Assembly (NCBI RefSeq): GCF_964213995.1
Contig: NC_135816.1
Span: forward strand, 7,750,001-7,814,000
Direction of reading: 5' to 3'
DNA: 64,000 nt
Origin: Mustelus asterias
Taxonomy: Eukaryota
Shown: piece by piece, positions 1-64,000 of the stretch
Layout: each line of letters opens with the position of its first letter
Position numbering within the stretch: position 1 is the stretch's first letter
The notes under the pieces: model-generated
The model's database searches: none
The model's input: the letters and a program-made list of their open reading frames with translations, nothing else
What the model was told of the DNA's origin: nothing
Position numbers and translations under genes: made by a program

Positions 1-1860
1 TGCAATGTCTGAAGATGAAAAGCCCTCACCTGACTATGGACACACATGGGGAGACTCAGAACCATGGCAGTAGCTAAATATGTCCTTTCCTCTCAGAATA
101 AGTAAATTAGATCCTTTATTTTGGAGATGACGCTTCAGGGAGGAATCCATGTGCCGAAAGTGTACATATGTGCAACATAGCAGTTGACACGTGCCTTAGG
201 ATGGCTCTGGCCTCCATTCCTTTCTGGTTGGCCAGCCAGGCTTCCTTGAGAGGGTTAAGGTACATCTCAATTGCAGGAGTTGACAAGCCCTCCAAGGAGA
301 GAAGTTGAGCTTTGCTGACAGGAAACTGACCCATCATTATCTCACCAAGTGTAAAGAACATTTTCCCCAGGCGATACTGATGAAAGATGGCATGACAGAA
401 ACGCTGGCACTTGCTAATTCTTGTCAGCCAACCAGTTGCACTTCGCCGGGCCTCACATGATGCTCTCTAATCATCATTTCTTGCTACAGCTTGAGAAAAC
501 AGTGTTTTACTAGGCACATGCCTCGTCACTGATGCATACTAGATGCACGACGAGGTATCTGTCACACTTCAATTATCCTGAGAACAGTTTGTGGACTACT
601 TACCCCTCCTGCATAATTTTCCAGTGAACAGAATGAAGAGGACCAGGGTCCCAGGTATTTCCTCATTGGAATATTTGAAAAACCATTATGTCATTATAAA
701 CATTGTCTTAAATCTTTCAAAACACGGATGCTACATTAGTTGTCCTTCGCTCCCAAGTTGCTGTATTTATAGAATTTAGAATAATACTAACACATTTCAT
801 TGAGCATTTTGTTATGACACCGTGTCATGATTAACTCAAACCTACAATCTGTATTAATTGCCTATTTTAATTCGATTTGTGCCCAAGTTACTCCATAGAT
901 TGAGACATGTGGATTAACATGCAACTCCAGGAAGGAAGATTGGCACATACATGGGCATATTGCTCTTTTTGCCCTTTCACATGAGCTTCAATTCTGATTA
1001 GAATAATTGGCTAAAATGTTGATTACTATTTTTGCTTTCAAGGGCTACATATTACAGCTACCTGTCTCATACTATATTTTGAATGTGATGGTGTGTGAAA
1101 GACTGACTGGAGTTGGATGTTGCAGTCTCTCCAGAAAGGGAAGAGCTTTTGTCCATTTTCATGCCTATGCACAGAAGTCCTTTCACTTGTATCTGATGCA
1201 GTTACTGATTCCGTATTGACAGATAAATATTCAATACAAGTAGTCTTAATTATTGAATCGACCTCAACTCAGTATTTCTGCAATTTATGAGAAGAAAGGT
1301 GTCACAAGTAATCCTGCCCATTTTAACCTGGAACTGGGAAATATCCTAATAATGTTAACCTGCAGCCATTGGGCTGTGACAAGAGCAACGGAGAACTAAC
1401 TGCACTGTTTATATCATCTGTTCTCCTTTTCTGCTGTAAAAGAAACAGCTCTGCACCTGTGCAGACATATGCGATGGACAATCTTCCTCTACATATAGTT
1501 AACATATAAATGTTTAGAGAGTGTGGGAAATGCTGATGTTTCCGACCATTTTAACCAACCTTCCTTGGCCCTTGAACGCACCCTTACCATCCTGTGGACT
1601 TCTGTAAACTTGTAAAACCTAACTGAGCAATACACAGTATTTATCTATAACCCATAAAACTGCCAACACTTCCTGAGTGATGCCACAACATAACGACAAA
1701 TCGGCACGTTAGTCTGTAAATGCAGACACTGCAGAATGCTGTCAATGATACTGAATATACATCTGCTTCCCTTCATTTAAATATGCTGAATTTGCGTAAA
1801 TACATCTGTACGTGCAAACCAAACCTGCCAGGATCGGCTCCTCATTTAGACGGGTCTCAC

Positions 1861-4329
1861 CTCATTGTTCACAGAGTTACCATAATGTTCTGAAGTCCTC
1901 AGCCCTGGATTTTCATCCGTGTTTGGTTTATTCCAGATATAATTCTTGTCCGTAGATGATTTGCATGTGTTTGATGTGATGAAGTCTCTCTTTGTTGACT
2001 GCAATGTTGAACATGACTCATAGCGGAAACTCTGAGAAAGTGGATCACCCCCGAATACCTCAACATAGTTGGGTGGTATCTGAAGATTTCTACTGGCCTT
2101 TTGGATTCCATTCAGAGAATGTTTTGTTTCAAAGCAGCAACAAACAGCCAGGGAACAGGGCTGACCTCCCAAAACATTTCTGCCGTTATGAACCTTAATG
2201 GCGAGGATAATTAAAATAATCAACAAAATGATAGAAATTGTACCTAAGGCTATGACTAAGGCATGGCTCAAATCCGCTGTGAGACTAGGATCATCCGATA
2301 AGTTGCTCACGTCAGGAAACGTTTCCATATCACTCCCAGTCACAGATAAGGTGATGATCACTGTGGCAGAGAGAGAAGGTGTTCCATTGTCTTTTACCAT
2401 AATCACCAACCTTTGCTGAGAGGCATCTTTATTCTTAATACGACGGATAGTCCAAATCTCGCCATTGTCTGGTGAAATAGTAAAGAGGTTATGCTGTGTA
2501 GCCTGAAAAATTGAATAAGAAAGACGAGCGTTCTGCCCGGCGTCAGCATCAGTGGCCGACACCTTAGCAACCAAGTAGCCTGGTTCTGCAAACCTGGATA
2601 TTGTCTCTGTTACTGTTGAGCCATACTCGGCTAATGGGTGCACGATCACTGGAACATTATCATTCTGATCAAGGATAATAACATTCACTGAGACATTACT
2701 GGCGAGTGGTGGGATTCCAGAGTCCATGACCTGAAGTTGGACCTGAAAGCTTTTCAATCGCTCATAGTCAAAAGATCTCTGAGAATATATGACACCACTC
2801 TCCGAGTTAATAGAAACGTAAGTGGAGACCGAAGAGTTCTGAACTTGAGTCTCCAGCAGAGAGTAGTTTAGTCGAGCGTTTAGTCCTATATCTGGGTCAA
2901 CGGCTATGACGGACAATACAGAACTCCCGATAATGTTATTCTCCACAACGTTTGCTGTGTAGAAACGCTGCGGGAACTGAGGCCGATTGTCATTTATATC
3001 TGAAACCTCCACCCGAATGGTTTTCCTGGTTGTGAGAGGAGGATTTCCTGCATCCGTGCATGTGATAGTAACGTCATAGTTGGAGGTATTTTCCCGATCC
3101 AGTCGACGCTGAATAAGTAGTCTGTAATAGCCCTTCATGGAAGAATCTAATGTAAAGGGGAGTTTCTTTGAAATTTCGCAATTTACTTGCCCATTTCGCC
3201 CCGAATCTTTATCTGCTGCACTGAACAGAGCAACTACAGTTCCAACTGGAGCATCTTCTGAAACTGTACTGGACAAAGTCCTCAGCGTCACCTCAGGTGC
3301 ATTATCATTCACATCAATAACATTAACCAAAACTTCACAGTGCTCCGGCATTGCATTTGGGCCCAGGTCCAATGCTTGTATGTTAATCTCATAAACATTT
3401 CTTTGTTCATAGTCCAAATTGCCTTTCACTCTGATTTCACCAGTTTTCGAATCCACTCCAAATATTTCACGGACTATTGCAGATGTATGGCTGCTAAGCG
3501 AGTACATTATCTCTCCATTTGAACCATCGTCTAAATCAGTGGCATTTACTGTGATTATTCGGGTACCAACTGGAGCATTTTCCAACACACTGACTCTGTA
3601 AACCGACTGGGAGAAAATAGGCGCGTTGTCGTTTGCATCTTTTACTGTGATTATGACCTGAGCAGTGCCTGACCTTACAGGGATCCCGCCATCCTTCGAT
3701 ATCAGCGTTAAACTGTGGGTTGATATCGTTTCCCTATCCAATGGCCTCTGCAACACCAGTACCGGTAACTTCCCTTCCCCACTCCGTATTTGTACATCGA
3801 GAGTGAAATAATCGTTCGGAAGGAGCTGGTATGTTTGTAGGGAGTTGTTTCCAATGTCCGGATCGTGCGCGGAGTCAAGGGGAAAACGCGCTCCAGGCGC
3901 AGCAATCTCTGAGATTTCGAGGCGGAACTGCCTCCTTGGAAAGCTGGGAGCATTGTCATTAACATCGAGGATTTCCACTTCAATTTGATACAGACTGAGG
4001 GGGTTTTCAAGCATAACATCCAAGGATAACACACAGGTCAGTGTAGACCCGCAAAGCTGTTCTCTATCAATCTTTTCCTTCACAAATATAATCCCGTTGT
4101 CTAATTTTACGTCCACATATTGTTTCTTCGGCCCAGACGCAACCTGCAAACTGCGAGCCGAGAGCTGCTTTATATCCAAACCCAAATCGGCTGCGATATT
4201 CCCAACAAAGGCGCCCTGTTCGAGTTCTTCAGGAATCGAATAACGAATTTGCCCAAACACTGGATTCCACGAGGAGAATACGCAATACAATAGCTGACAT
4301 TTTATCAACAAATGTATTTTATATCTCAT
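1861..4329 (-). CDS. Clustered protocadherin variable exon 1 (signal peptide, EC1-EC6, TM, variable cytoplasmic domain); expected to splice to constant exons outside the window
   Basis: ORF 1846..4389 has six cadherin repeats (DVNDNAP, DRE/DYE, AxDxD motifs), EC1 C-X5-C (REQLCGSTLTC) and a TM helix. The ORF-track start is GTG; the ATG shared by all paralogues (GAAATG, MRYK) is at 4329, with an alternative in-frame ATG at 4338. Phase-0 donor GAG|GTGAGA at 1861/1860. Confidence 0.95.
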
Positions 4330-4591
4330 TTCCAGCATAAAACATCCCAATTTTCTCAGTACGCTACTATACTGTTCATATCCTTTCACCAGTCTTTTGG
4401 GGATTTTCTTTTTAAATCCGAGGATCTGCGATGCGAAACATACCTGTCCGCTTTCCGAATCACTCTCTGACTTTATTTAAATCTTCGCATTCTGCCTAAA
4501 ATTGCCAATGGATTCTTGCACAAATCCTCCCGAGCTGCTCGTTATTCCATTTTACACTGCGTCTGGTCGTACGTGACGGTGTCTGGTTTAT

Positions 4592-4740
4592 GAAGGGGGC
4601 AGTCCGGATCCCCAATCACATTTCAGCTTCTGATTGGTGAACACAAGCACTGTGAAATTCAACGAATCAGAATGCTCTCTGTTTCTTAAAGCTGCAATGC
4701 TTCAAACCAGCGATATAATTATCGTTGCAGAATCAAAAAA
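4592..4740 (-). promoter_or_regulatory. Conserved variable-exon promoter cassette (exon 1)
   Basis: On the + strand: GAAGGGGGCAGTCCGGATC 4592, ATTGG 4633, CGAAT (degenerate CCAAT) 4663, CTTAAAGC 4685, distal module ~4717-4740. Same order and spacing upstream of all six exons. Confidence 0.75.
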
Positions 4741-5856
4741 TGATTTCACCTTTTTCTTCAGCGTGGTTATATCTGCCTGTTGTGAAAATATTTCGGTACA
4801 ACAACAGTATAACTAACATCTTAAAAAACAGCTTTATAGAATGTGCGATAAAGGAAATTAAATTCAAGAATATCAGGTGTCAGCTGAATTCATTCGCTCC
4901 ATCATTCCCTGCATGATCACAGGATGAATACTCGCCCCTGATTTTCTAATCACTGCCGTTGAGTAAAACTGAAGGAATATTAAAGAATTTCCCCGTGGAA
5001 AAAGAACAAATTGTTACTTTTATGATATATATATATATGCCCCGCCTCTTAGCCATACGATATTTATTAAGTCCCTTCGAAAGGTAGTCTTTACTCTTGA
5101 CTAAACACTTCAATCTCTAATCTTACTCGAAAACGACAAATTTTATGATCGTAACCCATATCATCACACTCACTCTAAGTTAAGTAGCATCTTGTCTTTA
5201 ATTTTACTTAAAACTACCACAGTTAAGTACTTAGTTTTGCAAATGCCTCCATCTTCTTGAAAATGAAAGTAAGTTCAGTTCTGAAACTGTTAAATGTAGT
5301 TTCCAAAGCTGTAAATTCAGAATACAGATCCGTCAACCTGTTAATGATGCAGCTACTTTATTTTTCAGATCACGTGCTCAGAACTGTCGGCCACACTCGA
5401 GAAAGGGAAAGTTCATTTGAATAATTAAAGTTAATGTTTATTCATTAGTCACAAGTATGTTTACATTAACACTGCAGTGAAGTTACTGTGAAATTCCCCT
5501 GGTCGCCACACTCCGGCGTCTGCTCGGGTAAACACACCTAACCATTTCAGAATCATGCCAGTAGAACTTGAAAATTAACGCCTTTCATGTGCTTTTCCTT
5601 TCTCGATTTGTCTGATTGTTACATTTTTCATGACTTAACACTTTCACAGTATGTACACTGTTGACTCCCATTTCAATTTGCTCTCTTTCAGCCTATGCCT
5701 TTGGAGATCTATTTTTGTTTTAAACAGAGGCACTGTTATTGTAACTGATACTGAATGCTTCACACTTCAATTTCATTTTTAATCTTATTCTCCCTGGAAA
5801 TAATCACATTCAGTTTATCTTGCTATCTGCCTACTTCTGGTCACTGGATTCATGGA

Positions 5857-6205
5857 ATGCAGTGGCGGAGTGGCGTTTTTATTGGGCTAGTAATTTGGAG
5901 TCCCAGAATAATGGTGATCAGGTTCGAATCCCACCCTGGCAGATGGTGAAATTTGAATGCAATAGAAATCTGGATTTAAAAGTCTAATGATGACCAAGAA
6001 ATCATTGTTGATTATTGTAAAAACCTATCTGGTTCATTAATGTCCTTTAGGAAAGGAAGTCTGCCATCCTAACCTGGTCTGGCCGATATGTGATTCCAGA
6101 CCCACAGCAATGTGATTGACACTGAAATGGCGTAGACACACAAAGACAATCAGGGATGGGTAATGCATGTTGACACAGCCAGTGGTGCCCACATTCCCTG
6201 AATCT
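5857..6205 (+). mobile_element. tRNA-derived SINE with L2-like tail
   Basis: B-box GGTTCGAATCCC near 5920. The body (gtgaaatttgaat...gtaaaaacc.atctggtt...cctggtctg) recurs at ~56855-57205, with a partial head at ~53065-53160. Confidence 0.65.
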
Positions 6206-6394
6206 CACCTGTTCTACGAATCTTAGAGAACCATGCAAATCCCAATGGCATCCATTAAAAATCTACATTTATTCATATATTGTGGCTTAGTTGTCTCTCA
6301 AATAATTTCATTATATTCGTTAGGCAAAAGCTTCTTCGAAGACCTATTCCTCTCAACAGTCATCTGTTATATCCTGCAAAGATTCTGAATCGCT

Positions 6395-7045
6395 GTAGAA
6401 AAACAAAATACCGAAGTTGCTGAAAATCTGTAATAAAATTGGAAAACCTAGGAGATACTCAGCAAGCCAGACCATATATGTGGACAGAATCCGGGTGAAG
6501 GTTCATGCCAATTACCTTCATCAGAACTGAGGTACTGTTATAGGTTTTGAGCAACCGGTGCAACTGAAGAAGGAGTGATGGGGTTAGGGGTGGGGGCTTG
6601 GGAACTGGGGATGGAGGAATGGAAGTGGTGTGCAAGGAGAAGGAAAACGTGTGACGGGTTGGAGGGCGAAACAGATTAAGTAATAAAAAGGTTTCATGTT
6701 ACTAAAACCAAAAGGAATGGTAATAGGCGCAGATTAGGCGCTTTTACAAGCGAAATAGCGGTTTACTTTTCTTCTTTCAATTTAATAATCGGTATTTGCT
6801 GTTCATTCTGTGATCTCCTCTGCATTGGGAAGACTGCCAGGCTGGCTGACCAGTTTGTGGACCACCTCTGTTCAGTATGCAAGTGTGACTCTGAGCTCCC
6901 TGTTGCTTATCATTAAAATTCTCCATCTTTCTTATTCTGACCTTTGTCTTGCTGCAGTGTCACAATGAAGACCAATCAAGCGCGAGGAGCAGCACCTTAT
7001 TATTCAACTTGACACCCGACAATCTTTGATAAGCATTGAATAGCA
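6395..7045 (+). mobile_element. Degenerate Penelope-like element (inverted terminal head plus GIY-YIG endonuclease remnant)
   Basis: ~6790-7040 reads like C.CS.CDLL.IG(K)T..RLADQFVDHLCSV ... REEQHL, typical of the PLE GIY-YIG C-terminus. The head 6395-6530 is shared with 20281-20390 and 38970-39105. Confidence 0.55.
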
Positions 7046-7399
7046 TTAAAGTATGTAGGAATCATGTTAAAATATTTAACATTGTCGTGATTGAACTCAA
7101 CCAACCTTGTTTCAGTTAGCCATAGCATATTTGTTTTGCAAGCGTTGACTAGAGTGTCAATGTATGGGGAATAAAATTAAAATCTTGAAGAGAGGTTTAG
7201 CATGCTGCAGTAGTGTTTTTATTTATCCTTTGGCAGGGGCTTGGACTCCAGTTAGTGAAATTAGATTAATTTCCATCTTTCAGGGACCGAGCATGTCTTT
7301 AGATGGCAATGGAGTTAGACTCTGGTACGCACTCTCTTCAGAAGCAGTCAGGTCTTTTACCATGTGTTCACGCAATTGAGTGAGCTCCATTCACTAGCT

Positions 7400-9150
7400 T
7401 CTAAATATCAGAATCCCCAAATTTCTACAGCACAAAAGGAGGCCATTCTGCCCTTCGTATCTGCACGAGCTCTCCATTAGAGCCATTTTTCTATTGCCAG
7501 TGCACGATCTTCGCCTCATAGCCCTATAACCTTCTTCTTTTACAAATCACAATCCAATTCCCTCTTGAGCACCACAATTAAACCTACTTCCACCACACTC
7601 TCAGGCAATGCATTCCAATCAAAACCACTTGTGCATGAATATGTTTTTCCTCATGTCATCATTGTTTCCTTTTCTGATTAGATTCAATATGTGCCCTCTT
7701 TTTCTCAATACTTCCAGCAATGGGAACTGCTTTCCCTCATTTTTGTTTGTCCAGCCCTTTGTGATTCTGCATATCTGAAACAAACTGCCTCTCAAACTTC
7801 TCTTTTCCAAGGAAAGTAGTCGCAACTTCCCTGATCTGTCTTGGAAATTCGTATGCATCTTTTCTGCACTCTCGAATGCCTAAATTTATTTCATAAAGTG
7901 TAGTATCCAAAACTGGATGTAATACTGCAGTTCCCCAGCTGTCAGACCAATTTAACATTTGACAGGGTGTCTATTGGCTCAGGGTGAAACTTCTTCCACT
8001 ATCTGTTTTGAAGTCCCACCTGAGAGATTGGAAGGCCAATTGGGAGGCCAGAAGTTCTGCAGTACTAGCAGCGTCAGGGTCAAGTGGTGGCCACTGCAAG
8101 GACTACAGGCAAAACCCTAGGAAGAGGAGCTGATGGTGATTGGGTTGAAGGTACGTTTGCTACATCGATAGGGCCTGGTTGGCAGACTCCAGTGAGAGGA
8201 GTGAGATGCATGATTTGTGATGCCAAAGGGAGTAGGGTTGCTGGCGGTGTATGACCTTGGTGGTGCCTCCGATAGACACTGGAAACCCCAAAGGTGGTAC
8301 ACACCCCTGGCCTGGCAACAAGCCTTACAACTGAAACTGTTGGGCTACCCAATGGTCCTCTCCATGCTATGGGTAAAATAGTGATTTGGGTGTGATGAGG
8401 CATTTAAGTGCCCCCCACAGTATAACTCCCTCCTGTGTAATTTGATACAGCTCAGATACAGTTGACAAATAGGCGGACCGGCCACATACTGCATTCGAAC
8501 AGCCCCTAACTTCTTGTGTTCAATCTTGTCACTGGAAGACCTTACATATCTGCCCCATTTTCGATGGTCTCCTGTAATCTTCTGGAAATCCATGTATACC
8601 ACACCAGGAGCATTCACCTCATCAACCTTCTCTGTTACTTCACTAAAAGTCTCTAGAAATTAGACATATTTGCTGACTTTTCTTAATTAATCAGCATTTT
8701 CCCAAGTGACAATTAGTTGAGTACCAAACTATAATTTTCAGAATCTTCCCCACCACTAAGGTTAAAGTGGTTGGCCTGCAATTAATGGATTTATTTCTAC
8801 ACCGTTTCTTGAACAAGGGTGAAATATTTGCAATTCTCCAGTACACTGGCACCATCTCTGAGTCGAAGGAATATGCGAAAATTACAGCTGGGGCTTGTAC
8901 AATTTCTATTCTCATTTCGCTCAGTATATTTGGATGCACCTCAACTGGTCCCGTTGTCTTATCAATTATAACTACAGACAGCCTAACCAAAACCTCAGCT
9001 TTATCAATTTTATCAAATTCAACGTCTGAAATCACCTCCTATTTCACCATGGTCTGCTTAACATCATATTCCTTGGAAAAGATAGGTGCAAAATATTAAG
9101 TTAATAGATCAGCCATGTCGCATCCTTCAATGCCTAAATCCCACAGTTTG
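7400..9150 (-). mobile_element. CR1/HER1-like LINE fragments
   Basis: Degenerate RT and C-terminal motifs: LLSLEKRSLRG (7619..7858), VVYMDFQK (8345..8617), WRIANISPLFKK...RPTTLT (8691..9035). ~7960-8545 is unrelated intervening sequence. Confidence 0.75.
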
Positions 9151-9360
9151 GTTCGTAATTAGCTGGTACAAATCAGTAAAGGCCGCTCGTTACACAGCTA
9201 GATGATGGGGTGGGAGTGGGGGTGACAGGATATAATATAAACAACAAATGATTTTAAATATTGTTTCCATCCCGAATTTCAATGTTTTGCATTTTCCCTC
9301 AGATATTCGTGCTTCCAAATCAAACATGTGAGACTGTTAGTTTGGTTGCGAGTGCCTCAC

Positions 9361-11826
9361 CTCATTGCTTGTGATGTTGTAATTCTCAGAGTTCGTCAAC
9401 CCTGACATGTCTTTCCCAATAGATGCATTCTGTAGCGCGTACTTGGCTGTAGAAGGCCTACATGCATTTGGGGTTAGGAAGTCTCTCTTTGTTGACTGCA
9501 ATGTTGAACATGACTCGTAGCGGAAACTCTGAGAAAGTGGATCACCTCCAAATACCTCGACATAGTTGGGTGGTATCTGAAGATTTCTACTGGCTTTTTG
9601 AATTCCATTCAGAGAATGTCTTGTTTCAAAGCAGCAACAGGTGCTGAGGGAACAGTATTGCACACCCAAACCGTTTCTGTTTCGGTGGACCTTTACAGCG
9701 AGAATAATCATAATTACCAGAAAAATGGCTGAAATTATTCCTAAAGCGAATACTAAGGAAAGGCGCAGATCAGGTGTCAAAACAGGACCTTCTGATAAAC
9801 TGCTCACATCAGATAACAATTCAGCATCAGTACCTACAACAGTTAACATGATGGTCACTGTGGCAGAAAGTGATGGTGTTCCATTGTCTTTTACCATAAT
9901 CACCAACCTTTGCTTAGAGGCATCTTTATTCTCAACACGCCGGATAGTCCAAATTTCCCCAGTGTCTGATGAAATAGTAAAAAGGTTATGCTGGGTAGCC
10001 TGAAAAATGAAATAGGAAAGGCGAGCGTTCTGCCCGGCGTCAGCATCAGTGGCCGATACTTTAGCAACCAAGTAGCCTGGTTCTGCAAACCTGGATATTG
10101 TTTCTGTTACAGTTGAGCCATACTCGGCTAATGGGTGCACGATCACTGGAACATTGTCATTCTGATCAAGGATAGTAACATTCACTGAGACATTACTGGC
10201 GAGTGGTGGGGTTCCAGAGTCCATGACCTGAACTTGGACCTGAAAGTTGTTCATTTGCTCGTAGTCAAAAGATTTCTGAGTGATAATGGCCCCAGTCTCC
10301 GAGTTAATAGAAACGAAAGTGGAAACTGAAGAATTCTGAACGAGAGTCTCCAGTACAGTATATTTTAGACGAGCGTTTTGTCCTACATCTGGATCAAAGG
10401 CTGAGACGGAGAATATGGACGTCCCAATAGCATTATTCTCCTTCGCGTTTGCTGTGTATACAGTCTGGGTAAAACGTGGGGCATTGTCATTTATATCTGA
10501 AATCTCTACCCGAATGATTTTTTTGGATGTCAGAGGGGGATTTCCTGCATCCGTGCATGTTATAGTGACGTCATACCTGGGGTTATCTTCCCGATCCAGT
10601 AGGTGCTGAATAAGCAATCTGTAATAGTTATTCATGGAAGAATCGAGTTTAAAGGGCAGCTGATTTGAAATTTGACATTGTACCTGCCCATTTTGCCCCG
10701 AATCTTTATCTGCTGCACTGAACAGAGCGACTACAGTTCCAAGTGGAACATCTTCTGAAACTGTGCTCGACAAAGTCCTCACAGTCACCTCAGGTGCGTT
10801 ATCATTCACATCAATAATATCCACCAAAACATCACAATGCCCGGACATTGCGTATGGACTCTTGTCCATTGCTTGTATGTTAATCTCAAATTCACTGCTT
10901 TCCTCATAGTCCAAATTGCCTTTCACACTAATCTGACCGGTTTTGGGATCCACACCGAACAGCTCTCGAACTCTCGCGGAACTATGACTGCTGAAAGAGT
11001 AAACTATGTCTCCATTGGGGCCATCGTCCAAGTCAGTGGCATTTAATGTGATTATCAGGGTTCCTTTGGGTGCGGTTTCCAACAGTCTCGCTCTATAAAC
11101 TGACTGAGAAAAAACAGGGGCGTTGTCATTTGCATCCTTTACTATGATTGTAACATCAACTGTACCTGACCTAATGGGGGTCCCGCCATCTTTGGCTATC
11201 AGAGTTAAAATGTCTGTCGATTCTGTTTCTCGATCCAAGGACCTTTCCAACACCAATACTGGCAACTTTCCTTTTCCGCTGCGTGTTTGTATGTCGAGAA
11301 TAAAATGACCGTTCGGGAGGAGCTCATAGGTTTGCAAGGAATTTGTCCCAATGTCCGGATCGTACGCGGATTCGAGGGGAAAGCGCGTTCCCGGTGAGGA
11401 AAGCTCTGAGATTTCCAGGCGTAATTGTCTCTTTGCAAAACTGGGAGCATTGTCATTAACATCGAGAATCTCCACATCAACCTGGTATAGATTGATGGGA
11501 TTTTCAAGCATAACATCCAAGGATAACACACAAATCAGGGTGGGTCCACAAAGCGGTTCTCTGTCAATCCTTTCCTTGACAAATAAGATGCCATTGTTCA
11601 AATTTACGTCCACATATTGTTTCCTCGGCCCAGACGCAATCTGCAAACGACGAGCCGAAAGCTGCTTTATATTTAAACCCAAATCATCTGCGATATTCCC
11701 AACAAAGGCACCCGGCTGCAGTTCTTCAGGAATCGAATAACGAATCTGCGCAGAAACTAGATTCCACGAGGAGAATACGCAATATAGTAGTTGACATTTT
11801 AGCAACCAATATATTTTATATCTCAT
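9361..11826 (-). CDS. Clustered protocadherin variable exon 2
   Basis: ORF 9337..11847 has the same architecture. ATG (MRYK) at 11826 with an in-frame TAA shortly upstream; donor GAG|GTGAGG at 9361/9360. Closest paralogue of exon 1. Confidence 0.95.
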
Positions 11827-12083
11827 TTCCAGCCTAAAGCATTCCAATATTTTTTAGTCCGACGCGGCACCATGCATATCCTTTCAACTGTTTTCTTTGG
11901 AATTTGGTTAAACTCGAACAACGGCGATATTTAACTTACTTGCACGGTTTGCAATTCTCTCGGTTTAATTACTTTTAATCTTCATTTCTTGAATTGTTTG
12001 TTGGATTCCGCACAAATCCTCCCTCGCTGCTCGCTGCTCCATTTTACACTGCGTCTGATCGGACGTGATGGTGTCTGGTTTGT

Positions 12084-12240
12084 GAAGGGGGCAGTCCGGA
12101 TCCCCATTCACATCTCAGCTTCTGATTGGTGAACAGGGGTAAGCTAAAATTGAACCAACCAGAACGTCCTGATTTCTTAAAGCTAGGACGTATGAAACCA
12201 GAACAAAATATTTCTATTTATTGTTGCACAGTTAAAAATT
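12084..12240 (-). promoter_or_regulatory. Conserved variable-exon promoter cassette (exon 2)
   Basis: G-box 12084, ATTGG 12125, CCAAC 12155, CTTAAAGC 12176, distal module ~12216-12238. Confidence 0.75.
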
Positions 12241-12614
12241 GAATTAAGCTTTTATTTCACTATTGTGGGCATTTATTTCTGCTATGAAAACTATCTCGAG
12301 ATATAAATGCACTGAACATCTTACAGATAACTTATGTTTATAAGATTTTTTTTTAAAATCAGGCATTAATGTTTGGTCCATCAGTTCGGTTCCATTTATA
12401 GTCCATTGACGATTATTCGATCAGGATTTTCCAATGTCCACCACGATTTGAGGACGATTGAATTACTGTCGACTCCTTGAACGGAAATAACGAATCAGTA
12501 TTATTAATATTTCAGTAATGATCCACTTCACTTCCAAACGGATATCCATCCAGATGCTTTGTAAATGTATCATTTGGCTTCAAATCATTTGTCTTTTCTG
12601 CAACACGCATGCAC

Positions 12615-13022
12615 CACCCGGTGCGGAGAGGGGAGGGTCGGGATGGCGACCTCCTCGTGAACCTGCTCCTGGGCCTGGCGAAACGCGCCATTTACCGGTC
12701 CAGGCTGCGGGCGATCGAGGGGGCCGTCCATCCTGACTGTCTTCCCCTCTACCGCGGCTACGTTTGTGGCCAGGTGACCCTGGAGAGGGAGCATGCGGTG
12801 TCCACGGGCGAGGTTGACGCTTTCCGCGCCCGCTGGGCACCGCAGGGGTTGGGGTGCATTATTGACCCCAATAATCACATTTTAATTTGATGTTTTTAAG
12901 TTTCCTTTGTACTTTGATTTCTGGTCGGGCTGTTCCCCCTCCTTTTTGGGGAGCTGCCCCTTTTACTTTGTCCTGATTTAATCTGAGTTTGTTTACTTGT
13001 TTTGGTTTGACCTAAAAAGAGG
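12615..13022 (+). mobile_element. 5'-truncated Tx1-clade non-LTR retrotransposon with 15-bp TSD
   Basis: ORF 12609..12890 (LVNLLLGLAKRAIYRSR..DCLPLYRG...FRARWA) resembles the Tx1 ORF2 C-terminus, followed by a T-rich 3' UTR. Direct repeat GCAACACGCATGCAC at 12600-12614 and 13023-13037. Confidence 0.75.
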
Positions 13023-13128
13023 GCAACACGCATGCACTGAATTGTGAAAGTACCTCTCTTTTCTAATCTTTTAAAAGCTTGCATGATATTTTTGAGAAAG
13101 TTTGGTCAAGAGTGTAAGCTACACCCCA

Positions 13129-13395
13129 GGCGGTACGGTGGCACAGTGGTTAGCGCTGGTGCCTCACAACGCCAGGGATGTAGGGCTGTTTCCCAGCTTG
13201 GGTCACTGTCTGTTGGAGTTTGCACGTTCTCCCCATGTCTGCGTGGGTTTCCTCTGTGTGCTCCGGTTTCCTCCCACAATTCGAAATGGTTAGCTGCATT
13301 TACCTGAATGACGCCGGAGTGTGTGACTAGGGGAATTTCACAGTAACTTCATTGTAGTGTAATGTAATCCTTACTTATGACTAATAAATAAACGT
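13129..13395 (+). mobile_element. V-SINE (HE1-like head and V domain)
   Basis: ggcggtacggtggcacagtggttagc tRNA-like head and ggagtttgcacgttctcccc..gtgggtttcc V domain. The tail is shared with a minus-strand fragment at ~5425-5540. Confidence 0.75.
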
Positions 13396-13924
13396 TACTT
13401 AGTTAGACAATTACGTTGTACAACTTAATTTGCTATGAGTTGAACACCAATGCATTATACACATCTCTGAATTTTCGATTTGTCCTCTTTCGCACTCTTG
13501 ACGCTGTTTGGATGCCTTCCTTGGGTGATCAGCGATCGTTCCAGTGTTTAAGTTTCTTTCTTGCTGTGTATAAAGTATTTACGTTTCCATGGTTTGCACA
13601 GTGTTACTGTGTTACTATATGTGCTTTCTTATTTGTTTCATATCTTGCATACTACAGACGCATTTATGATATGGTGCAAGTCGGGCAGAAAATAGTTAAA
13701 TTTCTTTCAACTCACTACATTACGTATAAGTTGTCCCTGAAATATTATAACATTATTGGAGCTTATCCATGCAATCCATAAACGTGATGTGCAGTGGAGA
13801 TCAGAGCAAACTCCTTGAGAAAGTCAGCACCGAACTTTGGACACTAAGCTAATTCTCATTCCGGCTGGATAATGTGCAACTTATTCCATGAGCATTAGAT
13901 TCCACTCCCTAGCTCATTGTGGGC

Positions 13925-14600
13925 TGGTCAAACTCCAACGAGTAAAGACCCAGAGTCCTCAACCGTTCCTCAAACGACAAGCTCTTCATTTCAGGGATCA
14001 TTCTTGCGAACCTCCTCTGGACCCTTTCCAAGGCCAGCACATCCTTCCTAAGATATGGGGCCCAAAAGTGCTCACAATACTTCAAATGGGGTCTGACCAG
14101 CGCCTTATACAGCCTCAGAAGGACATCCCTGCTCTTGTATTCTCGCCCTCTCGACATGAATGCTAACGTTGCATTTGCCTTCCTAACTGCCGACTGAACC
14201 TGCATGTTAATCTTAAGAGAATCTTGAACAATGACTCCCAAGTCTCTTTGTGTTTCTGATTTTCTAAGCATCTTCCTATTTAGAAAATAGTCCATGCCTC
14301 CATTTCTCCTTCCAAAGTGCCAAACCTCACACTTTTCCACATTGTATTCCATCTGCCACTTCTTTGCCCACTCTCCGAGCCTGTCCAATTCTTTCTGCAG
14401 CTCCCCTGCTTTCTCAATACTACCTGTCCCGCTACATATCTTTGTATCATCTGCAAACATAGCAACAGTGCCTTCAGTTCCTTCCTCCAAATCGTTAATT
14501 TATATTGTGAAATGTTGTGGTCCCAGCACTGACCCCTGAGGCACACCACTGGTCACCGGCTGCCATCCTGAAAAATACCCCTTTATCCCCACTCTCTGCC
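13925..14600 (-). mobile_element. CR1/HER1-like LINE RT fragment
   Basis: ORF 13909..14490: FADDTK, WQMEYNVEKC, LVRPHL, LERVQRR. Confidence 0.9.
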
Positions 14601-15234
14601 AACCTCAACCAACCAGTACGCTATCACCAGTAAAAGGCCTTAATTAGTCACAGAACATCAAAACAACTCGTTTTCTAAGTTTCCTCAGTGCTCTGATTAT
14701 GGACGATCTATAGATTCCTACAAAATAATTACGCATTTCAGTGAGATTGTGACAAATTAGAGCAATCCAAATAAACCTCCAAAGTCCTGTTTTAATTGAG
14801 CATGCTACCACCATTTATGTCAACTTTCAATATATCGTGAAAAGAAACTAAAATCGCAAAGGGTAGTCAGGTCTATTTCAGTTGCACGCTGTCTATTTGA
14901 CCATGGTCATGGGTTTGAATCGAGCCCAGCTGATACGTTTAAGAGCTACCGGTTTATATTGCATTAATAGAGACCGATGTGCTGTGGGGGCGCGATTGGA
15001 GATGGACTGTGGTCTCCCGTGCGCTGTCTGAAGAATCAATGAAGTTTTACACATGTTTCGGATGGAGGGGCACATCCTTTCAATAGTTTCTAACGCCCAA
15101 TTAGAAAAAAATCTGGCTAAATCACTGATTCGCTGTTGACACTAAGATAATTAAAATTTACTGGTTTTGAAATTTCTATGAAACCTCAACGTAATTTAGA
15201 GGAAGTTTGTCTGTAGCCCAATGATAGCAGAATC

Positions 15235-15562
15235 ATACAATAATATAATCCCTACAGTTTAGAAGGAGTCCATTCGGCCCATCGAGCTTGCACGAACAAC
15301 AATCTCACTCAGGCCCTATCCCGTAACCCCAAGTATTTACCCTGCCCTCCCCCCGACACGAACGGGAATTTTTTTTTCTGCCAATCCACCTGATCTGTAC
15401 GTCATTGAACTGTGTGAGAAAACCGGAACACCCGGAGGAAACCCACGCAGGCAAGGGGAGAGAACGTGCAAACTCCACACAGACAGTGGCCCGAGGCTAG
15501 AATTGAGCCGTGACCCTGGCGCTGTGAGGCAATAGTGCTAACCACTGTGCCACTATGCCACC
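15235..15562 (-). mobile_element. HE1-like V-SINE
   Basis: Reverse complement of the tRNA-like head and V domain (ggaggaaacccacgcag..gcaaactccacacagacagt), with a CR1-like tail. Confidence 0.75.
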
Positions 15563-16727
15563 CACTGATTTTTTTGTGTGCTTCGCAATCGCGTAGCCAC
15601 CTATATTCAGCGTTGTGTTATCAGATTTTTCTTGATACATATCCAAGACTGTTGTTGGTCACAACCAAAACAGTTCTTAATTCCTTCATCGCAGTCTCAG
15701 CACTTGCAAAACTGTCCGTTTTGCATCAAAGTTGCGTCAACGCACAACTGGAAAGTTGCAGTTTTTGGATTTCATGTACTGAAATTGCAATGCATTGCAA
15801 AAAAATTACAAACATGAATAGGCCTATTAGGCGCTTGTTTCACCTCAATGCCGTGCAACTTTGTAGGATTTGAGAAACAATGGAATATGTGCCTGCCCAA
15901 TTTAATTACGCATCTCATTTTTAGGGTAGTTCGTTAGGGTAGGTTGAGCAAGGTAGGTTGTTCTTTCTGCTCTCTGTTAATGTTAACACTGAATCAATTC
16001 TTAGCCACATTTCACTGAGCAAAGTAGATGTGTTTACACATCCCGACAGAGTTCTTTTTTTTCGGAAAGCTGAGCATTGAATTGGCCACTTTTCTCATCA
16101 CTATGATTTGGCGCAGGTTGCAAATCAACTTATCCACCCCTCCGCTCCATATACCGAGGTGCCTTCTCGCTGACGAATGATAATACCATAATCAAAATGA
16201 TACACTAAATTACTACAACTCCAACTGATAACTTCTCTCCTATCGCCACACTATATTCCTTAGAACGAATACAAGCTTTTCGTCCATATATTAACAAGAT
16301 TATTTATAAATGCATATCATCATGGATATTTACATAATTAATCAAGTTCAGCTAGACTTCACAGTTCGAGCAGAATCAGTAAGTAGATGCCAAGCGGAAT
16401 GCCATTCGACCTATGCAGTTTTCTGCGTTATGTTTATAGTTCGATTTTACGCGTAACAACGCGATCTTACAATGTATGAATTCTGCTGAGTGAAGTGGAG
16501 GAGGATGGAGGTGATTATAGGGATGGGGCCGAATTACGAATCTAAAAACCGGCAAGTTATCAACCTTACAACACAGCACATTGTGACACACAGTTTGGAC
16601 GCTGGATTCGCCATGTGAACTGAAGAAACAGGATACATAAGTTCTTGTTAGAAATCCATAAGGGATTATTTTAATGGATACCTGTGGATCCAGTCAGAGC
16701 CTGGACTGTTCATTACTAGGATCTCAC

Positions 16728-19199
16728 CTTATCAGTTATCGTGTTCCTATTGTTTGCAGACTTTGCTTGCAGTGCGCTTTCTTCTCTCCCCGGTGTTGCA
16801 CGACAGAAATAATCATTCCCTGTGGATGAGGTGCAAAGTTTGGAAAACAGGGCATCCCTTTGGGAAGAATTTAAAGTTGAACAGGTCTCATAACGGAAAC
16901 TTTGTGAAAGTGGATCCCCTCCAAATACTTCAACATAGTTAGGAGGTATTTGAATGTTTCGACTGGCTTTTTGAATCCCATTCAGCGAATTTCTTGCATC
17001 AAAGCAGCAACAGATATCCACATGACAACGGCGATCGTCAAAACCATGTCTGCGCTGATGAACCTTGACAGCCAGGATAATTAATACCACCAGAAAAATC
17101 GACGAGAGAATCCCTAAAGATATGACTAAATAAATACTGATGTCAGAAGTCAACCCAAAATTCCCTGATAAGTTACTTGCAACAGACGACATTTCTGTAT
17201 CGTCCTCCACAACCGTCAAGGCAATAGTTACCGTAGCGGATAGGAATGGTGTTCCATTATCCTTCACCAAGATGAGCAACTTTTGCCTTTTGCTATCGCT
17301 CTTGACTATTCGACGGGTTGTCCAGATTTCCCCAGTGTCGGTAGAAATAGTAAAAAGACCAGGATCTGTAGCTTGACGAATCTGATAAGAAAGTTGAGCA
17401 TTTCGACCCGTGTCCGCGTCGTTGGCCGATACCTTAGCAACTAAGTACCCAGGTTCAGCGAAACGGGACATTGTTTCCATCACGGTTGAACCAAACTCGG
17501 GCAATGGATGGACAATCACTGGGGCATGGTCATTCTGATCCAGGATGACAAAATCCACCGAAACCTCGCTGGCGAGTGCTGGGTCTCCAGAGTCTTGAAC
17601 CTGAACCTGGATTTGAAAGTTTTTAAGGTGCTCGTAATCGAACGATCGCTGAGAAAATATGATACCACTGCTCGAGTTAATGTGGACATAAGAGGACGCC
17701 AGAACACCCTGAATCTGTGTCTCAAGGATAGAGTAGGATAATCGAGAGTTCTGATTTAAATCAGGATCAAAGGCTGTGACTTGAAAAATGGAAGTCCCGA
17801 TAACATTATTCTCCATTATATAAGCAGTATACGATGGCTGCGTGAAGCGTGGGGGGTTGTCGTTTACATCGGAAATCTCCACCAGGACTGCTTTGTTGGA
17901 AATTAGCGGAGGGTTTCCCCCATCCCTGCACGTGACAGTAACGTCATACTTAGAGGCATCTTCGCGGTCCAGCTGCCGCTGCGTGAGCAATCTGTAATAG
18001 TTTTTTAAAGATAGGTCAAGCTTGAAGGGAAGGTTCTCTGAGATTTCACATGCTACTTGCCCATTTTGTCCCGAATCTTTATCAGCTGCGTTGAGCAGAG
18101 CAACTACGGTGCCCGGCTGCGCATCTTCACTAACTGGACTGGACAAAGACGTCAAAGTCACTTCAGGGGCATTATCGTTAACATCAATAATATCCACCAC
18201 AACATCACAATACACGGGCATTGCGTTCGGACCCTTGTCAATAGCTTGCACGTTAATGGCGAATACACTGCTCTCTTCATAGTCCAAAAGACCTTGAACT
18301 GTGATTTCGCAATTTTTGGAATTCATACTGAACAGTTCAGACACTCTGACTGCTGTCCGGCTGCTGAATGAATATTCTATTTCTGCGTTAGGGCCAGCGT
18401 CCAGATCAGTAGCATTTAACTTGATTACTGCAGTTCCTTTGGGTGAGTTTTCTAACAGCCTGACCCTATAAGCCGCCTGAGGGAAAACAGGAGCGTTGTC
18501 GTTAGCATCCTGGACCAGGACGGTGATTTGAGCAGTACCCGACCATTCAGGAGATCCTCCGTCCTTGGCTATCAGCACCAGACTGTGGGCTGAGTGCATT
18601 TCTCTATCCAGAGGCCTTTCCAGCACCAGAACTGGAATCTTCCCCACTCCACTGCGCGTCTGGACATCCAGGGCGAAATAATCGTTCGGGTGGAGCTGGT
18701 AGGTTTGCACGGAATTGCTTCCTACGTCTGGATCGTGCGCAGACTCGAGGGGGAAGCGGGCTCCAGGCGCAGCAAGCTCTGAGATTTCAAGGTGAAGCTC
18801 GCCCTTTGGAAATCTGGGAGCATTGTCATTTACATCCAGAATCTCCACTTCAACGTGGTACAAATTGAGGGGGTTCTGAATCACAGCCTCCAAGGACAGC
18901 ACACAATGGAGGCTAGATTCGCAAAGCTGTTCTCTGTCTATTTTTTCCTTCACAAAGAAACTTCCATTATCTAAATTTACCTCCAAATACTGTTTCCTGG
19001 CACCGGCCACGATCCGCAAACTGCGAGCCGAGAGCTGCTTTATATTTAAACCCAAATCGGCTGCGATATTCCCAACAAAGGCGCCCAGTTGCAGTTCCTC
19101 AGGAATCGAGTAACGAATCTGCCCAGAAATTAGATCGCAGGAGAACAAAATGTAGAACAATGGTTGCCATTTTAGCAACCAAATTATTTTATTTCGCAT
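16728..19199 (-). CDS. Clustered protocadherin variable exon 3
   Basis: ORF 16716..19220 has six EC repeats plus TM. ATG (MRNK) at 19199; donor AAG|GTGAGA at 16728/16727. Confidence 0.95.
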
Positions 19200-19441
19200 T
19201 TCCACGATTCCACATTCCAAAGATTTCAGGGCGAGGCGGCACCGTTTAAAATCGCTGTAACAGTTAAGTGGATATCTTTCCTTAACATGAACGAACTGAT
19301 TGTGCGGCAGGTCCTCTGCGTCTTTTGAGAATCGCCGAGGTTACTTCGTCAAATCGTCTCATTTCGGCGAAAATTACCGGTGAAACATTGCAGCTCGCAA
19401 TCCAGTGTACACTGGTCTGATGTGAGGAGATGGAGGATGGT

Positions 19442-19594
19442 AGGGGGTTGTCCGGATCACCAATCGCATTTTAGCCTCTGATTGGCTGCCAGGCGAACAG
19501 TCGTATTCATCCAATAAGAATACTATTGAGTTCTTAAAGCGATGACATCTTATTACAGGCAGCATATTTGCAATTATAGTTGTTCAATGGAAAA
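19442..19594 (-). promoter_or_regulatory. Conserved variable-exon promoter cassette (exon 3)
   Basis: AGGGGGTTGTCCGGATC 19442, ATTGG 19481, CCAAT 19511, CTTAAAGC 19533, AATTATAGTTGTTCAATGGAAAA 19572. Confidence 0.75.
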
Positions 19595-21889
19595 TCGAAA
19601 CGGGTGTTCAATTTCGCATTTTTTTACAGTTGTTTCACTTTTTGCGGAAACAAAATTAGACAACAGGTTTACTTAAATGTCTTAAGAGTCTGCACGCCAG
19701 AATCACCGTGAAAATTACGTTCCAAGTGAATGTGTAACCGAGCGACAGTGCAGGGAGTCATGTTAAGTTCTAAATTGCTCACTTATTCGTTTACTATTCA
19801 GTAATTTTCCTGTAGTTTTGTTCCTTGTAATTTATGTTTGACTTAATGTGTGACTAATGAAATTCAAATCCCGGAGAGGTTGGGCGGTGTAATTTGTTAG
19901 CACACACTTTTTCACATTGTGGTCATGCATTTGAATCCAGCCTATTCTGATTGGATAGAAGTAGCCAATCATACAAGTGTGTCAAAATATATCTCTCATT
20001 CCCTTCACTCTGCCAACAATGCTTGCATTTCGGAATTTGTGAGTTCCCGTATTGCTGCGTCCCGATTGAATCATTGAATTCGCCACATATGTTAACAATT
20101 AACTGAGTGTCTATTTTTCCAGCCGAAACTCAACCACGTGGCAATGTTGAGTGCATTCCTATGATCCAGTTATTTACTCCCTTTAAGATACAACGATCAT
20201 AATGCAATTGTGGCAAGCTATGTCTACTTGATGTAAACATCCTGAGAACGCACAGTCAAATCACTTTTTGGAATTTACTTATAAAAACAGATGATGCTGG
20301 AAATACTGAGCATGTCAGACAACATTTGTGTCGAGAACAAAATAGAGTTAATGTTTAGCTTGTTGACCTCTCATTAGACTGGTAATGCTTAGATATTCAA
20401 CTTATATTACGCAACATCAAGGACAGGGGAAGGGTGGAGTGAGCGAAAGAAGATGAAGAATCTGTGGTAAGGTGGAAGGCAGCAAACATTAAATGACAAA
20501 AGGGATACTGAGGCAAATATAGATTGTGGATCAGATGGAAGATAGGTGGAGAGGAAGCGATAGAAACATTATTACCAGCAACTGCGCTTTAAAACAAGTG
20601 GGATCAATAGTTTTAGTGTCATATTATTGTAAATTACTTCTACCCAAATAAACATTAGGCCCCGGAGCTACATATATTTGACCGTTTTTACTCCAACATG
20701 GATGGAATCTGCATCCCTCCCTTTATTGCATTGTGTGGATCTGTTTCACAATTTCATTCAGCAATCAATCGGGGTAGATCAGTACTTCATAGAAGCTAAT
20801 CAGCAATTTCTCAGATGTTACATCTCGATATTCCGTTGGCATTTTCCTGTTATTTTGGACTTCGTTCAATTAGCTCGACAGACGTTGTTTTGATTTCAGA
20901 AGCTACTGTAACCTGAAACTCTGACAAGGCAATGTTAAATTTTTACAAGGCAATGTGGGCAATTTTGTGGATATTGGCACACAGGAATCGTGATAATTTT
21001 ACTCGAAGCAAAAGGTAAGACTGAGCTGGTGGAACAGATGAGCCCATCAGCTCGATCTCCCTCTTGGCAGGTACACTCCTCCACCAGTACCCGTGTTGCT
21101 CAGGTTATGTTGCTTTGCCACTAACTGCATAGGTGTTTGAGTTAAGAATATAATTGGTTGTAAATGGTTATCTCAAATTGAAAAGTGAACCAACCCTGAG
21201 ACCTGACATACATCGCCACCATGAACAGAAACAAGGATAGAAAATGACATAATTATTAACCAGTGATTTCTCCAGAAGCAAAACATTATGAAATTAATTG
21301 ATGGAATATTGTATAACAATTGTGAAGCCGGCACATCACTGCTTTGCACATCAAATTTAGTTGAAGAAGAATCTAACTAGTGCATTCTTGGATATTGTTA
21401 CTGCCCAAAACTTGCAGAAAGTTTTCTAAGTCGAACACAAGAATTTCTGAAGTCATTACCACCCATTGCCATAACAGAAAAAACCCCAGAAATACCCATG
21501 TTGTTTCAGTAGGCGTGGAAAGCATACATGTGCACTTGCATGCAGTAATATCTGCTACTTTTGCGCAGCGTCAGTGCGCAGAGAATTTAGAAATGAAGTT
21601 AGTCAGTTGATCACACTTTTGCTCGTCAAGTCGGAGGAAGAAAAAGATAGGACAGGAACCCAGAGAGATTGGGAAAATTCAGTAGACAAAAACCTTGGCA
21701 AATATACAGATGAAGACAAAGAGACAGAGTGCAAATAAACTCGGGTTCACTCAGCCAACACCTATGAGGCCGTCGGATTCGAGTACATCCGACAAAACAA
21801 CACAAAACTCAAGAACAAGTCTGAAAATCTATGCACCTGTGCCTCAATAGAGATGGTTGCCAAACAACACCATCTACTCGGGATATTGA

Positions 21890-23885
21890 GGCGTTGGTCA
21901 AGAAGAAGAAAGAGGCACATGACGTGCATAGGTAGCTAGGATCAAGTGAATCTCTTGAAGAGTATAGGGGGTGTAAGAGTAGAGTTAAGAGAGAAATCAG
22001 GAGGGCAAAAAGGGGACACGAAATTGTTTTGGCAGATAAGGCAAAGGAGAATCCAAAGAGCTTCTACAAATACATAAAGGGCAAAAGAGTAACAAGGGAG
22101 AGAGTAGGGCCTCTTATGGATCAACAAGGAAATCTATGTGCGGATCCACAAAAGATGGGTGAGATCCGAAATGAATATTTCTCATCAGTATTTACTGTTG
22201 AGAAAAGCATGGATGTTGGCGAATTGGGGAATTAAATATTGATGTTTTGAGGAGTGTGCATATTACAGAGAAGGAGGTGCTGGAAGTCTTAAAGCACATC
22301 AAGGTAGATAAACCTGCAGGACCTGATTAGGTATATCCCAGGACATTGTGGGAGGCTAGGGAGCAAATTGCGGGTCCCCTAGCCGAGATATTTGAATCAT
22401 CGATAGTCACAGGTGAGGTGCCTGAAGATTGCAGAGTGGCAAATGTTGTGCCTTTGTTTAAAAAGGGCTGCAGGGAAAAGCCTGGGAACTACAGGCCAGT
22501 TCGCCTCACATCTGTGGTGGGTAAATTGTTGGAAGGTATTTTGAGATACAGGATCTACACGTATTTAGAGAAGCAAGGACTGATTAAGGACAGTCAGCAT
22601 GGCTTTGTGAGTGGAAAATCATGTCTCACAAATTTGATTGACTTTTTTGAAGGGGTAACCAAGAAGGTAGATTAGGGCAGTGCAGCTGATGTTGTCTACA
22701 TGGACTTTAGCAAGGCCTTTGACAAGGTGCCGCATAGTAGGTTGTTGCATAAAGTTAAATCTCATGGGATCCAGGGTGTGGTATCTAAATGGATACAAAA
22801 TTGGCTTCCTGACCGAAGCCAGAGGGTGGTTGCAGAGAGTTGTTTTTCAACCTGGAGGCCTGTGACTAGCGCTGTGCCTCAGGGATCAGTGCTGGGCCCA
22901 CTGTTATTTGTCATTTATATTAATGATTTGGATGAGAATATAGGGGGCATGGTTAGTACGTTTGCAGATGACACCAAGATTGGGGCATGGTGGATAGTGA
23001 GGAAGGTTATCTCCAATTGCAGTGGGATCTTGATCAATTGGGCCAGTGGGCTGACGAATGGCACATGGAGTTTAATTTAGATAAATGCGAGGTAATGCAT
23101 TTTGGTAGGTTGAACCAGGGCAGGACTTACTCAGTTAATGGTAGGGCGTTGGGGAGAGTTACAGAACAAAGAGATCTAGGGGTACATGTTCATAGCTCCT
23201 TGAAAGTGGAGTCTCAGGTGGACAGAGTGGTGAAGACATTCGGCATGCTTGGTTTCATCTGTCAGAACATTGAATACAGGAGTTGGGACGTCTTGTTGGA
23301 GTTGTAAAATACATTGGTTAGGCCACACTTGGAATACTGTGTGCAATTCTGGTCACCCTATTATAGGAAGGATATTATTAAACTAGAAAGAGTGCAGAAA
23401 AGATTTACTAGGATGCTACCGGGACTTGATGGATTGCGTTATAAGGAGAGGCTGAATAGACTGGGACTTTTTTCTCTCGGGCAAAGGAGGCTGAGGGGTG
23501 ACCTTCTCGAGGTCTATAAAATAATGAGGGGCATAGACAAGCTAGATAGTCAATATCGTTTCCCAAATGTAGGGGAGTCTAAAACTAGAGAGTATAGGTT
23601 TAAGGTGAGAGGGGAGAGATACAAAAGTGTCAGAGGGGCAATTTTTTCAGAGAGGGTGGTGAGTGTCTGGAACAAACTGCCAGAAGTAGTAGTAGAGGCG
23701 GGTAAAATTTTATCTTTTAAAAAGCATTCAGATAGTTGCATGGGTACGATGGATATAGAGGGATATGGGCCAAATGCGGGTAAATGGGATTAGTTTAGGG
23801 GTTTAATAAAAAAGGTCGGCATGGACAAGTTGGACCGAAGGGCCTGTTTCCATGCTGTAAATCTCTCTGACTCTATGACTCTATG
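21890..23885 (+). mobile_element. CR1/HER1-like LINE (5'-truncated, frameshifted RT)
   Basis: ORFs 22029-23793: [47 protein letters not shown]; (CTATGA)n-type tail at ~23865-23886. Confidence 0.92.
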
Positions 23886-24360
23886 AATAGAATAAATATA
23901 AACGGGTGGATGAAAATCACGCAGGTGGAGATTTGCCAATAGCGGTCAGCAGCAAAACCCAGAGCAGCACACCTGCTGCTTTGTCCACAGTTATTCTTTT
24001 CCACAGTTCTACCTCTTCCTCCGACATCTGCACACTCGGCAGCTTTATGACGACCACATTTCCGGTTTTCAGGTCACATGCTCGTCACAGACATATATCA
24101 TGACTAACCCTTTCTTTGGCCGAGTTTAACAGTTCATTAATAACGTAATAAGCTGGTTAAGATGTGTACCCTTGTTAAAGGTAATCTTAACACTTTGAAT
24201 GGTGCATCATCACAAACTAACAGAATTAGATTTTAAAAGTTCACCGTGGTTTATCTCATAAGTTTTCTGCTTATAATATACTTTGAAAAACCTGATGTCA
24301 GTGGATTCATTTCTTTCCGACAACTTATCTCTTGACTTAATGTCAGATAGATCACAAGTG

Positions 24361-24730
24361 TTGATTTGATTTTGATTTGATTTGATTTATTATTGTCACA
24401 TGTATTAACGTACAGTTAAAAGTATTGTTTCTTCCATGGCATACCGTTCATAGAGAAGGACAGGAGAGAGTGCGGAATATTGTGTTACAGTCATAGCTAG
24501 GGTGTAGAGAAAGATCAACTTAATGCAAGGTAGGTCCATTCAAAAGTCCGATGGCAGCAGGGAAGAAGCTGTTCTTGAGTCTGTTGATACGTGACCTCAG
24601 ACGTTTGTATCTTTTTCCCGACGGAAGATGGTGGAAGAGTTCGGTGTGCATGGTGTCCTTAGTTTTGCTGCCTGCTTTTCCGAGGTAGCGGGAAGTGTAG
24701 ACAGTGTCAGTGGATGGGGGCTGGTTTGTT
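24361..24730 (-). mobile_element. Rex1/Babar-type LINE 3' end inserted into relic A
   Basis: ORF 24520..24774 ends LPSGKRYKRLRSRINRLKNSFFPAAIGLLN; (TTGAT)n tail at 24361-24390. Confidence 0.6.
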
Positions 24731-24986
24731 GGGAAAGTTTTGGGAAATATTGCCTCCCTCTTGTTAGAATGCAAAGTTGAACAAGTCTCGTAACGGTAAC
24801 TTTGCCAAAGTGGATCATCCCCTCATACGTCCACACAGTTTGCGGCTATGTGACTGTTTCAGCGGACTCTTTGAATACCATTTAACAAATTCCTTTAATC
24901 GAATGAGCAACATGCTTCCCTGGCAAAGGAACGGACATGAAATTCAGTTCTGTTTTTAATCGACTTTGAATGTAAGGAAAAAAAAA

Positions 24987-26535
24987 TCAGACTGTATAGT
25001 TTATATGGATTTCAGTAAGCCTTTGACAAGGTCCCAGTTGGGGCACTGATAACGAAGGTAAAAGCATATGGGATACAAGGTAGTTTGGCAAGATGTGTCC
25101 AAAACAGGTTTCATGGTAGGAGACAGAGGCTGGTGGTAGCACACGATATGTGTGACTGAAGGCTGGTGCCCAGTGGCACACCACAGAGATCAGCGCTGGG
25201 TCTCTTATTGTTGGTGATATATATATATATATATATATAAATTATATAGATGGTAACGTGGGGATTGATAAGTAAGTTTGCGAATGACACAAAGATTGAC
25301 AGGATGATTAATAGTGAGGAAAAAGGTGTTAGGTTGTTGCAAGATATAGACGGATTGGTCAGATGGGCAGAACAGTGGCAGATTGACTTTAACCCTATTA
25401 AGATGAAGGTGATGCACTCTGCAAGGACTAACAAACGAAGGCAACACTCAATGAATGGCAGGACACTTGGAAGTCAAAGGGACAGAATGATCTTGGTGTT
25501 CTTGGGGCGACACGGTAGCGCAGTGGTTAGCACTGCGGCTTCACAGCTCCAGGGACCTGGGTTCGATTCCGGCTTTGGGTCACTGTCTGTGTGGAGTTTG
25601 CACATTCTCCTCGTGTCTGCGTGGGTTTCCTCCGTGTGCTCTGGTTTCCTCCCACAGTCCAAAGATGTGCGGGTTAGGTTGATTGGCCCTGCTAAAAAAA
25701 TTGCGCCTTAGTGTCCTGAGATGCGTAGGTTAGAGGGATTCGCGGGTAAATGTGGAGGGATATGGGGGTAGGGCCTGGGTGGGATTGTAGTCCGTGCAGA
25801 CTCGATGGGTCAGATGGCCTCTTTCTGCACTGTAGGGCTTCTATGATTCTTGCTACAGACTCCTGAAATTGGCAGGATAGGGTAATTGTGAAGGCATCCG
25901 GGACATTGGTCTTTTTCAGACATTTCATATTTTATAAGTGCAGGGAGGTTATGTTGGAGCTGTACAAAACTTTGGTTAAACCACAGCTGGAGTACAGGAT
26001 GCAGTTCTGGTCGCCTCACTATAGGAAGGATGTGATTACACTTGAGAGGGTGAAGAGGAGATTCACCAGAATGCTGCTTGGCATGAAGAATTTGAGCTTT
26101 GAAGAGACGCTGGATAGGCTCGGGTTGTTTTCTTGGGAGCAGAAAAGGCTGAGGGAGGACCTGATTGAGATGCATAACATTTTAAGGTGTATGGACGGGG
26201 TAGATAGGAAATAGCTGTTCTGATTAGCTGAGGGCTCAATAAAGAGGGGCATAATTTTAAGATGAGGGTCGGAGGTTTACAGGGGATTTGGGGAAAATAT
26301 TTTCACCCAGAGGGTAATGGGAGTCTGGCGTGCATCCCTGGGAAGGGAGTAGATATGTGAATCCTCACAACCTATAAAAGGTACATGGATGAACACTTGA
26401 AATGCCATAGCATTCAAGGCTATGGGAAGGGGCTGGAAAGTGGGATTAGTGTAGTCTTGGTGTAGTTTTGTTAGTGTAAACCCGATGGGCTGCAGAGTCT
26501 CTTCTGTGCTGCATGACTATGACTCTATGACTCTA
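24987..26535 (+). mobile_element. CR1-like LINE fragment with nested HE1-like SINE (~25504-25850) and (AT)n at ~25217-25238
   Basis: SKFANDTKI, WQIDFN, LYKTLVKPQLEY..FWSPHYRKD; gactatgactctatgactctat tail; SINE head and V domain at 25504-25680. Confidence 0.85.
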
Positions 26536-27179
26536 TTACTTCCTAAAGTTACCGAGGTATTAGCGGTAACTGCAAGGTCTACAGAGTCACGTGCTTGGAT
26601 ATGGATTTGAAAATGTTTCAGTTGTTCAGAGTCAAACTATCTGAGAAAATATGATACCAGTCTTTGCATTAATATCCATGTCACCAAAAATTCAACCATT
26701 CGGTTCTTAGTCACCATGAGACTAACTTTAAATTCCACATTCTATCAACTAAAGTTACGTTCCACCCGTTTCTGTACTAGGATTTGTTCTTAAGGCCCTA
26801 GAATTTTGCCATGGATTGATCGATTACCACTACACCCCAACAGGCCCATGCCATCAGCTACAATTTTGCCAACTAGATACTCTGGTTATGCAAATGAGGA
26901 CACTTGTTATTAATGATGATCCATGCACTAATACTAGATATTTAAATCTTAGGACATGATCGTTCGAGCAAAGGATGGTTACAATCCACTGAAACATTGC
27001 TTGAGAAAGGTTCTAGGAACAGAACATAGATCTCAACGGTTCAATTCCAGTTGCTTGTCGTTAAAAGAAAATATGGTTCTGTTTCCTGAAATGATATAGA
27101 TCCAAGTGGAAAGCAAAACTCCCCTGAAACGGGATCTGCAAGCTGGCAGTTTTGTTTGAAATTGGAACAGAAGTTCTTG

Positions 27180-27790
27180 GTGAAAATGGAAGCGCCCCAG
27201 CAGCGTTATTTTTAATCGTGGAAGGTGTTCCTAAAAGTAAGGACGTTATGCTAAACCTGCACTGAACCTTGTTTAGCCTGCACCTACTCGACGCTGCGTG
27301 CAGATCTGGTCAGCATATTGTAAAAAAGCATATAGAGGCACTTGCGAGGATGCAGAGAAGTTTTACAAGGATGATACCTGATTTGTGTATTTGTACGCAC
27401 CAGGGAAGGTGTAACAGATTGGGTCTCTTCTCTTGAAAGAAAGGTTTATGCATTTACCAAATTTCGATATCATAGATACAGAAACGTTTCTTCTGGTGGG
27501 AAAGAGCATAACTTGATGCCATCAAAGTACAACACTTGCCAAGGCATCTGGTAGGTATTCAGTAGCAACAACTTCACTCAAGAGTGGTATGAATGTGGAA
27601 CTCGATACCATCGATATGCTTGAAGTGAATACTACAGATGTGTTTAAGGAGGAACTAGATATGGAATGGGGGGAAGGAAACTAGATGGTTGGGATACTTG
27701 CTTTAGATGGGGACAAAATGGGAAGAGGCTGGAGTGGAACATAATGACAGACATGGACTGGATGGTCTGAATGGCCTGTTTCTGTGACGT
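27180..27790 (+). mobile_element. Old CR1-like LINE 3' fragment inside relic A
   Basis: Degenerate aaaagtaaggacgttatgctaaac...gcagagaag.tttacaaggatgatacctg body and gaatggcctgtttctgtg 3' end. Confidence 0.65.
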
Positions 27791-29320
27791 TTATCATATG
27801 TTGTCACTTACATCATAATTATTCGCCAATATTGTTTACTTTAATGTAAAAGGAAGGGTTTCACATTCGCACGAATGATGGCAGTGAATGCTTGATGGAA
27901 TGCCCAATGTCAGGCATGTACTGGACAAGTAATCGTTATTGTTTTTGAAAGAAGAATCGACATTAAAGGAAGATTGCTTGTGATTTAATATTTTACTGGT
28001 CATTTACTTCCTAATCTTTGTGTGCTGCTTTGATCAAACCAGAGTTCTGATTTCTTCACGAATTGGTTGAAGAAGCCAGAGTCAACTCAGATACATTGTC
28101 ATTCATATTGTCAACACTCATGAGCACTTCATCGTGCACGTGTACAGACCGAGAACCCTAATCTGTTGACTGGATGAACTCCAATGTATTGATTGGATTG
28201 TTAACTCAGAACATTATTTCCTTATCCTACTAGTATTTTTTATTTCCAATTTCCCTTGTTTTGGAATGCACAGATTTGGTTCCTGCACTCGAATGGGTGC
28301 TTGCCTGCTGAATATGACAATATCCTCCCATTTGATGGGCCTGTCGTCCAATTCACGAGCTTCGAGTTTGAATGATAGAGATTTTTTGGGTGATTTTTCC
28401 AATGTGGTAATCTAATAAAGTCTATAATGTATAAACACAAGCGTCTTACTTCAAGCATCCTGCAAGGGCAGGGATAGATCTGCAGTGACTTATGCATCTC
28501 TCTGGAACTGTTAGATGAACTATTGTTCTCTGTCCAATGACACTATAGATTCAATATAGCATCTTTCCATTGTCAATATGGGTTTTACTGTAGAAAACAA
28601 AACGTTCCAAAGCCACTTGCACGTTAATAATGGATTATTTCCAATATCTAGAACGTGTGTGTGTGTGCAATCACGAAGCATGCCCCTGGTGCAACAATCT
28701 CTGAGATGGAACAAACGTCTTTTGTAGAAAAGTCAAGAGTTCTCATTTGCAGCTGAAACCTCCATTTATTTTGCCGAGACTGAAAAGAGTTTAATTCTCA
28801 CCGTCTTAGCACAATATCCAAATTATACTCTTGTTTACAAAGATATCATACGATATTTTGCCATTAGAAACAACCTGTATTCCTGGAATTTACTTTGATA
28901 TAATCCTAAACTGCAAGTTGAGAAGATAAACTCAAGTGCTTTGTTCGGTACTATTTCTAAAAAGGCTGCTCTTTTTCAACAGCCAACAGCACCATAAGCT
29001 ATCATACCAGATAAATAATATAAACCACAGCACTTGTCAATTTAGCAATGCATTTAGTTTTAAAATGCTTCATTTCAAAACCTCCCAAATGACTCAATGC
29101 GCCAAACACCGTCCAGAATCTCCATTGACTAATGTCAATCGTGTCAGAATTTATTCCACAGAGGTTTATTCCTTAAAATTTCGACCATTTTAAGGAAACC
29201 TAATGTAAAGGTGCACAGCTTGCTGTTTATTTTTCCAATACATTTGATGCGTAATAGTTGTTTGTCATGATCGCCAGCCATAATCTGTTTTCTCATTGGC
29301 GAAAAGAAGACAATGTTATA

Positions 29321-32300
29321 AGAACATAAGAACAGAAGAACTCGGAGCAGGAGTAGGCCATCTGGCCCCTCGAGCCTGCTCCGCCAGTCAATAAGATCAT
29401 GGCTGATCTTGTTGTGGACTCAGCCCAAATTACCCGCCCGCTCACCATAACCCTTAATTCCTTTACTGTTCAAATATTTATCTATCCTTGCCTTAAAGAC
29501 ATTCAATGAGGTAGCCTCAACCTCTTCACTGGGCACGGAATTCCACAGATTCACAACCCTTTGTGTGAAGAAGTTCCTCCTGAACTCAGTCCTAAATCTG
29601 CTTCCCCTTATTTTGAGGCTATGCCCCCTAGTTCTAGTTTCACCCGCCAGTGGAAACAACTTCCCTGCTTCTATCTATTCCCTTCATAATCTTATATGTT
29701 TCTATAAGATCTCCCCTCATTCTTCTGAATTCCAAAGAGTATAGCCCCAGTCTACTCAGTCTCTCTTCATAAGCCAACCCTCTCAACTCCGGAATTAACG
29801 TAGTGAATCTCCACTGCACCCCCTCCAATGCCAGTATATCTTTTCTCAAGTAAGGAGACCAAAACTGTACACAGTACTGCAGGTGTGGCCGCACCAGCAC
29901 CTTATACAGCTGCAGCATAATCTCGCTGTTTTTAATCTCCATCCCTCTCGCGATGAAGGACACAATTCCATTTGCCTTCTTAATTACCTGCTGCACCTGC
30001 AAACCAATTCCTGGAGATTCCTGCACAAGGGCACCCAGGTCCGTCTGCACAGCCGCATGCTGCAATTTTTAAACTTTTAAATAATAGTCCATTTTGCTGT
30101 TATTCCTACCAAAATGGATGACCTCACATTTACCAACATTGTACTCCATCTGCCAGACCCTCGCCCACTCACTTAGATTATCTATATCCCTTTGCAAACT
30201 TTCAGCGTCCTCTGCACACTTTGCTCTTCCACCCATCGTAATGTCATCTGCGAATTTTGACACACTACACTTGGTTCCCAACTCCAAATCATCTATGTAA
30301 ATTGTAAACAATTGGGATCCCAACACTGATCCCTGAGGCACACCACTAGTCACTGATTGCCAGCCAGAAAAACACCCATTTACCTCCACTCTTTGTTTTC
30401 TGTTAGTTAACCAATCCTCTACCCATGCTAATACATTACTTGTAACACTGTGCACCTTTATCTTATGTAGTAGTCTTTGGTGCGGCACCTTGTCAAATGC
30501 CTTCTGGAAATCCAGATACACCACATCCACAGATTCCCCATTGTCCACTGCGCATGTAATGTTCTCAAAGAATTCCACCAGATTAGTCAAACATGACCTG
30601 CCCTTCATGAACCCATGTGCATCTTACCAATGGGACAATTTATATCCAGATGTCTCGCTATTTCTTCCTTGATGATAGATTCAAGCATTTTCCCAGTACA
30701 GAAGTTAAGCTAGCCGGCCTATAGTTACCTGCCTTTTGTCTACCTCCTTTTTAGAACAGTGACGTCACATTTGCTGTTTTCCAGTCTGCGGGCACCCCCC
30801 CCAGAGTCCAGCAAATTTTGGTAAATTACCACTAGTGCATTTGATATTTCTCCCGCCATCTCTTTTAGTAGCCTGGGATGCATTCCATCAGGCCCAGGAA
30901 ACCTGTCTACCTTTAGCCCCATTAAATTGCCCAACACTACCTCTTTCGTGATAATGATAGTTTCGAGGTTCTCACATGCCATAGCCTTCCTGTCATCAAT
31001 TCTTGGCATGTTATTTGTGTCTTCCAGTGTGAAGACCGACACAAAATACCTGTTCAACGCTTCAGCCATTTTCTCATTTCCAGTTATTACATCCCCCTTC
31101 ACGTCCCCCTTCACAGGGGAGACTAGGACGCGGGGGCACAGCCTTAGAATAAAAGGGAGTCACTTTAGAACAGAGATGAGGAGAAATTTCTTCAGCCAGA
31201 GAGTGGTGGGTCTGTGGAATTCATTGCCACAGAGGGCTGTGGAGGCCGAGACGTTGAGCGTCTTCAAGACAGAAATTGATAAATTCTTGATTTCTCGAGG
31301 AATTAAGGGCTATGGGGAGAGAGCGGGTAAATGGAGTTGAAATCAACCATGATTGAATGGTGGAGTGGACTCGATGGGCCGAATGGCCTTACTTCCGCTC
31401 CTATGTCTTATGGTCTTATGGTCCTCTAAAGGACCAATGTTTACTCTCGCCACTCTTTTTAGTTTTATATATTTGTAGGAACTTTTGCTAGATGTTTTTA
31501 TATTCTGAGCTAGTTTTCTCTCATAATCCATCTTACCTTTCTTTAAAGCTTTTTTCGTGGCTTTCTGCTGACCTTTAAAGATTTCCCAATCCTCCAGGTT
31601 CCCACGAATATTTGCCACTTTGTATGCATTTTCTTTCAATTTGATACCCTCCTTTCTTTCCTTGGATATCCATGGTATCCATGGCTGATTATCTCTTTTT
31701 CTACAGTCCTTCCTTATCATTGGTATACACTTTCACTCAGCACTGTGAAAGATTGCTATGAAAGTCCTCCACTGTTCCTCACTGAACTACAGGCCAGTGA
31801 GCCTCACATCTATGGTGGGTAAATTGTTGGAAGGTATTTTGAGAGACAGGATCTACTGACATTTAGAGACACAAGGACTGATTAGGGACAGTCAGCATGG
31901 CTTTGTGAGTGGAAAATTATGTCTCACAAATTTGATTGAGTTTTTTGAAGGGGTAACCAAGAAGGTAGATGAGGGCAGTGCAGTTGATGTTGTCTACATT
32001 TAGCAAGGCCTTTGACAAGGTGCCGCATGGTAGGTTGTTGCATAAGGTTAAATCTCAAGGGATCAGGGTGAGGTATCTAAATGGATGCAAAATTGGCTTC
32101 TTGACAGAAGCCAGTGGGTGGTTGCAGAGAGTTGTTTTTCAAACTGGAGGCCTGTGACCAGCGGTATGGCTCAGGGATCTGTGCTGAGTCCACTGTTATT
32201 TGTCATTTATATTAATGATTTGGATGAGAATATAGGAGACATGGTTAGTAAGTTTGCAGACTACACCAAAGTTGGTGGCATCGTGGAGAGTAAAGAAAGT

Positions 32301-34358
32301 TATCTCCAAGTGCAACGGGATCTTGATCAATTGGGCCAGTGGGCTGAAGAATGGCACATGGAGTTTAATTTAGACAAATGCGAGGTGATGCATTTTGGTA
32401 GATTGAACCAGGGCAGAACTTACTCAGTTAATGGTAGGGCGTTGGGGAGAGTTACAGAACAAAGAGATCTCGGGGTACATGTTCATAGCTCCTTGAAAGT
32501 GGAGTCACAGGTGGACAGAGTGGTGAAGAAGGTATTCGACATGCTTGGTTTAATCGGTCAGAACATTGAATACAGGAGTTGGAATGTCTTGTTGAAGTTG
32601 TACAAGACGTTGGTAAGGCCACACTTCGAATACTGTGCGCAATTCGGATCACCGTATTATAGAAAGGATATTATTAAACTAGAAAGAGCGCAGAAAAGAT
32701 CTACTAGGATGCTACCGGGACTTGATGGATTGGGTTATAAGGAGAGGCTGGATAGACTGGGACTTTTTTCTCTGGAGCGTCGAAGGCTGAGGGGCGATCT
32801 TACAGAGGTCTATAAAATAGTGAGGGGCACAGATCAGCTGCATAGTCAATATCTTTTCCCAAAGGTAGGCGAGTCTAAAACTCGTGGGCATAGGTTTAAG
32901 GCGAGAGTGGAGAGATACAAAAGTATCCAGAGGGACAATTTCATTCACACAGAGGCTGGTGATTGTCTGGAACAAGTTGCCAGAGGTAGTAGTAGAGGCG
33001 GGTACAATTTTGTCTTTTAAAAAGCATTTAGATATTTACATGGGTACGATGGGTATAGAGGGATCTGCGCCAAATGCGGGCAATTGATATTAACTGGAGG
33101 CAGGTTGCTAGCGGAGTGCCGCAGGGATCGGTGCTTGGTCCTCTGCTCTTTGTGATTTTTATTAATGACTTAGAGGAGGGGGCTGAAGGGTGGATCAGTA
33201 AATTTGCTGATGACACCAAGATTGGTGGAGTAGTGGATGAGGTGGAGGGCTGTTGTAGGCTGCAAAGAGACATAGATAGGATGCAAAGCTGGGCTGAAAA
33301 ATGGCAAATGGAGTTTAACCCTGATAAATGTGAGGTGATTCATTTTGGTAGGACTAATTTAAATGTGGATTACAGGGTCAAAGGTAGGGTTCTGAAGACT
33401 GTGGAGGAACAGAGAGATCTTGGGGTCCATATCCACAGATCTCTAAAGGTTGCCACTCAAGTGGATAGAGCTGTGAAGAAGGCATATAGTGTGTTAGCTT
33501 TTATTAACAGGGGGTTGGAGTTTAAGAGCCGTGGGGTTATGCTGCAACTGTACAGGACCTTGGTGAGACCACATTTGGAATATTGCGTGCAGTTCTGGTC
33601 ACCTCACTATAAGAAGGATGTGGAAGCGCTGGAAAGAGTGCAGAGGAGATTTACCAGGATGCTGCCTGGTTTGGAGTGTCGGTCTTATGAGGAAAGGTTG
33701 AGGGAGCTGGGGCTGTTCTCTCTGGAGCGGAGGAGATTGAGGGGAGACTTAATAGAGGTTTATAAAATGATGAAGGAGATAGATCGAGTGAACGTTCAAA
33801 GACTATTTCCTCGGGTGGATGGAGCTATTACAAGGGGGCATAACTATAGGGTTCATGGTGGGAGATATAGGAAGGATATCAGAGGTAGGTTCTTCACGCA
33901 GAGAGTGGTTGGGGTGTGGAATGGACTGCCTGCAGTGATAGTGGAGTCAGACACTTTAGGAACATTTAAGCGGTTATTGGATAGGCACATGGAGCACACC
34001 AGGATGGTAGGGAGTGGGATAGCTTGATCTTGGTTTCAGATGAAGGTCGGCACAACATCGTGGGCCGAAGGGCCTGTTCTGTGCTGTACTGTTCTATGTT
34101 CTATGTTCTATGTTCTAACTTAGGGGATTTTTAAAGAAAAGGGCGGCATGGACAAGTTGGGCCGAAGAGCCTGTTTCCATGCTGTACAGCTCTATGACTC
34201 TAATTGTCCCACCATAACGTTTTTACTCCCAGCCTACCTTAGCCAACTCCTCCCTCATCCGTTTATAGTCTCCTTTGTTTAAGCACAAGACACTGGTATT
34301 GGATGTTACCTTCTCACGCTCCATCTGTATTTTAAATTCAGCCATACTGTGATACCAA
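29321..34358. mobile_element. Nested CR1-like LINE stack: A (-; 29321-31112, 31422-31782, 34203-34358) containing B (+; ~31113-31421) and C (+; ~31783-33095 and 34116-34202), with D (+; 33096-34115) inside C
   Basis: RT ORFs 29420-30608(-), 30740-31114(-), 31343-31720(-), 32085-33020(+), 33074-34027(+). Distinct tails (AAGAACAT)n, (TCTTATGG)n, (TTCTATG)n. C is a close sibling of the 21890-23885 copy. Confidence 0.85.
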
Positions 34359-34360
34359 TA

Positions 34361-35194
34361 TTATATTACACCAATGATAATTATCAGTATCATGTTAGTG
34401 GATCCTGGCAGTCTTTCGTTCAATTTTACTTTCCTGCAATCAAGTTATCACGGAAACTTTACTTTTTATTATGTTGGAGCTTTCCCGCACCAAGACGTCC
34501 TTCAATAGTCTTAAATTGTCCTTTCCAATCAGGTGCTAATCCAAAAGAAATTGTTGAGATTAATGCATTTTCGCTTTGGATATAAAAAATACATCTGAGC
34601 AGCAATTGGGCAGACGAAGGACAGTTAGTGTTAGGAATGATTTGGCTCTACAGTGTTGCCTCCAATCTTGCACCCAGTTAACAAACCTAAACTGCGGGTC
34701 ACAGGTAGCGTTTTAATATGAAATATTGCACTGATGCAATGGGTTAATCTGCGGAAATTAAAATTGAGTGAGGCACGTTGTGAATAAAATACGATTCATT
34801 CTGCGTTTAAACTCAGCTAAGCCTGACATCTGACTGTTGCCTCATGACACTGCTTGCAAATAAAAGCGTTGTTATTCTGCAATGCCAACAGCATTCTGCC
34901 CCAAAATTTCACCAACCAAGTTCAAATTATTCCGTATTACTTGCACTTCTTCCACAATTTAACACAAAATATTGGAAGAAATGTGCGTCACAAAAACAAA
35001 TTTGAAGCAGAACGTTACACCGAGTGCAACGAACAATGACGCAATACTTTCAAATTCATCCTTCGATAACTTAAATCCATTCCGTGATAACGTAATTGCA
35101 GGAAAGTAAATTTGCAGGAAAGACTGTCAGAAACCATGAACATTAAATGATATTGATCATTATCATTGGTGTAATATAACATGTTCTTCTTTTC
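34361..35194. repeat. Imperfect ~115-bp inverted repeat (candidate MITE TIRs); left arm split by the CR1 stack (29301-29320 plus 34361-34455)
   Basis: 34361-34455 is the reverse complement of 35080-35180 with mismatches; 35175-35194 reverse-complements to match 29301-29320. Confidence 0.7.
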
Positions 35195-36051
35195 AGCAAT
35201 TGCTGTCGCCGCAATTGGGTATTTACATGTAACTTCACTCTCCTACAAATGCGTAACAGCTTTGCATGCGTTAATGCAGCAATATGAAGCTTTCACGTGT
35301 GAGGGCACTTTCTTGGATTGCAATTACACCATTTAAAGATTTATAAATAATTGATTTGTGAATTATTTGGAACGCAGTCTTACGATTACCGTTCTTTTCA
35401 ATCCAAAAGGTGTCTGTTGGGCGATCATTCTCTTAGCACTGACTTCAAAACTTCCTTCCTCTCTATTTTCATCAAAATTTCTCTCCATCAAAAGTGCTGC
35501 ACGTTTGTTTAGCGCTCTTATAATTTCCTTTTCCTAAACTTAAAGCATCTCTCCCCTCACACGTTCTGCTCTCCATTTTGGCGCATTCTAATCCAACCCA
35601 ATTACAGGCAGAACCTCATTTTTTAAAAATTTTCATTCGTGGGACAAGGGCGTCGCAGGCTGGCCAGCATTTATTGGCCATCCCTCGTTGCCCTTGAGAT
35701 GGTGGTGGTGAGCTGCCTTCCTGAATGACATGACTATTTCACTCCCTTCCCTGTTGCAGTTCGCTGAAACATAACGTTGGCGTCTTCCAACCATTATTTG
35801 AATCATCTCACCTTTTCACTTGAACTTACCTATAACTTCCCATGTCTCGACGCCTGAAGGTCTCAATACAAAACACGAACTGTGTCTTGTTGGAGGTAAA
35901 CAAAAGGGCAGAAGTAACAATAGACGTTCAGATGTTCAATCTTAACACCAATTACTGTCAAGTAGGCAAAGATAAAATATTGTGCTACAATACTTAAGGG
36001 GAGGTCTGCATTTAGAAATCAATCTAAAAAAAAAAATTACGGGCTCCTCAC

Positions 36052-38502
36052 CTCACTCTGTATAGTGCTCTTGTAGTTTGAATTCTGGATAAGTCCTTCA
36101 TTTCCATCCGTGAGAGGAATCTTGCCTGAATTTTGCATGTTAGGTAACGTCGCCTGTCTCTTGGCCGTACCTGAAGTTGAATAGCTCTCATACCGAAACC
36201 TTTGTGAAAGCGGATCGCCCCCAAATACTTCGACATAGTTTGGAACTATTTCAATATTTCTGCTGGCTTTCTGAATTCCATTCAGCGAAGTTCGTGGTAG
36301 GAAACAACAACACGTGTCCTGACAATCATTCTGAGCAGAAAACTGGATTCTGTTTCTATGTACCTTGACGGCTAGTATAATTAAAACGACAAGAAAAATA
36401 GATGATGTTATCCCTAACGTTACGACTATGTAAAGGCTAACGTCAGTAAAGGAATTAGGATCTTCGGACAAACTGCTCGCATCAGAAATCATTTCCCGAT
36501 CACCCTCTGCCAGTGATAAGATGATTGTCATTGTAGCGGAAAGCGGTGGTGAACCGTTGTCTTTTGCAGCGACGACCAACATTTGTTTTGAAACATCTTT
36601 GCTCCCAATGCCTCGGATTGTCCAGACTTCACCTGTATCAGGTGAAATGGTAAAAAGTCCATGGTCTGTGCTTTGCAGAATCTGGTAAGAGAGGCGTGAA
36701 TTCTGACCAGAGTCGGCATCTGTGGCCGATATTTTAGCAACCAGATAGCCTGGTTCTGCGAAACGAGATACAGTCTCTGTTACTGGAGATCCATAGTCAG
36801 GCAATGGATGCACGATGACAGGAGCATTGTCATTCTGATCAAGGATAACTACCTCGACAGTGACATTACTGGAGAGCGATGGGACTCCACAGTCCCTAAC
36901 CTGAACTTGCACCTGAAAACTTTTGAGTCTTTCGTAGTCAAAAGATTTTTGAGAAAATATGGTTCCCTTTTCTGACTGGATGTGGACGTAACTAAATACT
37001 GACTCATCCTGTACTCGCGTCGGTTGTATGGAATAGTTTAGTCGAGAGTTCTGGTGTAAATCTGGATCAAAAGCTCTCACTGAAAATAAAGACGTTCCAA
37101 TAACATTGTTCTCCATTACATAAGCTGTATATAAAGATCGTGAAAAGCGTGGTGCGTTGTCGTTTTTATCCGAAATCTCCACCAGGATGACTTTCTGTGA
37201 GATGAGAGGAGGAGATCCGGAATCACTGCACACAACTGTGACTTCGTACCTGGAGACATTTTCCCGGTCAAGTCCCTGTTTTGTACGCAATGTTAAGTAC
37301 TTCTTGGAGGATGTATCCAGTCGAAAGGGAAAGCTTTCTGCGACTTTACATTCTACCCGCCCATTTTCTCCTGAATCTTTGTCTGTTGCACTGATCAGAG
37401 CTACAACTGTCCCGGGAATAGAGTTCTCAGGAACTGGACTGAACAGTGTAGCTATAGTCACCTCTGGTGCATTGTCATTTACATCCACAATCTGAACCAA
37501 TATATGACAATAAGATGGTATTGAGACTGGTCCCTTATCCATTGCTTGTACATTGATATCAATCAGACTGTTCTCTTCATAATTTAAATTTCTCCCTACT
37601 CTGATTTCACCAGTTTTGGAATCCACAGTAAAAAAATCCAGGACTTTTGCAGAGGTATGGCGACTGAATGAGTACACTATTTCTCCATTAGAACCATCGT
37701 CTGCATCGGTGGCATTTAATTTTATCACCAGTGTTCCTGTGGGTGTGCTTTCCAAGAGACTGACCCTATAAACTGTCTGGGAGAAGACAGGCGCGTTATC
37801 ATTGACATCTTGGGCAACGATTAATATTTCTGCAGTTCCGGATCGCACAGGGACGCCGCCGTCTTTGGCAACCAGCACTAACCTGTGATTTGATATCTTT
37901 TCTCTATCCAGTGTTCTTTCCAAAACTAGCACCGGCATGTCTTCATTTCCATTTCGGCTTTCAACATTTAAAGCGAAATATTCGTTTGCAGATAGCTCAT
38001 AAAATTGCAGCGTGTTGGTTCCTACGTCCGGGTCGTGAGCGCACTCAAGTGGATAGCGTGTCCCCGGTGCCGCCACTTCGGAGACTTCCAGGCGGAACTG
38101 AGCTTTTGGAAATGTCGGAGTGTTATCATTTACATCCAGAATCTCCACTTCGACATCATAGAGACTGAAAGGGTTTTCGATCACCGTTTCTAAAGACAAG
38201 ACACACTTTGCACTCGACCCACACAGCTCTTCTCTGTCAATCTCTTTGCTCACAAATAAATTACCGTCGTTCAAATTTACGTCGAAATATTCTTTTGTCG
38301 GACCAGGCATAATCCGAAAACTGCGAACTCCGAGCTCTTTCAGGTCTAAATCCAAATCCTTTGCGATATTCCCAACAAAGGCGCCCAGTTGCAGCCCTTC
38401 AGGAATGGAATAATGAATCTGGCAAGAAATGAGATCCCAGAAGGAGAATGCACAGTACAACAGTGACCATTTTAACAGCCAGTGTCGTTTAGAATATCTC
38501 AT
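36052..38502 (-). CDS. Clustered protocadherin variable exon 4
   Basis: ORF 36037..38523. ATG (MRYS) at 38502; donor GAG|GTGAGG at 36052/36051. Confidence 0.95.
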
Positions 38503-38762
38503 TTCCAGCACAAAGCATCCCAATTGTTTCAGCGCGAGAGCTCAGTTCGATAAATCATTCGGATGAAGCCACTGATGTATTATTTTCCTTGCGGAAGGAG
38601 CAGACTTCCCGAAATACCTGTCGTTTTAAACGTCTGAAAATCGCTTCCGTGTCGATCTTTTCGCGAATAATCACCGTTTAGTTTCGAATGCAAAATCGCT
38701 GACAATGCTGTGGGCCCGACCTTCAACATTTAACTGCCTCTGCGCAATGTTGGACGGGAAGG

Positions 38763-38915
38763 GAAGGGGACAGTCCGGATCGCCAGGCAAATTGCAGCTG
38801 TTCATTGGTGGATAGCACCTAATCAGCTCCAGCCAATCAGGCATCTGCTTAGCTCTTAAAGCTGTAATGTCTTGGAAAATCATTGACATTCATATTTATG
38901 GTTGTTCAATCAAAA
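38763..38915 (-). promoter_or_regulatory. Conserved variable-exon promoter cassette (exon 4)
   Basis: GAAGGGGACAGTCCGGATC 38763, ATTGG 38804, CCAAT 38833, CTTAAAGC 38855, ATTTATGGTTGTTCAATCAAAA 38894. Confidence 0.75.
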
Positions 38916-38969
38916 ATGTAATTGTTCATTATTTTCATGTTTTAATGGATTGCAGGGTTTTACTTTATA

Positions 38970-39105
38970 GACAGCAAAATACTGCAGGTGCTGGAACCTG
39001 AAACAAAAACAAAAAATGCTGGAAAATCTCAGTAGGTCTGAAACATCTGTGGCAGGAGAACAGAGCTGACGTTTCTCGCCTGGATGACACTTCGTCAGAG
39101 CTGGT
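38970..39105 (-). mobile_element. Penelope-type terminal repeat with degenerate hammerhead motif
   Basis: aaaatactgcaggtgctggaa..aaaatgctggaaaatctcag head. Minus strand reads AGCT-CTGACGA...GAAACGTC-AGCT at 39102-39064. Confidence 0.55.
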
Positions 39106-39839
39106 CTTTACTTATCTGTTAATAACAGTCGAAAGCTCCTACCATTATCCAACAAATCCTCAAATACTACATAAAATGGATAGCATGCTTAATAGGCGAG
39201 CTGCTGTCAACTCCTTAAATTTGCTGCTGAAAGCTCAGACAAATGCATCAAAAATTCAACTAAATAATGTTTTCAACTCTTGTTGGATCATATTCTTTTT
39301 CCCAATATGTTTTTCCATATTAGTACACATCAATATATAGCCTATATCACTGCACGAAGCTACGTAAAAAGTGCTTCCGAATTAAGGAGGCTTTTCAGAA
39401 TCATAACTATGCTGTTTAAAGCTAAGATCAAAAACTTCAACTTTAAACTTGGTGACAACACATTATTAATGTACACTTGTTGCAATCGGTGTGCCAAGTC
39501 CTTGCACTATAACATGCTGTTGTGATGAAGATTTCCCTTTACTAAATAATAATGACGATGTGGAAAAAAGCTGGCAAGTAGGTATTGCAACAAATGTTGA
39601 TGTATACCGAATAGTAAAGTTAGGATTTAGCATTTTAGAACAGGACAACCCTGGAACGTTCTCGAGCAAAACATATGACTTCTGTGAAAATGACGCTTTT
39701 AAGACTGGCCTCGTTAGATTTATGTTAGGTAAAGAAGATTGGGCTAATTTGAGTAAATGCAGTTTAATTACCGATGACTCAAAACCCAATTGAAAGCAAA
39801 GTAAGCTCAAGGATCTGAATGGCCCAATATTGTTTCTAT

Positions 39840-40597
39840 CAACCTAACTCAAACAATATACCAGATGCGTGTACGCCGAAAACACTGTCTTTCCGTTGGA
39901 ACCGTTGTTGAAGCCAAAAGCGATTAGTTTGATGACTAGAGCTCGGCTGCACTTCTTTTCCAATAGACCGGCATTATAAGCCAATTGATAAAACATAAAC
40001 ACCTTGTCCTTTGCACGCTATACTGCGATTCACATCTAGCTGTCAGGCACAAAACAGCTTAATGTCTTTCAAGCATATCACTATCTTTGTCGAGTCCGGC
40101 TACGTTTTACGCCGATTACTTTACTTGATCCAAGGTGTTGTCTAGCGCAAAGATAGACAACATTCCAACGCTATTTTTGGCCTGTTTGTCTGGGATGAAA
40201 TATTCCAGAAGAAGCTGGTATGGAGTTTCTTCCAACAACTGGACCAATCATGTTCTCAAGGGAGAGGAGCTTATCTTTCGTAACCAACAGGTAGACTCTC
40301 ACATTGAACTGAAATGTTGGAAAATTCCCAACATATATGTCAAATATCCACCGAGAAAAGAGTGAGGCAGCTCACATTCGCACTCTTTTAATGGAATAGC
40401 CAATTGATGTGCAATACGTCAGAGACGTTTCATTGTTTAAACGCCATTCGGTTGCGAAATATCTAGTTCATTAGCGACCGCAACATTCACAAGGAATGAA
40501 TCCAGTCGCGACTTTTCAAGAGTAACCACCACATCCATGAACTAAATAGCAGCAAAGAAGCGGAACCCACATAAGTTATCACTTTAACGTGTTACAT
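39840..40597 (-). pseudogene. 5' half of a degenerate protocadherin variable exon (relic B, EC1-EC3)
   Basis: Minus-strand remnants: PLENMIGPVVGRNS and YQLLLEYFIPDKQ..IFALDNTLDQ (EC2, ~40120-40270); FYQLAYNAGLLEK (~39957-39993); RALVIKLIAFGFNNGSNGK (EC3, ~39890-39945). The start-region homologue catttcctttaaaaagccttccaa at 40595-40618 matches exon 2 catttccagcctaaagcattccaa. Confidence 0.7.
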
Positions 40598-40732
40598 TTC
40601 CTTTAAAAAGCCTTCCAAAAGTTTGACAATGTCGTCATCAGTCAGCTACATTTCCCTCATACTTCGGCTGATACAATAATTTAAATGCGGACTATCATGT
40701 CATCATGAGCTCTGTGCCTCTGATGATGCCAA

Positions 40733-40802
40733 CCTCCCCCCCTCCCCATCCCCTCTCCCGCCCCCCCTGCCCCCGCCTCCCCCTCCCCCCTGCCCCACCC
40801 CC
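40733..40802 (-). repeat. C-rich low-complexity tract (G-quadruplex potential on the minus strand)
   Basis: About ten runs of three or more C separated by 1-4 nt. Confidence 0.8.
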
Positions 40803-41724
40803 GGCTCATGGATTTGAGTGAATAATGTTTCGCACCGTGCTTCATTGTTTTGTGGAGTTGTTCCAGTGACATGATAGGCTATCCTTCATTTTCTACTCAA
40901 CGAGCACATGATTTCAGAATCGTATGAATTTCTGGCGCAGTGATCCACATTTTACGTGACATTGTGAGGTTTCTTGATTAGTCAGCTCCTAATCGTCGGC
41001 TTCCCACATCATATGCCATGGACAATTTCGGTGAAAATTCTTAAGTTTCCAGGGTTCCGAATCGGGTGTGATTCTTATCTTCAGCACTTTTGGAGATCTA
41101 CATTAATTTGTCAGGGCATGGTTTTATCTATCATTATTGCTGCTTCCCTTCGGACACTACTGCCACGATTTGGCGGAAGAAAGGGAGCTAGCGGTAGTGT
41201 TCGTCAGATGCATCTCAGCGCGCAATCCAGTTACACGTCAAGAAGTTTTATTGCGCAATGTCTGCCCATTACAACCTTCAATGTCCCTCAATGTTTGAAT
41301 GCTAAGCCGAATATTTCTACTACTTTCTCTAAATCATTATATTTATACACGGAAATGCCGTACGCAACAACACACAGCTCGCCATTGAATTATGTAATAT
41401 ACCAAGCAGTGCGTGATTGCAAGCTCGTTGCCATGATCTCCATTACATTTCAGCATGCCTTTATTAAAGTAAACTTCCAAATTTAACCAACTGAATTACA
41501 ACTGGCCGGCCTTGTCATCCCTTTTCCTGCTTTGTTGTCTGGTAACCAAAAACATAGGCATATTGTTCTGAGGTTGTCTCTTACCGCATTGCCGTATTCT
41601 TTAAGAAAACTATTTAAGTAAATTATTAGAGAATAGATGGCACAGCGAATTAACCTGTTGTGCTTTAGGATATAGATATAGAGGTTAATGGATTTTCCCT
41701 GTGCCTCAGAGGTTTCCATGGAAT

Positions 41725-42030
41725 TCATAGAATCCCTGCAGTACTGAAGGGGTCCATTCTATCCATCAAGTCCGACACTCAGAAAGAACACTCTCCCTCG
41801 GCCCACCCCCGCCCTATCCCCATAACCTTGCTCATTGATCATCTTTGGATAATTAAAGGGCAAATTAGCATGGCCAATGCACCTTTAGACTGTGGGATGA
41901 AATCGGAGCCCCCGAGGGAAACCCACGCAATCAAGGGGAGAATGTGCAAACCCCACGGAGCCTCCCGAGGTCCGAATCGAACCCAGGTTCCTGGCGCTGT
42001 GAAGCAGCAGTGCTCGCTGCCATGTCGCCC
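41725..42030 (-). mobile_element. HE1-like V-SINE
   Basis: gggaaacccacgc..gggagaatgtgcaaac..cctggcgctgtgaagcagcagtgct; CR1-like tail near 41725-41760. Confidence 0.7.
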
Positions 42031-42049
42031 CATTTTATGTGAATTAAGC

Positions 42050-44400
42050 TCGACTGCCATCCCTTCCATAAACATTCACTCTCGCCACCAACAACACGAA
42101 GGTCCCCTCTAAGCCACTTACCACCCTGACTTGCATATATATCGCCGTTCTTGCGCTGTCGCTAGGTTAAAATCCTGGAACTCCGAACGTAACGGCACGT
42201 TGGGTGTACCAGACCTCATGGTGTACAGTGGTTCAAGAAGGAAGCTCAGCACCACCTTCGAAAGGACATTTAAGAAAGGGCAATGAATGCTCGCCGTGCC
42301 AGCGAAGCCACATTCCTTGAATAAATTACAAATAACATAGTTGTAAATTGGCGCAATTCCACTGCACAGAGCTGCCTCCGTTCTGGTACTTATTTGACGA
42401 CCTTACACCAGAGGGACCAAAGCTACTGTATTAACATTAAATACCACACAGGTACTTTGAATGTGAGGTTGAATTACTTGGGCAAATCTACGCAAACATA
42501 AATTATGAACTTCACTCGGTAGTTAAGCTGTGCTATGTGTGCCCCATGATTGTTTCACAACGGGCATTACTTAAACTGTAAACATTCTCTAAACCGAACA
42601 TCACTATGCTGTCAGAACGAAGATTTAGCGATGAGTTTAAAATAACATAATAGTTCCTTCATTACTTCCACAAGGGAGACGCTCAAACATTTGCAACAAT
42701 CTTCAGGCTAAGGTGCCGAATGTGTGATCCGTCTCCGTCTCCTCATGGGGTCATCAGCATCACAGATGCCTGTGTTTCGTCAGTTCAATTCTCTCCATGT
42801 GATGTTGAGAAATGGCTGAAGTCACTGGAAACTGCAAAGGCTCTGAATTTGGCAATATTCTGGCAATAGTACTGGCGTCCAAAACGTGCTGCACCTCCAG
42901 CCAAGCTGTTCCTAAACAGCTACAATACTGGCATTCAACTAACAATGTGGAACGTTTTCCAGACATGTCTTGTACACAGAAAGGAGGAGAAATCCAACCC
43001 AGCCAATCCCCGCCCCATCAATCCATACGCGATCATCAATAACCTAATGGAAGGGATAATCAACAGCGCTATCAAGTCATATTTCTTGCCAACAACCTGC
43101 TTAACGATTGTTAGTTCCAGTTCCACAAGGGCCACAAAGCTTCTGACCTCATTTTAGCTTTGCTTGAAACATCGACAGAAGCACTGAGTTCCAGAGGTGA
43201 AATGATTTTGACTGCCCTTGACATAGTGGCAGCCTGAAGCAAAGTGTGAGATTCCCAGCTTGGGTCACTGTCTGTGTGGAGTTTGCACATTATCCTCGTG
43301 TCTGCGTGGATTTCCTCCGGGTGCTCTGGTTTCCTCCCACAGTCCAAAGATGTGCGGGTTCGGTTGATTGGCCATGCTAAAAAATAATTGCCCTTCGTGT
43401 CCTGAGATGCGTAGGTTAGAAGGATTCGTGGGTAAATATGTAGGGATATGGGGGTAGGGCCTGGGTGGGATTGTGGTCGGTGCAGACTCGATGGGCCGAA
43501 TGGCCTCTTTCTGTACTGTAGGGTTTCTATGATTTCTATGATTTCATTAAGGAGCCATAGCAAATGAAAACTGTCCATTGTTTTTTGGAGGCCAATTACC
43601 TCAGCATCTGGACATCACTGCAGGAGTTCCTCAGTGTAATGTTCCAGGCCCAACCATCTTCAGATGCTTCATCAATGACATTCATTCCATCATAAGGTCA
43701 GGAGTAGGGATGTTTGCTGATGACTGCACAATGTTCAGCATCATTCGAAACTCCCCAATTTTGAAGTAGTCCATGTCCAAATGCAAGAAGGCCTGTTCAA
43801 TATCTAGACTTGGGTTAACAAGTGGCAAGTAAAACACAAATTCCAGGCAATGTGCATATCCAGGAGAGTGTCAGATCATCACCCCTTGTCATTCATTGGC
43901 ATTACCATCGCTGAATCCCCCACGGTCAACATCCTAGGCGTTGCCATTAACAGGAAACTGATCTGGACTCGCCTTATAAATACTATGGCTACAAGTATAC
44001 GTCAGAGGCTAGTCATCCGGCAGCAAATAACTCACCTCCTGACTTCCCAAAGTCTGTCCACAGTCCACCAGGCACAAGTCAGGAGTGTATTAGAATACTC
44101 CACTCTTGCCTTTATGAATGCAGCTCCAACAACAGTCCAGAAGTTTGACACTATCCAGATCATTGCTGTCTGCTTGATTGAAACCTCACCGCCAACCATT
44201 CATCCCCTCTACCATGGATGCCCAATGGCCGCCGTGTGTACATCTGCAAGATGAATTGAAGGAATCTGCCAACCCGCGTTCAACAAAATCTTTCAACCCA
44301 ACGCCATCACCATCTACTAGGACAAAGATAGCTGGCGCTTGGAAACATCGCCACCTGAACATTCCCTCCAAGTCACTCACCATGGTGACTTGCAAATATA
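42050..44400 (+). mobile_element. L2-clade LINE fragments with nested HE1-like SINE (~43255-43545)
   Basis: ITAGVPQCNVPGPTIFRCFIND..MFADDCTMF (43578..43769), QAQVRSVLEYS (43850..44254), NPANPRPI (42945..43157); L2-type 3' end at 42050-42330. ~42330-42660 is unassigned. Confidence 0.75.
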
Positions 44401-45113
44401 TCAATTTTCAGAAAACGCAGGAAAGCTAAAATATGTTGACACATACTAATGTATAAGGGCAAACAGATTCTTCGAAGGAAAGCAATGTTTAGGCCCAAGA
44501 ACTGTATCTGATAACGATAGTTCTCTTAATATTGGCCACAAACCTTCCTCCCTTGTTTATACCCTCTCTACGGTTGTACGTTAGATAGCAAAATAAATTT
44601 AGAGTGAGACGTTTCACATGGTTATTGGCGGTTTGAGTGATTAGCTTAATTGAGCAGATGCAATTTAATATGGGCAAGTGCTAGGTGATGCATTTTGGAA
44701 GTAAGCTTGATGGACCACTGTGCTTCATTGTTTCAGGTCTTCTTCCCAGCGAGAGTGAAGGAAAGGCAATATAACTCCAGTCTGGATGCCGAAAGACTTG
44801 AAAGTGAAATCCCACATGGTGGTGTTCCCACGTATACACTATCCTTCTACTTCTTTGTGTTTGGAGGATGCTGTGTAAGACGTCTTGGTGAGTTACTCAG
44901 TGCGTCTTGTAGATGGTATGCACTGCTGCCATTGTGCGTCAATGGTGAAGTGAATGCATGTTTGGAGATGGGGTGCTTTGTCCTGGGTCATGTCAAACTT
45001 CCTTATTGTTTTTCAATCTGTACTAATCAAGGGTAGGGAGAGTGTGGCATTATGCTTCTGCCTTGTGCCTTGTAGATTGTGGAAAGCCTTTGGGAAATCA
45101 TGAGATACGCGTT

Positions 45114-46460
45114 ACAAAGAACAAAGAACAAAGAACAATACAGCACAGGAACAGGCCCTTCGGCCCTCCAAGCCCGTGCCGCTCCCTGGCCCAAACTAGC
45201 CCATTCTTTTGTATCCCTCCATTCCCACTCCGTTCATATGGTTATCTAGATAAGTCTTACACGTTCCCAGTGTGTCCGCCTCCACCACCTTGCCTGGCAG
45301 CGCATTCCAGGCCCCCACCACCCTCTGTGTAAAATATGTCCTTCTGATATCTGTGTTAAACCTCCCCCCATTCACCTTGAACCTATGACCCCTCGTGAAC
45401 GTCAACACCGACCTGGGGAAAAGCTTCCCAACGTTCACCCTATCTATGCCTTTCATAATTTTATACACCTCTATTAAGTCTCCCCTCATCCTCCGTCTTT
45501 CCAGGGAGAACAACCCCAGTTTACCAAATCTCTCCTCATAACTAAGCCCCTCCATACCAGGCAACATCCTGGTAAACCTCCTCTGTACTCTCTCCAAAGC
45601 CTCCACGTCTTTCTGGTAGTTTGGCGACCAGAATTGGACGCAGTATTCCAAATGCGGCCGAACCAACGTTCTATACATCTGCAACATCAGACCCCAACTT
45701 TTATACTCTATGCCCCGTCCTATAAAGGCAAGCATGTCATATGCCTTCTTCACCACCTTCTCCACCTGTGACGTCACCTTCAAGGATCTGTGGACTTGCA
45801 CACCCAGGTCCCTCTGCGTATCTACACCCTTTAAGGTTCTGCCATTTATCGTATAGCTCCTCCCTACATTATTTCTACCAAAATGCATCACTTCGCATTC
45901 ATCAGGATTGAACTCCATCTGCTATTTCTTTGCCCAAATTTCCAGCCTATCTATATCCTTCTGTAGCCTCTGACAATGCTCCTCACTATCTGCAAGTCCT
46001 GCCAATTTTGTGTCGTCCGCAAACTTCCTGATCACCCCAGTTACACCTTCTTCCAGATCGTTTATATAAATCACAAACAGCAGAGGTCCCAATACAGAGC
46101 CCTGTGGAACACCACTAGTCACAGGCCTCCAGCCGGAAAAAGACCCTTCCACTACCACCTTCTGTCTTCTGTAACCAAAGCAGTTCTCCACCCATCTAGC
46201 CACCTCCCCCTTTATCCCATGAGATCCAACCTTTTTCACCAGCCTACCATGAGGGACTTTGTCAAACGCTTTACTAAAGTCCATATAGACGACATCCACG
46301 GCCCTTCCCTCGTCAACCATTCTCGTCACTTATTCAAAAAACTCCACCAGGTTAATGAGGTATGACCTCCCTCTCACAAAATCATGCTGACTATCGTTAA
46401 TGAGTTTATTCCTTTCTAAATGCGCATACATCCTATCTCTAAGAATCTTCTCCAACAACT
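45114..46460 (-). mobile_element. Young CR1-like LINE inserted in a minus-strand L2 fragment (~44760-45110, ~46460-46550)
   Basis: ORFs 45196..45918 and 45922..46329 carry full RT motifs; (AAAGAAC)n tail at 45114-45140. Confidence 0.9.
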
Positions 46461-47729
46461 TGTTGCATTCGAGCCCCTAACCTTTTGTAGTAGCCATGGT
46501 ATTTATATGGCCAGTCCAGTTAAACTTTTGATTAATGGTAACCCACAAATGTTCTAAATGATAGCTGTTCGAAATGACAAGAAACGAGGAAATATAGATG
46601 AATAGCTCGATTTTGGTCTGGAAATACAGAAATCATGAAAGGTTTGTGGAGAGTACTAAAATGATTTAAATAATAATGGTGTGTTCTGACTGGAGCTGAT
46701 GTTAATGTTAAACAAGCCAGGTCTCATATCAACATCTGTCTCAGTCGATTGCAATCTGTTTCTTTCGTATTGTCGGACTGAGGAGGGATAGCTACTGAGC
46801 AACGAAAACCCTGTGAACTCCAATGATGACGTTTACACGAACACACTGATGAGGTTTTTCAAAGACAGTTGCGCACAATAAATTGCTTTCCAGGATAAAA
46901 ATTCGCCAGGCCTAAGTTTCAGTTATTTTCTTCAGTTAGCACTTTTTCACAGCCAAAACAGAGGATACATCAATGGGAAGTCCCTCACAATACCTCCCCC
47001 CAGCTAAAAAAAACTGTTCTCATTCGTATTGCCACTTTTAATAGTCGCTTCTCATTGTCTTCACAAATCCCTTTAAACTTAAGCTCCCCACATGTTCTGC
47101 TTTTGATTCTATTTCACATCAATCCAGTTTAAAATGGCTGCTTCTGTTTACTGACTAATCTTCATTAGGATGCAAATGGTCTTTGGCGCTGTCGACGTCC
47201 GTTGAAATGTGATAGCCACACATCAATTTCAACACTTAACTCCAAATTGAAATTTCAAATCTATTCTGTTTACCTGCAAAATTAACCCACCATAAGGCCT
47301 CATTACAAATGCAGAGAGGTAGCACCTGTACTCTTTCGTCCTGAGACTCCATAGAGAATTTGACGTCAAATAACCTCTCCGATGATTAACACACATACAC
47401 AGAATAGATACAGGACCACAGAAATATGAAAATATACATATATCATGTTGGGGGTGTTGGCATTTATCTAAACATGGCTGAAAGACGAAGGGGAGGCAGT
47501 TATGTTTCAGTGGTAGAGAGCCCTCGTTAAACCCAATCTTAAAATTGTGTCAACTGTGAGGCACCGTACCATCTTCAGCTGCTTTATTTTTCACTTTGGC
47601 TCTGCCATAAGGCCAGGGGGTAACACGCTTGCTGATGATGGCACAGAGTTCTGTAGCATTGCCAAATTAGATACTGAGGTAGACCACGTTCGCAGGCAGA
47701 AAGACGTCCTCAGCATTTATAATTGAACT

Positions 47730-48890
47730 GATTGGTGGCAAATAGCAATTTTTCCAAGCAATTGCTCCAGACAATAACTATAATCAGCAACAGATAATCT
47801 AACTATTTGCCCTTGACATTCAACGACATTACCACCGCTGAGCTCACCACCATCAACATCCTGGGGGTTAACATTCACCAGACAGTTAACTGAGCCAGCC
47901 ACATAAATACGCAGTTAAAAAAGCAAATCAAAGGCTCAGAATTCCTTGGAGAATGACTCACCTCATGATTCCCCAAACACCCCACAAGCCTGTCCTGGAC
48001 ACAAGGCAGGAGTGTGGTGCAACGCTTTGCAATTGCCTGGTTGGCTGCAGCTTCATTAACACTCAGCAAGCTCGGCACCATCCAGGTCAAAGCAGCTATG
48101 ATTCTATCCATCAACATATAGATTCCCTCCCACGACAGCGGTGTACAGAAGCAGCAATGTACACCATCTACCAGATGCATTGCAGCCAATCTCCAAATGC
48201 CATTCGACACATGCTTCAAGCAAACGATCACTGTCATCCACAAGTACAAGTGTAGATGGTGTAAACGAACACCAGCAGCTGGAGTCTCATCTCACACTCT
48301 AACAACATTGCGCACGTACCTACAGCACATGGGCTGCCGTATTTCAAGAAAGCAAGTCACCACCAACTTCTCAAGGACAATTAAGGATGGGTAGCAATAT
48401 GTCGCCCTTGCCAGAGACGTTCATATTCGATGAATGAATAAAAGATGCAGCATAGATACATCACAATGAAAATTATTTTAGCTTGTAAGAACAGGTTTTA
48501 TAATCTAGACTTTTATTCAATTGCATGAAGCAAATGAAGGAATGAACTAATTAAAACTTTAAGGATGATTAAGGGATGATCAGCGACAACTATCTCCACG
48601 GGTGAGGAATTCCAGAACAACAGGGCCCAAACTGAGAATTAGAGCTCGATTGTTTTGGAATGATCCCGCTGTTTAAGGGGCATACAGATTTGAACTTCTG
48701 TGTCCGAAGCTGACATTGGCAGCTGGGGCCAATTGAACGTATCACAATAAATTCGAAATACCTATGCTCTGTGAATCTTAAGGAATATGGAACCAAGGCG
48801 AGTGAGATAGAATTAAGATGTAGACCCGCCATGATCTAGTTGAAAGGCGGTATGCGTTTGAGGTGCTGAATGGCCACCTCTTGTTAATAT
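47730..48890 (+). mobile_element. L2 3' fragment (~47730-48440) followed by a degenerate CR1 3' end
   Basis: caccatcaacatcctggggg..tgactcacctc..acaaggcaggagtgtg..caattaaggatgggtagcaata L2 signature; ctgaatggcc CR1 tail near 48870. Confidence 0.65.
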
Positions 48891-49393
48891 GCTCATCGTA
48901 ACGTTTCTGTCAACGTTCTCCATAGTACTGGAACACAATATTCATCTACTTCCCTGCTTCTTCTCAAGTTCAGGTATAAAACTGCGACACGTTCTTCTTT
49001 CTGAATTCAGACCAATTGCTTCATTTTGGTCATGCAGAACCTCAAAGAGTGAAACATTCTTTCAGCCCCTTTGCTGCTGAAATCTGCGATAACCCAATTG
49101 TGGTGCCCTTTACGCCAATTTTTGACTTCTCTCAACTTCATGATTTCCACTTTGCTGCTAAATTACATCATGACCCTTGACACTTCTGCTAGACTTCTCA
49201 ATTGAAATAGTGCCTTGACGAGACATAATTATTAAAGGTAGAAATAGCAAAATAGGTTCAGATGCATGATAATTGATACATCTACCATTTCTCTGCAGCA
49301 TCTGCTTAAAGTCGGGCGATTGGTTTTCCAGTATTTCAACGGGTGCCTGAAAAAAAGAAATTCAAAATATTTTTGTTATCAGAAGTGCCTCAC

Positions 49394-51838
49394 CTCATTA
49401 TTTCTGGAGTTCCGGATGTTTACATTCCGGAAAGGTTCGTCATTCCCATTCGGTACGTTTGTTTTGCATACAGATGACCCGTACATGTCAAGGAACTTTG
49501 TATCCTTCTTAACTGTACCTGAGGTCGAACAAGTGTCATAGCGGAAGCTTTGAGAAAGTGGATCGCCCCCAAAAACTTCGACGTAGTTCGGACCAAGTTC
49601 AAGATTTCTGCTGGCTTTTTGAATTCCATTCAGGTCTTCGAAACAGCAACACGTGTCCAGGTAACCGATATGGACTCCAAAACGATTCCTGTTTTTATGA
49701 ACCTTAATGGCGAGGATAATTAAAATGATGAGGAAAACAGATGATGTTATCCCTAAAGATATAACCAAGTAAAGGCTGACATGATTAAAGGAACCTGGAT
49801 CTTCAAACAAACTGGTCACATCAGAAAGCATTTCCGTATCACCCTCTGTCAGTGATAAGATGATTGTCATTGTGGCTGAAAGCGGAGGTGAACCGTTGTC
49901 TTTTGCAGCAATAACCAACCTTTGCCTCGTGGCATCTTTGCTCATAATGCCTCGGATGGTCCAGATTTCACCTGTATCTGGTGAAATGGTAAAAAGTCCC
50001 TGGTCAGTAGCCTGACGAATCTCGTAAGTGAGGCGTGCGTTCTGACCAGAGTCGGCATCTGTGGCCGACACCTTGGCAACTAGATAGCCTGGTTCTGCAA
50101 AACGAGATACAATCTCTGTTACTGTAGATCCATATTCTGGCAATGGATGTACGATGACAGGAGCATTATCATTCTGATCAAGGATTACCAACTCTACTGT
50201 GACGGTGCTGGATAGTGACGGGACTCCAGAGTCCGTAACCTGAACTTCAAACTGAAAACTTTTGATTCTTTCGTAGTCAAAAGACCTTTGAGAAATTATA
50301 GTTCCCTTTTCTGATTGGATGTGGACGTAACTAAATACTGACTCGTCCTGTACCTGTGTTGATTGAATGGAATAGTTTAGTCGAGAGTTCTGTTTTAAAT
50401 CTGGATCAAAAGCTGTCACTGAAAATATAGACGTTCCAATAACGTTGTTCTCCATCACATAAGCTGTATATAAAGGTCGCGAAAAGCGTGGCGCATTGTC
50501 ATTTACATCCGAAACCTCCACCAGGATGACTTTCTGTGAGGTGAGAGGTGGGGATCCTGAATCACTGCACATAACTGTGACTTCATACCTGGAGACATTT
50601 TCACGATCAAGTCCCTGTTTTGTACGCAATGTTAAGTATTTCTTAGATGATGAATCCAGTTGAAAGGGAACGTTTTCTGCGACTTTACATTCCACCTGCC
50701 CATTTTCTCCTGAATCTTTGTCTGTTGCACTGATTAGAGCCACAACTGTCCCGGACACTGAGTCTTCGTTAACTGGACTGAACAACGTAGAAACAGTCAC
50801 CTCTGGGACGTTATCATTGATATCCACAACATGAACCAGCACAAGGCAATAAGCAGGGACTGCATAAGGTCCCTTGTCCGTTGCTTGCACATTAATCTCA
50901 AAAAGCTTGTTCTCCTCATAGTTTAAATTGCCCCTGATTCTGATTTCTCCAGTTTTAGAATCCAGACTGAACAACTCCCGCACTCTAACCGCTGTGTGAC
51001 TCGTGAAAGAATAAATAATCTCACCGTTCAAACCATCGTCCAAGTCAGTGGCATTTAGTTTGATCACCAATGTCCCTCTGGTTATATTTTCGGAAAGGCT
51101 GACGTTGCAAACTGGTTTGGCGAACACCGGCGTGTTGTCGTTCGCATCTTGTACACTGATTATTATCTCAGCCGTTCCTGACCGCGGAGGGATTCCTGCG
51201 TCTTTGGCAATCAAGCGTAACCTGTGATGTGCTACTTTTTCTCTATCCAGTGACCTTTTCAAAACTAATACTGGCATATCTTCATTCGCATTTCGACTCT
51301 CAACATTCAAGACAAAATTCTCGTCTGTTAGTAGCCGGTATGACTGCAGGGAGTTGGTTCCTACGTCTGGATCGTGCGCAGAATCAAGTGGATACCGGGT
51401 TCCTGGTGCGGCCGCCTCGGAGATTTCAAGGCGGAATTGATTTTTAGGAAATGTCGGAGCATTGTCGTTTACATCCAGAATCTCCACTTCAACATCGTGC
51501 AGAGTGAAAGGGTTTTCTATCACTGTTTGTAAAGATAACAGGCACGCCGCAGTCGGTCCGCAGAGATTTTCTCTGTCAATCTTTTCCTTCACAAATAAAT
51601 TACCATTGTTCATATTTACTTCGAAATATTGTTTTTTGTGACCAGGCACAATCCGAAAGCTGCGAGCTTTGAGCTCCTTCAGGTCTAAACCCAAATCCTC
51701 TGCGATATTCCCAACAAAGGCCCCCAGTTGTAGCTCTTCAAGTATTGAATAGCGAACCTCCCCAGATATTTGATCGAAAACCCACATACAGTATAACAGC
51801 GACCATCTGAATTGCCAAAATCGTTTATAATATATCAT
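49394..51838 (-). CDS. Clustered protocadherin variable exon 5
   Basis: ORF 49379..51847. ATG (MIYY) at 51838; donor GAG|GTGAGG at 49394/49393. Confidence 0.95.
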
Positions 51839-52083
51839 TTCCAGCACAAATCATCCCAGTTGCCTCAGCCCGAATGCTTGGTCACGCCGAAATATTTTTA
51901 AAGTCTATTTTCCAGTGAAGGATTATATCAAAATATCAGCAGATTTAAAATTATGGGTATTACCGCTCACGGACCATCTTATTTCTGTGAAAAATCGCCC
52001 CTTGTTTGTGTTCCAGCCGCTAACCAAGCTGCCGGGTCCGCTGTTCATCTGTGCCTGGACGAGCGCAGTGGTGAATGGGATGG

Positions 52084-52241
52084 GAAGGGGGCCAGCCAGG
52101 ATCTCCAGACACATTGCAACATCTGATTGGCGGATGTGACAGAATCACATCCAACCAATAAGGCTCGCGAGCAGTTCTTAAAGCTGGAATGACGAGAGAA
52201 CTGATTATGCCGATTTCGCATTTATGGTTGTTCAATCAAAA
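52084..52241 (-). promoter_or_regulatory. Conserved variable-exon promoter cassette (exon 5)
   Basis: GAAGGGGGCCAGCCAGGATC 52084, ATTGG 52126, CCAAT 52155, CTTAAAGC 52177, ATTTATGGTTGTTCAATCAAAA 52220. Confidence 0.75.
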
Positions 52242-52589
52242 TTGCAACGAGGCACTCTTTTTTCTCAAATGCCAGAATGGCATTTGTCAACTAATAAATC
52301 ATTTCATATCAGCTCACAGTTTTACATAATTGCGTTGAGATGAGCAGAAACCCGTTAATTACGAAACTTTGGAGGTGCTGTTGAAATCTAAATTATAATT
52401 CATCAAATCCTATTAAATTTCGTTATTGGCAACTCTACTCCAATTTGTAGTAAACGCAATTTTAATGCCGACATGTTGGAACTGACATCAGTATTTTACA
52501 CGCCCGATTTGAGATAATGACTTCCTTTTACCACTGAGCAATAATGCAGCGAGGACGGACTAGTCAGCAATGATGTTTATGAAGAAGGA

Positions 52590-53040
52590 ACAAAGAACAA
52601 AGAACAAAGAACAGTACAACACAGGAAAAGGCCCTTCGGCCCACCAAGTGTGTGCCGACACAAATGCCTCTACAGTCGGAAATTTTCTTGCCTCTACGTG
52701 GTCCATATCCCTCTGTTCCCTGCCTATTCATGTATCTATCCAGATGCCACTTAAACGTCGTTTTAGAATCTGCTTCCACCGCCTCCTCCGGCTGCGCGTT
52801 CCAGGCATTCACCAGCTTCTGTGTGAAAAAGTTGCCCCTTTCATCTCTTTTAAACTTTCCCGCGCTCGCTTTCAACCTAAGTCCCCGAGTAGTTGACTTT
52901 TCGACCCTGGGAAAAAGACTCTGACTATCCACTCTATCCAAGCCTGTCATAATCTTGTAAACCTCTATCAGGCCAAGTACAACCACCCCACCCCCTTATC
53001 CTCCAAGGCTCCAAAAAAAAACAATCCATATTTGATCAAC
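52590..53040 (-). mobile_element. CR1-like LINE 3' end
   Basis: ORF 52564..52986 (LIEVYKIMTGLDRVD..NFFTQKLVNAWN); (AAAGAAC)n tail. Confidence 0.85.
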
Positions 53041-53534
53041 CTCCAAGGCAGGCAATACTCTAGGAGGTGATGGCTTATTGGTATTATCGCTAGACCATTA
53101 ATTCAGAAAGTCAGCTAATGTTCTGGGAACCCGGGTTCGAGTCCCACCACAGCAGATGCGGTATTACAACGACAGAGCATGCTTTACTTCTTCGAATGAA
53201 AGACAGCAGTTTGACCGTGCGTATGAAATACTCATACAATGCGGAGTTAAACGATGTTTTCACGCAGCATTTGAAGACAATCTGATCACGATAATTTCCT
53301 GATGCCCCTTGACGCCACATCATTCCCCACTTATATTCAGGTGTGAGTTCTGATGTTTGGACAATTTCATCACCAATAGAATCTTTGGCCTCGATTTGAG
53401 GTGTCGAAATCTTACTGAGTGGAAGGATCTGGTTTTTGTACTGTTTGCTCAGAGTCGCTGATTCATGCTGCGATGTGCCAGTAATATAGGGATGGGAGCC
53501 AGACAGATAGTGTTGGTTTGGCAAGTCGCAAAGC

Positions 53535-53770
53535 TGTGTTAACCTGTGTTTAATGCTCCCTCCACCCACATTGTCTGTATCTTTAAGACCTGGTTGGCTG
53601 TAGGGATTCGCATTCTAATCAGTATTCTGTAACTTGATTTTGTGTCTGTGCCCTGTTTGAGAGCACATTTCCACTCCATCTGACGAAGGAGCAGCGCTCC
53701 GAAAGCTAATGGTATTTGCTACCAAATAAACCTGTTGGACTTTAACCTGGCATTGTTAAAACAGTTACTG
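53535..53770 (+). mobile_element. Penelope-type/retrozyme-like 3' repeat with 12-bp TSD
   Basis: Flanked by AAGTCGCAAAGC at 53523-53534 and 53771-53782; contains a hammerhead core and AATAAA. Confidence 0.65.
53676..53712 (+). ncRNA. Minimal type I hammerhead ribozyme motif
   Basis: Stem I CCAT(53676-79)/ATGG(53709-12); core CTGACGA (53680-86) plus an extra A; stem II GGAGC-AGC-GCTCC; GAA followed by palindromic AGCT as stem III; predicted cut after A53708. Confidence 0.6.
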
Positions 53771-53879
53771 AAGTCGCAAAGCACCAGTGGACTTCAGCTC
53801 GATATTTTCCCCATACTAGCATTCTGAAACTTCTGGCAATAAAGTTTATGTCAGGACTTTCCCCTTAAAATTTCGTTCT

Positions 53880-56600
53880 AATAAGACCGTAAGACGATAA
53901 GATATAGGAACAGGAGTAGGCCATTCGGCCACTTGAGCCTACTCTGCCAATTAATAGGATCAGGGCTGGCATTCCTTGCATCCACTTTCCTGCCCTTTTC
54001 CCATAAGCCCTGATTCTCTTACCGATCAAAGATATATCTATCCCAGCGTTAAGAAACATAGAAACATAGAAAAACTACAGCACAAAACAGGCCCCTCGGC
54101 CCCACAAGTTGTGCCGAACATATCCCTACCTTTTAGGCCTACCTCCCACCCTCCATCCTATTAAGTCCCATTCACTCATCCAGGAGTCTCTTAAAAGACC
54201 CTATTGAGTTTGCCTCCACCACCACTGACGGCAGCCGATTCCACTCGCCCACCACCCTCTGTGTGAAAAACTTCTCCCCAAACATTTCCTCTGTACCTAC
54301 CCCCCAGCACCTTAAACCTGTGTCCTCTCGTAGCAGCCATTTCCACCCTGGGAAAAAGCCTCTGAAAGTCCACCCTATTTATGCCTCTCAACATCTTATA
54401 TACCTCTATTAGGTCTCCTCTCATCCTACGTCTCTCCAGGGAGAAAAGACGAGCTCCCTCAGCCTATCCTCATAAGGCATGCCACTCAATCCAGGTAACA
54501 TCCTTGTAAATCTCCTCTGCACCCTTTCAATCTTTTCCACATCCTTCCTGTAATGAGGCGACCAGAACTGAACACAGTACTCCAAGTGGGGTCTGACGAG
54601 GGTCTTATATAGCTGCATCATTATCCCCGGACTACTAAACTCAATCCCTCGATTGATAAAGGCCAGCACACCATACGCCTTCTTAACCACCTCCTCCACC
54701 TGCGGGGCCGATTTTAGAGTCCTATGGACCCGGACCCCAAGGTCCTTCTGATCCTCTGCAGTATGAAGAGTCTTTCCTTTTATATTGTACTCCTTCATCC
54801 CATTTGACCTGCCAAAATGGACCACTACGCATTTATCTGGGTTGAAGTCCATCTGCCACTTGTCCACCCAGTCTTGCATCCTATCTATGTCCCTCTGTAA
54901 CTTCTGACATCCCTCCAGACTATCCACAACCCCACCAACCTTCGTGTCGTCGGCAAACTTACCAACCCATCCCTCCACTTCCTCATCCAGGTCATTTATG
55001 AAAATGACAAACAGCCAGGGTTCCAGAACAGACCCCTGGGGCACACCACTGGTGACCGAACTCCATTTAGAAAAAGACCCATCTATACACACTCTCTGCC
55101 TCCTTTGGGCAAGCCAGCTCTGGATCCACAGGGCAGCAGGCCCTTGGATCCCATGCCCTCTCACTTTTTCTAGAAGCCTTGCATGGGAGACCTTATCGAA
55201 TAGACTAGACTCAGTCCCCACAGATTTCTGTTGCAAGGAGTTCCAAAAACTCACAACTCTCTTAGTGAAGAAATTCCTCCTCATCTCAGTCTTAAATTCG
55301 TGCCTTTTTACTCTGAAACTATGCCCTCTGGTCCTTGACTCTCCCATGAGGGGGAACATCATCTGGCATTTGCACTGTTAAGCTCCTTATGAATCCTATA
55401 TGTTTTAAAGTGATCACCTCGCATTCTTCTGAATTCAAATGAATAGTGTCCCAACCTATTTAACCATTCTTCAAAAGACAATCCCTCCATACTGAGGATT
55501 ATCCTGGTGAACGTTTCTTGAACTGTCCCCAATGAGATAATGTGCAGCAAGACTTCCCTACTCTTATACTACAACCTCCTTGACAGATTTACAGATGCAG
55601 CAAGACTTCCCTACTCTTATACTACAACCTTCTTGAAATAAGCGTCAACATTCCACTCGCCTTCCTGCACCTTTGTGCTCTTTCCGTGTTTCGTGCACAA
55701 GTACCTCGAAATCTCCGTGTTGTCGTTTTCTGCAGATTTCTCCATTTAAATAATACACTGTTATTTTGCTTTCCTTGCAAATTGAAGAAGTTCACATTTT
55801 TCCATGTGATGCTCCGTTTGCCAGTATTTGCCAACTTACTTAACCTATTGATATCTGTATGTAAACTGTTCGTATCTCTGTCGCATTTTGCCTTTCCATC
55901 TATTTTGTGTCATCTGAAAATTTGGCTGCCAGACATTTGCTTCCTTCCTCCAAGTAAATAAAAGATATTATAAACAGTTGCAATCCGAGCACTGGTCCCT
56001 CTGAAACCCCACTGATTAGAGGTTGCAACCTGAAAAAGAATCTCTTATCTGCACTCGCTGCTTCCTTCCCATTAACCAAATCTCTATGCATGTCAAAATA
56101 CTACCTCCAACACGATGGGTTCTTATCTTAAGATGGGTTCAGTACAGTGGTACAGTGGTTAGCACTGCTGCCTCACAGCGCCAGGGACACGGGTTCAATT
56201 CCGGCCTTGGGTCACAATGTGAAGACTGCATATTCTCCCCATGTCTGCGTGGGTTTCCTCCGGGTGCACTGGTTTCCTCCCACTGTCCAAAGATGTGCAG
56301 GTTGGGTGGATTGGCGATGCTAAATTGACATTAGTGTCCGGGGGATTAGCTAAAGTAAATATGTAGGTTTACGAGAATGAGGCTTGGATGGGATTGTCGT
56401 CGCTGCAGACTTGATGGGCTGAATGGCCTCCTTCTGCACTGTAGAGATTTTATGATTAACTTAACTTCTTGTAATGTACCTTGTTGAACGTCTTTTGCAA
56501 GTCCAAATACAACTTGTTCACCATGTAGCCACTCTGGTCCAGACTGCCTCAAAACACTCCAATAAATTAGTCAGAACCATTTCCCTTTCATGAAGCCATG
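53880..56600 (-). mobile_element. Older CR1-like LINE with a younger CR1 (~54050-55200) and an HE1-like SINE (+, ~56135-56455) nested inside
   Basis: ORF 54421..55362 is a chimera of two CR1 copies; tails (AGAAACAT)n at ~54052 and ataagaccgtaagac at ~53881; KFSDDTK at 55900..56091. Confidence 0.85.
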
Positions 56601-56854
56601 TTGATTCAGTTTGTTTAGATTATGATTTCCCAAATGTGCTGCTATCACTTCCTCAGCAGTTCAAAAACCTGTTCTTCTGTGAAGCGATTACTTCTATCAA
56701 TTCCTCCAAGGCATTGGATTCAGACTAACAAGCATCACAGCCCATTCAATATCTCGTCGTGCGAAATAGCTAAAGTGGGTCATTGCAAACTCGAGCCTAG
56801 ATTTCATGTTCATTTTAGTAAAACAACAAAATCTCAGATTTAAACAATTAGATA

Positions 56855-57205
56855 GGAGAGGCGTTGGCAAAGCGGCATTGCCACTGACTAGTAGTGAATT
56901 AATGCATTATAATGCTCTCGTGATGTGAGCCCAAATCTCACGATGGTGCAATTTGAATTCAATAAACATCTGAAATTAAAGGTCTAATAATGACTATGAA
57001 ACCATTGTCGATTGTCGTAAAAACCCATCTGGTTACCTGATGCCCTTACCTGGTCTGACCTTCACCTTGTTGCATACACACAACAATGCTGTTGACTCTT
57101 AACTGCCCTCAGAAGTGGCAGAGCAAGCTACTCAGTTCAAGGGTAAATTGGGGTGGGCAATAAATGCTGGTCTCGGCAGTGATGTGCACATCACATAAAC
57201 CACAA
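56855..57205 (+). mobile_element. tRNA-derived SINE (same family as 5857-6205)
   Basis: Shared body aatttgaattcaataa..gaaaccattgtcgattgtcgtaaaaacccatctgg and tail gggcaataaatgctgg. Confidence 0.65.
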
Positions 57206-58489
57206 ATAATAAAATATAAGCATGTCATGATCAGATTGCTCTGCCTCGCTTTATCCAATTTTGCTCATTTTTAAAATCAAAACTGCAAGCATCTTATGTA
57301 AATAGTTCAGAGCATTTCATTTCTGAACTGTGCTATTCTCCTAAAATAGTCTCATAGTTAATTTTCTGAGTGTCATCATTACCAAACCCACTTATAGTAT
57401 TATTAAAATGCATGTCTAATTAGTTTTCAAGATTATCAGTTAGTCTTCTGTTGATTACATCTGACATAATATTGATATTCCTCTTGGCATCGTTGTTGTT
57501 TGTAGTGGCAGGGAACAGGTGGAACACTAGCTGCTGATGCTAGCCATATTGTGGAGAAGATTACAGTGAGCTATCACATTGCGTTTTAAGTGAAGAGATT
57601 AGAAGATCTCTGATAGTTGGGAATACATTTATCTACTCCTACAGTAAGTGTTTGATATTGAATGCCTTTGAGCAGATGGTACACAATTACCAATGGTTGT
57701 CTTACTTCACAATACTGGCTCGAATGTGACACTCCTTTGATTATGCCACTCATCGTGGCTACTGTGTTTGTGTGTAACATCCTTCTACAGCTATAAATCA
57801 ATTCTTGGAAGATGAGGTTAATTCACTCAATGAAATGATCAAGAATTGTATACCAGAGTTGTGCTATGATCGACCTGCGTTTCATTAATGGTTGGCATTG
57901 CACAAAATGAAAAATGATTAAATACTCTAAAGCTAATATCACTCTTCTCCCAATGCGCACACCAACGAAGCATGGTCAAATTAAATACAATTTCTTGAAA
58001 TTATTTGGAATTGAATACCAAACCTTGGGAGTCACATTTATTGCAATTTATACCACCATGCAGCATAAAATCAACACTGCACTCAACAGCTAAATGAATC
58101 GTTAAGTATACTTACACACCTATACTGTTCTGGTGGTAAATATGCATTTAATCACTATTTTTCTGTTTCTTTCTCAATTAATTCATACATAGTTTTCCAA
58201 AATACAACTGGTTGACGCGAGGACGCAAATTTCTGCTGCAGGAAGTCACTGAAACAATTTGCCAAAATTGAAATGAATGCAGATGACAACACAACATTCA
58301 TCCAAAAACAAGTTTTAGAATGCGTGATCCTTCCTTCAGTGATGGTCTATCACGTTTTCTCCTCTCTCTGCAGCCCCTCTACGGAAATAGGTGTTGTAAC
58401 ACAATAAATAGCGCAAACGGGAACAATAGGCTTCAAGGAACATTGCGAGTTTAAAGCGTGGGCAAGATGCTGCGATTGAGCTCAGTATG

Positions 58490-58870
58490 GGAAAATAGCA
58501 GGTCAACCTTGCCTCAGTTCGTAGCATTTTCGCTTTCAATTACTGGATTTCGACTTCATGTAGTCTCCAGGGCTCAAGGACAAAAATCAAGGCTGGCGCT
58601 CCATTGCAGTACTCAGAGGGTCTGTACTGTTAGAGGTGCTGTCTTTCGGATGAAACTTTAAACCAAAGCAACCTTCGGTTACTTGAGTGGAAGCCTGGTC
58701 TCCTGACCAATATTTATCCCTCAATTTACATCACATATGCAGATTATCTGGTCATTCTTGCACTACTATTGGTCGGGATTTGCTGTGCGTAATTTGGTTG
58801 ATGCGCGTCCGACAGTGCACGGTTCTTCATTGGCTTACGTACTTTATCGCGTCTGGTGGTTCTCAAAATG
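58490..58870 (+). mobile_element. Deu-domain SINE (SacSINE1/AmnSINE1-like)
   Basis: ggctggcgctccattgcagtactcagaggg..gaggtgctgtctttcggatga..taaacc and tgaccaatatttatccctcaa..agattatctggtcatt match the Deu-domain pattern as I recall it. Confidence 0.6.
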
Positions 58871-58919
58871 ATTTTATGAACACAATTATTTTTCATTTAA
58901 TTTTGGGGATATGAATGAG

Positions 58920-59600
58920 CAGAGATTTAAAAGTCCAGTACGGACATCATTAAAAGCGAGCGTACTGCTTTAAAAACAACAGTGAACACTTTGAAAATGT
59001 GATCACTATCTCAAAAGGCCTGATATACTAACAGTGGATGGCGCGTTAAAGCTTTATAGAGCTCAGGTGAGTCGCCGTGTGGAGAATTACATTCAGTTGA
59101 GGGCACCACACTTCAGGAGGCATATGTTGGTTTTGGAGTGGGCTCACTGCAGATTCACGAGTATGATGCCGAGTCTAAAGCAGTTATCAATACCGACTGT
59201 GTCAATAAATTTACTATTCACTTGTAAAGAAAATATTAAGGGATGGTCTAAATGAAGTGCTTAAGACAGCTAGTGGCTTTTAAAGTTTAGAGAGAAGTTA
59301 TTTCTCTGGCACGAGAATCAAGCAGAAAGGGCATAACCTGACAAAGTAGAGCCAGAGAATTGAAGTGATGCCAGTGTGCAGTCGCTCACACAAAGTAGGA
59401 ATCAAGACTGGATCACTGAAAAGCTGATGTGGATTCTAAACTTAAATTGCCAATGCTAAAATTGGTATATTTTTATAGTACAAAAGACTTGAGGGCAATG
59501 GAAGCAAGGCAGCTAATTGAAGTTAAGATATCCAACTGAAATGTTCTAATTGAAGTAATGTACAGGTTCAAGATGCTGAACGGTTTTCACTGGTCCCCAC
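58920..59600 (+). mobile_element. Old degenerate CR1-like LINE 3' fragment
   Basis: LKLYRAQV..ENYIQLRAPHFRR..LEWAHCRFTSMMP (59034..59255). Confidence 0.6.
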
Positions 59601-60173
59601 GTTCATCGCATTTTTTCTGACAATCGTATCCACAATACTATGCTTATTTTAGTACTCTGAATGTTTTCTTTCTTCTAAATGTCATGCATGTATCCATTAC
59701 ACATTCCTCTTCCCAAATTCAGAGCAACTGCATCACCACCTCAAGTAATTCTCATGCAGAGTTTTAAGAGTTGCAAAACATTTTGATTATTTCAGTCTCT
59801 TTGCTATGGCAACCTACGATAATGGAATCCCGGAGGGTTCTGGCCTGATAATTAACTCAGCTATTCCTTTCTCTTCAAAGTCTCACTTTTGTGCAATGAC
59901 CCTTAGCATTTCACCCAGAATTCTCAGTTTAGAACTGGATGGAACCTTGATCAAGTGTCATTACTTTGAACTGAAATAGAAAAACAAATTTAGATTTGGG
60001 ATATAAACCATATCCGATATCCCTCTGCCATCAACTAGGACATGCCAGAACCTGGAATGACAATACTTCAGAAGATATCAGAGTCATTAAAGCAAATGGT
60101 CATTGGGAATAGCGAATTCGTGTCTGGACACCAAAAACAAATGCAAATGTTTTAGGCATTAAGGTCAGCTCAC

Positions 60174-62630
60174 CTCACTATTTATGGTATTTTTGCAGTT
60201 GACATTTCGTAGCATTTCTTCATCTCCACTCATGACGTTATTCTTGGAGCTGGATGACCGATACTTGTTAGAAAATATGGCGTCTCTCTTGGCTGTGCCT
60301 GAAGATGAGCACGAGTCATAGCGAAAACTTTGGGAAAGTGGATCGCCCCCAAATACTTCAACATAGTTCGGAACTATTTCAAGATTTCTGCTAGCTTTTT
60401 GAACTCCATTCATGGAATTTCGTCCGTTGAGGCAACAGCAAGTATTTCGAAAACCATTTTGTGCACCAAATATGTTCCTGTTATTTTTAAGCTTAAGGGC
60501 GAGAATAATTAAAACGACGAGGAAAATTGAAGAGGTTATCCCTAACGATATAACTAAGAAAAAACTGATGTCACTAACAGAACCAGAATCCTCAGACAGA
60601 ATGCTCACGTCAGAAAGCATTTCCGTATCACCCTCTGTCAGTGATAAGATGATTGTCATTGTGGCTGAAAGCGGAGGTGAACCGTTGTCTTTTGCAGCAA
60701 TAACCAACCTTTGCCTGGTGGCATCTTTGCTCATAATGCCTCGGGTGGTCCAGATTTCACCTGTATCTGGTGACATGGTAAAAAGTCCCGGTTCAGTAGC
60801 CTGACGAATCTCGTAAGTGAGGCGTGCGTTTTGACCAGAGTCGACATCTGTGGCCGACACCTTGGCAACTAGATAGCCTGGTTCTGCAAATCGAGATACA
60901 ATCTCTGTTACTGTAGATCCATATTCGGGCAATGGATGTACGATAACAGGAGCATTATCATTCTGGTCAAGAATTACCAACTCTACTGTGACGGTGCTGG
61001 ATAGTGACGGGACTCCAGAGTCCGTAACCTGAACTTCAAACTGAAAACTTTTGAGTCTTTCATAGTCAAACGACCTTTGAGAAATTATAGTTCCCTTTTC
61101 TGATTGCATATGGACGTAACTAAATACTGACTGATCCTGTACTTGCGTCGGTTGTATGGAATAGTTTAGTCGAGAGTTCTGGTTTAAATCTGGATCAAAA
61201 GCGGTCACTGAAAATATAGACGTTCCAATAACATTGTTCTCCATCACATAGGCTGTATATAAAGGTCGCGAAAAGCGTGGCGTGTTGTCATTTATATCCG
61301 AAACCTCCACCAGGATCACTTTCTGTGAGGTGAGAGGAGGAGATCCTGAATCACTGCACAGAACTGTGACTTCATATCTGGAGACATTTTCCCGATCAAG
61401 TCCCTGTTTTGTACGCAATGTTAAGTACTTCTTGGATGATGAATCCAGTTGAAAGGGAACGTTTTCTGCGGTTTTACATTTTACCTGCCCATTTTCTCCT
61501 GAATCTTTGTCTGTTGCACTGATTAGAGCTACAACTGTCCCGGGCACGGCATCTTCGGTAACTGGACTGAACAACGTAGAAACAGTCACCTCTGGGGCGT
61601 TATCATTGATATCCACAATATGAAGCAGCACATGACAATAAGCAGGGACTGCATAAGGTCCCTTGTCCATTGCTTGCACATTAAGCTCGAAACGCTTGTT
61701 CTCCTCATAGTTTAAATTGCCCCTGATTCTGATTTCACCAGTTTTAGAATCCAGACTGAACAACTCACGGACTCTACCGGAGGCATGGTTACTAAAAGAG
61801 TACAGAATCTCCCCATTTGGACCGGCATCCAAATCAGTGGCATTTATCTTTATTACCAATGCTCCTTTGGGTGCGCTTTCTGAAAGACTGATGTTGTAAA
61901 CCGACTGCGAGAAGACAGGAGTGTTATCATTTGCATCTTTTACACTGATTATTATCTCGGCACTTCCGGATCGTTCCGGGACCCCTCCGTCTTTGGCGAT
62001 CAACACTAACCTGTGACTGGATATCTTTTCTCTGTCAAGTGACATTTTTAGCACTAACACAGGCATGTCGTCATTCCCATTTCGACTCTCAACATTTAAA
62101 GTGAAGTACTGGTTGGCATCCAGCTGATACGACTGGAGGGAGTTGGTTCCTACGTCTGGGTCGTTGGCACGCTGAAGGGCGTAGCGAGTTCCCGGTGAGG
62201 CCCCTTCGAAAATTTCAATGCGGAATTGTTTTTTTGGAAAAATCGGTGCGTTATCATTTACATCGAGAATTTCCACTTCAACATCGTAGAGGCTGAAAGG
62301 CTTTTCGATCACAGTTTCCAAAGATACAGGACACGTTTCACTCGACCCACACAGCTGTTCTCTATCTATATATTCCTTCACAGATAAAATACCATTGTTC
62401 AAATTTAGGTCGAAATACTGTTTCCTGGGCCCGGGAACGATCCGAAAACTGCGAGCCGCGAGCTCCTTCACATTTAAACCCAAATCATCTGCGATATTCC
62501 CAACAAAGGCGCCCAGTTGCAGCTCTTCCGGAATCGAATAGCGAATCTGACAAGAAATCAGATCCCACAAGCAGAATGCACAGTGCAACAGTGACCATTT
62601 TAACAGCCAGTGTCGTTGATAATATCTCAT
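60174..62630 (-). CDS. Clustered protocadherin variable exon 6
   Basis: ORF 60165..62723. Paralogue-conserved ATG (MRYY) at 62630, plus an upstream in-frame ATG at 62666 (MALRS); donor GAG|GTGAGC at 60174/60173. Confidence 0.95.
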
Positions 62631-62885
62631 TTCCAGCACAAAGCATCCCAATGATCTCAGCGCCATGGACAATTCATTCGAATAAATATATGATCCCTGA
62701 TCGAAGTAGTAGATTTCACCCAAACACTTGTGCGGTCTAAAATCTTGACATTATTTCTTTGTCGATCTCCTTATTGATGCGAATCATCAGCACTGATTTA
62801 AAGCGCAACAGCTCTTAAAAAGCAGCCGCGGCCCCAGCTTTCACAATGAACCGTGGCGACAACTGCGCAATGGTGCTTGGGAAGG

Positions 62886-63044
62886 GAAGGGGGCCGCCTC
62901 GATCACTGGGCACTTTGCAGCTTTTCATTGGTGGATGGAAAAATGGTCACAGGCATCCAATCAGGTTTTTGAGCATTCCTTAAAGCTAGGATGTCTCGAA
63001 AGATCATTGCGTTGATTGTGCATTTTTGGTTGTACAATCAAAAA
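62886..63044 (-). promoter_or_regulatory. Conserved variable-exon promoter cassette (exon 6)
   Basis: GAAGGGGGCCGCCTCGATC 62886, ATTGG 62927, CCAAT 62957, CTTAAAGC 62979, ATTTTTGGTTGTACAATCAAAA 63022. Confidence 0.75.
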
Positions 63045-63479
63045 TGTAATACACCAAATGAATTCAAAATTTGCATGGTTTACATTTCTCTGTTAATCTA
63101 TTCTCTCATACGAACAAATAACATATTCATCATTGGGGCCAAATACCCAGAAATGCCCGAAATAAACCTGAATTGGTGTTTCGTAGACGGGGAGTCTGGG
63201 TTATCCATTGTAGGCTTGGTGTCGGAAACGATAAGAAACGTTTACATGTAATCGTTTAAAATTTCGCAACACCGGGGACGAACAAGGAAACCACACCCAC
63301 TCCGATGGTAATAGTATAATGCCAAAAATGATGCTGAAAACTAGAAACAAATACCTTGGCTCCAAGTTAAGCTTGATGTTGGCAACACCTTTTCACTCTG
63401 CTGTAAATCGAAATATGAACGTCCACTGATTGAAATATTTTTGCCTTAACTAAAACGGTAGGACTGTATACTGTCATCG

Positions 63480-64000
63480 AATTATAGAATCATACAGCGC
63501 AGAAGAGGACCTTCGGCCCTTCGAATCCGCACGAACACATCAGAAACACCTGAACTTACACCCATTCCCATCTGCCAGCACTTGGCCCATGGTCCTGAAT
63601 TTTATGATGCGCCAAGTGTTCATCCAGATACTTCATAAAGGATGTGAGGCAACCGGCCTCTACAACCCTCACCACCCGCTGGATAAAAAAAAAACTTTTT
63701 CACACATCCCAACGAAACTTCCTGCCCCTCACCTTGAACCTATGTCCCCTTGTGACTGATCCTTCAACTCAGGGAAACAGTTGCTCTTTATCCACTCTGT
63801 CCATGTCTCCCATAACCTTGTACACCTCGATCAGGTCGCCCATCAATCTTCTCTGCTCCAACAAAAACAGAGCAAGCCTCTGCAACCTCTCTTCATAACT
63901 TAAAATTTCCATCCCAGGTAGCGTCCTGGTGAATTTCCTCTGCACCCCCTCCAGTGCAATAACATCCTCCCGATAATGTGGCGACCAGAACTGCACACAT
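63480..64000 (-). mobile_element. CR1-like LINE 3' end, truncated by the window edge
   Basis: ORF 63769..63996 QFWSPHYREDVIALEGVQRKFTR..GDLIEVYK. Confidence 0.88.

Follow-up and report, generated by a model that had tools for sequence, protein, structure and literature searches.

Clustered protocadherins are nerve-cell adhesion genes whose diversity has been explained almost wholly by promoter choice. The window analysed here, a 64,000-nt stretch of the Mustelus asterias genome, contains six intact protocadherin variable exons, each of which carries an additional ATG at a fixed distance ahead of its main start codon, and this arrangement raises the question of what the upstream ATG (uATG) does and whether it is retained by selection.

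All six pairs of uATG and main ATG were confirmed in the sequence, at the coordinates and with the peptides of the upstream open reading frames (uORFs) given in the preliminary description; they lie on the minus strand, and in each pair the two ATGs are separated by 16 nt and differ in frame. In the protocadherin-nu variable exon 1 (coding part 1861-4329, main ATG at 4329, GT donor after 1861), the uATG at 4343-4345 opens a uORF (MFYAGNEI-stop, 4345-4319) that crosses the main start, and at -9 (4336-4338) there is an in-frame ATG in a weak context, which the orthologous contig of run X3 does not preserve. The uATG of exon 2 (11840-11842; coding part 9361-11826) heads a uORF that ends ahead of the main start (ML-stop, 11842-11834); a second uORF in this exon runs from -47 to +4, and the in-frame stop reported upstream of the main ATG at 11826 is present. 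The corresponding uATGs of exons 3, 4 and 5 are located at 19213-19215, 38516-38518 and 51852-51854, with uORFs MWNRGNAK-stop (19215-19189), MLCAGNEIF-stop (38518-38489) and MICAGNDIL-stop (51854-51825) ahead of coding parts at 16728-19199, 36052-38502 and 49394-51838, respectively. Exon 6 (coding part 60174-62630) has its uATG at 62644-62646 and a 53-codon uORF (62646-62485). The main ORFs of the six exons span 819-829 codons, and five of the six uORFs stop downstream of the main start.

The uATG had been proposed to be cluster-wide; it turned out to be limited to one clade, which comprises 28 of the 75 intact exons of the locus and belongs to the protocadherin-nu subcluster. Elephant shark nu15 and nu17 (UniProt names) nest inside this clade (FastTree support 0.886), which is therefore old, and the constant tail downstream at C16:7528.7k matches theirs and is of the nu type, each clade exon ending in a GTGAG donor. 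An ATG at -15/-16 is kept in 26 of the 28 intact exons: 24 have it at -16, two have it at -15, in frame with the main ORF and with a stop of its own, and the two that lost it read ACG and ATT. In 23 of the 28 exons the uORF extends past the main start before it ends, and in one it stops short of it. Since more than half of the leaders (16/28) have a further ATG with a purine at -3 upstream of the uATG, the latter is not always the first to be met, and two exons possess an open in-frame ATG farther upstream (-54 and -36) that would bypass it. Elsewhere in the genome, three exons (C16:8281701, 8314097 and 8336091) of another clade, located upstream of another constant region, have an out-of-frame ATG at -25 with long uORFs (+77 to +116).

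The position of the uATG about 200 nt inside a probable leader is weakly indicated by contigs from three studies. In exon 1 these RNA-like contigs run through the uATG with no joint, and their ends at 4548, 4549 and 4553 (-219, -220 and -224) delimit a probable 5' leader at 4330-4553; they are a weak hint, as the RNA status of runs X1-X3 is a guess, none being recorded as RNA, and contigs cannot show transcript starts. A DNA-like run continues past -220, where the RNA-like contigs end, and run X6 covered none of the leader. These data weakly indicate an unspliced leader of approximately 220 nt. A donor-like AGGTA at about -114, found with a loose pattern in 22 of 28 clade leaders, was set aside as an explanation, the three contigs being unspliced there and the GT being changed in run X3. 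Because just 19 of the 224 leader positions vary among the cross-species contigs, these were uninformative on conservation.

For the conservation of the uATG, Fitch changes were counted over the coding-sequence tree of 27 paralogues, and the count was repeated with the 28th exon. Among the 27, the A, T and G of the uATG changed 0, 1 and 0 times, the joint lowest sum among 195 leader triplets, as compared with means of 4.5 changes per leader column (207 columns) and 4.9 per fourfold site (n = 39, none invariant). With the 28th exon the uATG showed 2 changes and was still joint lowest, among 179 triplets. The probability of a triplet sum of at most 1 was 3e-5 against the distal leader columns and 0.016 against the rest of -35..-1. 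ATG occurred elsewhere in the clade leaders less often (3.7) than expected from shuffles (5.2). The supposition that the uATG is conserved beyond chance thus holds, and its conservation far above the neutral rate is supported by these counts.

Shared ancestry or gene conversion without selection could in principle yield the same rows of identical letters, all the more because 13 of the 28 exons belong to a single recent family whose leaders are almost identical. The changes were, however, counted on the tree and not over rows, and the clade is old. Moreover, the distal leader columns evolve at 0.97-1.07 times the third-position rate, which the uATG does not, and the tree of the 5' region largely follows the coding tree, so that no clade-wide conversion is indicated. 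Simple paralogue identity or conversion, the alternative named in the preliminary description, is thereby largely refuted, and we regard it as very unlikely.

The immediate sequence context of the uATG resembled that of a genuine start. The G at -3 of the uATG is invariant, positions -2 and -1 changed 3 and 2 times and +4 six times, while the same positions (-3, -2, -1 and +4) of the main ATG showed 0, 2, 2 and 3 changes; the pattern of an invariant G at -3 with variable -2/-1 and +4 copied from the true start is supported. Tested against an evenly constrained hexamer, it gave a post hoc p of 0.04 (27 exons) or 0.10 (28 exons). The expectation that the uATG would be more conserved than its neighbours was not borne out, six other columns in -33..-1 (G-33, C-30, A-27, G-19, G-4 and G-3) being invariant among the 27 paralogues and TGG at -5..-3 equalling the uATG in conservation. 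The ratio of the -35..-1 rate to the third-position rate is 0.58 in the uATG clade versus 0.96-1.80 in four groups of other exons, a pair of which share members. Since the conserved block extends from -33 to +18, a start codon alone is not enough as its explanation, and the conserved flanking bases probably have a second job at the DNA level.

A protein-level origin of the block appears quite unlikely. It might be what is left of an originally longer in-frame signal-peptide start, at a CTG at -30 or at ATGs further up, the uATG arising out of Glu/Gly-Cys codons. The in-frame reading L-K-x-L-E-C-F-V-L-E-M indeed recurs in the clade and in predicted proteins of catshark, whale shark and sawfish (P0003, P0021, P0006 and P0047), the start of sawfish P0047 corresponds to the in-frame ATG at -54 of exon C16:7592221, and the invariant G at -33 is what would be expected of the -3 base of a CTG at -30. 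This frame is nevertheless broken by stops in 3/27 and by indels in 3/27 exons, and the A of the uATG, a third position in the main frame, never changes. As judged from step counts rather than ancestral sequences, and hence with low power, silent changes in this frame numbered 1 versus 6.4 expected in -12..-1 and 12 versus 12.2 in -33..-13, and the N-terminal extension was rejected for the lack of a silent excess and for its broken frame.

That the uORF peptide itself (M-x-x-A-G-N-E/G-I) is under selection is extremely unlikely in our estimation. Its Ala-Gly pair hardly varies, with GCA and GGC occurring as silent variants, and its stop shows a TAA/TGA swap once; three of its codons, though, are fixed by the main start, and the counts of silent changes for the uORF frame (5 versus 6.3 expected in the leader part, 4 versus 4.0 in the overlap) gave no excess in this low-power test, so that a conserved peptide was rejected. 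A special role of the early uORF stop was likewise abandoned, as the tree showed three independent TAA-to-TCA losses against the single stop-keeping TAA-to-TGA change. Two of these three losses fall on branches where the uORF was already broken, a post hoc hint (p 0.03 with 27 exons, 0.08 with 28). At the RNA level, RNAalifold, applied to 16 of the 28 leaders, predicted no conserved pairs, which disposed of a hairpin drawn by eye between -28 and -9, and an Rfam search of 4200-4800 returned one chance match (E 0.47) outside the leader.

We consider that there is about an even chance that the uATG starts a short overlapping uORF that damps translation via leaky scanning and lowers protein output. 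According to the scanning model, some scanning ribosomes would initiate at the G-x-x-ATG, translate across the true start in the wrong frame and terminate at +11 or +14 (22 exons) or at +146 (one exon); they would be unable to reinitiate on the main ATG, and protocadherin would be made only by ribosomes leaking past the uATG. As the +4 base of the uATG is G in just 1 of 27 paralogues, the uATG would be leaky and would act as a damper rather than an off switch. The isoform ratio could change with differences in context and with additional uATGs or bypassing in-frame ATGs.

Such an element belongs to a known type of control: out-of-frame overlapping uORFs repress and the main ORF is reached through leaky scanning (PMC10275272), vertebrate ATGs are depleted close to coding starts, and the average contribution of uORFs to translation is small (PMC4890304). 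Like the overlapping, leaky-scanned uORFs known from this work (PMC10275272, PMC4890304), the shark uATG is a leader ATG, out of frame and with a purine at -3, whose ORF mostly crosses the main start; unlike them, it occurs at fixed spacing across a clade of paralogous alternative first exons and sits in a wider conserved block. For the shark protocadherins, leaky scanning at this uORF and the resulting drop in protein are predicted effects. If it operates, a start-codon damper across an old isoform clade would add a translational layer to protocadherin control, and the natural variants (ACG, ATT, in frame with a stop, early stop, long uORF and bypass ATG) constitute a ready reporter series.

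The main rival to this uORF reading is a binding motif: the whole -33..+18 block may be a DNA- (or RNA-) binding element of which the ATG is merely part, its translation being tolerated and not selected. We regard this as possible but doubtful. In its favour, the flanks match the ATG in conservation, and the constraint continues at silent positions beyond the main start, where codons 2, 3, 4 and 6 each have an invariant third base and one of these bases lies downstream of the uORF stop. In addition, -33..-27 reads as a putative left half-site of REST on the opposite strand. The NRSE consensus (PMC2926608) was matched over its initial 7 letters at -27 in 18 of 28 clade exons, compared with 1.1 in shuffles and 3 of 47 other exons. 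Exon 6 further shows a full candidate NRSE/REST-like site (62657-62672, plus strand) that departs from the 16-letter consensus of PMC2926608 at 1 position and overlaps the in-frame ATG at -36 (62666-62664, minus strand). REST is reported to bind motifs that consist of a half-site alone and to act within protocadherin exons (PMC8096226), and five elephant shark NRSEs have been tabulated (PMC2926608).

Several observations weigh against a REST site. The half-site was picked after the block was seen, and 13 of its 18 matches come from the one recent family. The right half was found in 1/28 exons, and a canonical NRSE (both halves, 2-nt or 5-11-nt spacer) lay within 2 mismatches in 1/28, the left half alone being matched in 18/28. 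The GGAATG hexamer, which we take to resemble a TEAD site, is unexplained by REST, and it is intact in 19/28 exons versus 26/28 for the ATG itself.

The promoters of the clade also differ from those of the remaining locus. A CGCT box directly before the promoter CCAAT was found in 39 of 47 other intact exons and in 0 of 28 uATG exons, as exemplified by exon 1, whose CCAAT box at -309 (4631-4638, minus strand) has none before it; a Fisher p was not used, as the box was lost a single time on the tree. Mammalian C-type protocadherin genes are also without a CGCT box. The coincidence of the uATG with this loss suggests that these exons form a group whose regulation differs from that of the remaining cluster, and the loss makes a different control plausible, as the binding-element rival would have it. 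The known CSE/CGCT box (CTCF) and NRSE (REST) of clustered protocadherins (PMC7811963, PMC4978886, PMC2926608, PMC8096226) are, like the uATG, short elements at a fixed distance from variable start codons. These known elements act on DNA, whereas the shark block lies inside the probable transcript, and the CSE, located about 200 bp upstream where known, is absent in the uATG clade. A broader scenario, which we put forward as a rather unlikely speculation, is that an old shark nu branch left CTCF/CGCT-box random promoter choice for a start-proximal REST-like half-site plus a leaky decoy start, with broad transcription, in the manner of the mammalian C-type genes, of about 28 isoforms whose relative dose would be set at translation; together with the clade bearing the ATG at -25, decoy starts would then have been recruited at least twice.

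The loss of the uATG in two decayed variable exons of the window had been advanced as further evidence. Relic A (24735-29180, minus strand) survives in four pieces (29180-27800, 27210-26863, 26705-26550 and 24986-24735) and relic B at 39847-40625 (minus strand); both are genuine protocadherin remnants (nhmmer E 4.6e-54 for A and 2.4e-22 for the body of B). AGG is indeed read at 29083-81 and 40613-11, as had been described, but its homology in relic B is uncertain because the weakly aligned start region scores -3.3 bits (E 1.6 in the window). At 58-62% identity to the intact exons, any three bases survive with a probability of about 0.2, and loss of the triplet in both relics is expected in about 60-65% of cases, so that the absence of the uATG there is uninformative. 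A third relic, located just outside the window, has lost both ATGs.

The majority of the best 100 of 150 scored candidates in the protein search were located on contig C16 (NC_135816.1) between 7.59 and 9.40 Mb, and fetching the start regions of the matches recovered 86 exon starts on C16, including 75 with a long open frame, which were defined as intact. Three constant tails were identified on C16 at 9375.5k, 8102.2k, and 7528.7k. The last of these corresponded to the C-terminal end of the elephant shark protocadherins nu15 and nu17, and both proteins also nested within the clade containing the exons of the window. Both lines of sequence evidence place the window (C16:7750001-7814000) in a shark nu subcluster. 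The six pairs of out-of-frame upstream ATG (uATG) and main ATG (main ATGs at 4329, 11826, 19199, 38502, 51838, and 62630; exons 1 to 6) were reproduced in coordinates, minus strand, and peptides of the upstream open reading frame (uORF), with main ORFs of 819-829 codons.

The uATG clade comprised 28 intact exons (C16:7592221-7832354). The uATG was located at -16 in 24 exons; in two sister exons it lay at -15, in frame and followed by its own stop (MC*), and in the other two it was replaced by ACG or ATT. The uORF ended at +11 or +14 in 22 exons, at +146 in one, and ahead of the main start in one. None of the other 47 intact C16 exons had an ATG at -16 or -15, while 10 had some ATG within -30 to -1 and 12 some overlapping uORF, as counted with partly hand-chosen start codons. 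The uATG is thus a clade-specific feature rather than the cluster-wide element initially described. Elsewhere on C16, three divergent exons of another subcluster (C16:8281701, 8314097, and 8336091) shared an ATG that lay out of frame at -25 and opened long uORFs overlapping the main start; these exons form a different clade and lend no independent support to a function of the -16 uATG. The leaders of a neighbouring clade (L027-L037, C16:7892k-8032k) shared an invariant block featuring a GTAATG that resembled a splice donor as well as an ATG at approximately -87, whose frames varied and mostly stopped before the start. In the leaders of a recent 13-exon expansion (L003-L015, C16:7624k-7726k), a second ATG at -46 shared its frame with the -16 uORF.

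Relics A and B were both true remnants of variable exons with AGG at the homologous place, although the start of relic B aligned weakly (-3.3 bits). Their loss of the uATG, taken in the preliminary description as evidence, is uninformative and adds nothing to the case for conservation, since at 58-62% identity both relics are expected to lose the triplet approximately 60-65% of the time. Relic A was split into four pieces, and in a third relic just outside the window (C16 ~7816.9k) both the uATG and the main ATG were lost. Reverse-transcriptase-like open frames, which we take to be LINE-type, were located between the exons at 12500-14500, 22600-23800, 29600-34000, 45200-46300, and 52500-55400.

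A maximum-likelihood coding tree was built from 27 clade exons, the divergent 28th being first omitted and included in a later run. On the 27-exon tree, the A, T, and G of the uATG underwent 0, 1, and 0 changes, respectively, the joint lowest among 195 leader triplets. Leader columns averaged 4.5 changes and fourfold sites 4.9, with none of the 39 fourfold sites invariant. Neutral inheritance and clade-wide conversion were both rejected on the basis of these counts together with the 5'-region tree, which mostly agreed with the coding tree. The last 35 leader bases were slow in this clade alone (0.58 vs. 0.96-1.80 in other exon groups), and the distal leader columns evolved at the third-position rate (relative rate 0.97-1.07, which alignment error may inflate). 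Among the clade paralogues of this genome, conservation of the uATG was therefore well above the leader average, and equalled by a TGG at -5. From these alignments, we regard the uATG as a real, old, and clade-limited conserved feature.

In favour of the start-codon reading, the context of the uATG resembled that of the true start, with an invariant G at -3, three and two changes at -2 and -1, and six at +4. The hexamer GGAATG was intact in 19 of the 28 exons as compared with 26 for the ATG itself (p 0.04-0.10, post hoc). That the block is a binding motif in which the ATG is incidental is possible, though less probable. Speaking against a start codon as the entire explanation are the TGG, the invariant G-33, C-30, and A-27, and main codons 2, 3, 4, and 6, whose third positions were invariant while the amino acids varied (vs. 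2% of 470 mature third positions). Nucleotide-level constraint thus exists inside the coding start, within the first six codons. In 18 of the 28 exons, the -33 to -27 block read on the opposite strand agreed with the initial seven letters of the REST consensus given in PMC2926608; the motif was picked post hoc, and 13 of the matches represented one young family. REST as the motif leaves the ATG unexplained. A near-canonical candidate REST site (NRSE) with one mismatch to the full consensus was located at 62657-62672 on the plus strand, just upstream of the exon 6 start. No excess of silent changes was detected in any frame examined, no conserved RNA fold was found in the clade leaders, and the early uORF stop was lost three times. 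The conserved block is best seen as composite. We place even odds on selection of the uATG for translational damping; the small share left by damping and a motif is divided among inheritance, a selected peptide, and the remnant of a longer extension.

In the proposed damping mechanism, the uATG, which has a G at -3 but usually lacks one at +4, would capture a share of the scanning ribosomes, which could not reinitiate at the true start because the uORF frame runs across it, and the protocadherin would be made by leaky scanning. Leaky scanning past an overlapping out-of-frame uORF is described in PMC10275272, and according to PMC4890304, ATGs are depleted near vertebrate coding starts and the average repression exerted by uORFs is modest. 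The uATG might also set dose per isoform, as first suggested. Further upstream ATGs with a -3 purine were present in 16 of the 28 leaders, and in-frame bypass ATGs in two exons. Open in-frame ATGs were observed at -36 (window 62666), at -9 (window 4338), and at -54 in L020 (C16:7592221); the last matched the predicted start of a sawfish protein (P0047), and thus the signal peptide of this isoform may be longer. No account of uORFs in clustered protocadherins was found among the papers listed in literature searches or in the consulted passages of PMC3308164; Yu et al. (2008), on the elephant shark, may cover the region. The decoy-start principle itself is already known.

Among the assembled contigs, no run was recorded as RNA, and three contig sets, each from a different study and organism, were guessed to be RNA. 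Their coverage was almost entirely confined to exon 1 with its leader, and one contig per set spanned the uATG without a joint, ending at 4548, 4549, and 4553 (-219 to -224). A contig of run X2, with a loose end matching the leader of exon 38502, extended about equally far, the DNA-like run X4 continued past these ends to 4760, and a CCAAT box was found at approximately -300. These observations hint weakly that the uATG lies in an unspliced leader of 220 nt. No contig differed at 4343-45, but this agreement says little because only 19 of the 224 leader positions vary. A splice-donor-like AGGTA was present at approximately -114 in many clade leaders (window 4443 in exon 1), where it was unspliced in the three contigs seen; two other clades had it at approximately -80 to -93.

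The CGCT box preceding the promoter CCAAT was absent from all 28 uATG-clade exons and present in 39 of the 47 other intact exons. As its loss was one evolutionary event, the association with the uATG amounts to a co-occurrence along a single branch and not a statistic. In mammals, PMC7811963 reports that this box binds CTCF and is absent from alpha-c2, beta1, gamma-c4, and gamma-c5, and that C-type genes are constitutively expressed in Purkinje cells. A C-rich element at approximately -270 might be a candidate alternative CTCF site.
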